A stretch of 64,000 nucleotides of DNA. It comes from Candidatus Poribacteria bacterium (lineage in GTDB: Bacteria; Poribacteria; WGA-4E; GCA-2687025). Of the stretch, positions 1 to 64,000 are shown one piece after another. The notes under the pieces are model-generated. The model was not told the DNA's origin and made no database searches. It saw only the letters and a program-made list of their open reading frames with translations. The position numbers and the translations under genes were made by a program. Within the stretch, counting starts at the first letter, position 1; each line of letters begins with the position of its first letter. Location: contig OY762492.1 in assembly GCA_963665845.2 (NCBI GenBank), positions 2,016,001 through 2,080,000 on the forward strand, read 5' to 3'.

Positions 1-1
1 C

Positions 2-271
2 GCGTTTGAAGCGGCGGCAAATCTGGCGGTCAAGGCGGCTGTCGAAGGGCGGGCGCGCTTCCGGATACACGCGCCGCTCATCAATATGACAAAGGCGGAG
101 ATTGTCCGGCGCGGTTTGGAGCTGAAGGTCGATTTAAGCCTCACCCATTCCTGCTACGACCCTGACGCAGACGGCTTTGCCTGCGGACGCTGCGACGCAT
201 GCCTCTTGCGCAAAAAAGGGTTCGCGGAAGCGGGCGCGCCCGACCCGACGCGGTACGCCGAGCGCGACTGA
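2..271 (+). CDS. queC: 7-cyano-7-deazaguanine synthase, 3' part (5'-truncated by window)
   Basis: Open frame from window edge with [12 protein letters not shown] and Zn motif THSCY..CGRCDAC..RKKGF. Confidence 0.93.
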
Positions 272-286
272 AAGAAAGGAACCGAT

Positions 287-1780
287 ATGGCGCATCCATG
301 CGCGTTTGTGATCTTCGGAGCCGCCGGCGATCTGTCGCGGCGAAAGCTGCTGCCGGCGCTGTTTCGCCTCTGGCGCGGGGGGCATCTGAACGAGTGGACG
401 GCGCTGGTCGGCTCCGCCCGGCGCGACTGGAACGACGACGCCTTCAGAAACGAGGTTGCCGACTCCCTGCGCGAATTCGTCGGCGCGGACGCGCTCCAAG
501 ACGGCGCATGGGAACGATTCGCCCAACGCCTCTTCTTCGTCGGGTTCGATATGAACGATCAAAGCGGATATGAACGTCTCAAACGGCGGCTTGAAAAGCT
601 GGACGAGACGGACTATGTCGGGCGGCGGCGCGTGTATTACTTGGCGACGCCGCCGCAGGCATTCGCGCTGGCGAGCGAACAGCTGGACGCCGCCGGTTTG
701 ACGCAGCCGCTGGAAACGCCGCACGGGGACTGGCCGCGCATCGTCGTAGAGAAACCGTTCGGACGCGACCTCGCCTCCTCTAGAGAGCTGGACGCCGCGC
801 TGCTCCGCGCCTTTGACGAGGAGCGCATCTACCGCATCGACCATTATCTCGGCAAGGAGATGGCGCAGAACCTGATGGTGTTCCGTTTTGGCAACACGAT
901 CTTTGAGTCGATCTGGAACCGCAACTGGATCGACCATGTGCAGATCTCCGTCGCCGAGTCGATCGGCGTAGAAAACCGCGGAAAAACCTACGAGCAGATG
1001 GGCGCCGCGCGCGACATCGTCCAGAACCATATCATGCAGCTGCTGGCGACCGTCGCAATGGAGCCGCCGAGCCGTTTTGACGCGCAGCGCGTCCGCGCCG
1101 AGAAGACGACCGTCATCGAAGCGATCCGCCCTGTTGACCCTGAAAGCGCGGAGACCGATTTTGTGCGCGCGCAGTATATCGCCGACGCGGCGGGCGGGCA
1201 GCCGGTGAAAGGGTATCGGCAGGAGAATCAGGTTGCGTCCGATTCGTTGACCGAAACTTACATGGCGGGAAAGTTTCAGATCGAGACATGGCGGTGGAGC
1301 GGCGTTCCGTTTTACATCCGCACGGGCAAGCGGCTCTCTAAGCGGGTGACGGAGGCGTCGATACATTTTAAAGAGCCGCCGATGACGCTTTTTCGAGACA
1401 GCGGCGGCGCGCCCAGCAATATCCTGACGATGCGCATACAGCCGGACGAGGGCATCTCGCTCTCTATCGACGCAAAGAAGCCGGGCGTCGCCATGGCGCT
1501 GGAGTCGGCGCTGATGGCGTTCCGTTATTCGGAGGCGTTTCCCGACCGCGTCATGCCGGACGCTTACGAGACGCTCATCATGGATGTGATCATGGGCGAT
1601 TCGATGCTGTTTGCGCCGTCCGAAATGCATGCGGCGGCATGGGCAGTTTTAGACCCGCTCTTGACCGCGTGGGAAAGTCCCGAAATATGCCCGCTCGATT
1701 TTTATCCGGCGGGAGCCGCCGGACCGCAGTCCGCCAACGCGATCATGCAGCGGGACGGGCGGAGATGGAGCCATTTTTGA
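287..1780 (+). CDS. zwf: Glucose-6-phosphate 1-dehydrogenase
   Basis: GAAGDL, EKPFGRD, RIDHYLGKE and GVPFYIRTGKRL motifs; AAAGGA RBS. Confidence 0.98.
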   Translation: MAHPCAFVIFGAAGDLSRRKLLPALFRLWRGGHLNEWTALVGSARRDWNDDAFRNEVADSLREFVGADALQDGAWERFAQRLFFVGFDMNDQSGYERLKRRLEKLDETDYVGRRRVYYLATPPQAFALASEQLDAAGLTQPLETPHGDWPRIVVEKPFGRDLASSRELDAALLRAFDEERIYRIDHYLGKEMAQNLMVFRFGNTIFESIWNRNWIDHVQISVAESIGVENRGKTYEQMGAARDIVQNHIMQLLATVAMEPPSRFDAQRVRAEKTTVIEAIRPVDPESAETDFVRAQYIADAAGGQPVKGYRQENQVASDSLTETYMAGKFQIETWRWSGVPFYIRTGKRLSKRVTEASIHFKEPPMTLFRDSGGAPSNILTMRIQPDEGISLSIDAKKPGVAMALESALMAFRYSEAFPDRVMPDAYETLIMDVIMGDSMLFAPSEMHAAAWAVLDPLLTAWESPEICPLDFYPAGAAGPQSANAIMQRDGRRWSHF

Positions 1781-1805
1781 CCGCGTGACTAAGGAGCAGA
1801 CAACG

Positions 1806-3362
1806 ATGAGCGCAACAAAATGGAAAAAACAGCTTGCGCTGCTTGCCGGCGCCATCTTGCTGGCGGCTCTGGCCATTGGCGCCGCGATTCTTTTTCAATC
1901 AAACGACATAGACCCCGCCGCGCAAACGAACGCGCCGGAAGCAGGCGGCAGCTCCGAGCCGAGAAAAGAAGCTGTAGCCCCCGACACACCAGGAGGCGTC
2001 GCGCAGGAGAAAGAGCCGTCAGAAATCAGCCCCAGATTGGCGGAGCTTCTGCAGATCCTGTACGACCATAGAGGCGATGAATCGAACCCAAAGATTCGCG
2101 CATGGCTTGAATGGTACGGAAATAAGATGATCGCCGACGGGAAAGAGGACGCAGATATCGTTGGAATGCTTGACAGCGATCTCTGGAGCATGAGGAAGAT
2201 TTCCGATCCGAAAGAGCTGGAATGGCGCATTGAAGACGCCCGAAAGAACGCGCTGTACGAGGACGAGGAGGATGCTGACGAGGGCTGGCAGTACAGTGAA
2301 AACTTCTCTGAAAAAAAGAACCGCCTCAACAAATTCTTTTACGATCTGTATGGCGATCTTCGCTATCCCGAGCCGCACGAAAAAACGCCGCGCGAGGCGA
2401 TCGATATACTGGTCGAAGGGATGGACGATCTGGACGCCGCCAAAAGCTTGATTGGAGGAGGATACGAATCACTTTTTCCCGAAGCTTCCGGCTTAGATTG
2501 GGGCAAAATAGAAGAAGAGTACGCCGCAGAATACGCGGACCGCGTCCTTGCAAAGGACCCGACCTCGCGCGATGCCTTGCTGGTGAAAGTCTTTGCAGGA
2601 GTTGATGTTGATGAATCGGCGCGGCTGATTATCGAACATCATTCAGACGACACCGACGCAATTTATCAAGTGTCCGGCAGACTCTGGGAAACATCCCCAG
2701 AGCTGGAGATTGCCGCGATCAACACACTGCTGCAGGAAGATAACTTGCCCGCTGAATCGTATTTCCATGACATGCTTGGCAGGTCGTATGAGCGGCTTGA
2801 TATGCTGTCTGAAGCGGCTGATCAGTACCTGCTGGCGTATATGGCTGGCGGCTACATGACAGCTTACAATACTTTAGAACGGGGGGAGCGGAACTATTCG
2901 TCCATCTGGGAGGAACGGAGGCCGGACGCGGCGGCAAAGCAGACGCCAACCGCGCCGAGCGGGCCGGCTCATGATCATCCCCATGCGGCGGCTCCAGACG
3001 ATCCGCATGGCGCTCCTCCTCCGCCTGCCCATCCAGACGCCCCGCGCCCTGAAGGCGCGCCGCCCCCTACTCCGCCAAACGCGGAGATGGACATGGCGGC
3101 CGCATACGCCGACTTCGCCAAGGCGTACCAGAGCGCGTTTGAGATGGAATACTCCCTCTCCGAGGCGACGCCCGAAGGCTATATGAACGCCTTGCTTGGA
3201 ATGGCGCGCGCCTTCGCCAAGTCGGGCGACGCCCAGCGCGCCCAGGACGCCTACAACGCCGTCCGCAAACGCCATTCGCGCGAGGAGGTTGAGCAGGTCT
3301 TCCGCCGCTTCGATGAGCAGGAGCGTCTGAAACGGCAGCCGCCGAGCGGCGAGGACGAATAG
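1806..3362 (+). CDS. Membrane-anchored hypothetical protein with TPR-like helices and Pro/His-rich linker
   Basis: N-terminal hydrophobic segment, acidic helical core, Pro-rich linker; AAGGAG RBS before ATG 1806. Confidence 0.75.
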   Translation: MSATKWKKQLALLAGAILLAALAIGAAILFQSNDIDPAAQTNAPEAGGSSEPRKEAVAPDTPGGVAQEKEPSEISPRLAELLQILYDHRGDESNPKIRAWLEWYGNKMIADGKEDADIVGMLDSDLWSMRKISDPKELEWRIEDARKNALYEDEEDADEGWQYSENFSEKKNRLNKFFYDLYGDLRYPEPHEKTPREAIDILVEGMDDLDAAKSLIGGGYESLFPEASGLDWGKIEEEYAAEYADRVLAKDPTSRDALLVKVFAGVDVDESARLIIEHHSDDTDAIYQVSGRLWETSPELEIAAINTLLQEDNLPAESYFHDMLGRSYERLDMLSEAADQYLLAYMAGGYMTAYNTLERGERNYSSIWEERRPDAAAKQTPTAPSGPAHDHPHAAAPDDPHGAPPPPAHPDAPRPEGAPPPTPPNAEMDMAAAYADFAKAYQSAFEMEYSLSEATPEGYMNALLGMARAFAKSGDAQRAQDAYNAVRKRHSREEVEQVFRRFDEQERLKRQPPSGEDE

Positions 3363-3389
3363 GCTTGACCGCATGTTTCCATCAAGGCG

Positions 3390-4505
3390 ATGGCAATGTC
3401 GACGGAACGGCTTGCCCCCGCGCCTGAGACCGTCTATGCTGTTACGCGCTCTCTTCTTGCGGAGGACAAGGCGATCCTACCATCTTGGGCAGACTCGTTT
3501 GCGGAACGGCTTGGGGAAACGATCCGCGCCGTTGAACAGATCGCGCGGCACCCCCTCGGAACGACGCGCGTATGGCGCGTAACGGCGGAAAGCGGGCGCG
3601 AATACGCCGTAAAACAGCATATCTACCGCGCCGCCCAAACGCGCGGCGGATATGACGCGCTGGAAACGGAAGCCGCCGTCCTGACGCTCCTTGAAGAGAT
3701 GCGCGCCCCGACCCCCGCCGTGAAAGCGGTCGACATGGAGGCGGGCTGTCTCGCGTCCGAATGGATACACGGCGCGACTCTGGACGATCTCGCGCAGCGC
3801 GACCCCGGCGCCGCCCGCAAAGCCGCGCCAAAAGCGCTCGCCGCGCTTGAGCGGATTGAACGGGCTTTGGAGGCGCGCATTTCGGAGGCGGAGCCGTTTG
3901 CGTTTGATCAAGATTACGACGCCTATCTCGGAGCCGATTTTGCGCATATCCTGATGGAGGCGCGCGTCGGTTACAACGCGCTCTGCGAACAGATCGGAGC
4001 GGCGCCTCCCGCGGGAAACGCCGACTGGGAGGCGGTTTATGCGGCGATTCAAAACGCGCAGCCGACGATGGGTTCGCTTGACTACAACGCGCGAAACCTT
4101 CTCATAACGCCAAGCCGAGCCGTATATCTGGACTTTTCAGCGGTCGGATGGGACTGGACGGAGCGGCGCCTCGCGCATTACTTATACGCGCTTGGGGCGC
4201 GCGATCCGTCCGGGTCGTTTGTGTGCGCCTTGACGCCGGCGGCGTTGTCGAACGCTGTTTTTTTTGACCCTGCGGCGCTGGAGGCGCATCTGTTTCTGTT
4301 TCAATGTTTGACAGCTGAACGTCTTCTTCGGGGCGGGCTGACGCCGCCTGCCGAGGCGGAGAATGCGCATGACCCGTACTGGCAAAATCGGAGGAACCGT
4401 TTTGAGCAGACGGCGCATGCGGTCGCATACGGCGCGGTTGCGGAGTGTGAAGGGACAGCGCGCCTGCGCTCTGCCGCCGCGGAGAAGGTCGGTGGAGAGC
4501 GTTGA
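3390..4505 (+). CDS. Aminoglycoside phosphotransferase/kinase-like protein
   Basis: YAVK, divergent Brenner-like LDYNARNLL and YLDFS motifs. Confidence 0.7.
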   Translation: MAMSTERLAPAPETVYAVTRSLLAEDKAILPSWADSFAERLGETIRAVEQIARHPLGTTRVWRVTAESGREYAVKQHIYRAAQTRGGYDALETEAAVLTLLEEMRAPTPAVKAVDMEAGCLASEWIHGATLDDLAQRDPGAARKAAPKALAALERIERALEARISEAEPFAFDQDYDAYLGADFAHILMEARVGYNALCEQIGAAPPAGNADWEAVYAAIQNAQPTMGSLDYNARNLLITPSRAVYLDFSAVGWDWTERRLAHYLYALGARDPSGSFVCALTPAALSNAVFFDPAALEAHLFLFQCLTAERLLRGGLTPPAEAENAHDPYWQNRRNRFEQTAHAVAYGAVAECEGTARLRSAAAEKVGGER

Positions 4506-4606
4506 CGAAGGCGGCGTCATTCCCGCGCCAGCGGGAATCTTAAGGCATCGCAATCGCCGCGAATATCCCCGTATGAGCGTACTGCCGGCAATCGGATCGG
4601 CGCCGC

Positions 4607-6253
4607 TTAACCATCCTCGCTCTGTCCGATTTTGCCGCAGGCTTCCATGACCTTGTCCACAACGGTTTTGACATCCGCTTCGTCCACAAACGGCGACAGG
4701 ATGAACGATTTCAGCGCGACGATCGGTTCGCCGTAGTCGGTTTGCCGGTAGCAGTCGGTGATAGAAATGACGACGCCCCGCCCTTCCATCGCCTCGGAAT
4801 GGACATATTGAAACACTTCTCGGTTGTAGGCGTTATGGGCAATCAAACTGTCGCGGTAGGCGGGGTCTTCAAATTCCTGACGCATGATGCCGAACGTGTC
4901 GACCCCTTCCGGATAAACTCGAAAGACGGTGACGGCGCCGAAATTGTCGCTGTTTAGGGTGGTCGTACAAGAGCGCCCTCCCAGATGCTCCCGCAGCAGC
5001 TGCGTCATCTCGACGAGATGGCCGAGTATCGCTTGCAAACCCTGCTCCCCAAACAACCGAAGATTGGCGAGCGCCGCCAACGGACCGGTTCCCGCCCGCG
5101 AGGTTTCAAGAGTGAACATGCCAGGGCGATGCTCTCCAAACTGGTATAGATACGGCATCTGCTCCGGGCGCCGCTTCACCAAATCCAGATCGGTTTGATC
5201 TTTAACAAGAACAAGGCTGGAGATATACGGCGCAAAGCCTGTTTTATGAAAGTCAATGCCGACCGAATCGGCGAGAGAAAGATGCTGTATGCGCCGCCGC
5301 GCCCCTGCCAGCGCGCGAATCGTGCGCGGACGAAATCCTAGGGGGTTCTCTTCAAGGGAGTAATTGTTGAACGCCGACCATGCCCATCCGATAACGGCGT
5401 CGGCATGAATATGAGGCTGGTAGTCCAGCTCAAATTCTTCCGCAAGAGCGGCGCGCATCGCGGCAATCGCTTCTAAGTTGTCCAGTCCAAAGGCGTCGGT
5501 GGTTCCTAAGGTGGCGATGAACGCGGCAATCTTTTTCCCTTTTGCGAGAGCGTCTCGAGCGGCTTGTTCAAGCAGTTCGAGATCGATTTCGTTGTCATGC
5601 GTTGTCGGAATGATAACGAGATTGTCCGTTCCGATGCCGAGCCAGCCCGCGATATTGGCTGCGCAGTAATGTCCGGCGTCGGACACGAAGACGACCGCAT
5701 CATCCGGAACGCCTTTTTGTATGGCGCCCGGACATGCTTTTTCCAGCCCCAGTTTCACGCCGTAGAGAGTCGTTCCGGTGCCTCCAAATGTGAACACGCC
5801 GCTGGATTGCGCCGAGTCGTATCCGATCATTTTTGAAGCGATGGCGGCAACTTCCACCTCCGCCAGCGCGACCAGTCGGCTGTATTCGTCCCAAGCGATA
5901 TTCGGATTATGCAGGGAGGCGAGCAGTACCCCGACTAGGCTCGGTATCGTTGTCGGGCCGATAACGTTCTGTTGAGTGCGCGGATGTCCAAAAATCGGCA
6001 TTCCGCGCAGGTAGCTGACGATGTCTGCAGTGACCTCCTCCACGGAGGACATCGCGTCCGGCAGCTCCGCCTGCCTCGCCTTTTCATAATCGCCGAAGAC
6101 GATGTCTCCGAGCATGGGCAGTTCCGTTTTGAGCGCGTCCACCTGGTCTAGGGCGCGCATAATAGAATGGACGAAATAGGAGTCGTGAATCGGGTCGGAC
6201 ATCGGCTGCGGAAAGGCGAGCCGTATGCGTTCTAAAATATCGCGGTATACCAT
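4607..6253 (-). CDS. Group II PLP-dependent decarboxylase
   Basis: GVFTFGGT, GTTD, IHADAVIG and ADSVGIDFHK (PLP lysine). Confidence 0.9.
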   Translation of the reverse strand: MVYRDILERIRLAFPQPMSDPIHDSYFVHSIMRALDQVDALKTELPMLGDIVFGDYEKARQAELPDAMSSVEEVTADIVSYLRGMPIFGHPRTQQNVIGPTTIPSLVGVLLASLHNPNIAWDEYSRLVALAEVEVAAIASKMIGYDSAQSSGVFTFGGTGTTLYGVKLGLEKACPGAIQKGVPDDAVVFVSDAGHYCAANIAGWLGIGTDNLVIIPTTHDNEIDLELLEQAARDALAKGKKIAAFIATLGTTDAFGLDNLEAIAAMRAALAEEFELDYQPHIHADAVIGWAWSAFNNYSLEENPLGFRPRTIRALAGARRRIQHLSLADSVGIDFHKTGFAPYISSLVLVKDQTDLDLVKRRPEQMPYLYQFGEHRPGMFTLETSRAGTGPLAALANLRLFGEQGLQAILGHLVEMTQLLREHLGGRSCTTTLNSDNFGAVTVFRVYPEGVDTFGIMRQEFEDPAYRDSLIAHNAYNREVFQYVHSEAMEGRGVVISITDCYRQTDYGEPIVALKSFILSPFVDEADVKTVVDKVMEACGKIGQSEDG

Positions 6254-6336
6254 GTTTACGCTTTCGCCCGCATGCGCGCCTACGAATGAACCTACACAGA
6301 TATGTTAGCGCATTTTAGAGCGGTATGCGAATCTTC

Positions 6337-6541
6337 CAGCCCTTGAGTCTTAAGTTGGGACATGGCGGCATGGGAACGCGGACGGTTTCAGCGGCGCCTC
6401 TGGATTCCCGCACGTTTTACCGCAAGGGCGGGGAATGCACGTCCCCGCGGGCATGTCCTCGTGAAAACGGGGAAGCGGGGGACGATCTGGTTGGCGACGC
6501 TTTTTTCCTATGAATAGGGCGGTCATTCGTTCAAATGTCCG
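6337..6541. mobile_element. MITE family A, degenerate copy with nested insertions
   Basis: TIR-like CAGCCCTTGAGTCTTAAGTTGGGACAT; body matches 29988-30155; right end truncated. Confidence 0.7.
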
Positions 6542-6597
6542 AAAGACAGAGGCGAATAGCAAAAGACGCCGTCCTGCCGCAGTCATTTCTTCGCCGC

Positions 6598-7704
6598 TTA
6601 TTCTTCAGAGGCGTTCTCTTGCGGCGCCTCCGCCTCCGCCTCTTTGATGTCGCCCCACTGCTCATGCTTCTTGCCCGAAAGATCGATGGAGAGAAAACGG
6701 CTCTTGCCCGCCAAAACCCATGTCGGAGAATCGCCGTCGGGCTTGATCAGCTTCTCCTTTCGCGCCGCGACATGCGCCAGGTAAACGCCAATCGGCTTTG
6801 GATTCTTCGGATCAATAGACCCTCCGAAGTAGACGATCCATTTCGAATCGGGCGACCATTCTACATGGTTGACATAGCTCCCGTCCTCCATAAAACGCTC
6901 CGCGCCGGACCCGTCCGAGTTCATCATGTACAATACTAGGTCGCCTGGACCGTCGCGCAAGCTTCCAAACATGATCGTTCGTCCGTCCCGGGACCAAGAA
7001 GGATAAATATCCGTTCTTGGATCATCGGTGAGGTTGACGATATTTGACCCGTCGCTGTTCATGGCATAGATATCGTATTTGACTTTTGCTTCGAGATCCA
7101 GCCTCGGTTCTTCCAAAGCGTCGAACGCGATTTTTTGACCGTCCGGCGACCATGACATGAAACCTGATCCAGGCAGCCGTTCCGGAAAATCGGTCAATTG
7201 AACATGTTTCTTAGTGTGAACATTCACCTTGTAAAGATTCTTTCTAGGGACAGCGTTCTGATTATACCATGTGTTGATAATCGTAACCCATTTCCCGTCG
7301 GGCGACCAAGAAGGGTGTGTGAAAAACCCTTCTTCTCCTTTAGGAAGCCATTCCAGCAGATTCTGGACGTCGCCGGTCCTCAAATCCAGCAGATAGGGTA
7401 TGTAGTTCCATTCGTCTTCGTCGAACACGACCACGACAGCGCGCTTTCCGTCCGGCGACCAGTAGGCGCTGCCTGAAAATCTTGCCTTTCCGTCCCCCAT
7501 CCAGAGTCGGTCGTTCCCGCCGTCCCAATCCATGAGGCGAATCTCAAACCCTTCAGGCGTAAGGTAGGCGATGGTCGGCTTGTCCAGCTTCGTAACATCC
7601 TCTTTCGGTTTCGGCAGGGGCAGGACAGCATGCGCCGACTGCAGACTTGCGCAGAGCAGCAGCGAGGCGGTTGTCAAACAGGCGGCGAATCGAATCTTCA
7701 GCAT
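6598..7704 (-). CDS. Secreted PD40/TolB-like beta-propeller with C-terminal W-x-x-I-K motif
   Basis: Signal peptide ending AHA, repeated WSPDG, ends SIDLSGKKHEQWGDIK plus acidic tail; start chosen by RBS spacing. Confidence 0.88.
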   Translation of the reverse strand: MLKIRFAACLTTASLLLCASLQSAHAVLPLPKPKEDVTKLDKPTIAYLTPEGFEIRLMDWDGGNDRLWMGDGKARFSGSAYWSPDGKRAVVVVFDEDEWNYIPYLLDLRTGDVQNLLEWLPKGEEGFFTHPSWSPDGKWVTIINTWYNQNAVPRKNLYKVNVHTKKHVQLTDFPERLPGSGFMSWSPDGQKIAFDALEEPRLDLEAKVKYDIYAMNSDGSNIVNLTDDPRTDIYPSWSRDGRTIMFGSLRDGPGDLVLYMMNSDGSGAERFMEDGSYVNHVEWSPDSKWIVYFGGSIDPKNPKPIGVYLAHVAARKEKLIKPDGDSPTWVLAGKSRFLSIDLSGKKHEQWGDIKEAEAEAPQENASEE

Positions 7705-7723
7705 GTCCATTCCTTCCCAATGC

Positions 7724-7752
7724 ATTGTAACTGGTCGCTGAATGCGCGTCAA
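7724..7752 (-). promoter_or_regulatory. Putative sigma70 promoter of PD40 gene
   Basis: TTGACG-17bp-TACAAT. Confidence 0.7.
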
Positions 7753-7767
7753 TATAGGCGCGAAGCG

Positions 7768-8031
7768 GACAGTCTCTATACGATGTTTTTGATTTTAGAG
7801 GGTTCCGTTTTGGAATGCGGACGCGGTCTGGGAAAACTCTGGATTCCCGCTTGCGCGGGAATGCATGTCCTCGCGGAAGCGGGGAACGAATAGCCCAATC
7901 ACAGCGGTTGGGGCGCGGTTTCTGGACTCCCCCCTTGAAAAAGGGGGCTGGGGGGGTTTTAGTTCCGGGCGCGGAATCGCGATTAGCAAAACTCAAACGG
8001 ATTTTCGTCGTCGTCGCCTATAGAGACTGCC
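7768..8031. mobile_element. MITE family B copy 1
   Basis: Ends GACAGTCTCTATACG...CGCCTATAGAGACTGCC; homologous (inverted) to 24986-25204; no TSD seen. Confidence 0.8.
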
Positions 8032-8046
8032 CGCATAATAAAATTC

Positions 8047-8075
8047 TTGCGGCGCGCGGGCGGAACCGCTAACAT
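8047..8075 (+). promoter_or_regulatory. Putative sigma70 promoter of J-domain gene operon
   Basis: TTGCGG-17bp-TAACAT with AT-rich upstream tract. Confidence 0.5.
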
Positions 8076-8110
8076 ACTGCATGTCTCAATAGACGCGGCA
8101 TAGATATTTT

Positions 8111-9388
8111 ATGAAAGATTACTATCGCATTTTACAGGCGCACCGAGAGGCGGATCAGGAAACGATCAAAGCCGCCTACCGGTCCTTGACGCGGCGGGTT
8201 CACCCTGACAAGAACCCGAACAACCGCGAATGGGCGGAAGAGCGCATGCGCGAAATCAACGAGGCGTACCATGTGTTGAGCGACGGCGCCAAACGCGCCG
8301 CCTTCGACAGAGAGTATCCCGCCTCATCCCCGAAGAGCGGCTCCGCGTCCAACGAAAAGCTGCTGTTGACGCTGGAACAGAACCGCGCCTTGCGCGATCG
8401 GGTTCAGAAGCTGACGGCGCATCTTGAACGTCAAAGCAAGGAGACGAGCGAACTTCAACAGCAGCTGAAAGAATCGGTACAACGCCGCGAGCGTCTCGAG
8501 AAGGAGCTGGCGGTGGAACGGGAGCGGAATAAGCTGCTTCGGCGCGGCTCTACATCTTCCGCCAAGAAGAAGAAAAACACGCGGATCGGGAAGACGAAGC
8601 AGACAGCGGAAGAGAGTATGGAGACGCGGGTCATGCAGCTGCCCGGCAGCTCCGCGACGATGGTTTTCGTCCGCATACCCGCTTCCATATTTGAAATGGG
8701 CAGCGCGGTCGGAAATCCAGACGAACGCCCTGTTCATCAAGCGGCGCTGGACCAGTTTTGGATCGGCGCCGAACCTGTAACCTGCAGTCAGTTTTCCGCC
8801 TTCGTCAAGACGAACCCGTCATGGAGCAAACGCTCCCTGACTCCCGATCGGCATCCGGACTATCTCAAGCCGTTCAACGGAGACAGCCCCCCGTTCGGAA
8901 AAGAGCGGCATCCTGTGACGCATGTTACATGGACGGCGGCGGCGGCGTTTGCGAAATGGGCTGGTTTTGAATTGCCGACGGAGGCGCAGTGGGAAGGCGC
9001 GGCGCGCGCCGGTCAAGACGGAGAATACGGCGGCGGCAGGTCGTTCATTTCCCCCAACGACGCCAATTTTGCGGGCAAACGGGGCGGAGTCGTCCCGACG
9101 CGCAGCTACCCGCCGAACGCATACGGCGTCTATGAAATGCTCGGCAATGTGTGGGAATGGTGCGCCGATGTCTACGACGCGGCGTTTTACCGCTCCCCAG
9201 AGGCGCTGGAGCCGAACCCGATGCGCGGCGGCGCGGGGGGCGAATCGACGCGCCGCGTTATTCGGGGCGGGTCTTGGCAGAGCCTCTCGTCCGACCTGCG
9301 GGCGTCGGCGCGGGGGCATATGAAAGCGGGAACGGCGTCCATGTTTTGCGGTTTTCGATGCGCGTTTCGCAGTAGCCCATCGTTGTGA
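8111..9388 (+). CDS. J-domain (DnaJ) / coiled-coil / FGE-sulfatase (SUMF1-like) fusion protein
   Basis: DYYRIL..HPD J-domain; LPTEAQWE, PNAYGVYEMLGNVWEW, RGGSW and GFRC. Confidence 0.9.
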   Translation: MKDYYRILQAHREADQETIKAAYRSLTRRVHPDKNPNNREWAEERMREINEAYHVLSDGAKRAAFDREYPASSPKSGSASNEKLLLTLEQNRALRDRVQKLTAHLERQSKETSELQQQLKESVQRRERLEKELAVERERNKLLRRGSTSSAKKKKNTRIGKTKQTAEESMETRVMQLPGSSATMVFVRIPASIFEMGSAVGNPDERPVHQAALDQFWIGAEPVTCSQFSAFVKTNPSWSKRSLTPDRHPDYLKPFNGDSPPFGKERHPVTHVTWTAAAAFAKWAGFELPTEAQWEGAARAGQDGEYGGGRSFISPNDANFAGKRGGVVPTRSYPPNAYGVYEMLGNVWEWCADVYDAAFYRSPEALEPNPMRGGAGGESTRRVIRGGSWQSLSSDLRASARGHMKAGTASMFCGFRCAFRSSPSL

Positions 9389-9400
9389 AGGAGATGCGAG

Positions 9401-10375
9401 TTGAGTCGACCTAAGGTGTTCATAACGCGACCGCTGCCGCCCGTTGCGGACCCGCTCATTCATCGTCTGCGGGAGACATGCGAGGTTGAGATTTGGCATT
9501 CGATGGAGGAACCCGCGCCGACAGCGGAGAAGATACGCGCCCTGGACGGCTTGGCGACCTACGGGCATGAACCAATCACCGACGCGATGATGGCGGAAGC
9601 GCCCAACTTAAAGGTGATCTCCAATATCGGCGTCGGGCATGACCATATCGACTCGGAGGCGGCGCGGCGGAGGGGCGTCGCTGTCGGCAACACCCCGGGC
9701 GTTTTGAGCGGCGCGACCGCCGATATGACCTTCGCGCTGCTGCTGGCGGGGGCGCGTCTGCTGGGTCCGTCTAACCGATATGTCCGCGCGCGTCAGTGGC
9801 GCTCTTACGACCCGAACCTGTTTTGGGGCAGCGAGGTTCATCATTCAACGATCGGCATTGTCGGCATGGGGCGCATCGGTTATGAGGTGGCGAAGCGCGC
9901 CCGCGGCTTCGACATGAACATATTATATTACAAGCGGAATCGGCGCGCGGACTGGGAGCGGGAGCTGGGAATGTCTTACGCGCCGCTGAATGAGTTGCTG
10001 GAGGCGTCCGATTTTGTAACGCTGCATGCGCCGATGTCGCCTGAAACGAAAGAGATGATCGGAGCGGCGGAGCTGAAGCGGATGAAGCGGACGGCCGTTT
10101 TGGTGAACGCGGCGCGCGGCGGAATCGTCGACCATGCGGCGCTGTATGAAGCGTTGACATCGGGCGAGATTGCGGCGGCGGCGCTGGATGTGACGGAGCC
10201 AGAACCGCTTCCGCTCGATAGCCCGTTGATCGATCTGGACAATTGTTTCATCGCGCCGCATCTGGGCAGCGCGACGGTGGAAACGCGGTTGAAAATGATA
10301 CAAATGGCGTTGGATAATTTAATGGCGGGGCTGAACGGAAAACCGCTGCCTTACTCGGTTTTGGAACCTACATGA
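9401..10375 (+). CDS. D-2-hydroxyacid dehydrogenase (glyoxylate reductase/D-glycerate dehydrogenase family)
   Basis: GMGRIG, VNAARG, ALDV.EPEP and PHLGSAT. Confidence 0.93.
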   Translation: MSRPKVFITRPLPPVADPLIHRLRETCEVEIWHSMEEPAPTAEKIRALDGLATYGHEPITDAMMAEAPNLKVISNIGVGHDHIDSEAARRRGVAVGNTPGVLSGATADMTFALLLAGARLLGPSNRYVRARQWRSYDPNLFWGSEVHHSTIGIVGMGRIGYEVAKRARGFDMNILYYKRNRRADWERELGMSYAPLNELLEASDFVTLHAPMSPETKEMIGAAELKRMKRTAVLVNAARGGIVDHAALYEALTSGEIAAAALDVTEPEPLPLDSPLIDLDNCFIAPHLGSATVETRLKMIQMALDNLMAGLNGKPLPYSVLEPT

Positions 10376-11079
10376 TGAGCTCATACGAGAAAATAAGCGT
10401 CGTCATCCCGGTCTATAACGAAAAAGCGACTCTGCTCGAAATCATCGAAAAGGTGCGCTCGGCGGATGTGGCGGGTCTTGAAAAAGAGATTGTGCTGGTG
10501 GACGACTATTCAACGGACGGCTCGCGCAATATGCTGCAGGAAATCGAAGCGTCCGAGCCGCCCGACCTGCGCTTCGGCTACCATGAGGCGAATCAAGGCA
10601 AGGGCGCCGCGCTGCGCACCGGCTTTGAGATCGCGTCCGGCGATCTGATCATCATTCAGGACGCCGATCTGGAGTACAACCCTGACGAGTATCCGAAGCT
10701 GCTGGAGCCGCTGCTGTCGGACGAGGCGGATGTGGTGTACGGGTCGCGTTTTCTGAAGGGCGCGCAGAGCGAGGCGTGGCACACCTTCGGCAACCGCTTT
10801 TTGACGGCGGTTTCAAACCTGTTCACCGGGCTGAAGTTGACCGACATGGAGACATGCTACAAGCTGATGCCGGCGGAGGTGGTGAAGAATATCCCGCTGC
10901 GCTCCGACCGGTTCGGCTTTGAGCCGGAGATCACGGCAAAGCTGGCGCGCCGGCGCATGCGAATCGTGGAGCGTCCGATCACATACAGCCGGCGCGGATA
11001 CGACGAGGGAAAGAAGATCAACTGGAAAGACGGAGCCGCCGCGATCTACCACATCATACGGTACCGCATCGCCGACTAA
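10372..11079 (+). CDS. GT2 glycosyltransferase (polyprenol-phosphate glycosyltransferase-like)
   Basis: VVIPVYNE, VDDYSTDGS, NQGKGAA, QDADLEY and TDMETCYK. Confidence 0.92.
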   Translation: MMSSYEKISVVIPVYNEKATLLEIIEKVRSADVAGLEKEIVLVDDYSTDGSRNMLQEIEASEPPDLRFGYHEANQGKGAALRTGFEIASGDLIIIQDADLEYNPDEYPKLLEPLLSDEADVVYGSRFLKGAQSEAWHTFGNRFLTAVSNLFTGLKLTDMETCYKLMPAEVVKNIPLRSDRFGFEPEITAKLARRRMRIVERPITYSRRGYDEGKKINWKDGAAAIYHIIRYRIAD

Positions 11080-11089
11080 GAGACGGTCG

Positions 11090-11279
11090 CTGACCTTATG
11101 CATAAAGTAGGGACATTTGAATTGACGATCGCTCTATTCATGGGAAAAAGGCTTCGCCAACCAGACCGTCCCCCGCTTACGCGAGGGCATGCATTCCCGC
11201 GTAAGCGGGAATCTAGAGGCGGCGAAGAAGACGTCCGCGTTCGCCCGCCAGCATGTCCCTACTTAAGACGTGAGGTCAG
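11090..11279. mobile_element. MITE family A, full length with 22-nt insert
   Basis: TIRs CTGACCTTATGCATAAAGTAGGGACAT / ATGTCCCTACTTAAGACGTGAGGTCAG; internal ATTCCC-N8-GGGAAT. Confidence 0.85.
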
Positions 11280-11348
11280 ACAGTTTCTATGCGCGGCTAA
11301 AACCCCCCTAGCCCCCCTTTTCAAGGGGGGAATCGGACGAGGCGGGGG

Positions 11349-12374
11349 TTACGCTTCCACCTCCCATGTGTCGCCGGATTCAAACAGCTCTTGGAGCGTT
11401 TGACCGCCGCCTTTTTCCGTTTCAGCGTTCACCTGATCAGCCATCATGTCTTCGTAGCATGGGCGTTCGATGTTTCGGATGACGCCGACGGGGCGCGGGA
11501 AATCTTTGCGCTCTTGGAATGTGGCAAGGATGCCGGCAAGCAGTCCCGATTCGTCATGTTCGTCATGGACGAGCGCGTCGTCGGCGCCGTAGGCGCCCGC
11601 TTTCAGATCGATGACATGCGGCTGCAGTCCGTCCAGCCGTATCGCCTTGTCCCGTTCGCGCCCGAAGATCATCGGCTTTCCATGCTCAAGGTAAAGCATG
11701 GCGTCCATCTTCGAATTTTTGTCAACAAATTCTGCGAAGGCTCCCCCGTTGAACACGTGGCAGTCCTGGTAGATTTCAAAAAAGACGGCTCCATGATGCT
11801 CCGCCGCGCGTCGAATCATGGCTCCCATGTGTTTCAGATCGCGGTCGATGGAGCGGATGATCATGGGCGCGTTGGCGGCAAGCGCAATGCGCAGCGGGTT
11901 GAACGGCGTGTCGATGGAGCCGACCATCGATTTGTGTACCACTTTTTGTCCTGTCGGCGATGTGGGCGAGTACTGCCCTTTCGTCAAGCCGTACACCTGG
12001 TTGTTGAAAAGCAGCAGCGTGACATCCAGATTTCGCCTGAAGAGATGCAGGAGGTGGTTGCCGCCGATGCTGAGACTGTCGCCGTCCCCTGTGACGATCC
12101 AGATGTCCAGATCGGGCCGCGTCGCTTTCAGCCCGGTGGCGATGGCGGGCGCCCGTCCGTGTATCGTGTGAAAGCCGTAGGTACCCATGTAGTATGGAAA
12201 ACGGCTTGAGCATCCGATGCCGGAGATGAAGGCAACCTCATGCGGCGGGCGCCCAAGAGCAGGGAGCGTCCGCTTGATGGAGGCGAGGATGGCGTAATCC
12301 CCGCATCCGGGGCACCACCGCACCGTCTGGTCAGATTCGAAATCTTCTGGCGTGAGCGTTTGTGCAGCTTTCAT
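11349..12374 (-). CDS. korB: 2-oxoacid:ferredoxin oxidoreductase beta subunit
   Basis: WCPGCGD, SGIGCS, HGRA, GDGD and YGLTKGQYSPT; ATG 12374 with GGAG. Confidence 0.93.
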   Translation of the reverse strand: MKAAQTLTPEDFESDQTVRWCPGCGDYAILASIKRTLPALGRPPHEVAFISGIGCSSRFPYYMGTYGFHTIHGRAPAIATGLKATRPDLDIWIVTGDGDSLSIGGNHLLHLFRRNLDVTLLLFNNQVYGLTKGQYSPTSPTGQKVVHKSMVGSIDTPFNPLRIALAANAPMIIRSIDRDLKHMGAMIRRAAEHHGAVFFEIYQDCHVFNGGAFAEFVDKNSKMDAMLYLEHGKPMIFGRERDKAIRLDGLQPHVIDLKAGAYGADDALVHDEHDESGLLAGILATFQERKDFPRPVGVIRNIERPCYEDMMADQVNAETEKGGGQTLQELFESGDTWEVEA

Positions 12375-14262
12375 TGATCGCGGACGCTCCTCTCTTCTGT
12401 TCGTCAAGCATCGATTCTGCCTTGCAGACAATCTCGGATGCGAATATGGGCTGTCCTTGTACCTTGTTGAACCCTTCCGCATCAATCAGGTACTTGGCGC
12501 GGATATAGTGGCGCAGCTGCCCCAGATTCATTTCTGGGATGAGAATACGCTTGAACCGCTTGAGGATCTCCCCAAGGTCGTTTGGCAGCGGGTTGAGCCA
12601 GCGCAGATGAACGCGCGCGACGGAGCTTCCTTTAGCGAGCAGCTGATCGGTCGCCGCGCGGATGGAGCCGTAGGAGCTTCCCCATCCCAGGATGAGCAGG
12701 TCGCCTTCAGGGTCGCCGTCCACCTTGGTGGGCGGTATCTCGCGCGCGACGCGCTGCACCTTTTCAGCCCTGTACAGCGTCATTTTTTCATGGTTGTCGG
12801 AATCGTAGCTCACATTTCCCGACCCGTCCTCTTTTTCAAGCCCGCCGATGCGGTGTTCCAGACCCGGCGTCCCAGGGACTGCCCAGGGTCTTGCCAGCGT
12901 GGCGGGATCGCGCGAATACGGTTCAAAGCCTTCAGGGTCCGCCGCAAACTGCGGCTGAATGTCCGGCAGGCTGCTTAGGTCCGGAATGGGCCAAGGCTCC
13001 GTTCCGTTGCCGAGGTAGCCGTCCGACAGGAGCAGGACAGGCGTCATATACTTGACGGCGATGCGCGCCGCTTCATAGATGACGTCGAAGCAGTCTGACG
13101 GGCGCGATGTCGCCAGGACGGGCAGCGGGCTTTCGCCGTGCCGTCCGCCGATGGCTTGAAACAGGTCCGACTGCTCCGTCTTGGTCGGCAAGCCGGTGCT
13201 GGGTCCGCCGCGTTGAATGTTGCAGACGATCATCGGCAGCTCAACCGAGATGGCGAGGCTCAACGCCTCCTGTTTGAGCGCGATGCCGGGTCCGGAGGAG
13301 GCGGTCACGGCGAGCGAGCCGCCGTATGCCGCGCCGACGGCGGCGCACATCGCGGCGATTTCATCTTCCGCTTGGAAGGTACGCGCGCCGAATCGCTTGT
13401 AGCTCGCCAGCTCATGAAGGATCGCGCTTGCCGGCGTGATCGGATAGCCGGAGTAAAAGAGCGGCAGACCCGACTTTTGAGAGGCGGCAAGCAAGCCGAA
13501 AGCAAGCCCTGTGTTGCCGTTGATGTTGCGGTATTTGCCCGGCTGCAGTATAGCGGGCTTCACCTCATAGGACGCCGCAAACAGATCGGTCGCTTCGGCA
13601 TAGATATGCCCCGCCTTGAGAGCGGCGATGTTCGGCTCAATGTACTTCCGGCGGTTCGGTCGATCAAAGTAGGTCTGGATCCACTTGACGGTGTGTTCCA
13701 GCGGTCTATTGAAGAGCCAGAAGACCATGCCGAGGGCGAACATGTTTTTGGCGCGGTCTATCTCTTTTTTGGAAAGGCGGTCTTTCTCTTCTTCAAGCTT
13801 GGCGAACTCTTCCAGCGCCTTGTTGGTCAGGTCGATCATATCGACCGTGATGACCTGGTATTTGTCCAGATCGCTGGTTTCGAGCGGGTTCTGGTCGTAG
13901 CCGGCGAGTCGGAGGTTTTTGGCGCTGTTGAAGGACGGCTCATTGGTGAGAATGATGCCGTTCGGCTTGACGAGATGCAGGCTCATTTTGAGCGCGGCGG
14001 GGTTCATGGCGATCAGCACATCAACCTGGTCGCCAGGCGTGTGGATGTCTTTGCTGCTGAATCGCACCTGGAAGCTGCTGATGCCGTGTAAAGTGCCGGC
14101 TGGGGCGCGTATTTCGGCTGGGAAGTCCGGCAGCGTGCTGAGGTCGTTGCCGAACAGGGCGGAGGTGTTGGCGAACTGGTCGCCGGACACCTGCATCCCG
14201 GTGCCTGAGTCGTCCGCAAATCGGATGACCGCTTCTTGAAGTTCTACAGCTGATTTCGCCAT
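12331..14262 (-). CDS. korA: 2-oxoacid:ferredoxin oxidoreductase alpha (gamma-alpha fused) subunit
   Basis: AEIRAPAG, YPITPAS, QAEDEIAA and RGGPSTGLPT. Confidence 0.93.
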   Translation of the reverse strand: MAKSAVELQEAVIRFADDSGTGMQVSGDQFANTSALFGNDLSTLPDFPAEIRAPAGTLHGISSFQVRFSSKDIHTPGDQVDVLIAMNPAALKMSLHLVKPNGIILTNEPSFNSAKNLRLAGYDQNPLETSDLDKYQVITVDMIDLTNKALEEFAKLEEEKDRLSKKEIDRAKNMFALGMVFWLFNRPLEHTVKWIQTYFDRPNRRKYIEPNIAALKAGHIYAEATDLFAASYEVKPAILQPGKYRNINGNTGLAFGLLAASQKSGLPLFYSGYPITPASAILHELASYKRFGARTFQAEDEIAAMCAAVGAAYGGSLAVTASSGPGIALKQEALSLAISVELPMIVCNIQRGGPSTGLPTKTEQSDLFQAIGGRHGESPLPVLATSRPSDCFDVIYEAARIAVKYMTPVLLLSDGYLGNGTEPWPIPDLSSLPDIQPQFAADPEGFEPYSRDPATLARPWAVPGTPGLEHRIGGLEKEDGSGNVSYDSDNHEKMTLYRAEKVQRVAREIPPTKVDGDPEGDLLILGWGSSYGSIRAATDQLLAKGSSVARVHLRWLNPLPNDLGEILKRFKRILIPEMNLGQLRHYIRAKYLIDAEGFNKVQGQPIFASEIVCKAESMLDEQKRGASAINESCTNAHARRFRI

Positions 14263-14286
14263 ATCAAGCGCTTTCTACTGTTTGAG

Positions 14287-14829
14287 TTAGGCGCCCTCCG
14301 GGGAGCGCGTCGGCCTCCGTTCGATGGGCTGCGGCGGCAAATTCAGCACTTCCACTGGAAAATGATCCACCACAAACTCCATGATATTTCGGACGGAGAC
14401 GACCGCCAAAGCCCGCTGCTCATCGTCCACAATCGGCAGATGGCGGTAATGTCCGTCATACATACGGCGGATTGCCGTACCTATTGTATCGTCACAATTC
14501 GCCGTTGTAGGATTTTTCACCATGATTTCGCTGACCAGCTTTTCGGCGGAGGCGTCAATCTCCGGCGCCGCTTTTAGCAAAAGATCGCGTTCGGTGATGA
14601 TTCCCACGATCCGTTTCTCCTCGTCCACGACCGGCAAACAACCGACCCTGTTCGCAATCATCGCTTCAACGACCTGCGCGATCGTTGTATCCGGCTTGAC
14701 CATGAGACCGACGTTGCGCATCTGAAGTTCGCTCACAGGCGTCTCAAACGCCACATCGGGCAATTCTGGATACACATGATCAATTTCTTCTTCAAAACGG
14801 TCCAGGTCTTCCTGTACGGGATCGTACAT
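14287..14829 (-). CDS. CBS-domain protein
   Basis: CBS pair (VGIITERDLL, YRHLPIVD); AGGAG RBS before ATG 14829. Confidence 0.88.
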   Translation of the reverse strand: MYDPVQEDLDRFEEEIDHVYPELPDVAFETPVSELQMRNVGLMVKPDTTIAQVVEAMIANRVGCLPVVDEEKRIVGIITERDLLLKAAPEIDASAEKLVSEIMVKNPTTANCDDTIGTAIRRMYDGHYRHLPIVDDEQRALAVVSVRNIMEFVVDHFPVEVLNLPPQPIERRPTRSPEGA

Positions 14830-14866
14830 CTCATAACTCCTATAACGCTCATGGAGCGGTTTCAGT

Positions 14867-15298
14867 TTACTTCGATTCTCCCAGCTCATGCGCTTCAAGC
14901 CGCTGCGCCAGATAGTCGACCATCGAGCGCACCGACACAATGCAGCCCAACTTGTCCTCCTCGTCAAAGAGCGGAATGTACCGGTATCCGCCGACATGCA
15001 TATGGTGCAGCGCAAACACGATGCTGTCGTCCATATGCAGCGTTGTCGGGCGCGCCGTCATCAGCTGAGAAATCGGCTGGTCAAGGCTCTCGTCGCCCTG
15101 CAGAAACAGCTTGTTGAGAACATCCCGCTCGGTGAAAATGCCGAGAAGAGCGCCGTCGTCGTCCACAATGAGAACGGCGCCTCCGTTGCGCACTTTCATC
15201 ATTTCGATGGCGTCGCGCGCGGGAGTGTCCGGCGGAGCGACAAGCGGCTTGCACACGTACAACTCGGTGATCGGCTGCTGCAATTTTTCAGCGTCCAT
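14867..15298 (-). CDS. CBS-domain protein
   Basis: CBS pair (LGIFTERDVL, YRYIPL); GGAGAGGAG RBS. Confidence 0.88.
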   Translation of the reverse strand: MDAEKLQQPITELYVCKPLVAPPDTPARDAIEMMKVRNGGAVLIVDDDGALLGIFTERDVLNKLFLQGDESLDQPISQLMTARPTTLHMDDSIVFALHHMHVGGYRYIPLFDEEDKLGCIVSVRSMVDYLAQRLEAHELGESK

Positions 15299-15316
15299 GT
15301 TTTTCTCCTCTCCTGT

Positions 15317-16333
15317 TTAGTCGCCTGACATCATCTCGGCGATGGTCGCCTCTCGACCTTCTTCCGAACTTTTGATGCCGGCGAAGACCATCGCCATGGA
15401 TTTGATATTGTCCTGACTGGAGCATTCCGGCTCCCGCCCCTCCGAAATCGCCGAAACGAATTCAGCTAGCAGGGCGTCCTGCCCCTGAAGCGGCGGCTTG
15501 TCTAAAGGCTCGGCGCGCCTGCCCGGCTCCTTGGCTGGGCTAAAGGCGGTGCGGTAGATCGTATCCTCTTCCCATGTGAGCGACCCGTTCGGACCCTCAA
15601 TGCGCCATTCGCCGTTCCACGGGGACGACTTGCCGACGCTGCTGCCGAGGGCGTGGTGCGTCGCTGTCAACCCGCCTTCAAACTGAAAAATGGCGGTGTG
15701 TCCAGCGTCTCCCGCGTGCCATCCCCATTCAGGGTTCCATGTCTGGGCGTAGACGGAGATCGGCTCGCGGTTCAACACATAACGCATCATGTCGAAATGG
15801 TGGATGCCCATGTCGGTGATGAGCGGGTACGGCATCGTCGTGTAATGGGAGCCGGGGCGGGACGCCCATGCCTTGTAAAAGCCGACGACCGCATGCTTCG
15901 GCGCGCCGATGACGCCTTCGTCTAGAAGTCTGCGCGTTGTGCGCGGGACGGCGCCGAAGCGGTAGTTCTGCGCGATCATGTGCGTCAAGCCGCTCTCTTT
16001 GGCGGCGGCGGTCATGCGCAGCGCCGCTTCAAACGTGTCGCTCATCGGCTTTTCGCCGATCACATGGAGTCCATGTTGAAACGCTTCCATGGCGACCGGC
16101 TCATGCGCGGCGGGCGGGGTGACGTCGCAGACGAAGTCGGCGTCCGCGTTTTGAACAGCCGCCTCTATCGACGCAAAGACGCGGTCGGGCGGAAGGTTCC
16201 AGTCGCGCGTTACGGCTTCTCTCCTGCCTTCGCTCAGCTCCACATAGCCGACCAGTTCGACATTCGGGTTGTTGTTGCAGACGTTGAGCCAGCTTCGGGC
16301 GCGTCCGCCGAGTCCGACCAGCAAACCTTTCAT
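15317..16333 (-). CDS. Gfo/Idh/MocA family oxidoreductase
   Basis: VGLGG Rossmann start, EKP, QNYRF and DMGIHHFD. Confidence 0.9.
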   Translation of the reverse strand: MKGLLVGLGGRARSWLNVCNNNPNVELVGYVELSEGRREAVTRDWNLPPDRVFASIEAAVQNADADFVCDVTPPAAHEPVAMEAFQHGLHVIGEKPMSDTFEAALRMTAAAKESGLTHMIAQNYRFGAVPRTTRRLLDEGVIGAPKHAVVGFYKAWASRPGSHYTTMPYPLITDMGIHHFDMMRYVLNREPISVYAQTWNPEWGWHAGDAGHTAIFQFEGGLTATHHALGSSVGKSSPWNGEWRIEGPNGSLTWEEDTIYRTAFSPAKEPGRRAEPLDKPPLQGQDALLAEFVSAISEGREPECSSQDNIKSMAMVFAGIKSSEEGREATIAEMMSGD

Positions 16334-16340
16334 ACGCTTT

Positions 16341-16874
16341 TCATCCGCTTTCGTTTGAGTTGTTGGCGTTCGTTCGCTCCCATTCTAACAGCCATGCTTT
16401 GCGGTGTATTTGTCCGCCGTATCCTCCGAGCGTTCCGTCTTTGGCGATGACGCGGTGGCACGGGATGAAGAGAGCGATCGGATTTCGGGCGTTGGCGCTG
16501 CCGACAAACCGCGCGCCGAGGCGCCCGTAGTTCAGCTGTCGGGCGATGTCGGAATAGGCGCGCGTTTCGCCGGGGGGTATCTGTTGAACGGCGCGCAGAG
16601 CGTTCATCGTCGGCTGCGGGAGTACGGGATCGACAGGCAAGCCGTTCAGCGCGTTCACATCGCCTTCAAAGTACGCCTCCAGCTTCTCGGCGGCATGGCG
16701 GGCGAATTTGCGGCGCGCGGGGGGCGCGTCGGGATGGGCGTTCCGCCAAGCTTGGCAGCGTTCATCGAACTTCTCGCAAGTTTCGAACGCGGCGGCAACG
16801 ACAGCGTCCGCGGAGGTGGCGGCGCGGAAGGCTCCAAGCGGCGTTTCAATCTGCTGAACGATGAGCGGTTCCAC
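16341..16874 (-). CDS. ogt: Methylated-DNA--protein-cysteine S-methyltransferase
   Basis: IPPGETRAY and NPIALFIPCHRV active site; GTG start. Confidence 0.93.
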   Translation of the reverse strand: MEPLIVQQIETPLGAFRAATSADAVVAAAFETCEKFDERCQAWRNAHPDAPPARRKFARHAAEKLEAYFEGDVNALNGLPVDPVLPQPTMNALRAVQQIPPGETRAYSDIARQLNYGRLGARFVGSANARNPIALFIPCHRVIAKDGTLGGYGGQIHRKAWLLEWERTNANNSNESG

Positions 16875-16888
16875 GAATCTGCCTCGCG

Positions 16889-17536
16889 TTAAAAATAGAC
16901 GGTAAAACCGATGCCGCCGACGACAGACGCCTGCGTTCGGGAGTCTTTGTCCACTTTGGTCGTGTCGGAGAGGATGTTTCTCTTCGCTTCAGTTTCGTAT
17001 GAAATGATGCGTTCAGTGCGGGTGTACCGCTCTCTTGACACGCTTTGACCGAATTCGATATTCAGCCCGAACCGTTCTTGCGGCGCGACCCCGAACCATT
17101 TGTCCACATAAAACTCCACGCCGAGGAGAAGGTGTCCGATCGTTTCATACTCCTCATATTTGTCATCGCGGACGATGTAGTTTTTAAATACGGGCGGGCT
17201 GTCGGCAGGGTACGTGTATTCTGGATGTTCGTATAGGCTGTCGTACAGGTCGCCTCTCAATCCGACGCCTGGGTTCAGGTAGATTTTGTACCCCGCGGCG
17301 CGTCCGACCACGATGGGCGCTTGCAGTCCGATCAGGTAGTCGCTGTCGGACCCATCTTGCCAGTAATGCCCGACAAGCCGCAGATGGAGCGGGTCCAATC
17401 CGCGGTAGGAGGCGCAGAGTCCGCCGATGTAGGGGGCGATGCCTTGCATTCCAGCTCCCCATTTAAAGGTGTTGTCGGCGTTGGCTCCGCCCGCCGCCGC
17501 GAGAATTGCCGCGCATAGAAACAACCGCTTGAACAT
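16889..17536 (-). CDS. Putative small outer-membrane beta-barrel protein
   Basis: Signal peptide ending ANA, amphipathic strands, C-terminal GFTVYF. Confidence 0.6.
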   Translation of the reverse strand: MFKRLFLCAAILAAAGGANADNTFKWGAGMQGIAPYIGGLCASYRGLDPLHLRLVGHYWQDGSDSDYLIGLQAPIVVGRAAGYKIYLNPGVGLRGDLYDSLYEHPEYTYPADSPPVFKNYIVRDDKYEEYETIGHLLLGVEFYVDKWFGVAPQERFGLNIEFGQSVSRERYTRTERIISYETEAKRNILSDTTKVDKDSRTQASVVGGIGFTVYF

Positions 17537-17703
17537 GACGCATCGCTCTCCGTCTTCAGAATTTGCGTTGCTTTGAGTTGATCATAGCGCATTGAGGCGC
17601 GCGATGCAAACGGCCGATCCATGCTGTCCCCCGCTTCCGCGAGGGCATGCATTTCCGCGCAAGCGGGAATCTTAAGGCGTCGCAGCCGTTGCGCCCGCCC
17701 TTT

Positions 17704-17870
17704 AAACCCCCCTAGCCCCCCTTTTCAAGGGGGGAATCGGAGGAGGCGCCCCTTTTCAAGGGGAAATCGGAGGCGGCGCCCCTTTTCAAGGGAGGAATCG
17801 GAGGAGGCGCCCCTTTTCAAGGGGAATCGGAGGAGGCGACGCCATTTTCAAGGGGAATCGGAGGAGGCGG
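17704..17870. repeat. Tandem array (5 x ~30 bp) of CCCCTTTTCAAGGGG hairpin repeat
   Basis: Unit GGCGCCCCTTTTCAAGGGGAATCGGAGGA; last unit supplies the WD40 stop codon. Confidence 0.9.
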
Positions 17871-19797
17871 GGCTGTTCCGGTCGGGGACGACCCATAAGA
17901 GGAGCGTTCCGTCGCCGCTTGTACTGGCGAGCGTCTTGCCGTCCGGCGAAAAGCCTACCCAGTTCACGTCGCCCGTATGCCCCTCAAAGGTGTAGAGAAG
18001 CGCGCCGTCCCTGCTCCATACCCGAACGGCGTTGTCCTTGCTTCCGCTGGCGATCATCGTACCGTCAGGGGAATACGCCGCCGACATGACCGCCTCTTTA
18101 TGTTTAAGCGTCTGAAGCAGCTTGCCCGTCTCGGCGTCGTATATCCGAACCGCCCCGTCTTCAAATGCGGCGGCGAATGTCGCTGGTGTAGAACGCCTGT
18201 CCGGCGAATAGACCGCCGAATGAATGCCGCTCGCGTGTTTGAACGTTTTGAGCAGATCGCCGGCGTCGGCGCTCCATAGGCGTATCGTCTTGTCCCGCCC
18301 GGCGCTGAGGATCGTTTTTCCGTCCGGCGAATAGACCGCCGACACGACCGCGTCCGTATGTCCAGTAAGCGTTTTGAGAGGCGCGCCTGTTCCTGCGTCC
18401 CATGTCCGTATCGTACGGTCGGCGCCGGCGGATACGACCGCAATTGCGTTTGGGGAAAACGACAGATGCTCAATTGCCTCCGTATGCCCTTTGAGACTAA
18501 GTATCGACTCCCCTGTCGCTGCGTTTCCCAGCTCAATGGAATGGCTTGTTGTCGCCCAGACAGCCATCGTTCCGTCCGGCGAATACGCGAAACATTTTTC
18601 TGACGCGCGCGCAAAGTGACTGTCGAGACGATTTCCGGCGCGGAGGTCCCACATATACAGAAGCCCAAAATATGGGAGGATGATCTTTGTTCCGTCCGGC
18701 GAAAGCGCGGCGAACTCAAAGCCGCCGGTATGCCCCTCAATTTCATGAACAAGCGCGCGTATCTCGATGTTCCAAATGCAAATAGACCCCAAGAATTCCA
18801 AACCTGCAATGAAATGTCCGTCAGGAGAAAAAGCGAACTGGAGGAAACTGGCATCGAACGGCTGGAGAGGCGATCCATAGGCGGCGCTCCACATCCGCAG
18901 ACGTTCTCCGGCGCCGGCAAGAATACGACCGTCCGGCGAAAACGCCACCGAATGGTTCCAACGCGCCCCTAGAATATTGAGAAGCGCGCCTCCCCCGCCG
19001 ATAGACTCGGCGTTCCAGATACGCGCGGCATTGATGTCGCTGCTGGCGATCCTCTTTCCGTCCGGCGAATACGCGACCGATTCAACCGCTTCCCGATGCC
19101 CTTTAAATGTATCGAGAAGCGCGCCCGTCTCGGCGCTCCATATTTTGACGGTCTTGTCGCCGCTGCCGCTGGCGATCTTCGTCCCGTCCGGCGAGTAGGC
19201 GATGGCGTTGACCCTGCCCTGATGCCCCTCAAGCGTCTGGATCGGATCGCCCGTCTCGGCGTTCCATATTCGGATCGTCTTGTCGCCGCTGCCGCTGGCG
19301 ATCATCGTTCCGTCCGGCGAATAGGCGACCGCATTGATTATGTCCTGATGCCCTTCAAGCGTCTGGATCGGATCGCCCGTTTCGGCATTCCATATTTTGA
19401 CGGTCTTGTCGCCGCTTCCGCTGACAATTTTTGTCCCGTCCGGCGAATACGCTGCCGAATAGACAGGCTCCTTATGTCCTCGGAGCAGGGCAATCTCTTT
19501 TCCGTAGCGCGCGTCGTAGATCCATACGCCGATGCTTCCGCCGACCGCGATTCGGCGGCTGTCCGGCGAATAAGCGATGGAATGCGCGTAGCCTTTGCCG
19601 ATGCGCATCTTGGCGCCATCGGGAAGACCGAGCGGAGAAACCTGCGGGAAGCTTCCCGGACGAAAGGTAACAGTAATCGACATCAGAGAGTCCTGATAAG
19701 CGGCGCGCCGGATGGAAGACGCCTCAACAGAGACGCAGGCGAAGACGCATGCGCAGAGCCAATAAAGGAGCCGTTTGGCGCCGCTAAGGTTGTTCAT
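17848..19797 (-). CDS. Secreted WD40-repeat protein
   Basis: Signal-like N-terminus, LPDGAKMRIGKG, many GH..AYSPDG..W repeats; AAGGAG RBS. Confidence 0.92.
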   Translation of the reverse strand: MNNLSGAKRLLYWLCACVFACVSVEASSIRRAAYQDSLMSITVTFRPGSFPQVSPLGLPDGAKMRIGKGYAHSIAYSPDSRRIAVGGSIGVWIYDARYGKEIALLRGHKEPVYSAAYSPDGTKIVSGSGDKTVKIWNAETGDPIQTLEGHQDIINAVAYSPDGTMIASGSGDKTIRIWNAETGDPIQTLEGHQGRVNAIAYSPDGTKIASGSGDKTVKIWSAETGALLDTFKGHREAVESVAYSPDGKRIASSDINAARIWNAESIGGGGALLNILGARWNHSVAFSPDGRILAGAGERLRMWSAAYGSPLQPFDASFLQFAFSPDGHFIAGLEFLGSICIWNIEIRALVHEIEGHTGGFEFAALSPDGTKIILPYFGLLYMWDLRAGNRLDSHFARASEKCFAYSPDGTMAVWATTSHSIELGNAATGESILSLKGHTEAIEHLSFSPNAIAVVSAGADRTIRTWDAGTGAPLKTLTGHTDAVVSAVYSPDGKTILSAGRDKTIRLWSADAGDLLKTFKHASGIHSAVYSPDRRSTPATFAAAFEDGAVRIYDAETGKLLQTLKHKEAVMSAAYSPDGTMIASGSKDNAVRVWSRDGALLYTFEGHTGDVNWVGFSPDGKTLASTSGDGTLLLWVVPDRNSPASSDSP

Positions 19798-19824
19798 GTG
19801 TTCTCCTTGCCATGCCGCATTGTT

Positions 19825-19854
19825 ATCGTAACACGGCGCCGGGCGGGGCGTCAA
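19825..19854 (-). promoter_or_regulatory. Putative sigma70 promoter of WD40 gene
   Basis: TTGACG-18bp-TACGAT with TGn extension. Confidence 0.6.
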
Positions 19855-19864
19855 GACTGCAGAG

Positions 19865-19954
19865 CTGACCTTACGTCTTAAGTTGGGACATGTCGGCATT
19901 CGAACGCGGGCGTCGCTGTCGGCGCCTCTGGATTCCCGCTTGCGCGGGAATGAC
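19865..19954. mobile_element. MITE family A half copy
   Basis: TIR CTGACCTTACGTCTTAAGTTGGGACAT; homology stops at the palindrome. Confidence 0.75.
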
Positions 19955-20048
19955 AAGAGGGGATGCGGGAATGACGGCTTGGTTGGCGGCGCCTTGCGTC
20001 AGCGGCGTCGGCGGGGTATCGTTACCGCAACGCGCGGAGGAAAGGCGC

Positions 20049-20897
20049 ATGAAAATGAAAACGCTGGCAGGTTTGTCGATCAGTTTGCTGTTGTCGTTCG
20101 CCTGGGGCTGTTCAGGGGGAAAGGGGCAGATCGTCTTGAACGAGAGGTCGGGCGGAGCGGCGATGTCCGAGGAGGCCGCGCTGACGCTGCCGGCAGAGCT
20201 GCGTTCGTCCGCATCCTTGCTCACGGCGCTGTATGTGGACGGCAACCGCGTCGATTACGAGGGTCTTGCCGCGTCGGAAGAGTTTGCCGAATACCGCCGG
20301 CTCGCGCAGTCGCTGAACGATTTCGACCTCTCGCTGCTCACGACGCGCGGAGAGAAACTGGCGTTCTGGATCAACCTATACAACGCGGCGATCCTGCATG
20401 CAACGCTGGAGTCGGGCGTTGAGGAGAGCGTGCGGGAGCAGGCGGATTTTTTTGACCGCTACGCATACCGCGTCGGCGGGTTGACCTTCACGCCGAACCA
20501 GATTGAGCATGGCGTTCTGCGGGGAGTTCTGGAAGCGTCGGACCCGCGGGCGGCGCATGCGGTCTTGCCGATAGAGCCGCGCCTGCATTTTGCGTTGAAC
20601 TGCGCCTCCAAGAGCTGCCCGCCCATCCATGTTTATACGGCGGAGCAGATCGAGTCGCAGCTGGATTTGGCGACCCGCTTCTTTTTAAATCAGGAGACCG
20701 AGGCGCGGGTGGACATAGCGAACAATGCGGTCTATTTGACGCGGCTCTTCGACTGGTATGCCGCAGATTTTGAGGAAGGCGTCATCCCGTTCCTGTTGAG
20801 GCATCTGGACGACAGCCCCCAGCGCGACTATCTTGAGAAGCGCGGCGGCGTCATCGACATACGGTACAACGATTACGATTGGAGTTTGAACCGCTAA
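20049..20897 (+). CDS. DUF547-domain lipoprotein
   Basis: Lipobox AWGC; LAFWINLYNA, IEHGVLR and PRLHFALNCASKSCP. Confidence 0.88.
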   Translation: MKMKTLAGLSISLLLSFAWGCSGGKGQIVLNERSGGAAMSEEAALTLPAELRSSASLLTALYVDGNRVDYEGLAASEEFAEYRRLAQSLNDFDLSLLTTRGEKLAFWINLYNAAILHATLESGVEESVREQADFFDRYAYRVGGLTFTPNQIEHGVLRGVLEASDPRAAHAVLPIEPRLHFALNCASKSCPPIHVYTAEQIESQLDLATRFFLNQETEARVDIANNAVYLTRLFDWYAADFEEGVIPFLLRHLDDSPQRDYLEKRGGVIDIRYNDYDWSLNR

Positions 20898-20921
20898 ACC
20901 TGACGTTGACGCTTGAGTTAT

Positions 20922-21094
20922 CTGACCTTACGTCTTTAGCTGAGACATGCCGGCGGGCGAACGCGGACGGTTTCTGCGGCGCCTCTAGATTCCCGCTTAC
21001 GCGGGAATGCATGTCCTCGCGGAAGCGGGGGACGGTCTGGTTGGCGGCGCCTTTCTCCCATGAATAGATCATTCGTCGGTTCAGATGAGGTTGG
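20922..21094. mobile_element. MITE family A copy with 22-nt insert and damaged right end
   Basis: CTGACCTTACGTCTTTAGCTGAGACAT end; body matches other copies. Confidence 0.75.
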
Positions 21095-21095
21095 G

Positions 21096-21998
21096 CTAAC
21101 CGCCCAAGCCCTTCAACCTGCGCCATGTGTGGATCTCTTCGAACCCGCCCAGCTCCAAGTCAGTGATGAACAGCTCCCCGTCCCATGTAAAATTCAGGTT
21201 GGAATCGACATCGTGTCCGTCGTTGTCGATGATCATGACCCCTTCGTCCACTTTGATGTCGGTGATGGTTCCAGACAGCGTGATGTCGATGTCCTGTATC
21301 GTCAACTTCTGGACGATTCGCCCCTTCGCCGAAATGGTCATGCTGCCTTCAATCGTCGGCGGTCTAAGCGTTATTTCGTCTCCGTCGGGAAACGTAACCT
21401 CCGCCTTGACGAATTCGTACTCGCCGACCAGTTCCGCCAACAGCTGCCCTGCGGGAGAGTCAGGATCGATGCTGGTTTCGCCGACGGAGGGTCCGCCGCC
21501 TCCCCCTCCTCCTCCGCCATTTCCGCTCGGTCTAGCGAACAGCTGATTCAGCTCCGTCAAGGAAGTGGAGCTTTTTTCAATGAGCGGGTCCGCCGTTTCC
21601 CGTAGATCAAGATCCGCCTGCGCCAGCTGATCGCCGCCGTTTTGAACCCACACTTCTGGGTACTGCTCTGCGATGTCGTTCAGCTTGTCCCAGGCGGCGT
21701 TGTAATCGATATAAGCCCGTTTGAGATTGGAGACGGCTCTTTGAAGCCCCTGCGCCGCCCCTTTAACGTCGCCGCGCGCTCCCAAATTCAGCGCCAGCAG
21801 CGCCTTGTTATGCTCCGACTGAACCAGCTCAATCGCCGCTTCAAGCGCGGCGCGCATTTTGACCGCCTCATCCCGCGCGTTTTCAAACGCTGTTTGCGCG
21901 TCCTCCGTCTCCTCCCCGCAGCCGACGATTCCCATCAACAGCAAGAGGGGCAAAGCCCAGGCAACAGCTTTCATGCGACTCTTCATGCGGTTCCTCAT
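21096..21998 (-). CDS. Lipoprotein: coiled-coil, poly-Gly linker, lipocalin-like beta domain
   Basis: Lipobox IVGC; G8 linker; LVGEYEF..beta-rich C-terminal domain. Confidence 0.7.
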   Translation of the reverse strand: MRNRMKSRMKAVAWALPLLLLMGIVGCGEETEDAQTAFENARDEAVKMRAALEAAIELVQSEHNKALLALNLGARGDVKGAAQGLQRAVSNLKRAYIDYNAAWDKLNDIAEQYPEVWVQNGGDQLAQADLDLRETADPLIEKSSTSLTELNQLFARPSGNGGGGGGGGGPSVGETSIDPDSPAGQLLAELVGEYEFVKAEVTFPDGDEITLRPPTIEGSMTISAKGRIVQKLTIQDIDITLSGTITDIKVDEGVMIIDNDGHDVDSNLNFTWDGELFITDLELGGFEEIHTWRRLKGLGG

Positions 21999-22031
21999 CT
22001 CATTCTCTTTCGGCTCACATCGTTCGATGCG

Positions 22032-22934
22032 TCAACCGCGCTTGGCGCCGGCTCCGTGCGCGATCGGGTTGTCGCCGACCCATCGGTGGTCGGCAGGCTC
22101 GGAGGCGAGCTGGTAGCGCGTGTCGGACGAAAGCCGTATGCGGTTGACCGGCGAGCGGTTGTCCATGGAGCAGTGCATCGTCCACATGCCGAAAACGAGC
22201 ATATCGCCTGTGCGGAAGCCGCCTTCGCCCGCCGTGAGCCACCTTCCGCCGACCTTCTCCTGAACCTCCAGCGGGTTCTTGGTGAACCATCCGCCCCACG
22301 GGTTCGGCTTGCTGCGGTCGTCCACATCGCTGGCGCCGTAGGTGTTCACCAGCTCCTCGTCCTTGTGCGAGTTTTCAAGGATGCAGAGCGCGCCGTCGCT
22401 GTAAGGAACGTCCCCGATCGGTATCCAGCTGGTGTACAGCTTTTTGGTGCCGCGCCCCATATAGACCCAGTCGTAGTGGCAGCCGGTCGCCGCGCCGACG
22501 CGGACGGCGCGCAGCCAGATGAAGTCGAACGGGCGCACCTCGTCGCCAAAGAAGTTTTCGTAGAACTCGATCACCTTTCCGCCGTGGACGAGCGCGCGGA
22601 TCTTTTCTCCGAGGCGCAGCTGCTGCGCGAAGTTTTGCGCAGAAACGCCGGCGCGGTTGGAGCGCCCTGAAAAAATCGCCTCCATGAGCGGATAATCGCG
22701 GTCGATCTCTTCGACCGAATCCAGCTTTTCAAGCAGTTCCCGCCGCGCGTCCAGGACAACCTGCTTGTCCAGTATGCCGCGCATGAAAAGGTAGCCGTCC
22801 TGCTTCATGCGCTCCTGAAGGGCGTCTCGGTCATGCGCGATCTCCTGCGATTCGCGCAGCCAGCCGAACTTGTCGGGGCTTCGGTCGAAGGCGACGCCGT
22901 GAGAGGTGAAGGTCTGCTCTTGGTCTGCGCTCAT
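22032..22934 (-). CDS. Phytanoyl-CoA dioxygenase (PhyH) family protein
   Basis: DGYL, HYD, WIPIGD, ILENSH, GDMLVF..MHCS and RLSSD. Confidence 0.9.
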   Translation of the reverse strand: MSADQEQTFTSHGVAFDRSPDKFGWLRESQEIAHDRDALQERMKQDGYLFMRGILDKQVVLDARRELLEKLDSVEEIDRDYPLMEAIFSGRSNRAGVSAQNFAQQLRLGEKIRALVHGGKVIEFYENFFGDEVRPFDFIWLRAVRVGAATGCHYDWVYMGRGTKKLYTSWIPIGDVPYSDGALCILENSHKDEELVNTYGASDVDDRSKPNPWGGWFTKNPLEVQEKVGGRWLTAGEGGFRTGDMLVFGMWTMHCSMDNRSPVNRIRLSSDTRYQLASEPADHRWVGDNPIAHGAGAKRG

Positions 22935-22987
22935 TGCTTTCTCCGTTGCTTGTTCGTTCGCGCCAGTTTTTGAAACGGGCGATGGGC

Positions 22988-23524
22988 TTAAAGCCGCATC
23001 GCCCGTATATTTCGGAATTTCACAGGTCCATGGTCGCCCTGCAGAAAATGCGGACCGGTCAGTCCGTTGTCGTTCCAGAGCCAGTTGGAGCCTGTCGGTC
23101 CGGTGAGCGGAACGCGGTCATGGATGAGAACGCCGTTCAGCCGAACGGTCAGCTCATGCCTGAACATGAGAATGTCGAGTGTCTGCCAGTTCCACGCGGG
23201 TTTGGTGACCTCAACGTCCGGCGCCTTGACGCGGTAGAGCGCGCCGTTCATGGCGGGATGGTCGTACGTTTTGCCGTAGCTGTCCAGCATCTGTATCTCG
23301 TACCGCCCCCGCAGGTAGATTCCGCTGTTGCTGTTGGCAGGCATCAGATACTCGAGTTTCAGGGCGCAGTCGCCGAAGGTTTCTTCGGTGATCAGATCAA
23401 CGCCGCTTCCGGTGTTTTCGAGTATGCCGTTTCGCACAACCCATCGGCTGGGGCGGCTGCGCTTGCGTCGGCGCAGTTTCCATCCTGTCAGATCGATTCC
23501 GTTGAAGAGCGGTTTCCATGACAT
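22988..23524 (-). CDS. DUF1080 (3-keto-disaccharide hydrolase family) protein
   Basis: LFNGIDLTGW, NSGIYLRGRYEIQ and LQGDHGPVKFRNI. Confidence 0.88.
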   Translation of the reverse strand: MSWKPLFNGIDLTGWKLRRRKRSRPSRWVVRNGILENTGSGVDLITEETFGDCALKLEYLMPANSNSGIYLRGRYEIQMLDSYGKTYDHPAMNGALYRVKAPDVEVTKPAWNWQTLDILMFRHELTVRLNGVLIHDRVPLTGPTGSNWLWNDNGLTGPHFLQGDHGPVKFRNIRAMRL

Positions 23525-23547
23525 GAGCGTCGTTCCTGTTCTTTTCT

Positions 23548-24909
23548 TTAAAAGGTGCTGCGCTTGTTCGTGATCGGACACCAGCGCGACGCCATCAGAA
23601 AGTCGAGCGCGGCGGCGTTCGCTTTCGGCGTTCCGATCCCCGCGAGCGCATGCATGCTGTTCGCCCGCACATACCGGTTGCCGTCGTTCAACGCTTCCTG
23701 CAGCGCGTCTTCCGCCGGCCGCGCGTTCGGGCCGAGGCGCATGAGCGCATGGCTCGCGACTCGGCGCGCATTGGCGTCCGGGTCGGTCAGAAGGGTCGCA
23801 ATCGGCTTCGCGGCGTCCAGCGTCTTCTGTCCGGCGATGCCGAGCGCTTCGACGGCGGCGCGGCGGACGCCTGCGTCCTCGTCTGCCGTCAGCTCCGACA
23901 GCATCGGGACAGCTTCCGCGGCCGGCAAGCCAATGTCGCCAAGCGATTCAAGGGCGAAACGGCGCGTCTGCGGATTTGGGTCTGTCAGCTCGCGGATGAG
24001 CGGCTGAACAGCCGGCTTGCCGACGGCGACGATGCCGTAGCTCGCGTTTCGCGCCACATATTCCGAGCCGTTTTTCATGGCGTCAAGGAGCGGCTGAATC
24101 GCGGCTTCGCCCGCTTCGCCCAAACCGTAGGCGGCGTCGAAGGCGGTCGTTTCATCTTCGTCCGACAGCTGTTCAATCCAGTCGGCGATCTGCTCGTCCG
24201 AGGCGGATTTCAGCGTCGGGCTGTTGCCGCAGTGCCAGTTCCAGACGCTTCGGTACATGCGGTTCCGCCCCTGGATCGGCAGGCCGTTCTCTTCTGGGAA
24301 GTCGCGCGAGTCGCAGTCCCAGTCGGGGCTTGTCGGCTCGTTCAGGCGCGTGAAGAGAAACTTCTGCATATACCGCACCATTTCGCCTTTGTTCGGCATG
24401 CCGCGGTGCCACAGGTCGTAATGTACAATGACGACCGTACCCGCCTCGCCGGTGAGCGCATGTTCGTCGCGCGGGGGGCGGTTGTTGTCGGCATGGGAGC
24501 CTGGGACGATGCCGGTCGGTCCCAGTTCAACGGGGGTGTCCTGCGGATAGTAGAACGCCATGCCCCATCGAACGCGGTGGCGGCGCAGGTTCCAGCTGTC
24601 CTTGTGAAGCCCCTGTCCGGGGCTGCCCGGCGGGTTCACATGGCAGTGTCGGTGCGGGTGCATGTAGTATCCGCCGCCGAGGACGCTCTGAAGCGCGCCG
24701 TCGATGGTCGGATGGTCGAAGATCTGTTTCAGTTCGGGGACGCTTGGGAGGACGTTGTTGCCGGGGTTGCCCCCGTCTTCAAAGACCTGCCGCGTCTTGT
24801 CGTAGATTCTCTGGTGGAACTCTTTCGGGAAGTCCGCCTTGAGAGAGATGAATCCGTTCGCGATGAACTCGCGCATCTGCGCGTCGTTGAGCAGTTTGGG
24901 CTGGGACAT
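23548..24909 (-). CDS. PhyH dioxygenase fused to HEAT/PBS-lyase repeats
   Basis: HKD, GPTGIVPGSH and LWHRG; C-terminal VRRAAVEALG-type repeats. Confidence 0.88.
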   Translation of the reverse strand: MSQPKLLNDAQMREFIANGFISLKADFPKEFHQRIYDKTRQVFEDGGNPGNNVLPSVPELKQIFDHPTIDGALQSVLGGGYYMHPHRHCHVNPPGSPGQGLHKDSWNLRRHRVRWGMAFYYPQDTPVELGPTGIVPGSHADNNRPPRDEHALTGEAGTVVIVHYDLWHRGMPNKGEMVRYMQKFLFTRLNEPTSPDWDCDSRDFPEENGLPIQGRNRMYRSVWNWHCGNSPTLKSASDEQIADWIEQLSDEDETTAFDAAYGLGEAGEAAIQPLLDAMKNGSEYVARNASYGIVAVGKPAVQPLIRELTDPNPQTRRFALESLGDIGLPAAEAVPMLSELTADEDAGVRRAAVEALGIAGQKTLDAAKPIATLLTDPDANARRVASHALMRLGPNARPAEDALQEALNDGNRYVRANSMHALAGIGTPKANAAALDFLMASRWCPITNKRSTF

Positions 24910-24947
24910 GCGATCGTCCTTTCCGTCTTCCGTGTGCTGTTCAATGC

Positions 24948-24976
24948 ATTATATACGTTTTTGAACGCAAGCGCAT
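24948..24976 (-). promoter_or_regulatory. Putative promoter of PhyH-HEAT operon
   Basis: Perfect TATAAT with weak -35 (ATGCGC) at 17 bp. Confidence 0.45.
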
Positions 24977-24985
24977 CTTTAATCT

Positions 24986-25204
24986 GGCAGTCTCTATAGG
25001 CGATGATGTACGAAAATCCTGTTTGAGGGCGCAGCGAAACCCCCCCAGCCCCCCTTTTCAAGGGGGAATCTAGAAACCCGCGCCTTACCGTCGTCATCGG
25101 GCGGCTGTCATTCCCCCGTAAGCGGGAATCCAGAGTTTTTTCCAGACAGGCTCCGCATTCCAAAACGGACTTCTAAAGTCAAATCATCGCCTGTAGGTAC
25201 TGCC
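24986..25204. mobile_element. MITE family B copy 2 with 8-bp target-site duplication
   Basis: 22-bp imperfect TIRs GGCAGTCTCTATAGGCGATGAT / ATCATCGCCTGTAGGTACTGCC; TTTAATCT at 24978-24985 and 25205-25212. Confidence 0.9.
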
Positions 25205-25213
25205 TTTAATCTG

Positions 25214-25302
25214 CTGACCTTGCGTCTTAAGTTGGGACATGTCGGAGGGCGGACGCGGACGGCGTCTGCGACGCCTAAGATTCCCGCTTGCGCGGGAATG
25301 AC
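25214..25302. mobile_element. MITE family A half copy
   Basis: TIR CTGACCTTGCGTCTTAAGTTGGGACAT running to the palindrome. Confidence 0.75.
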
Positions 25303-25398
25303 GGCCTGGTTCGCGGCGCGCGGGAAATAAAAATTGGCAGTTGCGGGGCGTCTTGAGTTATACTTGAGAATCGCGGTACAAATGTAAGGAGAGCCGAG

Positions 25399-25605
25399 AT
25401 GGGCAAGATGAAAACGCACAAAGGAACGGCAAAGCGGGTTCGTTCCACAGGCAAGGGCAAATTCAAGCGTTCCCGCGCCTGCAACAACCATTATTTTGAG
25501 CGGAAGACCTCCGCGCAGAAACGCCGGCTGGACCAGCCCGCGTATGTCCACAAAGCGGACCGGAAGCGCATTTCCAAACTTCTGCCTTACGGAACCCCGA
25601 CTTAA
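25399..25605 (+). CDS. rpmI: 50S ribosomal protein L35
   Basis: MGKMKTHKGTAKR..LLPY. Confidence 0.97.
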   Translation: MGKMKTHKGTAKRVRSTGKGKFKRSRACNNHYFERKTSAQKRRLDQPAYVHKADRKRISKLLPYGTPT

Positions 25606-25627
25606 ACCTGTTTTTTGGAGAAGCTGA

Positions 25628-26032
25628 ATGGCGCGCATCAAACGCGGCGTCGCCGCCCGTAAACGCAAAAAAAGTTTCCTGAAACATGCCAAAGGCTACC
25701 GAGGCCGCCGAAAAAATGCGTTCCGACTCGCAAAAGAAGCGGTGGAAAAGGGATGGAATCACGCCTACCGAGACCGCCGCGCCCGAAAACGCGAGTTCCG
25801 AAGGCTATGGATCGTCCGCATCAACGCCGGCGCGCGCCAGAACGGAATGCCGTACAATCGGCTCATGCATGGGCTGAAACAGGCGGGCGTTCAACTGGAT
25901 CGAAAAGCGCTCGCCGACATCGCCGTGAACGACCCTGACGGATTCGCGGCGCTGGTCGAAACGGCGCGCCAAGCGCAAACGCCGGCGCAAGCCTCCCCTC
26001 AAGCGGCGCAGGAGGAAAACGCGGTTGAATAA
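25628..26032 (+). CDS. rplT: 50S ribosomal protein L20
   Basis: [25 protein letters not shown] and [10 protein letters not shown]. Confidence 0.98.
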
Positions 26033-27068
26033 GATCGGTATGCAGGAGCGGGTCGAAGCGCTGAAGGCGGAAGCGTCAACAGCCCTGAAAGAGGCGGAGA
26101 CGACCCAGCAGCTGGAAGATGTCCGCGTCCGTTTTTTAGGCAAAAAAAGCGAGCTGGCGGAGCTTCGCAAAGGCATCGGCGCGCTGGACAAGGCGGAGAG
26201 GCCCGCCGTCGGAAAACTGCTGACCGAACTGCAGCGGCATCTCGCGGGCGGCATGGAAACGCGCCTTGAAGAGATCGGCGCGCAGGAACGCGCGCGGCAG
26301 CTTCAGAATGAAACGATCGACATCACCCTGCCGGGGCGCGCGCCCAGCTTCGGCTCTGAACATCCGATCTCGCAGACGATGCGCCGTATGATCGACATCT
26401 TCAGCGCTCTCGGCTTTGAGACCGTGGAAGGTCCCGAAGTCGAGACGGAGTATTACAACTTTGACGCGCTCAACACCCCCGCGCACCACCCCGCGCGCGA
26501 CATGCATGACACCTTCTACATCGACTGCGGCGGGAAGCCGTATCTGCTGCGGACGCATACCTCCCCTGTGCAGGCGCGCTATATGGAACGGCATAGCCCG
26601 CCGCTGCGGATCGTCGTCCCAGGGCGCGCTTACCGCAGAGACGCCGACCCGACGCACAGCCCGATGTTCCATCAGCTGGAGGGGCTGGCGGTCGGCGAGA
26701 GCGTACGGTTCAGCGACCTGAAAGGCGTTCTGGCTATCTTCGCCCAGGAGATGTTCGGCGCCGAAACGCGCGTACGGTTCCGCCCCTCCTATTTTCCGTT
26801 CACCGAGCCGAGCGCCGAGGTGGATTTCTCATGCTCCTTCTGCGACAAGGACGAAAGCTGCCGCGTCTGCAAAGGAACGGGATGGCTCGAAATTCTGGGC
26901 GCCGGCATGGTTGACCCGGAAGTGTTCAAGGCGGTCGGATACGACTCTGAACGTTATACCGGCTTCGCCTTCGGAATGGGCATCGACCGCCTCGCCATGC
27001 TTAAATACGGCATCCCCGATCTCCGCATTCTTTCTCAAAACGACATGCGCTTTTTAACGCAGTTTTAG
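26025..27068 (+). CDS. pheS: Phenylalanine--tRNA ligase alpha subunit
   Basis: [31 protein letters not shown] and GFAFGMG; TTG 26025 or ATG 26040 start. Confidence 0.98.
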
Positions 27069-27153
27069 CGGGAATCTTATCTGTCATTCCCGCGTAAGCG
27101 GGAATCTTAGCCGCCTCAAACCCCATTGCCGCCAACAATTCGGTTTGAGCGCG

Positions 27154-28560
27154 CTACCTTTTTAGCCGTTCGTTGATGAGTCCCGCGCCCAGCCCTAAGA
27201 GCAGTCCAAGCGCGAAGCCAGCCGCGATGACGATGAACGGGCGGGGCTGCACAGGTCGAAATTCGGGGCGGGCAAGGTCGACGACGGCGACGCCCCCGAC
27301 CCGGTAGCCCGCGCCGCCGCCCTGTTCAACGGCGATGCGCAGCGCCAGATCCAGCTGATTTTCCTGTATGATCAGCGCCTCGTATGTTTTCATGAGCAGT
27401 TGAGAGCGGCTTTCTAGCTCGGATAGGCGCGCCTGTTTTTCAGGCGTTTCTCGGCGCAGGCGGGCGACCCTCTCGGACGCGCGCGTCCTCTCCGCTTCTA
27501 TTCGCCGCTTCTCCGCTTCAACGGCGTTCAGCTCCGCCTTGTTGTCCACGATGCGTTTCTGAAGTTCGTTCAGAAGCGGATTGCGTCCGTATGCGGCGTT
27601 CAGCGTTCGCGCCGGCTCCTTCTCAAGCAGGCTCTCTAAACTGCGTTTGGCGCCCTCGGCTCCCTGTAAAGCGGGGGACGATTCGGTCAACCCCTCCGCG
27701 CGCATGCGCGCCGTTTCCGCCTCCAGCTCGGTGATGCGCGCAATCAGCGCCGTTCGGGTCGGTCCGGGCGACTCGGATTTTGCTGTTAGGATCGTTTCAT
27801 CCTGCTCGGACAAGGCGGCTTCGGCGGCGTTGATGACCGCGCGCGCTGCCGCCGCCCGGGCGGACAGCTGCCGCAGCTCCTTTAGCAAAGACTCTTCGCG
27901 CGCCAGCCAATGCGCAAACTCTGCCGCCCAGACGGAGGGGGCGCCCTCTCTTTGGGCGAATTTCAGCAGTTCAGCGCGCACTATGGACAACTTCTGCTCC
28001 AGCGCTTGACGCGATTCTCTCACAAGGTCGCGCTGGGAGCCTGTTTTGAGGCGGCGGTCTGCCGTTTGTTCCGCCGCCAAGGTGGACTGAAGCGCCTCGG
28101 CAAGCTGATTGGCAAACAGAGCCGCGTTGCGCGCCCCGCCCTCCGATTCGCGCAGCTCCACCCGTATGCGCACCAGACGCGAGCCGGCGTCCAAACTGGA
28201 AGCGATGCGCCCCGTCAAATGCGCAGGCGGCGGAAGAAGGCGCGCCCCGTCCGGCTCGGACGACTCAAACGCGATGAGCGCCTGCTCAACAAGGCTGCGC
28301 GTCCGAACGCGGTTCAGAACCGTCTGCATGAGAGCCGGGTCGGAACCGCCGCCGAGAGCGATCTGCGCAATGTTCGGCAGAAGGGAGCTGGAGCTGTCGT
28401 CGGTCGGCTCAATGTCCAGGGCGACCGAGGCGGAGTAAAGGCGCGGGGAACGCAAGCCGACCGCCGCCGCCGTCCCGCCGACGATGAGCGCGGTCATGAG
28501 GATCAGAAACCCCTGACGGCGAAAAAATTGCCCGTATTCTTCTAAACTTTCAGGACGCAT
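27154..28560 (-). CDS. Wzz/GumC-like polysaccharide co-polymerase
   Basis: Two terminal TM helices flanking a long coiled coil; P..YSAS and P.QP motifs. Confidence 0.7.
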   Translation of the reverse strand: MRPESLEEYGQFFRRQGFLILMTALIVGGTAAAVGLRSPRLYSASVALDIEPTDDSSSSLLPNIAQIALGGGSDPALMQTVLNRVRTRSLVEQALIAFESSEPDGARLLPPPAHLTGRIASSLDAGSRLVRIRVELRESEGGARNAALFANQLAEALQSTLAAEQTADRRLKTGSQRDLVRESRQALEQKLSIVRAELLKFAQREGAPSVWAAEFAHWLAREESLLKELRQLSARAAAARAVINAAEAALSEQDETILTAKSESPGPTRTALIARITELEAETARMRAEGLTESSPALQGAEGAKRSLESLLEKEPARTLNAAYGRNPLLNELQKRIVDNKAELNAVEAEKRRIEAERTRASERVARLRRETPEKQARLSELESRSQLLMKTYEALIIQENQLDLALRIAVEQGGGAGYRVGGVAVVDLARPEFRPVQPRPFIVIAAGFALGLLLGLGAGLINERLKR

Positions 28561-28581
28561 CCATCCGCCGCCTTAGCCGTC

Positions 28582-29973
28582 TTAAAAGAGAAGACCGAGC
28601 TGCGCCGTCGTCTTTTGAACCGTTTCAAACCCGTCTCCATTCTCGCGTTTCCGAAAACGAAACTCGCGCGACGCCTCCAGATACAGCGACCCGCCCAGAT
28701 GGTACACAATCTCCAGCAAGAAAAGCGACCGCTCATCCAGGCTCGCAAGGTCTTCCAAAAGCGACTCCTCCGCGGAGGCGCGTATTCCGCGTTTAATATA
28801 AAACGCGCGCGCGTCGATCACATCCACCAACTCCGTTTCCATGAGGCGCAAGCCGAAACGCGGGTCTGAATTCGGCCCCTCGCCGTTGTAATCCTCATAG
28901 ACGGCGGCAAAATGTCCGGCGTCCAAAATAGAATATCCGATATGCCCGACCCATCCCTGCGTCGGGGCGGAGGGTCGCAGATCGGGAACGATGCCGTAGG
29001 TTTGCCCTGGTACCGCCTTGCCCGACGGGGGACCGGTGCGCGCCCGGTACTCGTAATCGGACCCGAAAAGCCCTGGCTCAAAGCCCCGTTCAAAGCTGCG
29101 GAACTCGCCCTTCATGAACAGCTGATCAGTCTCTATCGAGACGCCCGCCGCGTTGCCTCTCAACAGAAGCGGCTCGGCTGAACCGACAGCGCTCGGATAG
29201 GAAATGGCGCCGATCTCGTCGTACAGCTTGACGCGGTACGACTCGCGCTCCAGCAACGGAACGGCGGCGCTCAACGAAAAAGCGTTCAAAGGGTCTTCAG
29301 CATGACCGTACCCCGCGTCAAAGGTCGGTCCGAGGACAACAGGTATCGGATTCGCGTCAAAGATAAACGTCCCGCCCATCTCCAGCCGTTTGAAGACCGG
29401 CGCCTTTGCGTTGATGTAGCCGTGAAAGACAAACAGCTCTGCTTGGTCAATGTTGTTGACGAGAGCCGAGACGCCGCCTTCCTTTCGGTTGATGTTTGTC
29501 CAGACGCCGCGCCTGTCCAGGTTCGAGTAATGCTCCATCAGCAGCCCATGGGCGACGCGCGTTTGAAACAGCTCGCCGTAGCGGATATGGAACGGGTCAT
29601 GCGGGTCTGCCCATTCCAGATAGCGGACGGCGCGCGCGGCGGCGTCGAACGAATCCCATTCTTCGCCGTCTTCGGTGAGCAGGCGCGTTGAGCCGACAGA
29701 GCTTTCGTCTAGGTTGGCGCCGCCCAGTAGCAGCGCCGCTTTCAATCCCACGCTGAACTTCCCCAGCCGTATCTGCGGGCGCAGCTCAAACCGCCAGTAA
29801 GGTTCCCCTTCCAGCGTCGTCATGCCGATAAACGCCGCCAGCGACATGGGGCGCAGCGCCTCCGCGCTCGGAGGGAGGCGGCGCAGGTCGTCCACATGGA
29901 TCTGCGCGCCCGCCGAGAACGCGACACAGCAAGCCGCGAATACGGCGCTTAGAACGGCGCGCGCCCGCCTCAT
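28582..29973 (-). CDS. Secreted, putative outer-membrane beta-rich protein
   Basis: Signal peptide ending AGA; amphipathic strands; C-terminal Phe. ORF-track N-terminus is MITE-derived. Confidence 0.65.
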   Translation of the reverse strand: MRRARAVLSAVFAACCVAFSAGAQIHVDDLRRLPPSAEALRPMSLAAFIGMTTLEGEPYWRFELRPQIRLGKFSVGLKAALLLGGANLDESSVGSTRLLTEDGEEWDSFDAAARAVRYLEWADPHDPFHIRYGELFQTRVAHGLLMEHYSNLDRRGVWTNINRKEGGVSALVNNIDQAELFVFHGYINAKAPVFKRLEMGGTFIFDANPIPVVLGPTFDAGYGHAEDPLNAFSLSAAVPLLERESYRVKLYDEIGAISYPSAVGSAEPLLLRGNAAGVSIETDQLFMKGEFRSFERGFEPGLFGSDYEYRARTGPPSGKAVPGQTYGIVPDLRPSAPTQGWVGHIGYSILDAGHFAAVYEDYNGEGPNSDPRFGLRLMETELVDVIDARAFYIKRGIRASAEESLLEDLASLDERSLFLLEIVYHLGGSLYLEASREFRFRKRENGDGFETVQKTTAQLGLLF

Positions 29974-29987
29974 CGCATGAGGTTTGA

Positions 29988-30155
29988 CTGACCTCATGTC
30001 TTTAGTGGGGACATGTCGGCATGGAAACGCGGACGGTTTCGGGGTGGACTCTGGATTCCCGCTTACGCGGGAATGACGACCAGGTTGATGACGCTTTTTT
30101 CCCATGAATAGAGAGGTCATTCGTTCAAATGTCCCAACTTTCGGCGTGAGGTCGG
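29988..30155. mobile_element. MITE family A, full length (168 bp)
   Basis: Both TIRs present; flanked by direct repeat GTTTGA. Confidence 0.85.
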
Positions 30156-30199
30156 GTTTGAGGTTTTTTATATACGGCAGTTTCCATACGCATCCGCCG

Positions 30200-31345
30200 T
30201 TACCGCGACGCCTTCACCCCGCCGCCGGTCTGCGCGCGCGACGCCTCCGCCTCAACCGCCGCCTGATTCACCATCGTGATGTCCCCTGGCGTTTCCTGAA
30301 CCAAAATGCCATGCGCCGCGCCCCAGTTCACCGCCGTTTGCAGGTCTTTGCCTTTCAACAAGCCCGCCAGAACGCCCGACGCAAACGAATCGCCGCCGCC
30401 CGTTCTGTCCCGTATCGGTATGCGCGGGCGCAGCGCCGCCGTATGCCACTCATCCTCCAGCGCGTCGTAGAGCGTCGCGCCCCAGCTCACATTGTCGGCG
30501 TTGTGCGCGCCGCGCCACTGCGCGCCGATGAGGCTCATGTTTGGAAAATCGGCGGCGACCCGCTTGATCGTTTCCTGATACGGCGGGAGCCACTCTTCAA
30601 ACGGCGCGCCCTTCTCCACCTCCGTGTCGTATCCGAGAGCGTCGCTCAAGTCCGAATCGTTGCCGACCAGCATGCCCAGATACGGCGCGAGGCGTTGGTT
30701 GATGGCGCGCGCCCGCTCCTTGTTCGGTTCCACTTTAGAGCGGTAGTTCAGATCCGCGCAGACGAAGACGCCATGCTCCGCCGCCTTTTGCGCCGCTTCG
30801 ACAGCTAAATCCGCGGTGCGCGGTCCGATCAGCGTCAAGATTCCGCCCGTGTTGAAGACGCGGACGCCGCGCTCTCCAAACAGTTCGTCAAAATCGAAGT
30901 CGCCCGGCTTCATCTGCGCCGCCGCCGAGTGCGCCCTGTAGTAGGTTGTGTGAGACGGGAGCGCGCCCGCGCCGACATAGGTGAAATTGATGCCGTTGTG
31001 GAGACTTCCCTTCGCGTCGGTCGAGTAGGAGGAGCCATCGTTGCGCGTGTTCCACCAGAGAATGTTGGAGACATCGACGCCCGCTTCGCGCAGCTGGTTC
31101 CGTATGTTTTCGCCGACAGGGTCGTCCACCAGCGCCGTCAGGACAGCGGAGCGCAAGCCGAACGTATGCGCCAGTCCGCAGGCGATGTTCGTTTCGCCGC
31201 CGCCCTGGAAAGTGCGCAGGTTGTCGCGCGCCCTCGCCGTCGGGACGTCGCGCGGATCGATGCGCAGCATCACTTCGCCGAGAGACGCGCCGTCGTAGTC
31301 GCATCCGCTCGTTTTGATCTGTTTGTAGGTGATGACGTTTGCCAT
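30200..31345 (-). CDS. PfkB-family sugar kinase (KDG kinase-like)
   Basis: LGEVMLR, GGGETN, DLNYR and DRTGGGDSF. Confidence 0.88.
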   Translation of the reverse strand: MANVITYKQIKTSGCDYDGASLGEVMLRIDPRDVPTARARDNLRTFQGGGETNIACGLAHTFGLRSAVLTALVDDPVGENIRNQLREAGVDVSNILWWNTRNDGSSYSTDAKGSLHNGINFTYVGAGALPSHTTYYRAHSAAAQMKPGDFDFDELFGERGVRVFNTGGILTLIGPRTADLAVEAAQKAAEHGVFVCADLNYRSKVEPNKERARAINQRLAPYLGMLVGNDSDLSDALGYDTEVEKGAPFEEWLPPYQETIKRVAADFPNMSLIGAQWRGAHNADNVSWGATLYDALEDEWHTAALRPRIPIRDRTGGGDSFASGVLAGLLKGKDLQTAVNWGAAHGILVQETPGDITMVNQAAVEAEASRAQTGGGVKASR

Positions 31346-31358
31346 GCCTCTCCTTCCG

Positions 31359-32270
31359 CTAAGTTCTCCATGCGCTCAGGTCGCAGCCGAGAAGCGCTTC
31401 AAGACGGCGCGTTTCAGGCTCCATTTCGCTTATGAGCCACTCCCGCGTCGCGTCGTTCATCGGCGGTCGGGGCGTTTCCCGCGTGTTCATATGAAACAGG
31501 CGCGCCTGAACCGTTCTTCCAAAACGCTGAACAGGTTTTGGCAACCGCCGAAAAACGTCCGCCGCCCAGCGCGGAGGCGAAATCAAACGCCGCTGAAACG
31601 AGGCGCTGCGCGTCCGCGCGTTTGGATTTGCCCGTTCAAAAGAAGGCGCAAACTGCTCGTCCACGCCCAGAAAACGCAGCGCGCCGCGGTACACTTCAGC
31701 CGTCTTGACGCAAAAATCGTCAAACAGCGCCACATGCGTCCGCTCTCTGCCGAAGGCGTCAAAATACCGCTCCAGCTGCTCCGCATACCGCGCCACCTCC
31801 GTATAGTACAGGCACGCTTCTGGGTAAGGGAGCCAGTTCGGGAGACGCTTGCCGCGTTTGCGGTCCGCCTCGGCGTCCAGCGCCTCTTCAAAGCTTTCGA
31901 TCTCTTCCAGCCCGTGCGTCAGCAGCTGGCTATGGTAGGAGTACAGCATCTCCGCCGGGCTGCGCAGCAGTACGAGTATGCGCGCTTCCGGCGAAAAGGC
32001 GCGCAGCTCCTGCGCCGCCCGCTTTGAGTAAAGATACATCACCCATGACGCGCCGACCATGCGTCCGCCCGCCTCTTTAAAATGATCGTTGTACGCCCCG
32101 CCGCTCAACGCCATGCCAGGGCGCTGATCCGTCAGGTCGGTGGCGAGATACGGCAGCTCCTTGCGCCGCGGCATATACAGCTGCGGATGCGCCTGAAGGT
32201 AGCGGTGAAGCGAGGTGGTGCCGCACTTCGGCGCGCCGACAATGAAAAAGTCCGGGGCGCGTACGCTCAA
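31359..32270 (-). CDS. PAPS-dependent sulfotransferase
   Basis: PDFFIVGAPKCGTTSL (5'-PSB) and LLRSP...YS (3'-PB); TTG start overlapping upstream TGA. Confidence 0.88.
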   Translation of the reverse strand: MSVRAPDFFIVGAPKCGTTSLHRYLQAHPQLYMPRRKELPYLATDLTDQRPGMALSGGAYNDHFKEAGGRMVGASWVMYLYSKRAAQELRAFSPEARILVLLRSPAEMLYSYHSQLLTHGLEEIESFEEALDAEADRKRGKRLPNWLPYPEACLYYTEVARYAEQLERYFDAFGRERTHVALFDDFCVKTAEVYRGALRFLGVDEQFAPSFERANPNARTRSASFQRRLISPPRWAADVFRRLPKPVQRFGRTVQARLFHMNTRETPRPPMNDATREWLISEMEPETRRLEALLGCDLSAWRT

Positions 32271-33334
32271 CCGTTTCCGCCAAACGCATAGACGGGCGAC
32301 TCTTGCCACGCTACATCCAACTTGGACAAACCCTCCTGGATGAGCCGCGTCTCCCGCTCCAACGACCCTTCGCCCGACACGATCGCGTCCAGATCCTCCC
32401 GCAGAAGACCCCAAGCGTCGTTCTCCGCCTCCACCGGTATGAACCGCATGCGTATCGGCGCCTCCTTGTTTCCCGACAGAGCTAGGTTCGCCTTCTCGCG
32501 CTCCGCGTTGTCTTTCGGCGAATCGCCGACCATCGTCAAGACGTCGTATTGCGCCGATCTGTTCTCCAAGAGCGGGCGTTTTAACTCAATCGCCGCTTCC
32601 AGCTCCTCCCGTTCAATGGGTCCGATCATCATCGTCGCCAGCGCGTGGCTTTTCCGCCCCGCCTGTTGACCCCAGAGCGCCTCTAGGCAGTCCGCGATGC
32701 CGTATCTCTCCGCCATCGTTTCGATGTGGCTCTGCGGCGTCCCGGACACGATGGCGTAATCGACGCCGCGGGCGTAACCTTCCTGTATCGCGGCGACAGC
32801 GTTCGGAAAGGCGCGCATATGGGCGGTCGCTTCGGGGACGAGCGCGTTCACCCGCCCCGACCATTCCAACACCGACGAAAGCTCCGCAAACGCCTCCTCC
32901 GCCGACTCCCCCTTTTCCAAAACAGGCGCGGCGTCGCCATTCTCGATAAACGACGACAGCGCCTCCGGCGAGAGAGCCGAGGTGAACGACGCCCAGCGGC
33001 GCAGATATTTGAAATCGGGCGCGCTCAAACCAAGCGACGAAGCGGCGCGCGTTGAGTTCACAATGTCCGCCCACTTGTAAAGCGTCACAAAACGGGAGAC
33101 GCCCCTGTCCATCGAGAAAAAGTTGACGTACATCCACGCTTTCATGGCGACATTCTGTATCGGCTGAAGCCCGTAATGGCAGACCGACGCGGCGCCGAAC
33201 GCAAGCAGATGCTTCTCCATGCCCATGTCGACGCACCCGTCCAGATCGACGCCGAAGCCGACGCGCCGCCCGTTCACGGTACGCCCGGACGGCTTGAAGT
33301 CTTGAAACTGCGTAACGTAGCTGTCCGCCGCCAT
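32267..33334 (-). CDS. HAD-superfamily hydrolase-like protein
   Basis: GVDLDGCV (DxD), IVSGT, K and MVGDSPKD. Confidence 0.75.
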   Translation of the reverse strand: MAADSYVTQFQDFKPSGRTVNGRRVGFGVDLDGCVDMGMEKHLLAFGAASVCHYGLQPIQNVAMKAWMYVNFFSMDRGVSRFVTLYKWADIVNSTRAASSLGLSAPDFKYLRRWASFTSALSPEALSSFIENGDAAPVLEKGESAEEAFAELSSVLEWSGRVNALVPEATAHMRAFPNAVAAIQEGYARGVDYAIVSGTPQSHIETMAERYGIADCLEALWGQQAGRKSHALATMMIGPIEREELEAAIELKRPLLENRSAQYDVLTMVGDSPKDNAEREKANLALSGNKEAPIRMRFIPVEAENDAWGLLREDLDAIVSGEGSLERETRLIQEGLSKLDVAWQESPVYAFGGNG

Positions 33335-34801
33335 TTATCCGCTCCGTTCTTCTGGTCGATCCGTTTCCTGCCAGCGCGTGTGGTAGCTGCCTTCTTTGTC
33401 GGTACGCTCATAGGTGTGCGCGCCGAAGTAGTCGCGCTGCCCCTGCGTCAGATTGGTCGGCAGGGAGTCGCTTGTCAGCTGCAGCAGGAAGTTTTTTGAG
33501 GCGTCAAACGCCGTGAGCGGAATGCGCAGGCGCGTCCCGGCGGCGCAGACCCGTTCAAGGCTGTCGAACCCGTCCTGAACCGCCTCCCGAAACAGCGGCG
33601 CCGAGATGAGCGTCGGCAGATCGGGGTCGGCGCGGTACGCTTCCGTGATGTCGTCTAAAAAACGGGCGCGGATGATGCATCCCGCTCTCCAGATGCGCGC
33701 GATCTCGGCGATGTCCAAGCCGCCGAAATCCTGTTCTTCTGACGCTCTCTGCATGAGTCCGATCCCCTGCGTGTAGGAGGAGATTTTGGAGATGTACAGC
33801 GCCTTTTCAAGATCGTCGATCATCGCGCCGCTGCCGCCGTCCCAGTTTCCGCGCGGTATCGGCAGCTCGCGCGCCGTCTGGACGCGCAGATCGCGCATGG
33901 AGGAGACGGCGCGCGTCTCGACCGCGGCGTAAATCGTCGGAACCGGATAGACGCCCGATTCAAACTCCAGCGAATTGGCGATCGTCCATGTCCCCGTGCC
34001 TTTCATGCGCGCCCTGTCCAGGATATGGTCGACCAGATGCCCCTCGCCGCTGGAGTCCGGCTGGCGCAGTATCTCCGCCGTGATCTCGATCAGGTACGAC
34101 TGAAGAGCGCCTTCGTTCCAACGGGCGAACACATCCCCGATCTGCGGGGCGGACATGCCGAGTCCCTTGCGCATGAAGTCGTACGTTTCGGCAATCAGCT
34201 CCATGTCGCCGTATTCGATGCCGTTGTGAACCATTTTGACGAAGTGGCCGGCGCCGCGCTGTCCGATATAGGCGACGCAGGGGGAGCCGTCCGACGCCTT
34301 TGCCGCGACCGCTTCCAGCGCGTCTTTCAGGCGGGCGTCGTAGACCGCGCGGGAGGGTCCGCCGGGCATCATGGAGGGACCGTATCGGGCGCCTTCTTCT
34401 CCTCCGGAGACGCCCATGCCGAAGAAGTCGAGCCGCCCGTCATACTCCGCGCACATCTCTTCGGTGATTTTCCAGCTCTCGTTCGCGCAGTTGACGACGA
34501 CGGCGCCGCGATCCAGCAGCGGCGTCAAATGCGACAGCGCCTCGCGCGTCGCGCCCGCCTGAACCATAACGAAATAGGCGCCGTCCGGTCCGACAAGATC
34601 CACGAGGCGGCCGACCTCGCCGATGACGGGATGAAGCCGTTTTTTGTGCGGCGCGCCGTCGGGGACGGCGTCGTACGCCGCTTGAGTGCGCGCGTCGGTG
34701 CGGTTAAAAAGGGCGATATCGAAGCCGTTGTCGGCAAAGTTCTGGGCAAAGTTGCTGCCCATGACAGCCATGCCGATCATTGCCATGCGGGGACGAGCCA
34801 T
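33335..34801 (-). CDS. gndA: 6-phosphogluconate dehydrogenase, decarboxylating
   Basis: GMAVMG, VSGGEEGAR, KMVHNGIEY, KGTG and QRDYFGAHTY. Confidence 0.97.
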   Translation of the reverse strand: MARPRMAMIGMAVMGSNFAQNFADNGFDIALFNRTDARTQAAYDAVPDGAPHKKRLHPVIGEVGRLVDLVGPDGAYFVMVQAGATREALSHLTPLLDRGAVVVNCANESWKITEEMCAEYDGRLDFFGMGVSGGEEGARYGPSMMPGGPSRAVYDARLKDALEAVAAKASDGSPCVAYIGQRGAGHFVKMVHNGIEYGDMELIAETYDFMRKGLGMSAPQIGDVFARWNEGALQSYLIEITAEILRQPDSSGEGHLVDHILDRARMKGTGTWTIANSLEFESGVYPVPTIYAAVETRAVSSMRDLRVQTARELPIPRGNWDGGSGAMIDDLEKALYISKISSYTQGIGLMQRASEEQDFGGLDIAEIARIWRAGCIIRARFLDDITEAYRADPDLPTLISAPLFREAVQDGFDSLERVCAAGTRLRIPLTAFDASKNFLLQLTSDSLPTNLTQGQRDYFGAHTYERTDKEGSYHTRWQETDRPEERSG

Positions 34802-34874
34802 AACGAAAACTCCCTTCGTCAAAACCTGCTGAACAGCATAACGCATGCGCCGCATGAGCGCAACCGTTCCACGC

Positions 34875-35028
34875 CCCCATCGCGTCATTCCCGCGTAAGC
34901 GGGAATCTTAAGGCGCCGCAGCCGCCGCGCCCGTCCTTTAAACCCCCCATCGCGTCATTCCCGCGCAAGCGGGAATCTTAAGGCGCCGCAGCCGCCGCGC
35001 CCGTCCTTGCGGTAAACGCGCGGGAATC
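34875..35028. repeat. Tandem ~70-bp duplication of palindrome-containing module
   Basis: CCCCATCGCGTCATTCCCGCG..CCCGTCCTT present twice, followed by a half palindrome. Confidence 0.85.
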
Positions 35029-35125
35029 TGAGAGGCTTGCGATCAGAAAGTTGCAGCGCGGTCAAAACCTATGGTACAATGGCGATACGGCTTGAGAGAA
35101 GTTTTTGGGCGCGTCGGCATGAAAG

Positions 35126-35293
35126 CTGACCTCATGCTGAAAGTCGGGACATTTGAACGAATGATCGCTCTATTCATGGGAAAAAAGCGTCATCAACCAG
35201 GTCGTCATTCCCGCGTAAGCGGGAATCTAGAGGCGCCGCAGAAGACGTCCGCGTTCGCATGCCGACATGTCCCAACTTTAGGAATGAGGTCAG
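35126..35293. mobile_element. MITE family A, full length (168 bp)
   Basis: Both TIRs present; flanks ATGAAAG / ATGAAAA. Confidence 0.85.
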
Positions 35294-35307
35294 ATGAAAA
35301 GTGTTGA

Positions 35308-36047
35308 CGCGTTTCGGACCGCCGGCTAACGCTGACGGCGCCGCGCTGGTCGCCCAACGGGCAGTGGCTTGTGTGCCGCGGCTCCTCCGGCGACGGCAGG
35401 GTCAAGCCGCTGGACATCTACAAGTTGAACGTTTCGTCTGCCAAAGTCGTCAACTTGACAAGATCGCCGAATGAAAACGACGATTGGCCCTCATTTTCGC
35501 CGGACGGCAAGAAGATTCTGTTCTCCTCCGCTCGCGGCGATCAGGACAACAGAGTTTCGGACATCTATATCATGGACGCCGACGGACGAAACGAAGTGAA
35601 CCTGACAAACCATCCAGCCGGCGATTCCACACCGGAATGGTCTCCGGACGGCAAGAGAATCGCGTTCAAATCCTCTCCTAGGATTCGGTCCAACGAGGAG
35701 AAGGGGCATGACATCTATCTCATGAACGCGGACGGGTCGGAGGTGGAGCGGCTCACAACCGACGCGCGCTGGAAGACCGTGCGGAGCTGGTCTCCGGACA
35801 GCAAATGGATTTTGACCGGCATTCAGCTTCCTTGGGACGACAATCGGTATCAGATTCACCGCGTCCATGTGGAGACGAAACAGATTGTCAAGATCACGCG
35901 CGCCGATGAGTTCGTCTTCAGCGAGTTGGGTTTTGGCGGGCAAGGGCCGCTTCCTCTCCATTGATCCGGCGGGTAAAAAAAGCGGAATGGGGAGCGTTGA
36001 AAGCGGCGGACCGTAGCGATAATCAAACTCCGCAAGACGGCGACTAA
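35308..36047 (+). pseudogene. 5'-truncated, doubly frameshifted PD40 paralog
   Basis: WSPNG/FSPDG repeats without signal peptide; WVLAGKGRFLSIDPAGK and AEWGALK lie in shifted frames. Confidence 0.8.
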
Positions 36048-36146
36048 TGCGCAGAAAGGCATAGCGGGCGCTTGACATCTCCCCCCGTATGAGCGACGAT
36101 ACAGCGACTTTTCCAAAACGGAGTATGCCGCAAGGAGCATGGCATG
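35936..36146 (+). repeat. ~210-bp direct repeat copy 1 (gene 3' end, intergenic region with TTGACA, RBS)
   Basis: Highly similar to 37146-37358. Confidence 0.9.
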
Positions 36147-37259
36147 GCCTTCTCCGCCTTCACAAAATCCTTGGCAGCGTTCGCGGCTGTCGTCTTCTCG
36201 CTTCTGCTGTGCGCGTCCGCGCCGGCAAGAGACTTTGTCCCAAAGGAAGATGTGACGAAACTGGAAAAGCCGACCATCTGCGTAAAGCGGGGAAACACGC
36301 TTCGACTCATCGACTGGGACGGCCAAAACGAGAGGGTCTGGATGACCGGGGAATTCAACCTTCCGGCAAGATTCAGCAGGGATGGCAAGCGCGCCTCTTT
36401 CATCGCCAGTACGGAGGATTTCGGTTGGTACACGCTGTTCATCCTGGAGCTGGAAACCGGGCGTCTGATCAACATGACGGAGCGCCTTAACAAAAAAGGA
36501 TATGAGCATATCTACATCCCATTCGCTGTGTGGTTTCCAGACGGGAGGCGTCTTGCATGCAGCGTCAACGACAGAAACAACCCGATCCCTGAGTATTCCG
36601 ACATCTATGCGTTGGATATCCGCGACGCGACGCTGGAGCAGCTCACCAACACGCCGCTTCAGGATGATATTTGGGCGTCCGTCTCTAGAGACGGCAAGAA
36701 GATCGTCTACAATTCCAATATCAGCGAAAAGGAGAGATCTGCGCTCGGTCTCATTGAAGATTACTGGCCTCACCATCTTTATACGATGAACGCCGACGGC
36801 TCCAAAGTCGTGAATCTGACGTACAGCCCCGCAACCGAGAGATTGCCTGAATGGTCGCCGGACGGCAAGAAGATCGCGTTCTTTGCGTTCGACCGCAAGG
36901 AGCAGGAAGGAGAGATACGCGCAACCGACCTTTTTATGATGGACCCAGACGGTTCCAATGTTGAGCGTCTCACATCCCGCAAAGACGGAAGGCGGGCAAG
37001 AGTCAGCGACTGGTCGGCGGACAGCAAGTGGATTCTGTTCAATATGACTCAAGACGACAACTCGCCGTACGAACTTTACCGCATTCATATAAATACGCGG
37101 GAGATCGTGCGCATTTCCATAGGCGGCTCCGCGAGGTGGGTTCATGCGGGCAAGAGCCGCTTCCTCTCCGTCAACCCTGCCGATAAAAAAAAAGCGGAAT
37201 GGGGAGCGTTGAAAGCGGCGGACCGTAGCGAAAAACCAACTCCGCAAGACGGCGACTAA
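36144..37259 (+). CDS. Secreted PD40/TolB-like beta-propeller
   Basis: Signal peptide, EDVTKLEKPTI, WSPDG repeats, C-terminal SVNPADKKKAEWGALK. Confidence 0.9.
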   Translation: MAFSAFTKSLAAFAAVVFSLLLCASAPARDFVPKEDVTKLEKPTICVKRGNTLRLIDWDGQNERVWMTGEFNLPARFSRDGKRASFIASTEDFGWYTLFILELETGRLINMTERLNKKGYEHIYIPFAVWFPDGRRLACSVNDRNNPIPEYSDIYALDIRDATLEQLTNTPLQDDIWASVSRDGKKIVYNSNISEKERSALGLIEDYWPHHLYTMNADGSKVVNLTYSPATERLPEWSPDGKKIAFFAFDRKEQEGEIRATDLFMMDPDGSNVERLTSRKDGRRARVSDWSADSKWILFNMTQDDNSPYELYRIHINTREIVRISIGGSARWVHAGKSRFLSVNPADKKKAEWGALKAADRSEKPTPQDGD

Positions 37260-37358
37260 TGCGCAGAAAGGCATAGCGGGCGCTTGACATCTCCTCCCGT
37301 ATGAGCGACGATACAGCGACTTTTCCAAAACGGAGTATGCCGCAAGGAGCATGACATG
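37146..37358 (+). repeat. ~210-bp direct repeat copy 2
   Basis: Highly similar to 35936-36146; TTGACA at 37284. Confidence 0.9.
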
Positions 37359-38462
37359 ACGTCTATTGCCTTCTCAAATCTTCGCGCAGTTCTTGCCGCG
37401 GCTGTCTTCGTCGCTCTCTTGAGCGCGCCGTACCTTCATGCCGACCTCAAACCGATGGAGGATGTGGCGAAACTGACAAAGCCGACCGTCTGTTATGCCG
37501 GCGAAGAAGGGCTGTACCTCGTCGACTGGGACGGACAAAACAACAGGCTCTGGATCGAAGGCGTCTTCGGTCTCGCCCCTGAATGGAGCCGAGACGGTCG
37601 GCGCGCCTCCATCATCGCCGGCCGCAGCTACTTCCATTATATCCTGGACATTCAAACAGGGCGCTTGACAAACATGACGAAGCGGCTGGACGAGAAAGGC
37701 GTCCGCGCCGATACGTATTACTACACGGGCGCATGGTGGTTTCCAGACGGAAAACGACTCGCGTGCCGAGGATACGATGTGCATGACGGCTCAAGCCTTG
37801 CCGATGTCTATATTCTAGACATCAATAAGCTGACGTTCGACAACGTGAAACAAACGCCGACAGCGCAGGAAGCATGGATTTCGGTGTCTCCCGACGGGGA
37901 GAAGATTGCGTTCCATGCAAGTTACAACGCCCAAGACGACAAGTTCGACACAGAATCTCAGCAGGATCTGTTTGTCATGGACGCGGACGGCTCCAATGTT
38001 GTGAACTTAACAAACAGCCCCGCATACGAGAGAAACCCTGAATGGTCGCCGGACGGAAAGAAGATCGCCTTTGAAGCGGCGAAACGCCCCGAGCAGCTCA
38101 AGACCGGAATCAGAGGAGTGGACGTCTATGTGATGGACGCGGACGGCTCCAACGTTGAGCGGCTGACGACCCATGAAATTGGGAAATGGAAATCGCCAGG
38201 GACCTGGTCGCCAGACAGCAAGTGGATTCTGTTCGACATGCAGGTAGACCGCGGGCCGTACGACATCTACCGCGTTCATGTGGATACGAAAGAGGTTGTT
38301 CAAATCACACATGGGGCTGGCGGCGGTTCTCCCACATGGGTTCATGCGGGCAAGAGCCGCTTCCTCTCTGTTGATCCAGCGGGTAAAAAAAAAGCGCAGT
38401 GGGGAGCGGTGAAAAAAGCGGACAGCAGCCCGAATAGTCCAACTTCGCAAGACGGCGAATGA
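37356..38462 (+). CDS. Secreted PD40/TolB-like beta-propeller
   Basis: Paralog; C-terminal SVDPAGKKKAQWGAVK. Confidence 0.9.
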   Translation: MTSIAFSNLRAVLAAAVFVALLSAPYLHADLKPMEDVAKLTKPTVCYAGEEGLYLVDWDGQNNRLWIEGVFGLAPEWSRDGRRASIIAGRSYFHYILDIQTGRLTNMTKRLDEKGVRADTYYYTGAWWFPDGKRLACRGYDVHDGSSLADVYILDINKLTFDNVKQTPTAQEAWISVSPDGEKIAFHASYNAQDDKFDTESQQDLFVMDADGSNVVNLTNSPAYERNPEWSPDGKKIAFEAAKRPEQLKTGIRGVDVYVMDADGSNVERLTTHEIGKWKSPGTWSPDSKWILFDMQVDRGPYDIYRVHVDTKEVVQITHGAGGGSPTWVHAGKSRFLSVDPAGKKKAQWGAVKKADSSPNSPTSQDGE

Positions 38463-38487
38463 CGCGCTCAAATGAAAGGAGGCGCGC

Positions 38488-39588
38488 ATGCGGCGCGTCC
38501 GACGTTTCATTTGTCTGGGAATAACGCTGGCGGCTTTGCTTTTGATCGGCTCGCCGCCGGCTCTTCCCGACGGTCCGCCTCTTCCGAAGATACTCGAAGA
38601 CGTGACGAAACTTGAGAAGCCGACCATCTCATACGAAAGACGCGCGGCAGACGATCCGTACATAGAAGAGATTCGGCTGGTGGATCTGGACGGGCAAAAC
38701 GACCGGCTCTGGATGCGCGGAACTAGAGAGGTCGGGTTGTCTGGCGCGCCGAAATGGTCGCTGGACGGAAAACGGACGGCGGTTGTCGCGATCGATTCCA
38801 TTAAAGGAGTCTATGCGCCGTACATCCTTGATTTAGAAAAGGGGAAAGAAACGAGCCTCTATGACCTGCTTCCGCGCGATTTGGATTTTATCCATCTCAA
38901 TTGGTCGCCGGACGGCAGATGGCTTGCGATGGCAGGCACGGCGCGCATTGGACGCGGCTCCGACATCTACAAACTGCGCGTTGACACCGGCAGGTTGGTC
39001 AATTTGACTCGTAAGCGGTCCGCTTCCAACTGGCGCCCCAACTGGTCGCCGGACGGTAAAAAGATCGCGTTTGACGCTACCACGGAGTTGTACCGGGACA
39101 TCTACACGATCGACGCGGCGGACGGCAAAAACCGCGTCAAGCTGACGAATATGCCGCTTTCCTCAGAGCCGGCGGTTTGGTCGCCGGACGGGAAATGGAT
39201 CGCGTTTCAGTCTTATCTGCCGGAGGCTCCCTTCAGCGAAACCCCTGATTCTGCGGAGATGTATGTGATGCGTCCTGACGGCTCCAACGTTCAGCGACTC
39301 ACCTTCAACGACACTGGAGATTTTCCGAAGTGTTGGTCGCCGGACAGCAAATGGCTTGTTTACAGTCACTACTCTCGTCAAGCGGACGGCGGGCGTCTTG
39401 GCGGGCTGTACCGCATGCACATTGAGACGAAGGAGATTCGTCTCATCAAGCAAGGCGTTGCAGCAATCAATGCAACATGGGTCTTGGCGGGCAAGAGCCG
39501 CTTCCTCTCCGTTGACCCTGCCGGTAAAAAAAAGGCGGAATGGGGAGCGTTGAAAGCGGCGGAGGCGCCCGATGCGCCCGATGAATGA
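38488..39588 (+). CDS. Secreted PD40/TolB-like beta-propeller
   Basis: Paralog; AAGGAGG RBS; C-terminal SVDPAGKKKAEWGALK. Confidence 0.9.
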   Translation: MRRVRRFICLGITLAALLLIGSPPALPDGPPLPKILEDVTKLEKPTISYERRAADDPYIEEIRLVDLDGQNDRLWMRGTREVGLSGAPKWSLDGKRTAVVAIDSIKGVYAPYILDLEKGKETSLYDLLPRDLDFIHLNWSPDGRWLAMAGTARIGRGSDIYKLRVDTGRLVNLTRKRSASNWRPNWSPDGKKIAFDATTELYRDIYTIDAADGKNRVKLTNMPLSSEPAVWSPDGKWIAFQSYLPEAPFSETPDSAEMYVMRPDGSNVQRLTFNDTGDFPKCWSPDSKWLVYSHYSRQADGGRLGGLYRMHIETKEIRLIKQGVAAINATWVLAGKSRFLSVDPAGKKKAEWGALKAAEAPDAPDE

Positions 39589-39672
39589 CGCGCGGCGTCG
39601 GCGTCTTTCCCTTGCGTTTTCATGGGCGCGGCTCTACAATCGCTTCCAAAACGGCAGCGGAGAGGTTTGCGG

Positions 39673-40794
39673 ATGGCGCATGTGGAGCTTCGCGGGATCG
39701 CCAAGCATTTCGGCAAGACGATCGCCGTCAAGCGTCTCGACATGGAGATTCATGAGGGGGAGTTTGTGTCGCTGCTCGGTCCCTCCGGGTGCGGCAAGAC
39801 GACGACGCTGCGCATCGCCGCGGGACTCGAGACGCCGACCGCGGGAGAGGTGCTGTTTGACGGAAAGCGGGTGACGCATTTGTCGCCCGCCGAGCGGAAC
39901 ATTGCGATGGTGTTTCAGCTGCGCGCGCTGTATCCGCATATGACGGTGCGGGCGAATGTGGCGTTTCCGCTGCGCGCCGAACGTCTGCCGCGCGCCGAGA
40001 TCGCCGCCCGCGTGGAGCGCGCCGCGAAGTGGATGCGCATAGAGCATGTCCTTGACATGACGCCGTCCGCCGTTCATCCAGCCGACGCCCAACGCGCCGC
40101 CATTGCGAAGGCGATGGCGCGCGATCCCGCCCTGTTTCTTTTTGATGAGCCGTTTTCGCGGCTGGACGCGCAGTTGCGCGCTCAAATGCGGATCGAAATC
40201 AAACGCGCCCACCGCGAAACGGGGCGCGCCGCCGCGTTCGTCACCCATGACCAAGCGGAAGCGCTCGCCATCTCCGACCGCGTCGCCGTCATGCGCGAGG
40301 GCGAACTTGTCCAAATCGGAACGCCCGCGCAGATCTTCGATGAGCCGTCTCACCGCTACACCGCCGAGTTTGTCGGCTCGCCGCCCATCAACATGCTGGA
40401 GGCGGAGCTGACGCAGGAGAACGGCGGTCTCCGCCTGCGCATCGCCGGGCAGACGATACAGGTCGAGGACGGCATGGGGTTGAACGGCTGGGACGGTCCG
40501 CGCCGTTTTTTGGTCGGGATGCGACCCCGGCGGATCGCGCTCATGCCGCCGGACGACGCCGAGGGAGATGCGCTGCGCGGCGTCATCGACCTGCTGGAGC
40601 CGATGGGGCGCGAGACGCTGGCGCACATACGCCTGTCGCCGGACGCCGAGGCGCGCTGCCTCTATCCGCGCCAGGAGCGGTGGGAGGAGCGCTGGAGGGA
40701 GGGGGACGCCGCCGCCCTGCGCATTGACGCGCCGCGCATGACCTTCTTTGACGCGGAGACAGGGGCGGCGTTGAAACGGCGGGCGACGCCATGA
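39673..40794 (+). CDS. MalK-like ABC transporter ATP-binding protein with degenerate signature
   Basis: GPSGCGKT, LFLFDEP, VTHDQ and C-terminal TOBE-like domain; no LSGGQ. Confidence 0.88.
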   Translation: MAHVELRGIAKHFGKTIAVKRLDMEIHEGEFVSLLGPSGCGKTTTLRIAAGLETPTAGEVLFDGKRVTHLSPAERNIAMVFQLRALYPHMTVRANVAFPLRAERLPRAEIAARVERAAKWMRIEHVLDMTPSAVHPADAQRAAIAKAMARDPALFLFDEPFSRLDAQLRAQMRIEIKRAHRETGRAAAFVTHDQAEALAISDRVAVMREGELVQIGTPAQIFDEPSHRYTAEFVGSPPINMLEAELTQENGGLRLRIAGQTIQVEDGMGLNGWDGPRRFLVGMRPRRIALMPPDDAEGDALRGVIDLLEPMGRETLAHIRLSPDAEARCLYPRQERWEERWREGDAAALRIDAPRMTFFDAETGAALKRRATP

Positions 40795-41174
40795 AAGCGG
40801 CATGGACATCCCCCGCGTTTCATCTCATGCTGGGCGTCATGGCGGTATGCCTCTTCTTTTTGCCGAGGGTGATGCCGACGCCCGGCGCAGAGCGCGAGTT
40901 GAGCATGAAGACGCGGCGGACAATGGAGCTGTCGGCGGTCGGAACGGCGCTGATTGGGCTGCTGTTCATGGCGCAGCCGTTCGCGCATGGGCTGTTTCGG
41001 GTCGGTTTTTTGGCGCTGTTGGGAGGCGGTCTCGCGTATATCTCGTCCACCTTTTGGCCGGCGCGCGGGTTGACGGCATGGGGCGCGGCGCGGCTGTTGT
41101 ACTGGGTTCTTTATACGTTGGCGGCTGTTTTATGGGTGAGCGCGGCGGCGGCGCCAGCTCTCCTCCGCCTCTAA
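40791..41174 (+). CDS. Small membrane protein (~4 TM)
   Basis: ATGA coupling to the ATPase gene; four hydrophobic segments. Confidence 0.65.
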   Translation: MKAAWTSPAFHLMLGVMAVCLFFLPRVMPTPGAERELSMKTRRTMELSAVGTALIGLLFMAQPFAHGLFRVGFLALLGGGLAYISSTFWPARGLTAWGAARLLYWVLYTLAAVLWVSAAAAPALLRL

Positions 41175-41205
41175 ACAGCGGAGATCTAAAACGAAAGGAT
41201 ACGGC

Positions 41206-41526
41206 ATGTCAGACATGGAAAAGCGGCTCATGCAGTTTCTCGACGAAAGCCCAAACGACGCGATGGCGCTGTTGTCGCTGGCGAACATACGCAAACGGCA
41301 AGGCAAAGCGGAGGAAGCGGAGCGGCTGCTGGCGCGGGCGGTCGCCGCGGAGCCTGAATACCGCTCGGCGCATGCGCTGCTGGGAGAGCTGTTGGAGACG
41401 CGCGGCGACATCGACCGCGCCCGCGAAAGCTACGAACGCGCCTACGAACTGGCGCGCATTGACGGCGACGAGACGATGCAGGCGGAGATGCGGGAGCGGC
41501 TTGCGGCGCTGGATGAGGATATTTAG
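41206..41526 (+). CDS. Small TPR protein
   Basis: Two TPR-like units; AAGGA RBS. Confidence 0.8.
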   Translation: MSDMEKRLMQFLDESPNDAMALLSLANIRKRQGKAEEAERLLARAVAAEPEYRSAHALLGELLETRGDIDRARESYERAYELARIDGDETMQAEMRERLAALDEDI

Positions 41527-41595
41527 CGCCGATACCGCCCGCGTCCGCATTCAGAAAGGCGCCGACTCAAGCGCCTAGATCCTGGGCGCCGGGCG

Positions 41596-42039
41596 CTAAT
41601 CGTCCATGCCGGAGCCGCCTCCGTTGAACTCGTCCATCTCATCCTCGCCGCCGTAAAGGCCGGGAGGGCGCTCCTTTTCTTCATAGAAAGCGTAGTCCGA
41701 CTCGGTCATAAGGCGGTGAACCTCGCTTGGATAGATCAGCTCTATTTTGTAGATCCACCCCTCCTCTTCAGGCGAGTCGTTTAGAATCGAATCGTCTTTT
41801 TCAAGGATCGGGTTCACCTCCACCACCTTTCCGCTCACGGGCGATCTGAACAGAAACTCGGAGCCTTCCCTCGTCTCAACAATGCCGACAGGCTCCATCA
41901 TCCCGTACACAGCCCCCAGCTCCGGCAGGTCGATATAGACGACGTCGCCCGATTCAAGCAGCCGCCGCTCGGTGATTCCGACCGTTCCCGTATCGTTTTG
42001 AATGTCGATCCATTCGTGGTTCATCGTGTAACGCAGCAA
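41596..42039 (-). CDS. Glycine cleavage H-like protein lacking the lipoyl lysine
   Basis: RYTMNHEW, VGIT, GDVVYIDLP, SPVSGKVVEVN and GWIYKI; TTG start after GGGAG. Confidence 0.8.
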   Translation of the reverse strand: MLRYTMNHEWIDIQNDTGTVGITERRLLESGDVVYIDLPELGAVYGMMEPVGIVETREGSEFLFRSPVSGKVVEVNPILEKDDSILNDSPEEEGWIYKIELIYPSEVHRLMTESDYAFYEEKERPPGLYGGEDEMDEFNGGGSGMDD

Positions 42040-42061
42040 GAGAATCTCCCGTCTAGCGTCT

Positions 42062-43066
42062 TTACATACGCCGCGCAATTTCAACAGACCACTGATAAGG
42101 CTTTTCAACAGCGGGCAGATTCGGCGCATAAACGGGGCTGACCGACCCGCTGATTTTCCACGCGCCAAGACGCGCCCATGCCCCCGCGGTCGCCCCGCTC
42201 TGTATCCAGAGCCGTTCGTCAACCGCAATGTCGCCGCCGTTGACCGGCAGATAATCCGCCTTCCAACGCTCGGCGCGGCGCATATATCCCGCGGCGGCGC
42301 CGATTCGGTTTTGGTACACAAGAACCGCCCCGCCTGAACCTTGAGCGGCATGCGGGGACGGAAACCGCGCGTCCGCAGAGAGCGTCAGCGCAAACTCTGA
42401 AGAGAGCCGCAATCGATGCTGAACCCCCGCCGCCGTTTCGCCCCGCACGCGGTAGGACGCGCCGAGACTGGACAGGTCGGAGCCGCTTAAATTCCGCGCA
42501 TGGACGCCGAAACGCCACCGCTCATTCGGCTCATACGCCAGCTGAATGTCCCACGCGGACGCATGGTCGACGCGCTTCCGGTCACGCTTTGCGCGAATCC
42601 ATTTTCCGCCGGCGGAGGCGGTTAGTTTGCGAAAACGCTTCTGAAACGAGACGCCCGTAAGCCAGTCCGAGTCGGCAAAGGCATGCAGCGATGAGCCGTC
42701 CGAGTCGATGCGCTCAAATCCGCCGGAGGAGCGAAACGCGGTTTCGAAACGCAAAGCCGCCGTCTTAGCAAGCGGAAACGGGACCTGAAATCGACGGACA
42801 GCATATCCTTCTCGTATGAGATTCCCCGTCGTTTCGCTTCCGCCGGACGGGAGCGCGCGCCGCAGTTCAACGCGCGTTTCCGGCGCTCTGAGGGTCATGA
42901 GGCTCCATTCCAGCTCCGATACCTGCGCCGCGAGGACGCCCCCGGATCCCTGATGAACAGGCCGATTCAGCTCGTATAGAAACGGCAGCTCCGCGGGCTT
43001 CCCCCAAAGAGAGAGCGCCGCGAACGTCATAAACGCGCTAACCCAAGAGAAGCGCCACATGGGCAA
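42062..43066 (-). CDS. Secreted beta-rich protein, weakly PorV/PorQ(FadL)-like
   Basis: Signal-like N-terminus; GKWI..AWDIQLAY..FGVHARNL strand pattern. Confidence 0.5.
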   Translation of the reverse strand: MPMWRFSWVSAFMTFAALSLWGKPAELPFLYELNRPVHQGSGGVLAAQVSELEWSLMTLRAPETRVELRRALPSGGSETTGNLIREGYAVRRFQVPFPLAKTAALRFETAFRSSGGFERIDSDGSSLHAFADSDWLTGVSFQKRFRKLTASAGGKWIRAKRDRKRVDHASAWDIQLAYEPNERWRFGVHARNLSGSDLSSLGASYRVRGETAAGVQHRLRLSSEFALTLSADARFPSPHAAQGSGGAVLVYQNRIGAAAGYMRRAERWKADYLPVNGGDIAVDERLWIQSGATAGAWARLGAWKISGSVSPVYAPNLPAVEKPYQWSVEIARRM

Positions 43067-43424
43067 CCGCCATCCCTTCCGTATGCGATAAACTCAACCG
43101 CGCCGCTTGTCCGTTCATTTTCTCAAAAAGAACCAGAGCGCGCCGATGAAATTGAATGCTCGGCTTGCCGCGGCGGTTTCGCGTCACCTCAATCTCTTTC
43201 CAGTCGACGCCGTTCCAGCCGGTTCCGAGAGCCTTCATCGCCGCCTCTTTTGCGGCAAAACGCGCGGCGTAGCTCTGGCTCGGCTTCGCCCTTGAATCGC
43301 AGTAACGCCGTTCCGATTCCGTATAGACCCGTTTTTTAAAACGTTCGCCCCAGCGCTCCAGCGCGCGTTCGACTCGTTCAATCTCGATCAGGTCGACCCC
43401 TGTTTCAATGTCTTCAATCGGCAT
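43038..43424 (-). CDS. acpS: Holo-[acyl-carrier-protein] synthase
   Basis: GVDLIE, AARFAAKEA..KALGTG, GKP and LSLSH. Confidence 0.96.
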   Translation of the reverse strand: MPIEDIETGVDLIEIERVERALERWGERFKKRVYTESERRYCDSRAKPSQSYAARFAAKEAAMKALGTGWNGVDWKEIEVTRNRRGKPSIQFHRRALVLFEKMNGQAARLSLSHTEGMAVAHVALLLG

Positions 43425-44280
43425 CGTCAGCTCTTTTTTTACAGATATAATCGGCGACTCGAATCGTTTTGGCGATGAAGGCGACGTCATGCGTACGGAC
43501 GGCGTCGGCTCCGCGGGAGACGGCTACTGCCGCCGCCGCCGCGTCCCCCTCTAAACGTTGATTCGGCGGCGCGCCGTCTAGTATATAACCTAAAAACGAT
43601 TTGCGCGACGTTCCAATCATGAGCGGATACGGCAGCGCCTTTTTAAAACGGCGCAAGCGGCGCAGGATTTTCAAATTATGTCGAAGCGGCGCCTTTCCAA
43701 ACCCGATGCCAGGATCGACCATGAGCGATTCAGGCGGGACGCCCCCGCGCAAAGCCCGCTCCGTCTGCCGTTTTAGAAAATCGATAATCTCCGAAACAAC
43801 GCCGTTGTAGACAGGGCGGCGCTGCATCGTTTTCGGCGAGCCTTGCATGTGCATGACGATGACGCCCGCGCCGTACCGCGCCGCCGTTTTGATCATTTCA
43901 GGGTCGCGCAAACCTGTGATGTCGTTCACAATATGCGCGCCCGCTTCGAGACAGCGCCGGGCGGCGTTCGGCTTGTAGGTGTCGATGGAGAGGACAAGGT
44001 CTGGCTCGTCCGCCAGCGCTTCCACGACCGGCAGGACGCGGCGCAGTTCCTCTTTTTCACTGACCGGCGGCGCGCCTGGGCGCGTCGATTCGCCGCCGAT
44101 GTCGATGATGTCGGCGCCTTCGCCGCGCATCTGAAGCGCGCGCTGTACCGCCTTGTCGGTCGAGTTCCAGAGTCCGCCGTCGGAGAACGAATCGGGGGTC
44201 AGGTTCAGAACGCCCATCGTCAACGTTTTACGGCTGTAGTTTAACTTGCGGTCTCGGCATTGGAAATACGGCATCGTCAT
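43414..44280 (-). CDS. folP: Dihydropteroate synthase
   Basis: MGVLNLTPDSFSDGG, GGESTRPG, DPGIGFGK, SRK and RTHDV. Confidence 0.97.
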   Translation of the reverse strand: MTMPYFQCRDRKLNYSRKTLTMGVLNLTPDSFSDGGLWNSTDKAVQRALQMRGEGADIIDIGGESTRPGAPPVSEKEELRRVLPVVEALADEPDLVLSIDTYKPNAARRCLEAGAHIVNDITGLRDPEMIKTAARYGAGVIVMHMQGSPKTMQRRPVYNGVVSEIIDFLKRQTERALRGGVPPESLMVDPGIGFGKAPLRHNLKILRRLRRFKKALPYPLMIGTSRKSFLGYILDGAPPNQRLEGDAAAAAVAVSRGADAVRTHDVAFIAKTIRVADYICKKRADDAD

Positions 44281-44328
44281 GAAGCGAATCTGCCGCCCGC
44301 GCTCAAAACGCAGGCGCCCCGCCCTCTC

Positions 44329-46266
44329 TCAATGGTCGCCGCCGTCTGCGGAAACGACCGTATTGTCGTCGTCTTCACCTTCATCTGCCGGCGGCTCCGC
44401 CCTTTCTTCAAGCCGTATCGATTCGGGGCGCAGCGCCATGGACGGCTCCTGAACAGGCTTCGGTCCAAGCGTCTGCTCAATCTGCGCCGTGTCAAGCGTC
44501 TCTTTATCCAGCAGCTCCTCCGCCAGCCTGCGCAGATCGTCGATCTGTTTTTCGATGATGCCGCTGGCGGTCGCCCATGCCGTCTCGACCACGTTTCGTA
44601 TCTCTTGATCAATCAGAATGGCGGTCTGCTCCGAGAAGCCCTTGTGGGAAGCGATGTCGCGCCCCAAAAAAACCTGCTCTTCGCGCTGGCGGTAGGCAAG
44701 CGGTCCCACCTTGTCGCTCATTCCGAATTCGCAGACCATGCGGCGCGCCATGTCGGTTGCCTGCATGAAGTCGTTTTGCGCGCCGGTGGTCTGTTCGCCG
44801 AAGACAACCTCCTCGGCGATGCGCCCGCCGAGCGCGCAGCAGATCCTGCCCATCAGCTGGTCTTTGGTGTGGGTGTGGCGATCCTCGTTCGGAAGATAAA
44901 CGGTGACGCCCAGCCCGCGCCCTCTCGGTATGATCGACACCTTATAATTCGGGTCGGCGTGCGGATGATGATGCGCCACAAGCGCATGCCCCGCCTCATG
45001 TATCGCGGTCAATCGGCGCTCCCGGTCGCTGATGACAAGGCTTCGGCGCTCCGGTCCCATCATGACGCGGTCTTTCGCCTCCTCAAAGCTGGACATGTCA
45101 ATGGCGTCCAGCCCCCGTTTTGCCGCCAGCAGCGCCGCGGTGTTCACCACGTTTTGAAGGTCAGAGCCGGCGAACGAGGGCGTTCCCTTCGCCAGCCGCG
45201 CAAGATCGACATTCTCCTCAATCGGTTTGCCTCTGGTGTGAACTTTCAGGATCTCTTCGCGCCCGCGCACATCCGGCAGGTCCACCACAACCTGCTGGTC
45301 AAAACGCCCGGCGCGCAGCAGGGCGGGGTCCAGCACATCGGGGCGGTTCGTCGCCGCGATCACAATCACTCCGCCGGAGGTGTCGAACCCGTCCATCGCG
45401 ACGAGCAGCTGGTTCAGCGTCTGCTCCCGTTCGTCATGCCCGCCGCCGATGCCCGCCCCTCGGTGCCTGCCGACCGCGTCCAGTTCATCGATAAAGATGA
45501 TGCATGGGGCGTTTTTTTTGCCCTGTTCAAACAGGTCGCGCACCCGCGAGGCGCCGACGCCGACAAACATTTCCACAAAATCGGAGCCGCTGATGGTAAA
45601 GAACGGCACGCCCGCTTCCCCCGCGACCGCCTTCGCCAGCAGCGTTTTGCCCGTCCCAGGCGGACCGACCAGCAGGATGCCTTTCGGTATTCGCCCGCCT
45701 AGCTTTTGAAACTTGGCAGGCTCTTTTAGAAATTCGATGATTTCGGCGAGCGCGTCTTTCGCCTCTTCGCAGCCGGCGACATCGTCAAACGTCACTTCGG
45801 GCTGGTCTTGGACATACGCCTTGGCGCGGCTTTTCCCGAACGACAAGGCGCGGTTGCCGGCGCCCTGCATCTGCCGCGACATGAAGACGATGAACCCGAT
45901 AAAGAACAGCAGCGGAAACACCGCGCCGAACACGTTGAGCCACTGAAAGCGCGGCTTCAGCTTGATATCGAACGGAACGCCTTTATCGGTCAGCGTTTCT
46001 GTAAGGTCGCCGTCGCCCGGTATGTAACTGAGCTCGTGGTTCGCGCCGTCCATTTTTTCAACGATCACCTTGTCGCCGCTGATCACCACCTTTTTGATGC
46101 CCCGCGGGTCGTTCTTAATTTCGGTCATGAGATCGCTAAACATGTAGGTTTGGTTGTCGGGCAGCGATCCCATGCGGTTGCCCTTGTCCATCCAGTAGTA
46201 GATGGAGAAGGCGACCGCGATAGCCAGGAACGTCCAGACGATGAAACTTCGCGAGCTTTTCTTCAA
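44329..46266 (-). CDS. ftsH: ATP-dependent zinc metalloprotease FtsH
   Basis: 2 [17 protein letters not shown] and HEAGH. Confidence 0.98.
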
Positions 46267-46319
46267 AAGGCTGTCCTCAACTCCGCGCTCATACGATGCT
46301 CCGATGCATAGCCTATCTT

Positions 46320-46348
46320 AGTATAGCAAACGCCGGGCAAGATTGCAA
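46320..46348 (-). promoter_or_regulatory. Putative sigma70 promoter of ftsH operon
   Basis: TTGCAA-17bp-TATACT with TGn. Confidence 0.72.
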
Positions 46349-46359
46349 ACGAGATTCTA

Positions 46360-46526
46360 CTGACCTGACGCCTAAAGTTGGGACATGTTGGCATGCGAAC
46401 GCGGACGTCTTCTGCGGCGCCTCTAGATTCCCGCTTACGCGGGAATGACGACCTGGTTGATGACGCTTTTTTCCCATGAATAGCGCGGTCATCGTTCAAA
46501 TGTCCCGACTTTCAGCATGAGGTCAG
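46360..46526. mobile_element. MITE family A, full length, between divergent promoters
   Basis: Both TIRs present; no TSD. Confidence 0.85.
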
Positions 46527-46538
46527 AGAAAACGCCTG

Positions 46539-46567
46539 TTGAATCCGCCGACGCTTCATGTTAGAGT
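46539..46567 (+). promoter_or_regulatory. Putative sigma70 promoter of Ser/Thr kinase gene
   Basis: TTGAAT-17bp-TAGAGT with TGn. Confidence 0.55.
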
Positions 46568-46632
46568 GGGCATGGCAGTTGGGCAGGAATTCATTTCGCT
46601 GCTGGGCGAATGTCGCGGGCGGGGTTGATCGA

Positions 46633-48483
46633 ATGGCGTTCGATTCGCGGGGCTTTGAAAAATACTATGTTGAAAAGGTGAAGCAGCGCGGCATGTTCCG
46701 CTGCCTCGCCGACAAGTACCGCATCAACGAGTTGGTGGGCGGCGGCTCCTTCTCGGTCGTGTACCGCGCCTCGGAGATACGCGGCAGCCGACGGGTCGCC
46801 GTCAAGGCGCTTCTGCGCGAGGTGTACGACGCGCCCAGCGCCCGCAAATACGCCGAAGCCGAACTGAACGCCATGGGGCAGCTGTGGGACCATCAGAACA
46901 TCGTCTCCGCGCTGACCGTGGAACCCGGCAACGACGAATTTTTAGAGTTCATCGTCATGGAGTATGTGGACGGCGGAAGCCTGGACGCCCGTCTCGACAA
47001 GGGTCCCATGTCCATCCTGGAAGCGCTGGCGGTCGCGCATGACATCTGCAGCGGGCTGGCGCATGCGCATCGGCGCAACATCGTTCACCGCGACATCAAG
47101 CCGAGCAATATCCTCTTGACCTCCGAGGGCGAGGCGAAGGTGTCCGATTTCGGCGTCGCCGAGCTGCGCGAATCGCCCCATGCGTTTCCGTCCACGCTCG
47201 CCGGCACCCGACGCTATATGGCGCCTGAGCAGTATAACGACATGTACGACGAGCGGGTGGATGTGTTCGCGGTCGGCATTCTGCTGTGGGAGATGACGGT
47301 CGGCGTGTTTCCGTATCCCGGCAAAGCGCATGACCATATACAGCGGGCAAAGGAGAACGACCCGGAACCGCCCCCAGATCTGCCCAGCTCCGTGAAAGAT
47401 ATTCTTCATGGAAGTCTGCGCGCCGATCCGTTCGACCGTTTTCGGTCGATGGATGAGATGCTCGCGGCGGTCGAGGATGAGCTGATGAAGGCGTACCGTC
47501 GGGAGGCGCGGGAATGTTATACGTCTAGGGAGCCGCCGCAGGCGGCGCGGTCGCGTTTAGACCCGCTGCGGCGCGCGCTTCGCATCGACGGGCCGGCGGG
47601 CAGGCGGCTTGAGGAGCTGGCGGAGCTGGACGCGCTGCAGACGGCGGAGGATCGAAACGCGGCGCGCGCCCGCGAAGCGGCCTCCGACCTGTCTGATCAG
47701 CTGATGGAATGCGTCATGCGGCGCGACTTCAAAGAAGCTGAAAATCGGGCGAAGGAGCTGGCGGACACCGGAGCCGTTCCAAGATCGGCGCTGAACGCCA
47801 TCGATGGACTGTTGCGTATGTTGAAGGGTCCCTCCTATAGCGTTCCGGCGCCGGTTGAACCGCCTCGTACGCCGCCCCGTATGACCTTGCAGTCGTTCTT
47901 TAACGCGGGGGCGGATCCGGCGGAGTTGCGGGCGGAGGGGCAGCGTCTAGAGTCGCAGCAGAGGTGGCGGCAGGCGCGCGGCGCCTACCAAAAAAGCGCG
48001 AAGCTGTACGCGAAGGAGGGGCAATCGAAGCGCAGCGCGGGCGACCTGTGGCATGCGGCTGAAATGTATGAACTGGCGGGCGATTCCTACCGCAGCGCGC
48101 AGAACAAGCGTCAAAAAGCCCTTCATTTTTGCATCGCCGCGGAATGCTGGATTGAGCATGCGAAGCGGATGGGCAGCCGTCGGGAGCGGGTCGCCGGGGC
48201 GGAGATCTACCGCAGCGCCGCGCGCGCCTATGAGCAGGCGGAGAATGAGGAGCGCGCGCGGGAGTGTTATCAGTCGGCGGCAAGCTTGTTGTATCAGGCG
48301 GCGCAGGAGCGCATCGGCAAGGGCGATCTTCAAAAGGCGAAAACATACGCCTTGAGCGCGCTGGACTTGTCCAAAAAAACGGGCGCCTGGACGCAGGCGG
48401 AGACGTCGCGCCGCCTCCTGTCGCTCATTCGTCAGCGCGAGGAGCGCAAGACAAGCGATTCGCCGACCGACGCCGCGCCTTAA
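46633..48483 (+). CDS. Hanks-type Ser/Thr protein kinase with C-terminal TPR/SNAP-like helical repeats
   Basis: GGGSFS, VAVK, HRDIKPSN, DFG and YMAPE; no TM segment. Confidence 0.92.
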   Translation: MAFDSRGFEKYYVEKVKQRGMFRCLADKYRINELVGGGSFSVVYRASEIRGSRRVAVKALLREVYDAPSARKYAEAELNAMGQLWDHQNIVSALTVEPGNDEFLEFIVMEYVDGGSLDARLDKGPMSILEALAVAHDICSGLAHAHRRNIVHRDIKPSNILLTSEGEAKVSDFGVAELRESPHAFPSTLAGTRRYMAPEQYNDMYDERVDVFAVGILLWEMTVGVFPYPGKAHDHIQRAKENDPEPPPDLPSSVKDILHGSLRADPFDRFRSMDEMLAAVEDELMKAYRREARECYTSREPPQAARSRLDPLRRALRIDGPAGRRLEELAELDALQTAEDRNAARAREAASDLSDQLMECVMRRDFKEAENRAKELADTGAVPRSALNAIDGLLRMLKGPSYSVPAPVEPPRTPPRMTLQSFFNAGADPAELRAEGQRLESQQRWRQARGAYQKSAKLYAKEGQSKRSAGDLWHAAEMYELAGDSYRSAQNKRQKALHFCIAAECWIEHAKRMGSRRERVAGAEIYRSAARAYEQAENEERARECYQSAASLLYQAAQERIGKGDLQKAKTYALSALDLSKKTGAWTQAETSRRLLSLIRQREERKTSDSPTDAAP

Positions 48484-48575
48484 ACCCCCCTAGCCCCCCT
48501 TTTCAAGGGGGGAATCAGAGGCGCGCCCCTTTTCAAGGGGGAAATCAGAGGCGCGCCCCTTTTCAAGGGGGAATC
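48483..48575. repeat. CCCCTTTTCAAGGGG hairpin array (3 units)
   Basis: Three ~30-bp units. Confidence 0.88.
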
Positions 48576-48729
48576 TGACCTCACCCTTAGAGTCGGGACA
48601 ATTCTGGTTGTGAACACGGAAGGTTTCGGGGTAGACTCTGGATTCCCGCTTGCGCGGGAATGACGGTTTGGTTGGCGAAGCCTTTTCCCATAAATGGAGC
48701 GATCATTTGTTCAGATGTCCCAACTTTAG
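48575..48729. mobile_element. MITE family A copy overlapping WD40 stop codon
   Basis: Left TIR CTGACCTCACCCTTAGAGTCGGGACA; right TIR truncated. Confidence 0.8.
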
Positions 48730-50675
48730 CGGCTGTCCATATCCGTAATATCCCAAAGAAGCGCTGTTCCGTCTGCGCTGCCGCTGAGGAGCGTTTTCCC
48801 GTCCGGCGAATAGGCGACCGAACTGACGCCGCTTCGATGCCCTTCGAGCGTTTTGAGCTGCGCGCCCGTTTCGACATCCCATATGCGAATGGTCCTGTCC
48901 CCCAAGCCGCCGCCGCTAGCAATCGTCTTCCCGTCCGGCGAGTAGGCGACAGCGCGGACGTTGGAAATATGCCCTTTGAGCGTTTTGAGCGGCGCGCCCG
49001 TTTCGACATCCCAAATCTGAACCGCATCATTGAATCCGCCGCTGGCAATCGTCTTCCCGTCCGGAGAAAAAGCGGCGCAAATAATATAGTCTACATCTTT
49101 ATGGATGGATTGGATAAGCGCGCCGGTGGCGGCGTCCCAAATATGGACGGCGCCCTTGTAGACGGGAAGCCCGCCCGCGCCCGCAATCGTTTTCCCGTCC
49201 GGAGAATAGGCGGCGAACGTATACTCGAACGCAAGATCGCTGGAAGCTATGTCTCCTTTGAGCCTCTTTAATAGCCCTGCGCCCCCGCCGAAGGAGTCCG
49301 CGTCCCAGACTCGAACCTCCTCGTCGGGTCCTGGGCTGACGAAGGTCTTGCCGCTTGGGGAATAGGCAACCGAGGCGATCCGCGCCTCGCTGCCTTCGAA
49401 CGATTGCAGCGCGCTTCCATCGGCGGCGTCCCAGAGGCGTATCCCGCCGTAGGAGTCCCCGCTGACAATGCGCGACCCGTCGGGCGAAAACGCGGCAGAC
49501 AGGACGTTGGGACCATGCCCTGTGAGCGTTTGAATTGCCTTGCCGGTTTCGGCGTCCCATATTCGAACGACATAGTCGCCGCCGCTGTTGCCATGCGCGC
49601 TGACGATCGTTTTTCCATCCGGCGAAAAAACGGCGGAATGGGGCATTGCCGTGAATCCGTCTATTCTTCGCACGATAGCGCCGAATTTAACGTTCCAAAT
49701 GCGTATCGGATCCGCGCCCCCTGCGCCCGCCATAAAATGCCCGTCCGGCGAAAACGCGATCGTTTCTGTCGAACTGCGATGCTCTTCAAACGGCGGAAGA
49801 GGTGCGCCCGAAATAGAGTTCCATAAACGCAATTCGTTTAACCCTCCGCTTGCGAGGCGTCTGCCGTCCGGCGAATACGCGACCGATTCTATCCAGTCTT
49901 CGTTCTCTGCAAGCCTTTTGATAAGCGTTCCCGTCGCCGCGTCCCAGACGCGTACCGTTTTATCCGATCCAGAACTCCCGCTGGCGAGCGTTTTGCCGTC
50001 CGGCGAGTAGGCGATGGAATAGATCATACTCATATGATCTCTAAGAGTCCGTATCGGTTCGCCCGTTTCAACGTCGTAGAGATATACGGCGTTCTCGCCG
50101 TTGAAAGAAAAGTCTGCGCATGCGAGCGTTTTGCCGTCCGGCGAGTAGGCGATGGCAACTATTCGGCTCATTTCCCCTTCAAGCGTCCGTATCGGTTCGC
50201 CCGTTTCGACGTTCCAGACGCGTACCTTTCCGTTGTCGCATCCGCTGGCGAGCGTTTTGCCGTCCGGCGAGTAGGCAACCGAAAAAATGCGAATGCTGTG
50301 GCCTGTAAGCGTCTTAAGCAGCGCGCCTGTTTGCGCGTCCCAGACGCATACGGTTGTGTCGAGGCTGCCGCTGGCGAGCGTTTTGCCGTCGGGCGAGTAA
50401 GCGACTGACATAACAGGCGCGGTGTGGGCTTGAAGCAGAGCGGTTTCAGCGCCTGTCCCCGCGTCGTAAATCCAAATGCCGAGGCTGCCGCCGGCCGCTA
50501 GGCTTCGGCTGTCGGGCGAGTAGGCGATCTGCTGGATAGAGCCTTTACCGAGTCGCATTTTGGCGCCGTCGGGCAGGTTCATCTGCGAGCCTTGCGCTTG
50601 AGCGTACGCCGCAAAGACGCTCAACGCCAGAACGCATGCGGCTGCCCAATAAACCTCATGTTTCCATTTGCTCAT
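48726..50675 (-). CDS. Secreted WD40-repeat protein (paralog of 17848-19797)
   Basis: Signal peptide ending AQA, LPDGAKMRLGKG and many AYSPDG repeats. Confidence 0.92.
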   Translation of the reverse strand: MSKWKHEVYWAAACVLALSVFAAYAQAQGSQMNLPDGAKMRLGKGSIQQIAYSPDSRSLAAGGSLGIWIYDAGTGAETALLQAHTAPVMSVAYSPDGKTLASGSLDTTVCVWDAQTGALLKTLTGHSIRIFSVAYSPDGKTLASGCDNGKVRVWNVETGEPIRTLEGEMSRIVAIAYSPDGKTLACADFSFNGENAVYLYDVETGEPIRTLRDHMSMIYSIAYSPDGKTLASGSSGSDKTVRVWDAATGTLIKRLAENEDWIESVAYSPDGRRLASGGLNELRLWNSISGAPLPPFEEHRSSTETIAFSPDGHFMAGAGGADPIRIWNVKFGAIVRRIDGFTAMPHSAVFSPDGKTIVSAHGNSGGDYVVRIWDAETGKAIQTLTGHGPNVLSAAFSPDGSRIVSGDSYGGIRLWDAADGSALQSFEGSEARIASVAYSPSGKTFVSPGPDEEVRVWDADSFGGGAGLLKRLKGDIASSDLAFEYTFAAYSPDGKTIAGAGGLPVYKGAVHIWDAATGALIQSIHKDVDYIICAAFSPDGKTIASGGFNDAVQIWDVETGAPLKTLKGHISNVRAVAYSPDGKTIASGGGLGDRTIRIWDVETGAQLKTLEGHRSGVSSVAYSPDGKTLLSGSADGTALLWDITDMDSR

Positions 50676-50706
50676 GCCGCCCTCCGACGATTTAAACACG
50701 TCTCTG

Positions 50707-50735
50707 ACGATAAGGCATGTTGCGCTGGGCGTCAA
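50707..50735 (-). promoter_or_regulatory. Putative sigma70 promoter of WD40 gene
   Basis: TTGACG-17bp-TATCGT. Confidence 0.6.
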
Positions 50736-50745
50736 GCCCGCCGGT

Positions 50746-50772
50746 CTGACCCCGCCCCTTGAGTTCGGACAT
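50746..50772. mobile_element. MITE family A solo TIR remnant
   Basis: CTGACCCCGCCCCTTGAGTTCGGACAT. Confidence 0.55.
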
Positions 50773-50980
50773 TTCTGAATGCGAATCCAGAGGCATCGCA
50801 GCCGCCGCGCGGCTAAAACCCCCCTAACCCCCTTTCAAGGAGGGAATCAGAGGCGCGCCTCTTTATCAAGGGGGAATGATGCGCGGTTGCGTTTCCGCTT
50901 CATTCGGCGTATGCTGTTTATGAAACGAAAGCCGGCGGCGCGCCGCGGGCAAATTGAACATCGCGATTTGGAGAGAATCA

Positions 50981-51775
50981 ATGAAACGCGGAATGATGGT
51001 ATGGGCGGCGCTGGCGGCGTTTGCGTTTGCGTTTGCGACAAGCGCGGCGGGGCAGGTGGTTCTGGACGGGCTTGTGGCTTACTGGCCGCTGGATCCCGCG
51101 AATTTTGACGGCAAAGATGCGCAGGATGTGATCGGAGAGAACCACGGCGTCGTGAACGGCGACGTCAAAGAGACCGCCGGCAGGGTCGGCGGAGCCGGCG
51201 AATTTGACGGCGAAAGCCCCATCGAGATCGAAGGTACCGACGCGCTCAACTTTGCCGGCAAAGACGCATTCAGCGTGTCCGCATGGGTGAACGCCGCGAG
51301 CGACAACCCTGTCGTCGGCGTGGTGGCGAACTGCTGCGGAACGATTGTCGCCCAAAGAGACGCTAGCGGTTGGGCTTTGCGTTACGACGGACGCAACGCC
51401 GGTCAGGAGTATGAGTTGATCATCAACGCCGGCGGATGGCAGGGCGACGGCGGCTTCGGCGTTGAACTGGAGGTGAGCGTCTGGCGCCATTTGACAGGGA
51501 CGCTGGGCGACGGCGTCATGAAGCTGTATCTGGACGGCGAATTTCAAAAGGAGATGAATGTTGCCGCCCCCATCGGAAGCAACAGCCCTGAAACGGAGAT
51601 CGGAAACGCCGCGGCGGACGGCGGCTTCGTCGGCAAAATCGATGAGGTGATGATCTACAACCGCGCGTTGGACGACGATGAGGTGAGGTTGAACTTCAAC
51701 GCGGAAGGGTTGAGCGTCGACGCGGCGGGCAAGGCGGCGGCGCGCTGGGCGGAGCTGAAAACTGCCCTGCATTAA
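50981..51775 (+). CDS. Secreted LamG-like jellyroll protein
   Basis: Signal peptide, GLVAYWPLD, FSVSAWV, WRHL, LYLDG and GKIDEVMIYNRAL; ends SVDAAGKAAARWAELK. Confidence 0.9.
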   Translation: MKRGMMVWAALAAFAFAFATSAAGQVVLDGLVAYWPLDPANFDGKDAQDVIGENHGVVNGDVKETAGRVGGAGEFDGESPIEIEGTDALNFAGKDAFSVSAWVNAASDNPVVGVVANCCGTIVAQRDASGWALRYDGRNAGQEYELIINAGGWQGDGGFGVELEVSVWRHLTGTLGDGVMKLYLDGEFQKEMNVAAPIGSNSPETEIGNAAADGGFVGKIDEVMIYNRALDDDEVRLNFNAEGLSVDAAGKAAARWAELKTALH

Positions 51776-51800
51776 ACATGTCAGGACGGGATGAAAGAAG

Positions 51801-53132
51801 ATGCCGATTATCCGACCAAGGCTGGTGGTGGAGCTTTACGAAGGCTGGGCGTTCAGCGGGCGCAAGGCGGTCGTCGTTGAAAACGCGGTGAGCCGCGCCG
51901 ACATGGGAATGCACGGCAGAATCTTTTCAGCGCGCGTCTTCGAGGGTCCAGGGTTTGAAACCTCTCCAAATCAAAAAGCGGTCTTCTACGACCGAGACCG
52001 ATACCGCGGCAACCGCTTGGCGTTAGCCCCAGGCTTCTATCCGAACATCCAGGACCTGGCGCGCCGCTTCGGTTCCCCCGAATCGATACGTTTTGAGGCG
52101 GAAAGCGAATCGGCAGGTCCCCAATGGGGAAGCATACCGATTGTGATCGAGACCTATAACTGGCCCAACTTCGGCGGACGGCGCCAAACCGTTGTGCGCG
52201 ACATACCCAACACGCGCGAAATCGGGCAGGAAAACACGATCTCCTCCATCAAGCTCTACAAGGGTCCCAATTTCCCGCGCAAAGGCTGCCGCGTCACCTT
52301 TTATTCAGAGCCGAACTTCGCCGGTCTGCGCATGCCGATTGAGATGCGTTCAACAGAACCTTACAAAGAGTTTCCGAGCCTAGACGATCTGCCGCATTCC
52401 ATCGGCAACGACATCTCCTCCATCGACATCGCCTGCTGGTCGGACCGCTCCGAGTTCACCGTCGAGACGTTCAAGGACGAGTTTCAGAACGGACTTGGGC
52501 GGGGCTGGCGCTGGCGAGACCCCGAAGGCGGCGACTGGAACATGCGCCACGGCGTCCTCACCTTTTCAGCAAAAAAAGGGCAGGACCTGACCTATGAAGC
52601 GGAACACAACGCCCCGCGCGTCTATCAATACACCCGCGGCGACTTTGCCATCGAGACGATGCTGCCGCTGTCGGCGGGCGGGCTGGAGCATGGCGGGCTG
52701 TATATCCGCAAGGATGAAAACCGATGCGTACGCCTAGAAAAAACCTGCCGCCCCCATGACTTCCACGGCGATGTCATGTTTCAACGGCATGACTGGCGCT
52801 TCACCCGCCTTCTAGGGCGCTCCGCCATGCAGGACGCAAAGCAAACCTTTCTCCGCTTAGAGCGCAAGGGCGATGTCATAACCGCCCATGCCAGCCCCGA
52901 CGGAGAATTATGGGAGCAGTGCGGCGAAACGGTCATGGGAATGTCGGACCCTGTCGAATACGGGATGATGGCGTCCGCGCCTGAAGAGACGCCGGACACG
53001 ACGATTCAGTTCGCTTATTTAAAATCGGATCGACGCAAACGGGATGTTCGAGACTTTCAAAGATACATGGCGCGGAGGGACCGGCGGCGGAATTCGCCGA
53101 GGGTTCGCCGAACGGTGCGGACTCTGCGTTAA
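51801..53132 (+). CDS. Beta/gamma-crystallin-like repeats plus ConA-like (DUF1349/beta-xylosidase C-terminal-like) domain
   Basis: Y..PNF.G and NDISSI crystallin motifs; NAPRVY..GDFAIET, GGLYI and LRLERKGD..SPDG..W. Confidence 0.7.
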   Translation: MPIIRPRLVVELYEGWAFSGRKAVVVENAVSRADMGMHGRIFSARVFEGPGFETSPNQKAVFYDRDRYRGNRLALAPGFYPNIQDLARRFGSPESIRFEAESESAGPQWGSIPIVIETYNWPNFGGRRQTVVRDIPNTREIGQENTISSIKLYKGPNFPRKGCRVTFYSEPNFAGLRMPIEMRSTEPYKEFPSLDDLPHSIGNDISSIDIACWSDRSEFTVETFKDEFQNGLGRGWRWRDPEGGDWNMRHGVLTFSAKKGQDLTYEAEHNAPRVYQYTRGDFAIETMLPLSAGGLEHGGLYIRKDENRCVRLEKTCRPHDFHGDVMFQRHDWRFTRLLGRSAMQDAKQTFLRLERKGDVITAHASPDGELWEQCGETVMGMSDPVEYGMMASAPEETPDTTIQFAYLKSDRRKRDVRDFQRYMARRDRRRNSPRVRRTVRTLR

Positions 53133-54042
53133 AACGGCGCTGCTCATCTGCGCTTTATGGACGGCGCCCGATGCGGCAGCCGACACCATCGCCTTCGCCT
53201 CCGACCGTTCAGGCGGATGGGCGTTATACGGCATCAACCTGAACGGCGGACCGGCGCGGCTCATCATCGACACGGACGGCTCCGACTTTCACCCGTCCTG
53301 GTCGCCGGACGGAACGCGGCTCGCCTTTTTTTCTTCTATAGGGGCGACAGCGAACCTTTACACAATCCGCGCGGACGGCTCCGATCTCCAACAGATCACC
53401 TTCGGAGAATGGATCGACAAGGCGCCTGCATGGTCGCCGGACGGAGAATGGATCGCCTTCAGCTCCGACCGCGCCGGCGGGTTCGACCTGTATCTCGTAC
53501 GCCCGGACGGGACGGATACGCGCCGCCTGACGAATCATCCAGAAGACGACAAGCTGCCGGCATGGTCGCCGGACGGAACGCGGCTCGCCTTCGCAACCGT
53601 ACGGGGCGGCAACACAGACATTCGCCTTTTCAATATAGAGACCCGCGCGGAAACCCGCTTGACCGACCATGCGCGGTACGACTGCTACCCGTCCTGGTCG
53701 CCGGACGGGGAGAGCCTCGCGTTCGCTTCAGACCGAGACGGCGATTTCGACATCTACCGCCTCAACCTAAAGACAAAAGAGACCGCCTTGTTAACAAAGA
53801 ACGATCTGGACGACGCCTTTCCGTCCTGGTCGCCGGACGGCTCCAAGATCGTTTATCAGACCGAGACGGAGGAGGGAAACTGGGCGGTGGCGCGGATGAA
53901 CGCCGACGGCTCGAATGTTGAGCGTTTGACCCGTTCAGACGGCTGGGACACGAAGCCTGTCTGGCGCCCGGGCGTTTTGTCAGCGGATTTACAGCGGCAT
54001 AAGCCGTTTTACTGGGCGCTGTTGAAGCGCCGCGCCGATTAA
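53044..54042 (+). CDS. Secreted PD40/TolB-like beta-propeller (start uncertain)
   Basis: IAFASDR, five P[SA]WSPDG repeats; divergent tail SADLQRHKPFYWALLK. Confidence 0.85.
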   Translation: MFETFKDTWRGGTGGGIRRGFAERCGLCVKTALLICALWTAPDAAADTIAFASDRSGGWALYGINLNGGPARLIIDTDGSDFHPSWSPDGTRLAFFSSIGATANLYTIRADGSDLQQITFGEWIDKAPAWSPDGEWIAFSSDRAGGFDLYLVRPDGTDTRRLTNHPEDDKLPAWSPDGTRLAFATVRGGNTDIRLFNIETRAETRLTDHARYDCYPSWSPDGESLAFASDRDGDFDIYRLNLKTKETALLTKNDLDDAFPSWSPDGSKIVYQTETEEGNWAVARMNADGSNVERLTRSDGWDTKPVWRPGVLSADLQRHKPFYWALLKRRAD

Positions 54043-54096
54043 TATGATAACGTTAGGCGTTGCAAACATTTCAACAATGCAGGAGTAAAGCAGAAA

Positions 54097-54774
54097 ATGA
54101 AACGACTAATATGCGTTGCCGCTCTCGGCGCGGCTGCTGTCCTGGCGCAGGCGGCGGATGTGGCGCTCGAGGCGGAACTGGGCGATCTGGAGGAGCCGAT
54201 GGTCATCGCCGTTCCAGCCGACGCGGCGGCAGAAGGCGGACACGAACCGGATGAACCGTCGCGCGGCAAATTCGTCTGGGTAGCCGGACCGCCGGCCTCC
54301 GGCGGAAACGACCATGTCGGCTGGGTCTCGTTTGATTTCAGCGTCGCGGCGGCGGGCGAATACGCTGTATGGGGGCGCATCGTCGCCTGGGACGGCAACA
54401 GCGACTCCTTCTGGGTGAAAATCGAAGGCGCCGACCCTGACGAGCAGCCCCAAGAATCGCAGAACACCCACTTCCGATGGAGTACCTCGAAAAACAACAA
54501 CTGGCATTGGGACCGCGTCAACCAGTGGCTGGACGGCGGAACGTTCGCTCGAGTCTGGGAACTGGCGGCGGGCGATCACACGCTGATCATTTACTCGCGC
54601 GAATCGGCGGCGATGCTGGACACCGTCTTCATCACCGACAACCTGTCCGAAAACGAAGCGGATGTGCCGCTGCGAACGCCGACCGACGAAGATGTCGCAA
54701 TTCAGACGGGTCAACCGACCAATGTGGAGCCGAAAGGCAAGCTCGCGGCGGTCTGGGCGGAACTAAAACGGTAA
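54097..54774 (+). CDS. Secreted CBM-like (galactose-binding-fold) protein, paralog 1
   Basis: Signal peptide, LEAE, GEYAVWGR, NSDSFW and HTL..RE...LD; ends VEPKGKLAAVWAELKR. Confidence 0.75.
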   Translation: MKRLICVAALGAAAVLAQAADVALEAELGDLEEPMVIAVPADAAAEGGHEPDEPSRGKFVWVAGPPASGGNDHVGWVSFDFSVAAAGEYAVWGRIVAWDGNSDSFWVKIEGADPDEQPQESQNTHFRWSTSKNNNWHWDRVNQWLDGGTFARVWELAAGDHTLIIYSRESAAMLDTVFITDNLSENEADVPLRTPTDEDVAIQTGQPTNVEPKGKLAAVWAELKR

Positions 54775-54813
54775 ACTTGAGCGCGTTGAGAACCTCGCAT
54801 GAAAGGAATAAAG

Positions 54814-55515
54814 ATGAGAATGCTGCATTATGGAGCTTTGGCGGCGGCCGCGCTATGCCTCTGCCTCGCGGCGGCGCAAGCGGACGAGATCGCGCTAGAA
54901 GCGGAGCTGTCGCTTGAAATTGAAGAACCGATGGTCATCGCCGTCCCAGACGACATTGAGGAGCATGGCGGACCGAAACCGAATGAACCGTCCAACGGAA
55001 AGTTTATCTGGCGGCCAGGTCCGCCCGCGTCGGGCGGCGGCGACCATGAAGGTTCCGCGCGGTTCACATTTCCCATCAAAGATGCCGGAACCTATCGGAT
55101 CTTCGGGCATGTGGTCGCTTGGGACGGCAACAGCGACTCGTTCTGGTTCGCCGTTTATCAGGACGGAAACGGCGAGGCAGACCAGGACATGGAGCCGAAC
55201 GCGACGCAGGACACGAATTACCGTTGGAGCGTCTCGAAAGGCAACAACTGGCACTGGGACCGCGTCAACCACTGGCTGGACGGCGGCACCTTTGAGCGCA
55301 TGTGGGAGCTGGAGGAAGGATTGGTCACCATCGCCGTATGGAACCGCGAATCGGCGACGATGCTGGACGCGCTCTACATCACAGACGATGAGCAAGCCGT
55401 CACAGGCGTTCTCCCGACCGACGCGGACAGGGAACGGCAGCGGAGCAACTTCAACCTGAGCGTCGATCCGAGCGGGAAGTTGACGTCCACATGGGCGACT
55501 CTCAAAACGCGCTGA
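54814..55515 (+). CDS. Secreted CBM-like protein, paralog 2
   Basis: Same motifs; ends SVDPSGKLTSTWATLKTR. Confidence 0.75.
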   Translation: MRMLHYGALAAAALCLCLAAAQADEIALEAELSLEIEEPMVIAVPDDIEEHGGPKPNEPSNGKFIWRPGPPASGGGDHEGSARFTFPIKDAGTYRIFGHVVAWDGNSDSFWFAVYQDGNGEADQDMEPNATQDTNYRWSVSKGNNWHWDRVNHWLDGGTFERMWELEEGLVTIAVWNRESATMLDALYITDDEQAVTGVLPTDADRERQRSNFNLSVDPSGKLTSTWATLKTR

Positions 55516-55541
55516 CGGGTCATAATTGGGAAGGATGAACC

Positions 55542-56243
55542 ATGCGCATGTTGTCGATCGGCGCATTCGCGGCGGCTCTTTCGTTCGCCTTCTTGTCAGC
55601 CGACGGCGCCGAGTTGGCGCTGGAGGCGGAGCTGGCGCAGACGATCGTCCGTCCAATGCAGGCGGCGGTTCCGGAAAGCGCTGTCAACAGAGGCGGACCG
55701 AAGCCTAAGAACCCGTCGAACGGAAAATTTATCTGGGCGCCGGGCGCTCCAAATCAGAACGGCGGCAACTCCGGCTATGCGCGTTTCACCGTTCCGATTG
55801 AAAACAAAGGCTCCTATAGGCTGTTCGGCCATGTGATCGCCTGGGACAACCGCAGCGACACGTTCTGGGTGACCATATGGCAGGACGGCAACCGCAAAGC
55901 CGACCAGGACCGAAACCCGCAGCGATCCAGGAACCGAGAATACCAGTGGAGGCTGCGCCCCAGAAGCCCCTCGTGGGTTTGGGACCGCGTCGATCAACGG
56001 CTCGCCGCCGGCGGCAGGATGGACCGCGTCTGGGAGCTGAAAGAGGGGTTGGCGGTCATCACGGTCTGGACGAACGAAAACGCCGCGATGCTGGACGCGC
56101 TTTACCTGACCGACGATGCGACGGCGAGGACGGGCAGACTTCCAACCAAACAAGAACGCGATCTGCAGAGCCGAAACTTCGACCTCGGCGTCGACCCGAA
56201 AGGCAAACTGGCGTCCGCATGGGGGCAAATGAAGGCGCGTTAA
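55542..56243 (+). CDS. Secreted CBM-like protein, paralog 3 (basic)
   Basis: Same scaffold, Arg/Lys-rich; ends GVDPKGKLASAWGQMKAR. Confidence 0.75.
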   Translation: MRMLSIGAFAAALSFAFLSADGAELALEAELAQTIVRPMQAAVPESAVNRGGPKPKNPSNGKFIWAPGAPNQNGGNSGYARFTVPIENKGSYRLFGHVIAWDNRSDTFWVTIWQDGNRKADQDRNPQRSRNREYQWRLRPRSPSWVWDRVDQRLAAGGRMDRVWELKEGLAVITVWTNENAAMLDALYLTDDATARTGRLPTKQERDLQSRNFDLGVDPKGKLASAWGQMKAR

Positions 56244-56262
56244 ACCCGCTTTCAGCAAGCCT

Positions 56263-56949
56263 GTGAATAGATTCGTTCGGTTCAAGTTCTGGGTGAAGCG
56301 GCGCCGATGGCTTTACGCGCTCGCGTCATGCCCATGCCCCGCGCCGTATTGGGACGCCGAACTGCGCCGGCGGACGCGCGAATGGGGTCAAGAGGCGCGG
56401 GTCTTAGACCTCGGCTCGGGCGAACGCAAGCGCGCCCCGCATTTCATCAACCTAGAAATCAAGCCCGTCCCGAACGTGGATGTTGTTGGGGACGGGCATT
56501 CTCTTCCGTTCGCCGACGGGTCGTTCGATGCGGTCATCGCCGAAGCGGTGCTGGAGCATGTGCTTGACCCTGTCCGCGTCGCGGACGAGATAGATCGGAC
56601 GCTGGCGCCGGGGGGAGTCGTCTGCGCGGCGGTTCCGTTTTTACAGCCTTACCACCCCTCGCCGCTGGATCTGCAGCGGTGGACGCTGGAGGGGTTTGAG
56701 GCGCTCTTTTCGGAGTATGAGATACTCAAAAGCGGCTCATGCGTCGGACCGACGGCGGCGCTTCTTTGGGCGTTTCGAGAGTGGCTGGGGCTGCTGCTTT
56801 CGTTTGGAAACATCTGGGTTGCGAAGGCGGTCGGCTGGCTGTTCGGGTGGCTGCTCTCCCCGCTGCTGCTGCTCGATTACTGGCTCGTTCGCCGTCGGGA
56901 CGCGCATCGTCTTGCGGGCGCCGTGTATGTGATCGCGCGGAAGAGATAG
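56263..56949 (+). CDS. Class I SAM-dependent methyltransferase
   Basis: VLDLGSG, LPFADGSFD and AVLEHV. Confidence 0.88.
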   Translation: MNRFVRFKFWVKRRRWLYALASCPCPAPYWDAELRRRTREWGQEARVLDLGSGERKRAPHFINLEIKPVPNVDVVGDGHSLPFADGSFDAVIAEAVLEHVLDPVRVADEIDRTLAPGGVVCAAVPFLQPYHPSPLDLQRWTLEGFEALFSEYEILKSGSCVGPTAALLWAFREWLGLLLSFGNIWVAKAVGWLFGWLLSPLLLLDYWLVRRRDAHRLAGAVYVIARKR

Positions 56950-56960
56950 CCGTTCCTTGC

Positions 56961-57173
56961 TGTCATTCCCGCGCAAGCGGGAATCCAGAGGCGCGCCCAA
57001 CGCTTCGCATTCTCCATCTGCGCCGTTTCCCCGGATCGTCATTCCCGCGTAAGCGGGAATCTAGAGGCGCCGCCAACCAAACCGTCATTCCCGCGTAAGC
57101 GGGAATCCAGAGTCTACCCCGAAACCGTCCGCGTTCACAACCAGAATTGTCCCAACTCTAAGGATGAGGTCAG
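56961..57173. repeat. Three ATTCCC-N8-GGGAAT palindromes plus partial MITE A
   Basis: Cores at 56965, 57041 and 57086; TIR ending GAGGTCAG at 57173. Confidence 0.85.
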
Positions 57174-57182
57174 CAGTCTGGT

Positions 57183-57211
57183 TTGACGAAGCCGCCGCTT
57201 CCGCCTATACT
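57183..57211 (+). promoter_or_regulatory. Putative sigma70 promoter of PPK2 gene
   Basis: TTGACG-17bp-TATACT. Confidence 0.75.
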
Positions 57212-57242
57212 TAAAGCGGGATGCCTGTTCAGTGGAGAATCT

Positions 57243-58112
57243 ATGTCGGTAAAGCAGTACCGCGTCGACCCCAAAACGTTCCGCCTTGAAAAAGCGGCGG
57301 CGCGCTATGCCGGCGGCGATCTGAAAGAGAGCGGCAGCGCGGAGTTGTTGGCAAAAAAAATCGAACGCATGGCGGCGCTGCAGGAGCGGTTGTTTGCGGA
57401 AAACCGCCGCTCCGTTCTCTTGACGCTGCAGGCGCGCAACGGCGCCGGCAAAGACAGCCTCATCAAGCATGTTTTTTCAGGCATGAACACGGCTTGGTGC
57501 CATGTCGTTTCCTACAAGGCGCCGAGTTCGAGGGAGCTGGACTACGGCTACCTCTGGCGCCATTTCCGCGACATTCCCGCGCGGGGTCAGATCGTCATCT
57601 TCAACCGCTCCTATTATGAGGAGGTGTCGACCACCCGCGTGCATACGAAATGGCTCGGCGCGCAGCCGCTTCCCAGCGACAAGATCGGCAAAAAATTCTG
57701 GAAACGGCGGTTTGATCAGATCAACGCCTTTGAAAAATATCTCGCGCAGAACGGCACCAGCGTCGTGAAAATCTTTCTGAATGTGTCCAAGGATGAGCAG
57801 AAAGCGCGTTTTCTGAACCGCATCTACAACCCAAAAAAGCAATGGAAATTCGCGCCTGAAGACATAGAAGAGCGGCGCCAATGGGACGAATACACCCCCG
57901 TTTTTCAGGAGATGTTGACGAAGACGAGCAAGAAATACGCGCCCTGGTATGCGGTTCCCGGCGACCAGAAATGGTATGCGCGGCTGGCGGCGGCGGACAT
58001 ATTGATTAAGGCGCTGAAAAAGATCGATCCGCAATTTCCTAAACTAAACGCCGAAAAGATGCGGCAGCTGGAGAAGGCGAAGGCGGAGCTGGAATCGGAG
58101 AAGCGACGCTGA
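57243..58112 (+). CDS. ppk2: Polyphosphate kinase 2 family (class III-like)
   Basis: AGKD, KAPS..EL, YLWR, FNRSYYE, KQWKF...D and APWY.VP.DQKW. Confidence 0.9.
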   Translation: MSVKQYRVDPKTFRLEKAAARYAGGDLKESGSAELLAKKIERMAALQERLFAENRRSVLLTLQARNGAGKDSLIKHVFSGMNTAWCHVVSYKAPSSRELDYGYLWRHFRDIPARGQIVIFNRSYYEEVSTTRVHTKWLGAQPLPSDKIGKKFWKRRFDQINAFEKYLAQNGTSVVKIFLNVSKDEQKARFLNRIYNPKKQWKFAPEDIEERRQWDEYTPVFQEMLTKTSKKYAPWYAVPGDQKWYARLAAADILIKALKKIDPQFPKLNAEKMRQLEKAKAELESEKRR

Positions 58113-58160
58113 CAGACGGAGTTGTTCGAGGCGATGGCGTTTCTCTGAAGAGGTTTTTAA

Positions 58161-58516
58161 GATTCCCGCTTGCGCGGGAATGACGGTTTGGTTGGCGGCG
58201 CCTTTTTCCCATGAATAAAGCGATTGTCGGTTCAAATGTCCCAACTTTATGCATGAGGTCAGATTCCCCCTTGAAAAGGGGGTTAGGGGGGTTTAAAGGG
58301 CGGGCGCGGCGGCGATGCCTTAAGATTCCCGCTTACGCGGGAATGACGAGGAGGAGCGCGGGAAGGACAGGATACGGCGCAGGAAGGACAGGATACGGCG
58401 CGGGAATGACAGGAGGCGGCGCGTCCGATTCCCCCCTTGAAAAGGGGGGCTAGGGGGGTTTTAGCCGCGCGCAGCGGCTGCGGAGCCTTAAGATTCCCGC
58501 TTACGCGGGAATGACA
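58161..58516. repeat. Composite mosaic: MITE A half, two hairpin repeats, three palindromes and 3 x 21-bp tandem repeat
   Basis: Modules identifiable by comparison with other loci; GCGCGGGAAGGACAGGATACG-like units at 58356-58414. Confidence 0.85.
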
Positions 58517-59519
58517 GGATGCGGCGCCTGAACAACGAGGGCGGAAGCCGATCCGCCGCGCTTTCTGCCAAAAGAAACGCCAGCGCCAGCAGCCCCAGAA
58601 ACGGCGCATAACCCCAAAACCGACTGGACGCCGACGCCGACTCGCCGCGCGTCAAGCGGTCTAGCAGGCGCGCGGCGCCGCCTGAACCGCGCAGATGGAA
58701 CGATTCGCCCCCCGCTTTGTCGGCTAACGCGCGCACAAACTCTGGGTTCGCTTTCGTGATGACAGGGTTGCCCGCCCGGTCGTTTTGATACCCTTGAAGC
58801 GATCCGTCCGCGCCGTAGAGAGGTATCAAACCGCCTTCAACGGAGCCGATCGACGCGGCGGTCAATTGGACGCGGCTTTTTTTGAGTTCGCCCGCTAAGG
58901 CGGACGGGTCTCTTCCGTGGTCTTCTCCGTCTGTCAGGAGGAGCGCGATCCGTTCGCGGTTCGGCTCCCGTTCAAACGCTTCCGCCGCGATTCGAAAAGC
59001 GTCTTGCAGGGCGGTTCCAGGATACGGCAGAACGCCCGGCTCCACGCTTTCAATGAAGGTTTGCGCCGCCTCGTAATCGCGCGTGAAGGGGCATTGCGCG
59101 ACCGCTTTTCCCGCATACAGCGCGATTCCGATTCGTTCGCCTTGAAGCCGCGCCGCAAGCCCGCGCGCTGTCTCCTTGGCGAGCGCCATGCGCGATTTGC
59201 CGACATCCTCCGCCGCCATGCTTTTCGAAGCGTCCAGTATGAGCAGGATGTCTCTCTCGATGGGAGAGCTGGAGAGCGGATCGCCTCCTCCCGGTCCGGA
59301 CGCCGCCAGCGCCAGCGCCGCCAGAACGGTCAACGTCAACCCCGCTCGAAGCGCCGGGCGGGGCGTCCCCCAAACAGCGAACCGCTGAAGCGGCAGGCGC
59401 GCGAGACGTTCTAAATCGCGCCGCCGGCGCCGCGCCGCCCAGTAAAAAAACGCGGCGAATATCGGCAAGACGAGCAGAAACGCCGCCGCCCATGGACGCT
59501 CAAACGGCATACGCTTCAT
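58488..59519 (-). CDS. vWA-domain membrane protein (BatB-like)
   Basis: N-terminal TMs, MIDAS DASKSM.AEDV..SR and LLTDGEDH; C-terminal TM. Confidence 0.88.
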   Translation of the reverse strand: MKRMPFERPWAAAFLLVLPIFAAFFYWAARRRRRDLERLARLPLQRFAVWGTPRPALRAGLTLTVLAALALAASGPGGGDPLSSSPIERDILLILDASKSMAAEDVGKSRMALAKETARGLAARLQGERIGIALYAGKAVAQCPFTRDYEAAQTFIESVEPGVLPYPGTALQDAFRIAAEAFEREPNRERIALLLTDGEDHGRDPSALAGELKKSRVQLTAASIGSVEGGLIPLYGADGSLQGYQNDRAGNPVITKANPEFVRALADKAGGESFHLRGSGGAARLLDRLTRGESASASSRFWGYAPFLGLLALAFLLAESAADRLPPSLFRRRILSFPRKRES

Positions 59520-60585
59520 CCCGTATGAGACGCGCCGCCTCTTGCGCCGCTCTGGAGAGCGCGCCCGGCGAGCGGTCGGGAAGCCGTATCAGCTCCTGAC
59601 GCGCGCGGTTTTTATACAGCCACTGGGAAACCACATTCGCCATGTCGGCGTCCCATGGCGTCGGCTTTGCGGCGGTTCCGTCTAGATACACCTCCTCAAA
59701 AAGAAGCCCCAGCTCGCCTCGGTCAGCGCGGCGCGAGACGGTCGCTTGCCGCTTCAGCCTGCCTTCCCTTAGAAAAAACAGCTCGGCGCATTCGTCCGCG
59801 CGGGACGAACAGACCACCGCCACATCGTTATGGTTGACGGCGTTCACCTGAAAGCGGCATCTGGAAGCGTACGCTTCGAGAGCGTCCAATCGGTTTTGAA
59901 TGAGGCGGGCGCGTTCAAACTGAAGCGCGGCGCATGCGTCGGCGCGTTCCTGGCGCATCTTTTCGTAAATCGACTCATGGTCTCCAAGCAGGAAGGCGCG
60001 CGCCTCGTTGATAACAGCGGCGTATTCGTCTTCTGCCGCCTTGTCGGCGCAGGGGGCGAGACAACGCCCGATATGGTATTGAAAGCAGGGGCGGTAGTTC
60101 GGATTGGGGCGAATTTTCATGTCGCATGTGCGGACGGGAAAAAGCAGGCGCGCCAGCTCCAGCGTCGCGCGCGCCGCCTCGGCGGTCGGAAACGGTCCAA
60201 AATACTCCGCCCCGTCCATTTCAATCCGCCAGACCAGTTCGATTCTAGGGTACGTTTCCTGTTGAAAAATCTTCAGATACGGCTGATAACGCATTCGTTT
60301 TTGGGCGGAATTGAAACGCGGCTGCAGCTCTTTGATGAGGCGCGATTCGGCGATGAGAGCCTCCAGCTCCGAGCCGAGCGTCATGAACTCAACCGACTTT
60401 GTCATGCGCGTCATGCGCGGCGTTTTGCGCCGTTTGTCGCTTGCCGGCGCGGCGTATTGATTCATGCGGCGGCGGAGCGATTTCGCCTTGCCGATATACA
60501 GAAGCGCGCCGCGCGAATTTTTAAAAAAATAGACCCCTGGCGCGTCTGGAGCCGTCTCTGCGATTCGTTTCGGCAGCATCGCCAT
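59500..60585 (-). CDS. GIY-YIG excinuclease (UvrC N-terminal/Cho-like)
   Basis: PGVY, LYIGKAKSLR, PRFN, YFGPF, Cys cluster and UVR motif LQFERA; no HhH seen. Confidence 0.85.
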   Translation of the reverse strand: MAMLPKRIAETAPDAPGVYFFKNSRGALLYIGKAKSLRRRMNQYAAPASDKRRKTPRMTRMTKSVEFMTLGSELEALIAESRLIKELQPRFNSAQKRMRYQPYLKIFQQETYPRIELVWRIEMDGAEYFGPFPTAEAARATLELARLLFPVRTCDMKIRPNPNYRPCFQYHIGRCLAPCADKAAEDEYAAVINEARAFLLGDHESIYEKMRQERADACAALQFERARLIQNRLDALEAYASRCRFQVNAVNHNDVAVVCSSRADECAELFFLREGRLKRQATVSRRADRGELGLLFEEVYLDGTAAKPTPWDADMANVVSQWLYKNRARQELIRLPDRSPGALSRAAQEAARLIRDEAYAV

Positions 60586-60615
60586 GATTCCTGTTCGCTA
60601 TCAAACGCCCGCCCG

Positions 60616-62781
60616 TTAGAGCGGCAACAGTATTTTACCCTCAAGCCGCTGGACAAAGGAGTCGCCGTTCGGATCGCCCAGTATCAAAAAGGTTTCGATG
60701 CCGGCGGCGCCAGAACGGCGGAACGCCGCATACGGAACCCATGAGGAGTCGCCTGTTTGGTCGTTCCGCCTGAAAATGACTCGCCCGCCGATTCCGATCG
60801 TGTCGGAGAAGTCGTAGTTGAAGCCGAACAGATACTGCTGAAGCCGCTCGCGGTGGCGCAGAATGTACATATCGCCGTTGAAGGAGATCGGATCATGGCG
60901 GATAAATCCGCTGATGTGCGTGAAATGCCGGCGCAGCCCGTCCGCGCGCCCCCAGCCGTGGTAGGCTTGCGCGCCGCGCGTTCTCTCTATGTTGTCGATG
61001 CCGATACGGGTACCGTGGCTCCAGTCGACATCCAATTCGGCAGCATTGCTCTCTCGGAAATGCCCTGTTGAAAATTCTTGGTGAAGAAACATCTCATTTT
61101 GAAAGCGGGCGCCTGTCCAGAAGCCGGCGTTGTCTTGGAAAAAGTCGCCCTGTCCGCGCTCGCCCATCTGTGAAACGGCGCGTTCAAACAATCCGCCGAA
61201 GCCTGAAAAGCCGCTGCCCGTTTCATACCGCTCCTCATATCTTGCCCACATATCGATGCTGTAGTCTCTGATCAGCGCCTTCGGATTTTCATGCCATAGA
61301 CCTAGATAGAGGTTTGTATAACGCCGCCCTTGGAAGTCGAAAAAGCCGTTGCTGGATTCAAACTCTGGACCAATAAAGCCTGTCGAGACGCCCGTATACC
61401 GCCCTGGCGCCCAGTAATTGATGTCGACGCCGGCAAGCTCGTCTTTTTGGAACGCTCCGCCGTTGCCGCTTCGCCATGCGCTCATGCCGTATTCGGCGCC
61501 GACGCTGAACGAGTCGGACAGCTGCGCGTCCGCCGAGTATCCGACGACCGAGTTTTGCTCCTGCGCCGAATCGCGCATGGAAAAGAGAACGGAGGCGGAA
61601 CCCCAGTCTTGAAACCCCTGCTTCAACCCGGCGAGAAGGTCATGGCGGTAAAGCCGCCGCGCGTTTCCATGCTGGTCGTCAAAATCGAAGGTTCCCATCG
61701 CGCCGATGTTCGTCCGCTTGGCGACCTTGCCGTACAGCTTCGCGCCCGCGTCGATATGCTCAATGCGCCGGCTGTAAAAATAGCTGCCGGCGCCTGTCCA
61801 TGACTGGAAGATGTCGGAGCCTTCTTGGAAGAACGGGCGCGCCTCGCCCACATACCGTTCCCCGCGCGTGAAATCGATGCCTTCCACCTCGCCTTCGATA
61901 TTTTGAAAGTCGGGGTTGATCGTCATGACGGCGGTCAACTGCTGCGTCGGGCGGTAACGCAGGTCGACGCCGCCGCGGGCGGAGCCTTCATAGTCTCCCG
62001 CGCGTTCCACGCCGCCCGCCGCAATGAACGGCAGCGCCAACAGCTCCGGGGAAAACGATTGCGCCGGCAGCGTCAAGCCGGTCCAGTTTGCCGCCCACTC
62101 GTTCTGATACGTTTCGCCGATGTTGGAGAAGATCGTCTCGATCCGCTCTCGCGGATGTTTTCTTCTTACGTTGAAGCCGATGTCGGTCGGCTCCTGCGAG
62201 TCGGGATAAGCGAGGATAGACCATGGGACGGCGATCTCCACCGTCCAGCCGTTCTCCACCATCTTTGCCGCCGCTTTCCAGTCGCCTTTCCATTCCGTTT
62301 TGCCGCCTCTTCCGCCGCCCATTCTGGAGGCTTGCGTTCCTCTGGCGGAGACGGAGAAGGAGGAGAAATCGTCCCATTCATGCGTGTGGTACGGGTCGAT
62401 TTCCAAAGCGATATGGTCGTCGTTGGAGAGATCGGAGTCCCGTTTCGTCTGCTGAACGATGACGCCCTGCGGGTCGCCGTCTTCGCAATGCGCCGCCAGA
62501 TAGATTGCCGCGTCGTCGTATCCGATCCAGAAGCGGGTTTGGTTTTCGGCAGGTTCGCGCGTTCGCAGCTCGGTGAACTTGGAGCCGGCGGACGCTTCCT
62601 GCCATACAGGGTCGGAGATGTCGCCGTCAATGACCGGCGCTTCCGAAAAGCGGACAGACGGAATCTCCCTGCGTTTCGTCGCATCCTCGGCATGCGTCAA
62701 AGAAACAGCCGACAAGAAAACCGCTACTGCGCATACGCCGCGCCAGCTCGCCACCGCATGATCCCTTCCGTATGTTGACAC
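60616..62781 (-). CDS. Secreted CBM9-like/DUF5916 protein
   Basis: APVIDGDISDPVW, YDDAAIY, GWTVEIAVP, INPDF and EARPFFQEG. Confidence 0.8.
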   Translation of the reverse strand: MSTYGRDHAVASWRGVCAVAVFLSAVSLTHAEDATKRREIPSVRFSEAPVIDGDISDPVWQEASAGSKFTELRTREPAENQTRFWIGYDDAAIYLAAHCEDGDPQGVIVQQTKRDSDLSNDDHIALEIDPYHTHEWDDFSSFSVSARGTQASRMGGGRGGKTEWKGDWKAAAKMVENGWTVEIAVPWSILAYPDSQEPTDIGFNVRRKHPRERIETIFSNIGETYQNEWAANWTGLTLPAQSFSPELLALPFIAAGGVERAGDYEGSARGGVDLRYRPTQQLTAVMTINPDFQNIEGEVEGIDFTRGERYVGEARPFFQEGSDIFQSWTGAGSYFYSRRIEHIDAGAKLYGKVAKRTNIGAMGTFDFDDQHGNARRLYRHDLLAGLKQGFQDWGSASVLFSMRDSAQEQNSVVGYSADAQLSDSFSVGAEYGMSAWRSGNGGAFQKDELAGVDINYWAPGRYTGVSTGFIGPEFESSNGFFDFQGRRYTNLYLGLWHENPKALIRDYSIDMWARYEERYETGSGFSGFGGLFERAVSQMGERGQGDFFQDNAGFWTGARFQNEMFLHQEFSTGHFRESNAAELDVDWSHGTRIGIDNIERTRGAQAYHGWGRADGLRRHFTHISGFIRHDPISFNGDMYILRHRERLQQYLFGFNYDFSDTIGIGGRVIFRRNDQTGDSSWVPYAAFRRSGAAGIETFLILGDPNGDSFVQRLEGKILLPL

Positions 62782-62903
62782 AATATACCAGCGTTTTTAA
62801 CGAAGACATTCTCCTGCAGGTTTCAAAACAGGGCAGAATTTGGACATCGTCTGTTAGGATTCTGGATTCCCGTTTTCACGGGGCAGGCTATGGGCGCAGG
62901 TCG

Positions 62904-63078
62904 TTCCCCCTTGAAAAGGGGCGCGCCTCCGATTCCCCTTGAAAAGGGGCGCGCCTCCGATTCCCCTTGAAAAGGGGCGCGCCTCCGATTCCCCCCTTGA
63001 AAAGGGGCGCGCCTCCGATTCCCCTTGAAAAGGGGCGCCTCCGATTCCCCCCTTGAAAAGGGGGGCTAGGGGGGTTTT
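62904..63078. repeat. Tandem array (6 x 28-30 bp) of CCCCTTGAAAAGGGG hairpin
   Basis: Unit GCGCGCCTCCGATTCCCCTTGAAAAGGG with no unique spacers. Confidence 0.92.
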
Positions 63079-63101
63079 AAAGGACGGGCGCGAAGCCTTA
63101 A

Positions 63102-63203
63102 GATTCCCGCTTGCGCGGGAATGACGACCTGGTTGGCGGCGCCTTTTTCCCATGAATAAAGCGATTGTCGGTTCAAATGTCCCAACTTTATGCCTGAGGT
63201 TAG
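63102..63203. mobile_element. MITE family A half copy
   Basis: Palindrome to TIR ATGTCCCAACTTTATGCCTGAGGTTAG; close to 58161-58263. Confidence 0.78.
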
Positions 63204-63293
63204 CGATTCCGCCTTGAAAAGGGGCGCGCCTCCGATTCCCCCCTTGAAAAGGGGGCTAGGGGGGTTTTAAAGAGCAGGCGCGGCGCGCCCTTC

Positions 63294-63998
63294 TCATTCA
63301 GGCGCTGTGATCCGTCGAAGGCCTTCCGCATAGGACGGGTTCTCTGGGTCAAGGCGCAGGGCGGCGCGGATGGCGGTTTCCGCCTCCTCCTTCAACCCAA
63401 GCCGATAGCAGACGAGAGCAAGCGCGTTTTGACAGCGCGCGTCGTCCGGCGCCAACTCAACGGCGCGGCGCGCGTGCGTCAACGCTGTTTTGGGCCGCCC
63501 TGTCTGCGCGTAAAGCTGCGCAAGCATGCGGCGCGTCTTCGCGGAGGTCTTTGCGCTCTTGGACGCCGACGCCGCCCGCAGGTACGCCTCTTCAGCCGAT
63601 GAAACGCGCCCCGCCCGACGATGCAGCTCGCCTATTAAAAACAGCGTCTCCGCAGGCGCGCCGCTCAACTCAACCGCCGTTTCATACGCCGCCAGCGCCG
63701 CCTCATCCCTGCCAAGATGCGCATACGCTATGCCGAGATTATGATGCGCGGGCGCATGGTCGGGTTGTATCTGAACCGCCGTTTCATACGCCTCCGCCGC
63801 CTCGGCGTGAGCGCCGGTCCGCAGATGTATTTCCCCGATCTTCATGCGCGGCTCCAGCCGTTTCGGATCGAGGCGCGCCGCCGTTTCATAATGCCGAGCC
63901 GCCGTCTCCAGCCGCCCCTCCGCCAGCGCGGCGAGACCCAAGCCCGCATGCGCTTCGGGCAGGTCAGGTTCCAGCGCCGCCGCCCGCGCATACGCCCG
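63294..63998 (-). CDS. TPR-repeat protein (5'-truncated by window)
   Basis: Consecutive TPR units such as AHHNLGIAYAHLG. Confidence 0.88.
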   Translation of the reverse strand, partial: RAYARAAALEPDLPEAHAGLGLAALAEGRLETAARHYETAARLDPKRLEPRMKIGEIHLRTGAHAEAAEAYETAVQIQPDHAPAHHNLGIAYAHLGRDEAALAAYETAVELSGAPAETLFLIGELHRRAGRVSSAEEAYLRAASASKSAKTSAKTRRMLAQLYAQTGRPKTALTHARRAVELAPDDARCQNALALVCYRLGLKEEAETAIRAALRLDPENPSYAEGLRRITAPE

Positions 63999-64000
63999 CC

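Follow-up and report, generated by a model that had tools for sequence, protein, structure and literature searches.

A gene-less 22-nt hairpin inserted into palindromic repeats, and into itself, in a poribacterial genome and in other phyla

The 64-kb stretch of DNA analysed here (hereafter the window) contains palindromic repeats, some standing free and others belonging to two types of MITE, A and B, and several of them carry a 22-nt insert. In a MITE A remnant, an outer unit at 6438..6481 (+), 44 nt long including an inner copy and with its tag mutated to CACG, occupies the site GT^CATT next to an NTS-type host hairpin (6404..6436, -), a loop variant that is 12 nt longer. The inner unit, a TGAAAA-loop variant, lies in the loop of the outer one at 6452..6473 (+), or 6451-6472 when the junction G is counted. 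MITE B carries a unit at 7864..7885 (+) beside an NTS/dRS3 hairpin at 7843..7862 (-), while two MITE A copies carry one at 11170..11191 (-), which has a GTAA loop and an NTS/dRS3 host at 11193..11212 (+), and at 21010..21031 (+), with an NTS/dRS3 host at 20989..21008 (-). A further unit, at 17628..17649 (-), lies in a free repeat, where a public contig (16845-17684) agrees with it at 0 differences; its host hairpin (17651..17670, +) reads ATTTCC and departs from the ATTCCC given for the hosts in the preliminary description.

Four sibling hairpins are empty, one of the MITE B type (25110..25129, +) and three in MITE A (30055..30074, -; 35207..35226, +; 46427..46446, -), and read GTC-ATTCCC or its complement. 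Four exact matches to the unit and one with 3 mismatches were recovered in the window, compared with 0 in 100 shuffles. The preliminary description of an optional insert at these loci, missing from the siblings and flanked by no duplication, is borne out on all these points; no target duplication was seen. In the public contigs, a strain at about 94% identity was without the repeat blocks and so offers no empty/filled comparison of individual loci.

The unit has the consensus CATG-YCCYCG-N6-CGGGGR, that is, a hairpin preceded by a 4-nt tag. On its better-folding strand, which is opposite to the one first given in all five window copies (5/5), the 22 nt comprise the CATG tag followed by a stem of 7 bp, which includes a T.G wobble and is closed by a GNAA loop. 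The placement of its ends also needed correction by one base. Among the 123 exact copies in the genome under study (3.98 Mb in 3 contigs, 89.96% complete), 66 begin with T and 57 with C, which moves the frame one base to the left; CATT follows directly in 138 of the 140 copies with at most one mismatch, and GT directly precedes 127 of them. With the original boundary, the T copies need the empty site GTTATTCCC, which occurs 11 times in the genome, and not GTCATTCCC, which occurs 1081 times. The unit is accordingly Y-CCCCG..CATG and its target GT^CATT, in place of the GTC/ATTCCC division first described. At 7864..7885 the unit ends in A and only the shifted boundary restores GTCATT, while for the inner nested copy both boundaries fit equally well on account of the junction G. 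Unlike a classical MITE, the unit bears an unpaired 4-nt tag at one end and is associated with no target duplication.

The host palindrome, ATTCCC-N8-GGGAAT, is found at about 868 loci of the genome (1736 counting both strands) and matches the NTS consensus CGTCATTCCCGCGMAVGCGGGAATCYRG exactly in 174 cases, or in 341 if T is allowed in the loop. MITE A is itself a conventional MITE: its ends also bound a DDE_Tnp_1 gene, and of the 63 paired copies 22 have duplications of 6-7 bp. In sequence the unit is similar to the host repeat in reverse complement, and its apex variants CGCGTAAGCG and CGTGAAAACG also occur as apices of host repeats.

A degenerate pattern gave 169 matches genome-wide, 168 of them units and 1 unrelated. 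Most units (139 of 168) occupy GT^CATT, in the 5' tag of the NTS/dRS3 repeat, 27 follow the left half of another unit, and 2 sit in the 3' arm of the host repeat. Self-nesting is therefore a recurrent type, with 25 full nested junctions, and the nested unit described at 6437-6480 is no singular case; half-nested deletion forms exist as well. Units are divided between leading and lagging strands at 87:81, against 376:398 in the comparison (p 0.5), and the GC skew signal is weak. The genes flanked by units are ordinary, apart from one GIY-YIG gene.

Whether these copies descend from a single insertion was addressed in MITE A, in which the unit is present in 47 of the 141 copies that could be parsed, as at least 10 alleles. 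The tree was built on 135 columns from 201 BLAST hits, 60 unparseable ones being left out, and many of its forks are unresolved. On this tree the presence of the unit needs 39 changes, compared with 39.7 when labels are shuffled, so that filled copies are unclustered, and supported branches force at least 10 of the changes in presence. A pair of copies with a single column of difference between them is discordant in fill, and after correction none of the flanking columns (n=45) showed linkage to the presence of the unit or to its allele. One inherited gain is excluded by the tree and linkage data, which are compatible with gene conversion. Together with the use of at least three site types in the genome, this lack of clustering refutes a single gain, which the preliminary description had named, with spread by conversion, among the findings that would count against the element. 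A related rival, in which the unit was gained once in the distant past or reflects an error of assembly, draws on the fact that no public contig bridged the nested locus 6437-6480; against it stand the contig support at 17628-17649, the three site types here and the further ones in a congener, the occurrence in other phyla and the number of full nested junctions, and we regard it as practically impossible.

Gene conversion may nonetheless act as an amplifier, and has some support from fill context and array polarity. Filled copies amount to 40/160 in MITE A, 8/16 in MITE B and 31/532 among free repeats (MITE A versus free repeats, p 1e-10), and in tandem arrays the outermost repeat is filled and the hairpin-proximal one empty 27 times, with the reverse seen once (p 2e-7). 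Since the fill rate differs by context and arrays are polar, copy number overstates the number of insertion events, and the 168 copies do not equal 168 insertions; many in-genome copies may come from recombination between repeats.

Beyond this genome, pattern matches number 47 in its congener (G001), 46 in G041, 8 in G042, 7 in G043 and 4 in G044, with 0 in the reversed controls; the genome under study (G000), G001, G041 and G042 together hold 270 of the 281 matches. The carriers are Poribacteria-like, Binatia and Gammaproteobacteria. Records from Binatia and Gammaproteobacteria contain the identical 22-mer at another site and strand of the repeat, AAAG^CGGG (top strand) or CAAG^CGGG. The unit is rare: it was not found in 39 other family- or class-level relatives of the genome under study, nor in 400 other genomes of the phylum of G043. 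A plasmid search (query L104) returned host-type repeats only. The two matches in Solirubrobacterales (L025, L070), which look like chance matches in coding-like DNA, were dropped, one in Nitrospinota (L035), with no clear host, was excluded from the counts, and six Poribacteria loci that repeat contexts of the congener were counted once only.

The range of targets is also wider than the NTS/dRS3 repeat, to which the unit is not specific. The congener shows further sites, nests 2 and 3 deep, and one copy in another hairpin family. In metagenomes, at least seven unrelated repeat families, distinguished by eye, carry the unit. The loose pattern gave 192 matches in metagenome and viral loci, of which 79 are imperfectly paired in the stem and many of the rest are due to chance; for the 34 metagenome matches with repeat-type loops that were folded, removal of exactly 22 nt leaves a junction inside a stem-loop at about 23 sites, as judged by eye with no shuffle control. 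For one unrelated host family, a plasmid provides the empty allele AAAG^TGGG (L344 versus L111). The most direct comparison comes from unique DNA, where a filled locus of the congener (L373), with the unit just 5' of a ribosome-binding site, is orthologous to the empty position C1:3569100^3569101 of the genome under study; the two differ by exactly 22 nt, with no duplication. Copies of MITE A that occupy comparable positions in the two genomes (L021, L019) were left out, as their junctions differ and orthology is unsure. On the basis of the several sites, the several phyla and this orthologous empty/filled pair, the unit itself moves, and it probably ranks among the smallest mobile DNA units known. 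Its distribution across phyla is patchy, and it has probably also spread horizontally.

The junctions offer clues to how the unit may be joined. Among 66 distinct junctions, which are not independent of one another, A stands at position -3 in 56 and G at position -1 in 44. At several types of site, G precedes the unit on its 5' side, whereas the usual empty host carries A at this position. One empty variant matching the G is known for the nested site in the genome under study; self-nests of the congener have G in 5 cases and A in 1, and for its repeat loop no empty copy with exactly this G sequence was seen. Two explanations fit: the unit may select the rare host variants with G, or its two ends may each shift by one base, as expected of a 22-nt circle opened on either side of its last purine.

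These features invite comparison with Y1/HUH chemistry, in which a RAYT- or IS200-like transposase, for instance from a lost plasmid or phage, would act in trans by peel-and-paste with the CATG tag as guide. Guide pairing has been described in the available part of PMC8266576; the precise ends, the absence of duplication and the 4-nt tag 5' of the hairpin match this chemistry, the junction A and G could pair with the T and C of CAT, and phage contigs also carry the unit. The 3' end GGGR, however, is at odds with this guide rule, and the unit has a single hairpin only. Moreover, Y1_Tnp (PF01797) gave 0 matches in the genome under study and in 3 of 5 other carriers, a Y1 HUH transposase being present only in G043 and, broken, in G044; the RAYT profile (NF047646) matched 1 of 8 genomes, neither profile matched in G000, G001, G041 or G042, and TnpB was found in 0 of 8. 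Y2_Tnp matched 0 of 8, but its profile control also gave no signal, which makes this result uninformative. These assemblies are about 90% complete where completeness is stated. Of the earlier proposal of an ultra-short hairpin mobilised in trans without target duplication, then, the mobility is supported by the sites, phyla and orthologous pair described above, and the HUH enzyme was not found in the four genomes with most copies; we consider a Y1 enzyme acting in trans a possible but rather unlikely source of the unit.

Other enzymes were sought in the same way. Among the gene families suggested beforehand as neighbours of the unit, a GIY-YIG gene and IS110 genes are present in the genome, whereas Y1/RAYT and DUF559 were not found there. 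Reverse transcriptase (RVT_1) matched only in G043, with none in G000, G001, G041 and G042. Near the metagenome and phage copies, no nuclease or transposase recurred among the ORFs listed (77 of 166 for Pfam, 37 of 49 for PHROGs), and none of these 77 + 37 neighbouring ORFs was a unit-flanked enzyme gene.

The IS110 family could be suspected of moving the unit, as the genome has nine PF02371 matches and its IS110 elements abut halves of the host repeat of the unit. Their site, GTCATT^CCCG, nevertheless lies 4 nt from that of the unit, their ends are unlike those of the unit, no PF02371 match exists in G001, G041 or G042, and the targets of the unit appear too varied for one programmed target, all of which makes an IS110 recombinase a very improbable agent. 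Descent of the unit from IS110 was likewise rejected, as no IS110 element sharing its ends and target was found in G000, G001, G041 or G042.

The movement might also need no dedicated enzyme, if breaks in other hairpins took up nuclease-resistant mini-hairpin fragments, or template switching copied them, and gene conversion among repeats spread them afterwards. Chimeric and polar arrays, the half-nested deletion forms, the higher fill in MITEs sharing long flanks, the likeness of the unit to the reverse complement of its host, and the location of repeats at synteny breaks in 5 of the 5 loci compared with the congener are all in line with this. On the other hand, the ends vary by no more than one base between unrelated hosts that have no junction homology in common, and hold in unique DNA as well; random-fragment capture would be expected to give ragged ends. 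Enzyme-free capture is in our view unlikely.

The reading that we tentatively favour is that of a gene-less 22-base hairpin inserted whole, without duplication, at many sites, likely as single-stranded DNA, possibly cut by an Ssn-type GIY-YIG nuclease, joined by host repair and multiplied by recombination between repeats. The single-strand route is probable, given the strand-specific hairpin, the fixed orientation per site and the targets in or beside hairpin loops: the unit would move as single-stranded DNA, the small Ssn-type nuclease of the host may cut it, host repair enzymes would join it, and within the genome recombination between repeats would likely multiply it further.

The assignment of the cutting step to Ssn is plausible yet somewhat doubtful. 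The candidate is one 102-aa GIY-YIG gene (L001, C1:2298872; Pfam PF01541) placed between inverted repeat arrays, two of which are filled, in the layout of Ssn genes; its homologues, with 60-91% identity, occur in G001, G041 and G044. That the unit shares apex variants with the host repeats speaks for a link to Ssn. Against it, G043, with 7 unit copies, has no Ssn match, and G042 has only weak fragments or a distant GIY-YIG. According to the available parts of PMC11893778, the cut made by the Neisseria enzyme SsnA falls 7 nt 5' of GT^CA and yields a 20-nt fragment, a position that matches none of the observed insertion sites, and SsnA is described there as a nuclease with no strand-transfer activity reported. 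The SRM motif, which in the same source begins with HGTCWY and ends with RNCYNB, differs by inspection from the TGTCCY of the unit, and several of the unit's hosts are not of the SRM type.

The closest known kind, set alongside by description, is the small dispersed repeats (SDRs) of Nostocaceae. These are reportedly 21-27 nt long and self-nesting, as Elhai and colleagues are said to have found in 2008, and no enzyme is known to move them. The likeness lies in the 22-nt length with fixed ends and in the precise insertion into palindromes and into itself, SDR5 being inserted precisely into the palindrome HIP1 according to the accessible parts of PMC4390886 and PMC5861425. The unit differs in crossing phyla with identical sequence, in its many hairpin hosts and in resembling an Ssn-type hairpin; furthermore, among HIP1-rich cyanobacteria SDRs were not found outside Nostocaceae in the portions available of those two papers, while the carriers of the unit are not Nostocaceae.

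Other systems share individual traits. In the NTS/SRM and Ssn systems (Chenal et al. 2025, PMC11893778, as far as its available text extends), the host repeat matches NTS and likewise flanks the 102-aa GIY-YIG gene on both sides; that text describes no optional insert, the unit is without the GTC tag and CYAG tail, and it is inserted elsewhere than at the position where SsnA cuts. CGTC-1 REPs, as presented in the part of PMC3733652 at hand, were compared alongside them. REP/REPIN-RAYT systems and the PATEs of IS200/IS605, in the sections available of PMC8266576, PMC3116915 and PMC3119063, resemble the unit in tag plus hairpin, lack of target duplication and perhaps a weak base preference 5' of the site; they differ in that no Y1 enzyme was found in the main carriers and that the unit is a single 22-nt hairpin, compared with REP doublets or 52-bp PATEs made up of termini only. 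SMR-A of Haloquadratum, again from part of PMC3119063, also inserts without duplication into palindromes of other mobile elements, which it is proposed to inactivate, but is archaeal and about 110 bp long with terminal inverted repeats. No description of this unit was found in the literature searched, most subscription papers being outside its scope.

Among repeats of 20-30 nt, CGTC repeats are described without a known transposase in the accessible part of PMC3733652, and the Ssn-driven spread of NTS is presented as a hypothesis only in that of PMC11893778. The present unit makes such movement testable: its ends are exactly defined, many of its targets are known, one empty/filled pair is available, and the genome also encodes a candidate enzyme. 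Its presence in identical form in unrelated phyla is, in addition, a sign that these exchange DNA. At the most frequent site there may be consequences for the host. It is mainly the three bases ahead of the palindrome that determine cleavage by SsnA, and G26 is one of the two bases mutated to block this cleavage (PMC11893778, available parts); insertion at GT^CATT would change these three bases from GTC to TGC, and filled repeats are predicted to be bound but not cut by Ssn. A fuller picture, speculative and in our estimation unlikely to hold in every part, would be that of a 22-nt single-hairpin parasite of hairpin repeats across bacteria, excised and rejoined as single-stranded DNA by Ssn-type chemistry, which is so far not known to carry out strand transfer, perhaps via a 22-nt circle that can be opened one base apart, passing between co-habiting phyla and, at GT^CATT, blocking cleavage of its host repeat. 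Should filled repeats indeed be spared by Ssn, the unit would change the choice of incoming DNA that is cut.

Besides the 22-nt hairpin unit with its CATG tag, the NTS/dRS3 palindrome is accompanied by a second module, tagged CCTG (ATAG-CCTG-CCCCCGTGAAAACGGGGG, the ends being provisional), of which 34 copies are present on contig C1 of the genome containing the window (G000). On the top strand of the repeat, this module immediately precedes the TCATT sequence, as exemplified at C1:325390, 820687-820808 and 3403038; empty sites for it were looked for and none was found. Its relatives were recovered at gammaproteobacterial loci and in 17 viral-contig stretches, iterated in some. Beside an Ssn-like gene of the carrier genome G044, a single hairpin (L073:1870-1905) bears both tags, with CCTG on one strand and CATG on the opposite one.

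A variant of the repeat with a loop 12 nt longer (CCCTTGCGGTAAAACG type) occurs at 6404-6436 of the window and at about 50 other loci, and the additional segment is possibly another optional insert. Half-repeats in G000 form polar tandem arrays, e.g. at C1:2217053, 520476 and 3462013, in which the outer copies contain the unit and the complete hairpin is empty (27 versus 1). When the congener G001 was compared with G000, the synteny breaks fell at repeat blocks in all five loci (L013, L015, L017, L019 and L021).

Nine IS110-family elements (L004-L012) are hosted by the NTS repeat on C1, at GTCATT^CCCG, with the left junction visible in seven and right-hand repeat halves in all nine. A DDE_Tnp_1 gene of 371 aa (L364, C1:561321-562588) is flanked by the ends of MITE A, a conventional MITE of G000, and is likely its autonomous partner.

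Three 44-kb phage records (G045, G046 and G047; L224, L212 and L249) contain about 35 copies of the palindromic motif TGTKTGASTCAMAC, which is frequently found 5' of ribosome-binding sites and in a few copies is followed by the 22-nt unit; neither GIY-YIG nor RAYT genes were matched in these records.

In the carrier genome G041, one intact and about ten decayed Ssn-like genes (e.g. L077 and L081-L089) lie between inverted NTS repeats, which suggests that the NTS-ssn-NTS unit has been duplicated many times within this genome.

Follow-up and report, generated by a model that had tools for sequence, protein, structure and literature searches.

The window, by which we mean the whole stretch of 64,000 nucleotides analysed here, contains nine intact open reading frames whose products carry a similar short tail near the C terminus, and a pseudogene bearing the same element (Table 1). 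All nine frames listed in the preliminary description were recovered, and the constant spacing it reported holds as well, since the D, N or E lies nine positions before the tryptophan in 9/9. The strict pattern in which the nine were said to end fits five of them; those at 6598, 36144, 50981 and 53044 deviate, and the last of these, counted there as a divergent PD40 carrier, does have a tail but scores so low that its membership is doubtful. Nor is the motif always the very end of the protein, as had been stated: in four close PD40 carriers, 10–15 mostly acidic residues follow the final lysine. The pseudogene indeed carries the motif, but split over reading frames, and no RNA is listed as the holder of that stretch. 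Similarly, the nine cases do cover three families but amount to only about three independent cases. Among the 942 window ORFs of at least 40 aa, scores above 6 bits on a profile hidden Markov model (HMM) of the tail were confined to eight of the carriers and two pseudogene fragments.

Table 1. Tail-bearing genes and a candidate reader gene in the window
Feature	Position	Strand	Tail and remarks
PD40 propeller, signal-peptide-like start	6598..7725	-	tail ~6643-6693, then 14 more residues; 26.0 bits
PD40 pseudogene, 5' end missing	35308..36047	+	tail split over reading frames (35816-36016, 35910-36047)
PD40 propeller	36144..37259	+	tail ~37164-37214; 32.3 bits
PD40 propeller	37356..38462	+	tail ~38364-38414; 36.8 bits
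PD40 propeller	38488..39588	+	tail ~39505-39555; 38.4 bits
Divergent PorV/PorQ-like barrel encoded in an ftsH-folP-acpS operon; among the five candidate readers	42062..43030	-	link to tail putative
LamG (PF13385) protein	50981..51775	+	tail ~51710-51760; 31.8 bits
TolB-like PD40 protein, divergent tail, doubtful member	53044..54042	+	tail ~53977-54027; <3 bits
CBM6/35-like protein	54097..54774	+	tail ~54718-54768; 32.3 bits
CBM6/35-like beta-sandwich	54814..55515	+	tail ~55456-55506, modelled as coil plus helix
CBM6/35-like protein	55542..56243	+	tail ~56184-56234; 27.0 bits

The tail has the 17-residue consensus [LT]-S-V-[DNE]-P-x-G-K-x4-W-[GA]-x-[LIV]-K, in which V, K and W are invariant and the V-to-W spacing is fixed. 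The genome scan suggested in the preliminary description places it near the stop codon and not internally: the HMM gave 121 matches of at least 15 bits, of which 120 lay no more than 20 aa from the stop and the remaining one 25 aa from it, with none in reversed controls. The strict pattern selected 70 ORFs, in 70/70 of which it lay at most 20 aa from the stop, and 0/58,028 reversed ORFs. In all, 116 of 3095 called genes (~4%) bear the tail. Every one of 117 tail ORFs is shorter than 500 aa versus 5/61 ORFs ending in a type IX secretion system (T9SS) C-terminal domain (CTD), a comparison in which paralogues are not independent. As proposed, signal-peptide-like starts accompany the tail (108/115 carriers versus 828/2407 in the background, by a lenient in-house heuristic rather than SignalP), and no transmembrane (TM) helix follows it, since none of 117 carriers has a 19-residue window reaching a Kyte–Doolittle value of 1.6 in its last 50 aa. 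A loose lipobox expression flagged two carriers, but both cysteines lie inside the hydrophobic stretch and were rejected; a PD40 lipoprotein paralogue has no tail.

The carriers fall into 20 sequence clusters and include PD40, LamG, DUF1080, CBM4/9, CBM9, CBM6-like, NPCBM, GH43_C2, M12 zincin, AhpC, DUF4960 and cohesin+PKD folds. In 41 PD40 carriers an acidic extension follows the tail helix, and the carriers include one AhpC-like redoxin, a type of protein that is usually periplasmic. Along the genome, which abounds in recent paralogues and frameshifted copies, 44/117 carriers begin within 2.5 kb of the preceding one. The carriers are small and, the tail aside, unrelated; their export is predicted.

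In the one carrier model made (54814..55515), the tail forms a coil and a short helix outside the sandwich, after a variable linker, and is not an integral strand of the fold, the arrangement that the preliminary description had named as contrary to its reading. The predicted helix contains the tryptophan and has a net charge of about +2.4, a mean hydrophobic moment of 0.26 and a mean hydrophobicity of −0.13. A model of a tail joined to a CTD is confident for the CTD (pLDDT 83–96 by block) and not for the tail (51–57); packing of the tail on the CTD in cis is not supported by this model, which shows no regular packing. A complex prediction for the tail and the window's PorV-like barrel scored 0.00 in two runs and counts neither for nor against the pairing.

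Pfam, NCBIfam and the PDB held no match to the tail, and TIGR04183/PF18962 matched none of the nine carriers or of 51 tails. The mismatch to LPXTG, PEP-CTERM, GlyGly-CTERM and T9SS CTD signals noted at the outset is borne out in that no library model matched, and the suggested check for an existing NCBIfam or Pfam family found none. The best PDB sequence hits of the tail profile (E 0.027) were antibody light chains and were set aside as chance. A search of 1.84 billion representatives gave 51 matches, 46 of them C-terminal carriers and five unrelated repeat proteins rejected as chance; the ESM Atlas gave no usable match. We found no description of the motif in the literature searched, mostly papers free of subscription; proteins of this kind may be among those in Table S9 of PMC3909097. 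The tail is likely a previously undescribed candidate C-terminal sorting signal.

It is present in 151/151 genomes of the phylum examined and is kept, at C termini only, across 22/22 genera; 115 of 120 named records matching it are from Poribacteria. Small proteins named from Eisenbacteria, Krumholzibacteria and Ignavibacteriales terminate in a related tail, TWGx[IV]K. The Ignavibacteria-type family, a 131-aa protein named from Melioribacteraceae/Ignavibacteriales, retains the related tail in 69/70 homologues while identity drops to 34%, and looks like one conserved protein, not a repertoire of heads. The genes beside the single carrier of this type are housekeeping genes and were rejected as readers. 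The Ignavibacteria lineage has cultured members.

The tail is tied to type IX secretion by its exchange and fusion with the CTD and by machinery genes of the phylum. A tail protein (C1:1739067-1740377) is 84% identical over 210 aa to a CTD protein (C1:246536-251068), and homologues of PD40 proteins that have only the tail in this genome have tail plus CTD in others (E down to 1e-26). In 83/101 genomes, K-x5-[GA]-x-hydrophobic-K stands six residues (once five) before N[YF]PNP, a control pattern giving 0; the S-V-E-P-x-G part, although unforced, turns up in the consensus of these loci, whereas the tryptophan is kept in 5/30 and replaced by L or F in 25/30. This genome has a looser fusion (C1:2751708-2756099), and in 16 of its 54 CTD candidates, which include one false one later dropped (C1:630172), a half-motif W-[SA]-x-[IVAT]-[KR] lies 18–24 aa before the CTD, all from a few sets of WD40 paralogues. 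The reported absence of the motif from WD40 proteins is correct for the window; in other places, T9SS cargoes of the WD40 type have half of it, or a degenerate version, just before the CTD. The tail and CTD sets themselves do not overlap.

The genome also encodes a SprA-like protein, two intact PorU-like proteins, 13–15 PorV/PorP-like proteins and about 60 CTD cargoes. A SprA-like gene occurs in 61/61 genomes examined, and 13 genomes have 13–21 PorV/PorP-like barrels each. The SprA-like match (182 bits against a curated cut-off of 200) and the PorU-like match (320 of 420) both fall short, and 5 of 15 barrels tested in this genome pass NF033709. Since the catalytic-cysteine expression had no match, only the GHG motif is seen in the PorU-like proteins. 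In this assembly, 90% complete, neither of the two further components searched for, GldM (TIGR03517) and the PorZ propeller (PF21544), was found; exosortase PF09721, the one sorting-enzyme family searched, had no match. Five barrel orthogroups, represented in this genome at C1:1875397, C1:3740879, C1:2953462 and C1:1218199 and by the window barrel (42062..43030), have no CTD neighbour detected within ~0.9–1.5 kb and are candidate readers. One of 109 barrel sequences has a tail neighbour, and no PorV-like gene was found beside tail proteins in metagenome loci L205–L280. A search for homologues of the window barrel gave 44 matches, of which the two with taxon names were Poribacteria, and offered no basis for a cross-phylum profile. 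T9SS genes and the tail both occur throughout the phylum sample, a co-occurrence that has no contrast group. The first Poribacteria genome paper records CTDs, reports no structural Por genes and leaves the pathway open (PMC3909097).

The preliminary interpretation is partly supported: these sequence comparisons support a short signal, portable between exported proteins and placed at their C terminus. The notion of a reading machine is retained, but the preliminary description had left that machine unnamed, whereas the paralogue swap, the CTD fusions and the machinery genes link the tail to type IX secretion; its role as an export, processing or docking signal is predicted. We give an even chance to the reading in which the tail is a short signal that links small cargo to the T9SS and a shuttle of the PorV family reads it. 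A signal peptide would bring the cargo to the periplasm, as the heuristic suggests, where the tail would stand free of the folded domain as a coil and short W/L/K helix. A dedicated PorV/PorP-family barrel, perhaps from the five orphan orthogroups, might then bind it at a SprA-like translocon, much as type A and type B CTDs each have their own shuttle in Bacteroidota. Speculatively, the cargo would either remain bound to the shuttle or undergo cleavage near L-S-V by a PorU-like sortase and then attached or released. Small single- or two-domain cargo would use the tail alone, and large cargo a folded CTD, at times with a degenerate tail in front as a destination signal. Distinct CTD types are known to have distinct shuttles, and within a CTD the signal for secretion may be separate from that for targeting (PMC12618676). 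More tentatively, and somewhat short of an even chance, a T9SS-derived, motor-less pathway in Poribacteria and several FCB-related lineages may export small folded proteins via a 10–17 residue linear tail and its own PorV-family shuttle.

Several observations weigh against a T9SS-linked signal. Known T9SS signals are folded domains of 70–100 residues that must be intact (PMC11285876), which a 17-mer does not offer, and a leucine before the serine departs from the preference for small P1 residues reported for PorU (PMC5445135). To these are added the sub-threshold SprA and PorU matches, the failure to find GldM and PorZ in a 90% complete assembly, the near absence of barrel–tail neighbours, the redoxin among the carriers and the lack of a contrast group for the co-occurrence of tail and T9SS genes. 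Moreover, the fusions fit docking after export equally well, since a CTD alone should suffice for export, and they seldom keep the tryptophan. The tail could instead bind an abundant periplasmic or surface receptor or scaffold without itself driving outer-membrane crossing, a CTD being added when T9SS export is also needed. We judge such docking or retention unlikely, though with an appreciable share of the probability. The redoxin suits it, as do the retention of most of the motif in the fusions and a half-motif that could survive cleavage, and the invariance of V, K and W implies that the partner is a specific protein. It leaves unexplained, however, how some 120 lectin-like tail-only proteins reach the surface, or why all are periplasmic; no repeated receptor was identified, and the change of W to L or F where a CTD follows is what one would predict were the CTD to assume the function of the tail.

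Packing in trans on another protein's CTD, or tails forming the core of a filament that displays varied heads, would accord with the fixed six-residue register and the clustering of carriers, but the low tail pLDDT, the absence of regular packing and the Ignavibacteria-type family's single kind of protein make both improbable. Marginally less probable is a basic helix that inserts into a membrane or binds LPS without a protein reader: its charge and tryptophan fit, whereas the weak hydrophobic moment and hydrophobicity, the acidic extension and a spacing and invariance in excess of what lipid binding needs do not. That the tail has no sorting role, and is either part of each fold's structure or a 3′ cassette that recombination has spread in the absence of selection, is largely refuted and very improbable; the many recent paralogues and frameshifted copies would suit such a reading, but the tail is found with propeller, zincin and thioredoxin folds and with several sandwiches, lies outside the modelled sandwich and persists at C termini across the genera.

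The T9SS is described as limited to the FCB superphylum (PMC11285876). Our phylum sample holds SprA-, PorU- and PorV-like genes and, beside the CTD, a second tag the size of a peptide, which about 120 proteins per genome carry. If the motor-less pathway exists, its tail would be the first T9SS signal known to lack a folded domain, carried by some 4% of this genome's genes and possibly a minimal T9SS address. Poribacteria are a sponge-associated phylum, and the tag offers an annotation route into a dominant sponge symbiont's large 'hypothetical' secretome, in which the tagged proteins, mostly of glycan-binding and propeller types, may face the host matrix. The related tail on one conserved Melioribacteraceae/Ignavibacteriales-named protein opens a route to experiments, and engineers could make good use of a 17-residue tag for export or display.

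It is useful to set the tail beside known systems. Dockerin–cohesin display and the PBP5-type amphipathic anchor likewise give secreted proteins that bind carbohydrates a portable attachment module at the C terminus; a dockerin-like motif occurs in 0/117 carriers, unlike 8/62 CTD cargoes, and the tail's hydrophobic moment is low for an amphipathic anchor. LPXTG, PEP-CTERM, GlyGly-CTERM, PGF-CTERM and MYXO-CTERM, as far as the available text of bioRxiv 10.1101/2023.06.07.544157 goes, are also portable tags of ~20 residues on many unrelated exported proteins per genome. In the LPXTG, PEP-CTERM and GlyGly-CTERM type, however, the motif is followed by a TM helix, as in sortase, exosortase and rhombosortase signals generally, and by a basic cluster; the tail has neither (TM helix in 0/117) and no NCBIfam match. 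T9SS type B CTDs with PorP/SprF shuttles (PMC12618676) offer a precedent for a further class of signal with a barrel shuttle to itself, as well as for orphan cargoes with a shuttle in common, but these CTDs are folded and often encoded beside the shuttle, whereas the tail matches no such family and its carriers are scattered, not beside a barrel gene. Closest is the type A CTD (TIGR04183/PF18962; here in the FlgD_ig-like PF13860 form) with its PorV shuttle and PorU sortase. That CTD is a folded, Ig-like, seven-stranded sandwich of 70–100 residues, which the tail is not, having 17 residues, a putative reader and cleavage, and cargo below 500 aa. Yet both are C-terminal signals without a TM helix on Sec-exported cargo of many folds (the tail's Sec signal peptides by the lenient heuristic), both share their genomes with SprA-, PorV- and PorU-like genes, both occupy the same slot in paralogues, and in many genomes the tail is fused directly before the CTD.

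All nine window ORFs named in the preliminary description (designated here by start position) carry the tail, a C-terminal motif of 17 residues with consensus [LT]-S-V-[DNE]-P-x-G-K-x4-W-[GA]-x-[LIV]-K, and in 9/9 the ninth residue ahead of the Trp is D, N or E. Five of them satisfy the strict pattern; 6598, 36144 and 50981 each miss it by one or two residues, and 53044 is a doubtful member because its tail scores <3 bits on the tail HMM. Nor does the motif always close the protein: in four close PD40 paralogues the Lys is followed by 10–15 extra residues. Pfam assigned PD40 to five of the nine and Laminin_G_3 to one, and gave no match for 54097, 54814 and 55542; an AlphaFold2 model with 119 homologues as input predicts a CBM6/35-like sandwich for the 54814-type CBM-like proteins. 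The pseudogene at 35308 does bear a tail, but one split across reading frames. Its first frameshift is probably real, since in four runs of a single study (possibly the source study of this DNA) contigs match 35733–35943 with 0–1 differences; a further, apparent shift lies at a poly-A. At the repeats just upstream, contig depth is hundreds of times that of the flanks.

In the predicted model of the 54814 family, the tail forms coil plus a helix (200–209, pLDDT 72–80) outside the sandwich and thus is not an integral strand of that fold. Its hydrophobic moment is low (0.26). None of 51 tails matches NCBIfam, Pfam returned three single-member matches, all at E 0.1 or worse, and a PDB search gave chance matches only. 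The tail belongs to none of the families tested, and our literature search found no description of the motif.

Genome-wide in G000, the genome searched in full, the iterated tail HMM gave 121 matches at ≥15 bits, 120 of them ≤20 aa from the stop and one at 25 aa; reversed ORFs gave none. The 117 carriers kept for further work (≥10 bits, ORF ≥120 aa) fell into 20 BLAST clusters, of 41, 27, 19, 4, 3, 3, 3, 3, 2 and 2 members plus ten singletons, a number that overcounts folds because distant LamG or CBM9 proteins are among the singletons. Their domains include PD40, LamG, DUF1080, CBM4/9, CBM9, NPCBM, GH43_C2, M12 zincin, AhpC/TSA, DUF4960 and cohesin plus PKD. By a lenient heuristic, signal-peptide-like starts occur in 108/115 carriers versus 828/2407 other genes, and no carrier (0/117) has a C-terminal TM segment. 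In the carrier families the tail, intact or diverged, is nearly universal; among the members that lack it are a PD40 lipoprotein, two paralogues bearing a CTD (the folded C-terminal domain of type IX secretion, T9SS, cargo) and a few truncated copies. In the AhpC/TSA-like carrier, an in-frame TGA at the U-x-x-C position is likely selenocysteine. Dockerin-like motifs occur in 8/62 CTD cargoes, which together with the carrier that has a weak cohesin match hints at surface assemblies.

The tail profile matches 151/151 genomes and 22/22 genera of the phylum, typically dozens of times per genome (lower bounds, at most 54 being scored in each). A DNA pattern scan of GTDB found at least 120 loci; among those listed, 115 bear Poribacteria in their titles and the other five are called "uncultured bacterium." All 121 distinct matches lie ≤18 aa from the stop, 107 of them at five or fewer. 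Homologues of the 54814 protein that carry a taxon name are likewise Poribacterial, save one "bacterium," which makes Ca. Poribacteria the most likely host. Over the 119 alignment rows of that family, the tail follows a linker that varies; its V and W never change, and its K is conserved at 98%. The HMM, biased toward G000, passes 83/120 homologues, and the Trp half is visible by eye in nearly all sub-threshold ones displayed.

Three observations tie the tail to the CTD. One carrier of the tail shares 84% identity across 210 aa with a CTD cargo of 1504 aa. In 83/101 genomes a degenerate tail stands six residues ahead of the CTD's N[YF]PNP (control pattern, 0 matches); in G000 the pattern finds no such fusion, and one looser case occurs. 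Half of the motif was likewise seen ahead of CTDs. The consensus of 30 fetched fusion loci retains the S-V-E-P-x-G half, which the pattern did not force, with W at its position in 5 and L or F in 25; several encode PD40 homologues of the tail-only family. Finally, 117/117 tail ORFs are <500 aa, versus 5/61 CTD ORFs. Given this swap, fusion and size split, and Bacteroidota shuttles specific to signal type (PMC12618676), the reading we favor, at about even odds, is that small cargo uses the tail as a short signal linked to T9SS, which a shuttle of the PorV/PorP family would recognize. Against it, the known T9SS signals are folded domains (PMC11285876, PMC4804311), and the tail's Leu-Ser does not fit the PorU P1 preference reported in PMC5445135. 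The main rival, that the tail is a docking or retention tag, would accommodate the fusions equally well, and we judge it rather unlikely. Packing of the tail on the CTD in cis is not supported by a predicted tail-plus-CTD model, in which the tail has pLDDT 51–57 beside a confident CTD.

G000 holds 53 TIGR04183 matches and 62 CTD ORFs by local HMM, an SprA-like protein (2153 aa, 182 bits versus a cut-off of 200), two intact PorU-like proteins (320 bits versus 420) and 13–15 PorV/PorP-like barrels, five passing NF033709. SprA-like genes occur in 61/61 phylum genomes, every one below cut-off, and 13/13 genomes encode 13–21 such barrels each. Many barrel genes immediately follow genes for cargo whose CTDs are divergent, which suggests numerous signal–shuttle pairs in a T9SS-like system in which GldM was not found; PorZ propeller and exosortase were likewise not found in G000 (90% complete). 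PMC3909097 notes the CTDs and states that it found no structural Por genes.

In a tree of 109 barrel sequences, covering some of each genome's barrels with neighbors judged in short flanks, certain orthogroups adjoin CTD cargo, and for five widespread ones no CTD neighbor was detected. One of the five includes a window barrel present in 39/41 phylum genomes, single-copy in most. No reader was identified among the 109 barrels.

Coordinates of features in the window, in G000 (contigs C1 and C3) and in metagenome loci
Sequence	Coordinates	Strand	Feature
Window	~34950–34990; 35160–35295		Palindromic REP-like high-copy repeats, just upstream of truncated PD40 pseudogene
Window	42062–43030	−	Divergent PorV/PorQ-like barrel, no Pfam match; ftsH-folP-acpS-X-gcvH-like operon
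Window	51801–53132	+	Beta/gamma crystallin + DUF1349 protein without tail, between carriers
C1	1858861–1865773; 1293086–1299277		PorU-like C25 proteins, ~2000 aa; one followed by PorV2-like barrel
C3 (small contig)	~6740–11236		Broken PorU-like copy
C1	2940669–2942849; 789363–790847		PorV-like barrels fused to SPOR/FtsN-like and, by eye, lytic transglycosylase-like domains
C1 (L199)	2162401–2163618	−	FadL-like barrel; weak Bacteroidota BamG match (E 2e-13, below cut-off)
C1 (L026)	2982281 to ~2982860	−	AhpC/TSA-like protein with signal peptide and tail; split similar ORF just upstream
C1 (L025)	2825463–2826878	−	Carrier with PKD domain, weak cohesin match
L208; L211; L207	3626–4030; 4004–4396; 381–809		Ignavibacteria-type signal-peptide protein, 131–143 aa, nearly invariant TWGSIKALFR end

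Lineages outside the phylum may have related tails. Metagenomes scanned with T-W-G-x-[IV]-K-x-L-[YF]-R-stop, a pattern that itself forces the stop, yielded 129 distinct tails; among 59 proteins with a complete 5′ end, 49 have a signal-peptide-like start and a length of 131–359 aa. Upstream lies a consensus [TV]-[PA]-[VTA]-[ERQ] that the pattern did not force. Eighteen of 20 proteins looked up were present in the collection, and the three clusters with a taxon are Eisenbacteria, Krumholzibacteria and Ignavibacteriales. The conserved 131-aa Ignavibacteriales protein, whose gene has housekeeping neighbors, ends T-S-V-x-K-x-T-W-G-S-I-K-A-L-F-R, an ending kept in 69/70 homologues; Pfam, NCBIfam and PDB gave no match for this type, and such proteins may be part of the system itself instead of ordinary cargo. 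T-S-V or T-A-V also marks the CTD start in FCB cargo. We infer that these tails are akin to the Poribacterial one because of their common [SPA]-V ... W-G-x-[IV]-K layout, although their spacer is about five residues shorter.

Follow-up and report, generated by a model that had tools for sequence, protein, structure and literature searches.

Miniature transposable elements of a Poribacteria genome lie at a fixed register upstream of predicted sigma70-type promoters

We found that MITEs of three families (A, B and C) in the genome of a Candidatus Poribacteria bacterium sit at a fixed register upstream of sigma70-type promoters, and we consider it probable that they are placed there, likely by transposases that dock on promoters occupied by the RNA polymerase holoenzyme. 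All promoters considered here were predicted from sequence only. The pattern was examined in a stretch of 64,000 nucleotides (the window), in the whole genome to which it belongs (G000; C1 denotes a contig) and in a sister genome (G001).

Family A consists of non-coding elements, mostly 168 bp long, with 27-nt inverted ends (CTGACCTYAYGYCTWWAGTTGGGACAT). Among 125 copies with paired ends, 82 measured 166–169 bp and 24 measured 188–190 bp, and a perfect target-site duplication of 5–9 bp flanked 53 (6 bp in 24 and 7 bp in 20). As in prokaryotic MITEs generally, the copies share terminal inverted repeats, carry target-site duplications and are matched at their ends by an autonomous partner. An earlier note on the window had reported near-constant gaps between family A ends and outward-facing −35 hexamers, and re-measurement returned the same values, namely 10 (end at 19865), 11 (46360), 12 (46526), 10 (50746), 9 (57173) and 10 nt (35293). 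The 15 nt given for each side of family B copy 1 was likewise reproduced, the hexamers being CGTCAA (7747–7752, forward strand) and TTGCGG (8047–8052). For the end at 25214, the note had claimed a gap of 10 nt after removal of the nested family B copy and one duplication. With that copy and its 8-bp duplication removed, 10 nt indeed separate the end from a hexamer slot, but this slot, which is followed after 17 nt by a perfect TATAAT, reads ATGCGC, and the TTG-type hexamer TTGCGT lies 16 nt away. With at most 7 mismatches allowed, the window contains 17 family A ends, and 11 of them lack a box of this kind. Three apparent TTGAAA matches in the window belong to a hairpin repeat. The features are listed in Table 1.

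Table 1. Repeat copies and predicted promoters in the window (positions counted from its first nucleotide)
Feature	Position	Strand	Remarks
Family B copy 1, 264 bp	7768..8031	.	divergent promoters, no duplication; 15 nt from each end
Predicted promoter beside family B copy 1	7724..7752	-	TTGACG (7752..7747), 17-nt spacer, TACAAT (7729..7724)
Predicted promoter beside family B copy 1	8047..8075	+	TTGCGG, 17-nt spacer, TAACAT
Family A variant, 190 bp	11090..11279	.	no promoter on either side
Predicted promoter, WD40 gene	19825..19854	-	TTGACG (19854..19849), 18-nt spacer, TACGAT (19830..19825); 10 nt from A end
Family A copy, truncated (left end and inner hairpin)	19865..19995	+	27-nt terminal repeat, 1 mismatch; repeat block 19846-19995
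Family B copy, 219 bp	24986..25204	.	8-bp duplication TTTAATCT; nested between promoter region and resident A end
Family A left end	25214..25331	+	repeat/end match; pushed off promoter by nested B
Complete family A copy, 168 bp	29988..30155	+	duplication GTTTGA (6 bp); non-promoter class, neither side
Complete family A copy, 168 bp	35126..35293	-	paired ends
Weak predicted promoter	35304..35332	+	TTGACG (35304-35309), 17-nt spacer, TAACGC (poor −10); 10 nt from 35293
Predicted ftsH promoter	46320..46348	-	TTGCAA (46348..46343), 17-nt spacer, TATACT (46325..46320); 11 nt from A end
Complete family A copy, 167 bp	46360..46526	+	divergent promoters, no target-site duplication; also G001 C14:~125879-126168
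Predicted kinase promoter	46539..46567	+	TTGAAT, 17-nt spacer, TAGAGT; 12 nt from A end 46526
Predicted promoter, second WD40 gene	50707..50735	-	TTGACG, 17-nt spacer, TATCGT; 10 nt from A end
Degenerate family A end	50746..50772	+	6 mismatches
Family A left-type end	57147..57173	-	7 mismatches; edge of hairpin-repeat cluster
Predicted ppk2 promoter	57183..57211	+	TTGACG, 17-nt spacer, TATACT; 9 nt from A end

We mapped all family A ends in the genome (453 matches to the 27-nt consensus with at most 7 mismatches) and compared the distance from each end to an outward TTG with that from 40,000 random strictly intergenic positions. This comparison, which the earlier note had proposed as a check, gave a sharp peak at 9–11 nt rather than a flat distribution. 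A TTG lay 9–11 nt outside 168 of the 453 ends, compared with 4.75% of the random positions (binomial P = 1e-100); when a −10 box was also required, the figures were 108/453 and 0.33% (P = 4e-162). The counts at gaps of 9, 10 and 11 nt were 63, 74 and 31, respectively, and the other offsets between 0 and 59 had 3 to 18 each. For the longer motif TTGAC, gaps of 9–11 nt accounted for 69 matches, compared with 34 for the remaining 57 offsets combined. The enrichment was confined to the outward orientation, as the inverted box GTCAA occurred 0, 0 and 1 times at gaps of 9, 10 and 11 nt. Left-type (102/248) and right-type (58/154) ends faced a TTG equally often, so both orientations of family A are used. 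Neither end faced a promoter in 43–44 of the 125 complete copies. TTGs within the hairpin repeat account for 8 of the 168 matches.

The sequences next to the TTG resemble complete promoters. The genome-wide consensus of 185 TTG-anchored family A flanks was TTGACA-N17-TATAAT, with TTGAC(A/G), a 17-nt spacer and T (114), A (126) and the final T (117) of the −10 box, and the RpoD of this genome has a canonical region 4.2. By our own crude gene calls, a gene started within 400 nt downstream of 139 of the 185 flanks (median 75 nt). Weak −35 hexamers (TTGCnn, TTGAAn) were used where a −10 box was present, and the flanking promoters varied in sequence between copies. No additional motif was found at the insertion joint, and promoters free of repeats carry the same C/G/C just upstream of the TTG. 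Because the spacer was 17 nt in 99 of 118 promoter cases, the anchor may be either the −35 or the −10 element.

Within strictly intergenic, non-repeat DNA, TTGAC sites followed by a −10 box were occupied in 50 of 214 cases, compared with 10 of 766 without one (odds ratio 23, P = 7e-26), and occupancy fell with the quality of the −10 box (27%, 21%, 9% and 1.3%), which lies about 30 bp from the insertion joint. The target of insertion is the whole promoter, comprising both the −35 and −10 elements, and not TTGAC alone.

The target-site duplications fix the register further. Where a one-sided family A copy had a perfect duplication, its gap was nearly always 3 nt longer than that duplication (6-bp duplications, 11/12; 7-bp, 16/17; 8-bp, 3/3; 9-bp, 2/2). 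Therefore, exactly 3 bp separate one joint from the first T of the −35 hexamer downstream. Since the duplication length is variable (5–9 bp), the anchored edge becomes visible, in that the promoter-side edge stays fixed and the other edge moves. Adjacent family A copies were separated by 6–8 nt in 8 of 9 pairs, and in three of these pairs the spacer was identical to the outer duplication and was followed by 3 nt and TTGA. Such tandem copies, one duplication apart, are the product of repeated insertions at one promoter. Later family A copies, as well as copies of families B and C, lie between the promoter and the resident element, and each keeps the offset that is canonical for its family. As the earlier note had stated, copies with promoters on both sides generally lack target-site duplications (10 of 11). 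For recombination between copies, the cause that it inferred, no support emerged, as reciprocal partners were no more frequent than expected by chance.

Families B and C (102 and 101 ends, respectively) share the terminal pattern GGCAGT-N8-GCGATG. A TTG stood exactly 15 nt outside 64 of 168 strict B/C ends and occurred at most 7 times at any other offset. An 8-bp duplication flanked 12 of 20 family B pairs and 8 of 13 family C pairs, with one further C pair at 9 bp. A tip 15 nt from the −35 hexamer places the joint 7 bp upstream of it. Family A and families B and C thus have two kinds of ends, with unlike duplication lengths and offsets, at the same landmark.

The sister genome displayed the same tendency. 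In a 790-kb sample of G001, a TTG was found at 9–12 nt in 36 of 61 family A ends, including 25 of the 44 for which the matching place in G000 has no family A end (at most 7 mismatches), and at 15 nt in 5 of 20 B/C ends. Inspection of empty alleles, also put forward as a check in the earlier note, identified two clean cases in G001 (corresponding to C1:402658 and C1:1814196), both of which already carry a −35 hexamer at the predicted place. Of the seven clean family A insertions that are polymorphic between G000 and G001, five were located directly before a ribosome-binding site or ATG and not at a promoter.

The autonomous partner of family A occurs once in the genome (C1:561322-562588; 1,267 bp), with family A ends and an ORF of 371 amino acids that matches DDE_Tnp_1 (PF01609; E = 1.8e-13). 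This ORF contains YRGRMTIEESFKDLK, which reads as Y-2-R-3-E-6-K, the pattern that we take to be the IS4-family signature. An AlphaFold2 model of the protein (pLDDT 79.6, pTM 0.80) had Tn5 transposase as its five best Foldseek matches (top match 3ecp_A; E = 1.5e-10, TM 0.56, 16% identity). As judged from this model, the element that drives family A is an insertion sequence with a predicted Tn5-fold DDE transposase. In sequence searches, it did not reach the NCBIfam IS4 cut-offs (best NF033591, 77.7 bits versus 152), and no solved structure was matched in a profile search. We also collected 51 autonomous relatives (42–51% identity) from other phyla, mostly Chloroflexota. Among the families listed for the 24 aligned relatives, NF033591 had the lowest E value (7.7e-29), and it matched all of them. 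A TTG was present at 7–12 nt on at least one side in 47 of the 51, and all 19 promoter-facing ends with a perfect duplication obeyed the duplication-plus-3 rule. Because relatives occur in cultured Anaerolineae (loci L091 and L114), how the transposase finds the promoter is now directly testable.

The earlier note had proposed that insertion is guided to the upstream edge of promoter-bound RNA polymerase. The gap rule, the tandem copies, the two empty alleles, the dependence on the −10 box and the relatives in other phyla support guidance to the promoter's upstream edge; that the polymerase is the guide, we infer. The landmark would be the promoter-bound complex of polymerase and sigma. By E. 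coli numbering, family A would duplicate roughly positions −39 to −45, next to sigma region 4, and B/C roughly −43 to −50. Landing upstream of the −35 element would spare both genes and the core promoter, which would account for repeats having come to make up about 40% of the intergenic DNA without gene loss.

The transposases might instead read the −35 sequence (TTGAC) directly, without RNA polymerase, promoters being the main source of TTGAC where insertions survive. In favour of this, no feature is stronger than the TTG, from which the position of the joint can be measured to the base pair. The recent insertion at C1:3790613 lies 9 nt from TTGCGC, in agreement with duplication plus 3, and lacks a −10 box, as do the 10 occupied sites among 766; a DNA-reading domain would also be a simple account of a rule kept in hosts of several phyla. 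However, direct reading does not predict an occupancy of 50/214 versus 10/766 graded by the quality of a box about 30 bp away, the use of weak −35 hexamers when a −10 box is present, or the convergence of A and B/C ends on one landmark at unlike offsets, and we regard it as unlikely.

It is less likely still, and in our view very improbable, that insertion is nearly random within intergenic DNA and that copies upstream of promoters are then retained by selection, whether because the place is safe or because the element ends were co-opted as regulator or UP-like sites near −45. Filtering over time would fit the five young insertions away from promoters together with the enrichment of older copies there, and every occupied promoter does gain the same upstream sequence. 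A limit of tolerance, however, predicts a step, whereas we observed a peak 3 nt wide that is flanked by baseline values; nor would selection explain the duplication-plus-3 rule, tandem copies that share one duplication or the same rule in single autonomous copies at 51 loci of other genomes, and it would need identical co-option in three families with unrelated ends. The tandem copies one duplication apart, with the promoters in two empty alleles, argue for aimed insertion rather than selection. The second proposal of the earlier note, that the terminal repeats were co-opted as regulator sites near −45, is accordingly not needed, and it leaves the duplication rule and the differing ends of the three families unexplained. 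Least credible of all, to the point of being nearly dismissed, is that the promoter belongs to the element, as an outward or hybrid promoter of the Correia type. Promoter-like sequence does adjoin many copies, and it is well known, according to the sections consulted of PMC10969869, that insertion sequences and MITEs can carry outward promoters. Conservation, however, ends at the terminal CTGACC or CTGCC, the duplication and spacer between the end and the −35 hexamer are not conserved, the hexamer already exists in empty alleles and the flanking promoters differ by copy.

The IS4 family in the broad sense includes IS50/Tn5, IS10/Tn10, IS231 and IS186, which have duplications of about 9–12 bp and a short DNA consensus as target. 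Family A resembles this family in DDE_Tnp_1 and the Y-2-R-3-E-6-K pattern, in Tn5 as the best fold match of its modelled transposase, and in short inverted ends and cut-and-paste style duplications. It differs from what we take to be usual for IS4 in its variable duplication of mostly 6–7 bp and in a target that is a promoter register. Our literature searches found no published report of promoter homing by IS4/Tn5-type elements.

In the portions of the literature consulted, base-pair-exact homing to promoters is described only for Mutator-like elements. TnGBS, ISLre2 (p-MULT 3) and the ISKra4 group (p-MULT 4) insert 15–17 bp upstream of sigmaA −35 boxes, and the sections consulted put forward, as yet unproven there, a contact with the polymerase initiation complex (Guerillot et al. 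2014, Genome Biol Evol, PMC3942029). The elements described here likewise keep a fixed distance upstream of the −35 hexamer, and B/C share the 15 nt. In comparison with the same sections, family A differs in its register of 9–11 nt (mostly 9–10, a 6–7 bp duplication plus 3) and in a driver that is predicted to be of the Tn5-fold DDE_Tnp_1 type and not Mutator-like; moreover, most of our elements are non-autonomous, and there are hundreds of them. Insertion of p-MULT 3 is oriented as reported there, whereas family A uses both orientations, resembling the ISKra4 group with its near-perfect inverted ends and its promoters on both sides. The same sections draw an analogy with Ty3 of yeast, whose tether is formed by the Pol III factors TFIIIB/TFIIIC. 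Like Ty3 in concept, family A would be set to the base pair beside a transcription initiation complex and would spare genes; in the Ty3 system, a eukaryotic retrotransposon integrase is involved and tethering was demonstrated experimentally, whereas in family A we infer it. Correia and NEMIS elements are also abundant intergenic MITEs immediately 5΄ of genes, but they carry internal promoters of their own in the portions of PMC10969869 consulted, whereas the promoter here is outside the element and older.

New in comparison with this literature is the same habit in an unrelated Tn5/IS4-type clade across several phyla, with another register and a variable duplication, and hundreds of MITE copies provide a large natural data set. 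Since element ends point at promoters, they offer free promoter annotation for uncultured bacteria, and the system is a possible scaffold for promoter-directed insertion tools. More tentatively, and at somewhat less than an even chance, a widespread unnamed clade of Tn5-like transposases may be physically attached at promoters to RNA polymerase and to region 4 of sigma70, in the position of class II activators, as an independent invention of the Ty3/TnGBS type, this clade and at least one other lineage having hit about half of the strong promoters in a sponge-symbiont genome. If so, the DNA upstream of about −40 would largely consist of stacked transposon ends, and promoters would be assembly points for repeats and rearrangements, including two-sided copies without duplications.

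A driver of families B and C was not found in G000 (89.96% complete), where neither PF00872 nor NF033572 had a match. A candidate B/C driver, unassembled, is located at contig ends of G001.

The earlier note had claimed that MITE ends lie at a near-constant distance from sigma70-like –35 boxes. We re-measured the gap, that is, the distance from the element end outward to the TTG of the –35 hexamer, in the window of the studied genome (G000; 3.98 Mb, 3 contigs, G+C ∼60%). All six gaps claimed for ends of family A (mostly 168 bp, with 27-nt inverted ends) were reproduced, and a –10-like hexamer was present 17–18 nt after each of the six –35 boxes, the one at 35293 being poor. The distances at both ends of family B copy 1 were likewise reproduced. 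At 25214, the distance claimed to the hexamer slot was recovered once the nested family B copy and an 8-bp duplication had been removed, but the slot itself reads ATGCGC; it lies 17 nt upstream of a perfect TATAAT. The window has 17 family A ends in all, and 11 of them lack such a box.

Coordinates of the elements, promoter-facing ends and repeats discussed in the text (window positions unless a contig is named; gap, distance from element end to –35 hexamer)
Feature	Position	Gap (nt)	Hexamer or remark
Family A end	19865	10	TTGACG
Family A end	46360	11	TTGCAA
Family A end	46526	12	TTGAAT
Family A end	50746	10	TTGACG
Family A end	57173	9	TTGACG
Family A end	35293	10	TTGACG
Family A end	25214	10	ATGCGC; after removal of nested B copy (24986–25204)
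Family B copy 1	7768–8031	15, either end	–35-like
Autonomous family A element	G000 C1:561322–562588 (L001:523–1789)	9 and 11	predicted promoters
Two-sided copy with duplication	C1:1514012		
Promoter-type empty alleles	C1:402658, C1:1814196		
Leader-type polymorphic A insertions	G000 C1:659587, 2955733, 3002720, 3790613; G001 C14:66800		
822-bp elements with family B ends	G000 C1:1868311–1869132, C1:2900231–2901052		
54-nt B/C-type end (L138–L140)	G001 C2:1–54; C12:1–54 and 38263–38316; C30:31–55		
ATTCCCGC-N4-GCGGGAAT hairpin arrays	34874–35008, 56952–57138, 58157–58520		dRS3/NTS-like
Same hairpin as family A inner module	e.g. 19930–19952, 46425–46447		
CCCCTTTTCAAGGGG hairpin arrays	17693–17845, 48471–48591, 62890–63070		period ∼30 nt
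G000/G001 synteny breaks	∼48485–48727, 56946–57065		
WD40 gene	48726–50735		on different contig in G001

We searched the whole of G000 with the 27-nt consensus CTGACCTYAYGYCTWWAGTTGGGACAT (≤7 mismatches) and obtained 453 family A ends, comprising 125 paired copies (82 of 166–169 bp and 24 of 188–190 bp) and 203 solo ends. An outward TTG was found at gaps of 9, 10 and 11 nt in 63, 74 and 31 ends, respectively, and at every other offset from 0 to 59 in 3–18 ends each. TTGAC appeared 69 times at gaps 9–11 versus 34 times over the other 57 offsets combined, and TTGAC in the opposite orientation showed no enrichment outside the 453 ends. Compared with 40 000 random, strictly intergenic positions, a TTG at 9–11 was far more frequent at family A ends (168/453 versus 4.75%, P = 1e-100), as was a TTG at 9–11 combined with a –10 (108/453 versus 0.33%, P = 4e-162). 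Thus, in the genome-wide comparison with randomized intergenic positions that the earlier note had proposed, the distance distribution is not flat, and it peaks at 9–11. Eight of the 168 TTGs belong to the CCTTGAAAAGG hairpin repeat. Left-type and right-type ends were alike in carrying a TTG (102/248 versus 58/154).

Judging from their sequence, the flanks of family A look like real promoters. The 185 TTG-anchored flanks display TTGAC(A/G), a 17-nt spacer and T(114) A(126) n n a T(117); a G is sometimes seen two positions ahead of the –10. According to our own crude gene calls, a gene start lies within 400 nt ahead of 139 of the 185 TTG-flanked ends (median 75 nt), versus 148 of the 268 other ends. 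The RpoD of G000 (561 aa) has a canonical region 4.2. Two metatranscriptome runs comprised only contigs, which were broken at repeats and came from a strain 90–99% similar.

The landmark could be either the naked TTGAC motif or a promoter occupied by RNA polymerase. We examined TTGAC in strictly intergenic, non-repeat DNA, calling a –10 when at least 4/6 bases matched, including A2 and T6, with a spacer of 16–18, and calling a site occupied when an A or B/C end stood at its canonical offset (families B and C are MITEs with other ends). Occupancy was 50/214 with a –10 and 10/766 without (odds ratio 23, P = 7e-26), and dropped with –10 quality from 27% through 21% and 9% to 1.3%. A complete promoter is thus required, and because occupancy of TTGAC depends on the –10, we favor the polymerase-occupied promoter over the naked motif. 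Anchoring at the –35 and anchoring at the –10 are not distinguished by spacer length, which hardly varies (17 nt at 99 of 118 A sites and 49 of 57 B/C sites). A possible extra target motif, C-G-C before the TTG, was rejected because the same bases occur at repeat-free promoters. In E. coli promoter numbering, the –35 hexamer occupies –35 to –30; on this scale, the duplication made by family A would cover positions from about –39 to –44/–45, beside sigma region 4, and the one made by families B and C positions from about –43 to –50.

Insertion of family A is aimed at the upstream edge of the promoter and not merely tolerated there. Perfect duplications surround 53 of the 125 pairs; their length is 6 bp in 24 pairs, 7 bp in 20, 8 bp in 5, 9 bp in 2 and 5 bp in 2. 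In one-sided copies, which have a promoter at one end, the gap is 3 nt longer than the duplication (duplication plus 3) in 11 of 12 cases with 6 bp, 16 of 17 with 7 bp, all 3 with 8 bp and both with 9 bp. The duplication edge nearer the promoter is therefore set at 3 bp before the initial T of the –35, and it is the opposite edge whose position varies. A second hit on one promoter predicts that adjacent copies are spaced by one duplication; indeed, eight of nine adjacent A–A pairs are spaced 6–8 nt apart, and in three pairs the spacer has the sequence of the outer duplication, after which come 3 nt and TTGA. The empty alleles whose inspection the earlier note had advised were sought in a 790-kb sample of the same-genus sister genome G001, whose genes are ∼90% identical to those of G000. 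In two of seven clean filled/empty allele pairs, the –35 is already present in the empty allele, at duplication plus 3. The proposal that insertion is guided to promoter-bound RNA polymerase is accordingly borne out for the promoter by the duplication rule, the tandem copies and the empty alleles; that RNA polymerase is the guide is what we infer.

The other five polymorphic insertions lie in the 5΄ leader, a few bases upstream of the ribosome-binding site or start codon. They are either evidence against exclusive promoter targeting, forming a second target class, or a method bias arising from the requirement for two alignable flanks. A ribosome-binding-site motif showed no peak at a fixed offset among the 259 A ends without a TTG at 8–12. 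In the G001 sample, a TTG was found at 9–12 for 36 of 61 A ends, including 25 of the 44 without a counterpart A end (≤7 mismatches) at the matching G000 place; at many of these matching places, the same promoter has a diverged A end or a different repeat family next to it.

Families B and C, whose ends fit GGCAGT-N8-GCGATG with conservation stopping at ...CTGCC, use a different offset. The TTG occurs exactly 15 nt past the end in 46 of 102 B ends and 34 of 101 C ends; a stricter end definition gave 64/168, against at most 7 at any other offset, and the G001 sample gave 5/20. Families B and C make an 8-bp duplication (12/20 and 8/13 pairs, respectively; one further pair has 9 bp), and this length, together with the 15-nt offset, places the joint, the promoter-side duplication edge, 7 bp upstream of the –35. 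Nesting occurs in both orders, with B/C inserted between the promoter and a resident A end and A inserted between the promoter and a resident B/C end. Because each family keeps its own offset when nested, the distance is measured from the promoter rather than set by the local sequence.

A B/C driver, an autonomous element whose transposase would move these MITEs, was not found in G000, which has no match to PF00872 or NF033572. ISKra4-like transposase genes are present in same-family genomes, but the B/C end pattern was absent at the two loci examined. Several G001 contigs break off in one and the same 54-nt element end, which has a B/C-type tip, and its C2 and C30 flanks contain a TTG at 15 nt. 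The element is probably an unassembled multi-copy autonomous one and a candidate B/C driver. G000 also contains two elements of 822 bp whose ends match family B perfectly and in which no open frame exceeds 164 aa.

The sole autonomous family A element (1267 bp) has family A ends and encodes a 371-aa ORF that matches PF01609 (E = 1.8e-13), the only such match in G000, and contains the motif YRGRMTIEESFKDLK. Among NCBIfam models, IS4_2 scores best for it (77.7 bits versus a cut-off of 152). A structural model of this transposase (pLDDT 79.6) is predicted to be closest in fold to Tn5 transposase (E = 1.5e-10, TM 0.56); a sequence profile search of solved structures returned nothing up to E = 1. 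The element itself is two-sided, with a promoter predicted at both ends, and lacks a duplication, and the ORF extends into the terminal repeat.

Relatives of the transposase form at least 175 protein clusters at E ≤ 1e-5, and among the 120 clusters listed, identity is 43–94% and no label goes beyond 'hypothetical protein'. A single-protein query against genome contigs returned no relative, and an alignment-based scan yielded 80 loci, mostly from Chloroflexota/Anaerolineae; loci L091 and L114 belong to cultured Anaerolineae. Fifty-one of them could be placed by both CTGAnnTTCRGACA-type tips, 1100–1350 bp apart. A TTG at 7–12 was found on at least one side in 47 of the 51 (one side, 38; both, 9); over the 102 flanks, the offset peaked at 9 (18), 10 (28) and 11 (6), and all 19 promoter-facing ends with a perfect duplication obeyed the duplication plus 3 rule. 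These results indicate that the habit belongs to the transposase clade and not to G000. No match to the consensus of family A ends was seen at the G003 transposase locus (L043). Two relatives (L110 and L111) come from small contigs assigned to archaeal bins (Methanoperedens, Bathyarchaeota). On both sides, L110 has bacterial-type TTGACT-N17-TATACT/TATAAT flanks, and mis-binning is therefore suspected.

As the earlier note had observed for copies with promoters on both sides, a duplication is missing from 10 of the 11 two-sided MITE copies; the exception reads CAA-N3-(6-bp duplication)-N3-TTG. Among the autonomous relatives, the duplication is absent in all nine two-sided elements and kept in 22 of 38 one-sided ones. 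Recombination between copies is a plausible cause, possibly by a deletion between two direct copies, one of which would lie at each of two divergent promoters. Reciprocal-inversion partners were not convincing, either with six-mers in the 72 copies without duplication (5 versus 2.5 expected) or with seven-mers at 347 ends (14 versus 3.7 expected, several in repeat-derived flanks), and possible intermediates of the deletion route numbered only three.

For TnGBS, ISLre2 and 13 ISKra4-group elements, Guerillot et al. (2014, PMC3942029) report insertion at sigmaA promoters, 15–17 bp upstream of the –35, and propose contact with the initiation complex by analogy with Ty3. Families B and C match this distance, whereas family A shows the same kind of behavior with a transposase of another superfamily and in another register. 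A literature search outside subscription journals found no report that IS4/Tn5-type elements or bacterial MITEs home to promoters.

We indexed repeats by self-BLAST depth; exact 11-/12-mer counts were rejected because composition alone flags 12–63% of random positions. Interspersed repeats amount to ∼200–230 kb, roughly 40% of the intergenic DNA of G000. Strong promoter-like sites located outside repeats number 366; ∼55% of these carry a repeat between –30 and –100 and none between +12 and +51, and in 185 a repeat lies over –40 to –12. A family A end is adjacent to 80, and other repeats are adjacent to 109. In the window, ATTCCCGC-N4-GCGGGAAT hairpins occur both in arrays and as the inner module of family A, and the TTGAAA of CCCCTTTTCAAGGGG hairpins produces false –35-like matches beside family A ends (8/168 genome-wide). 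Synteny between G000 and G001 is broken at repeat clusters at two places in the window.
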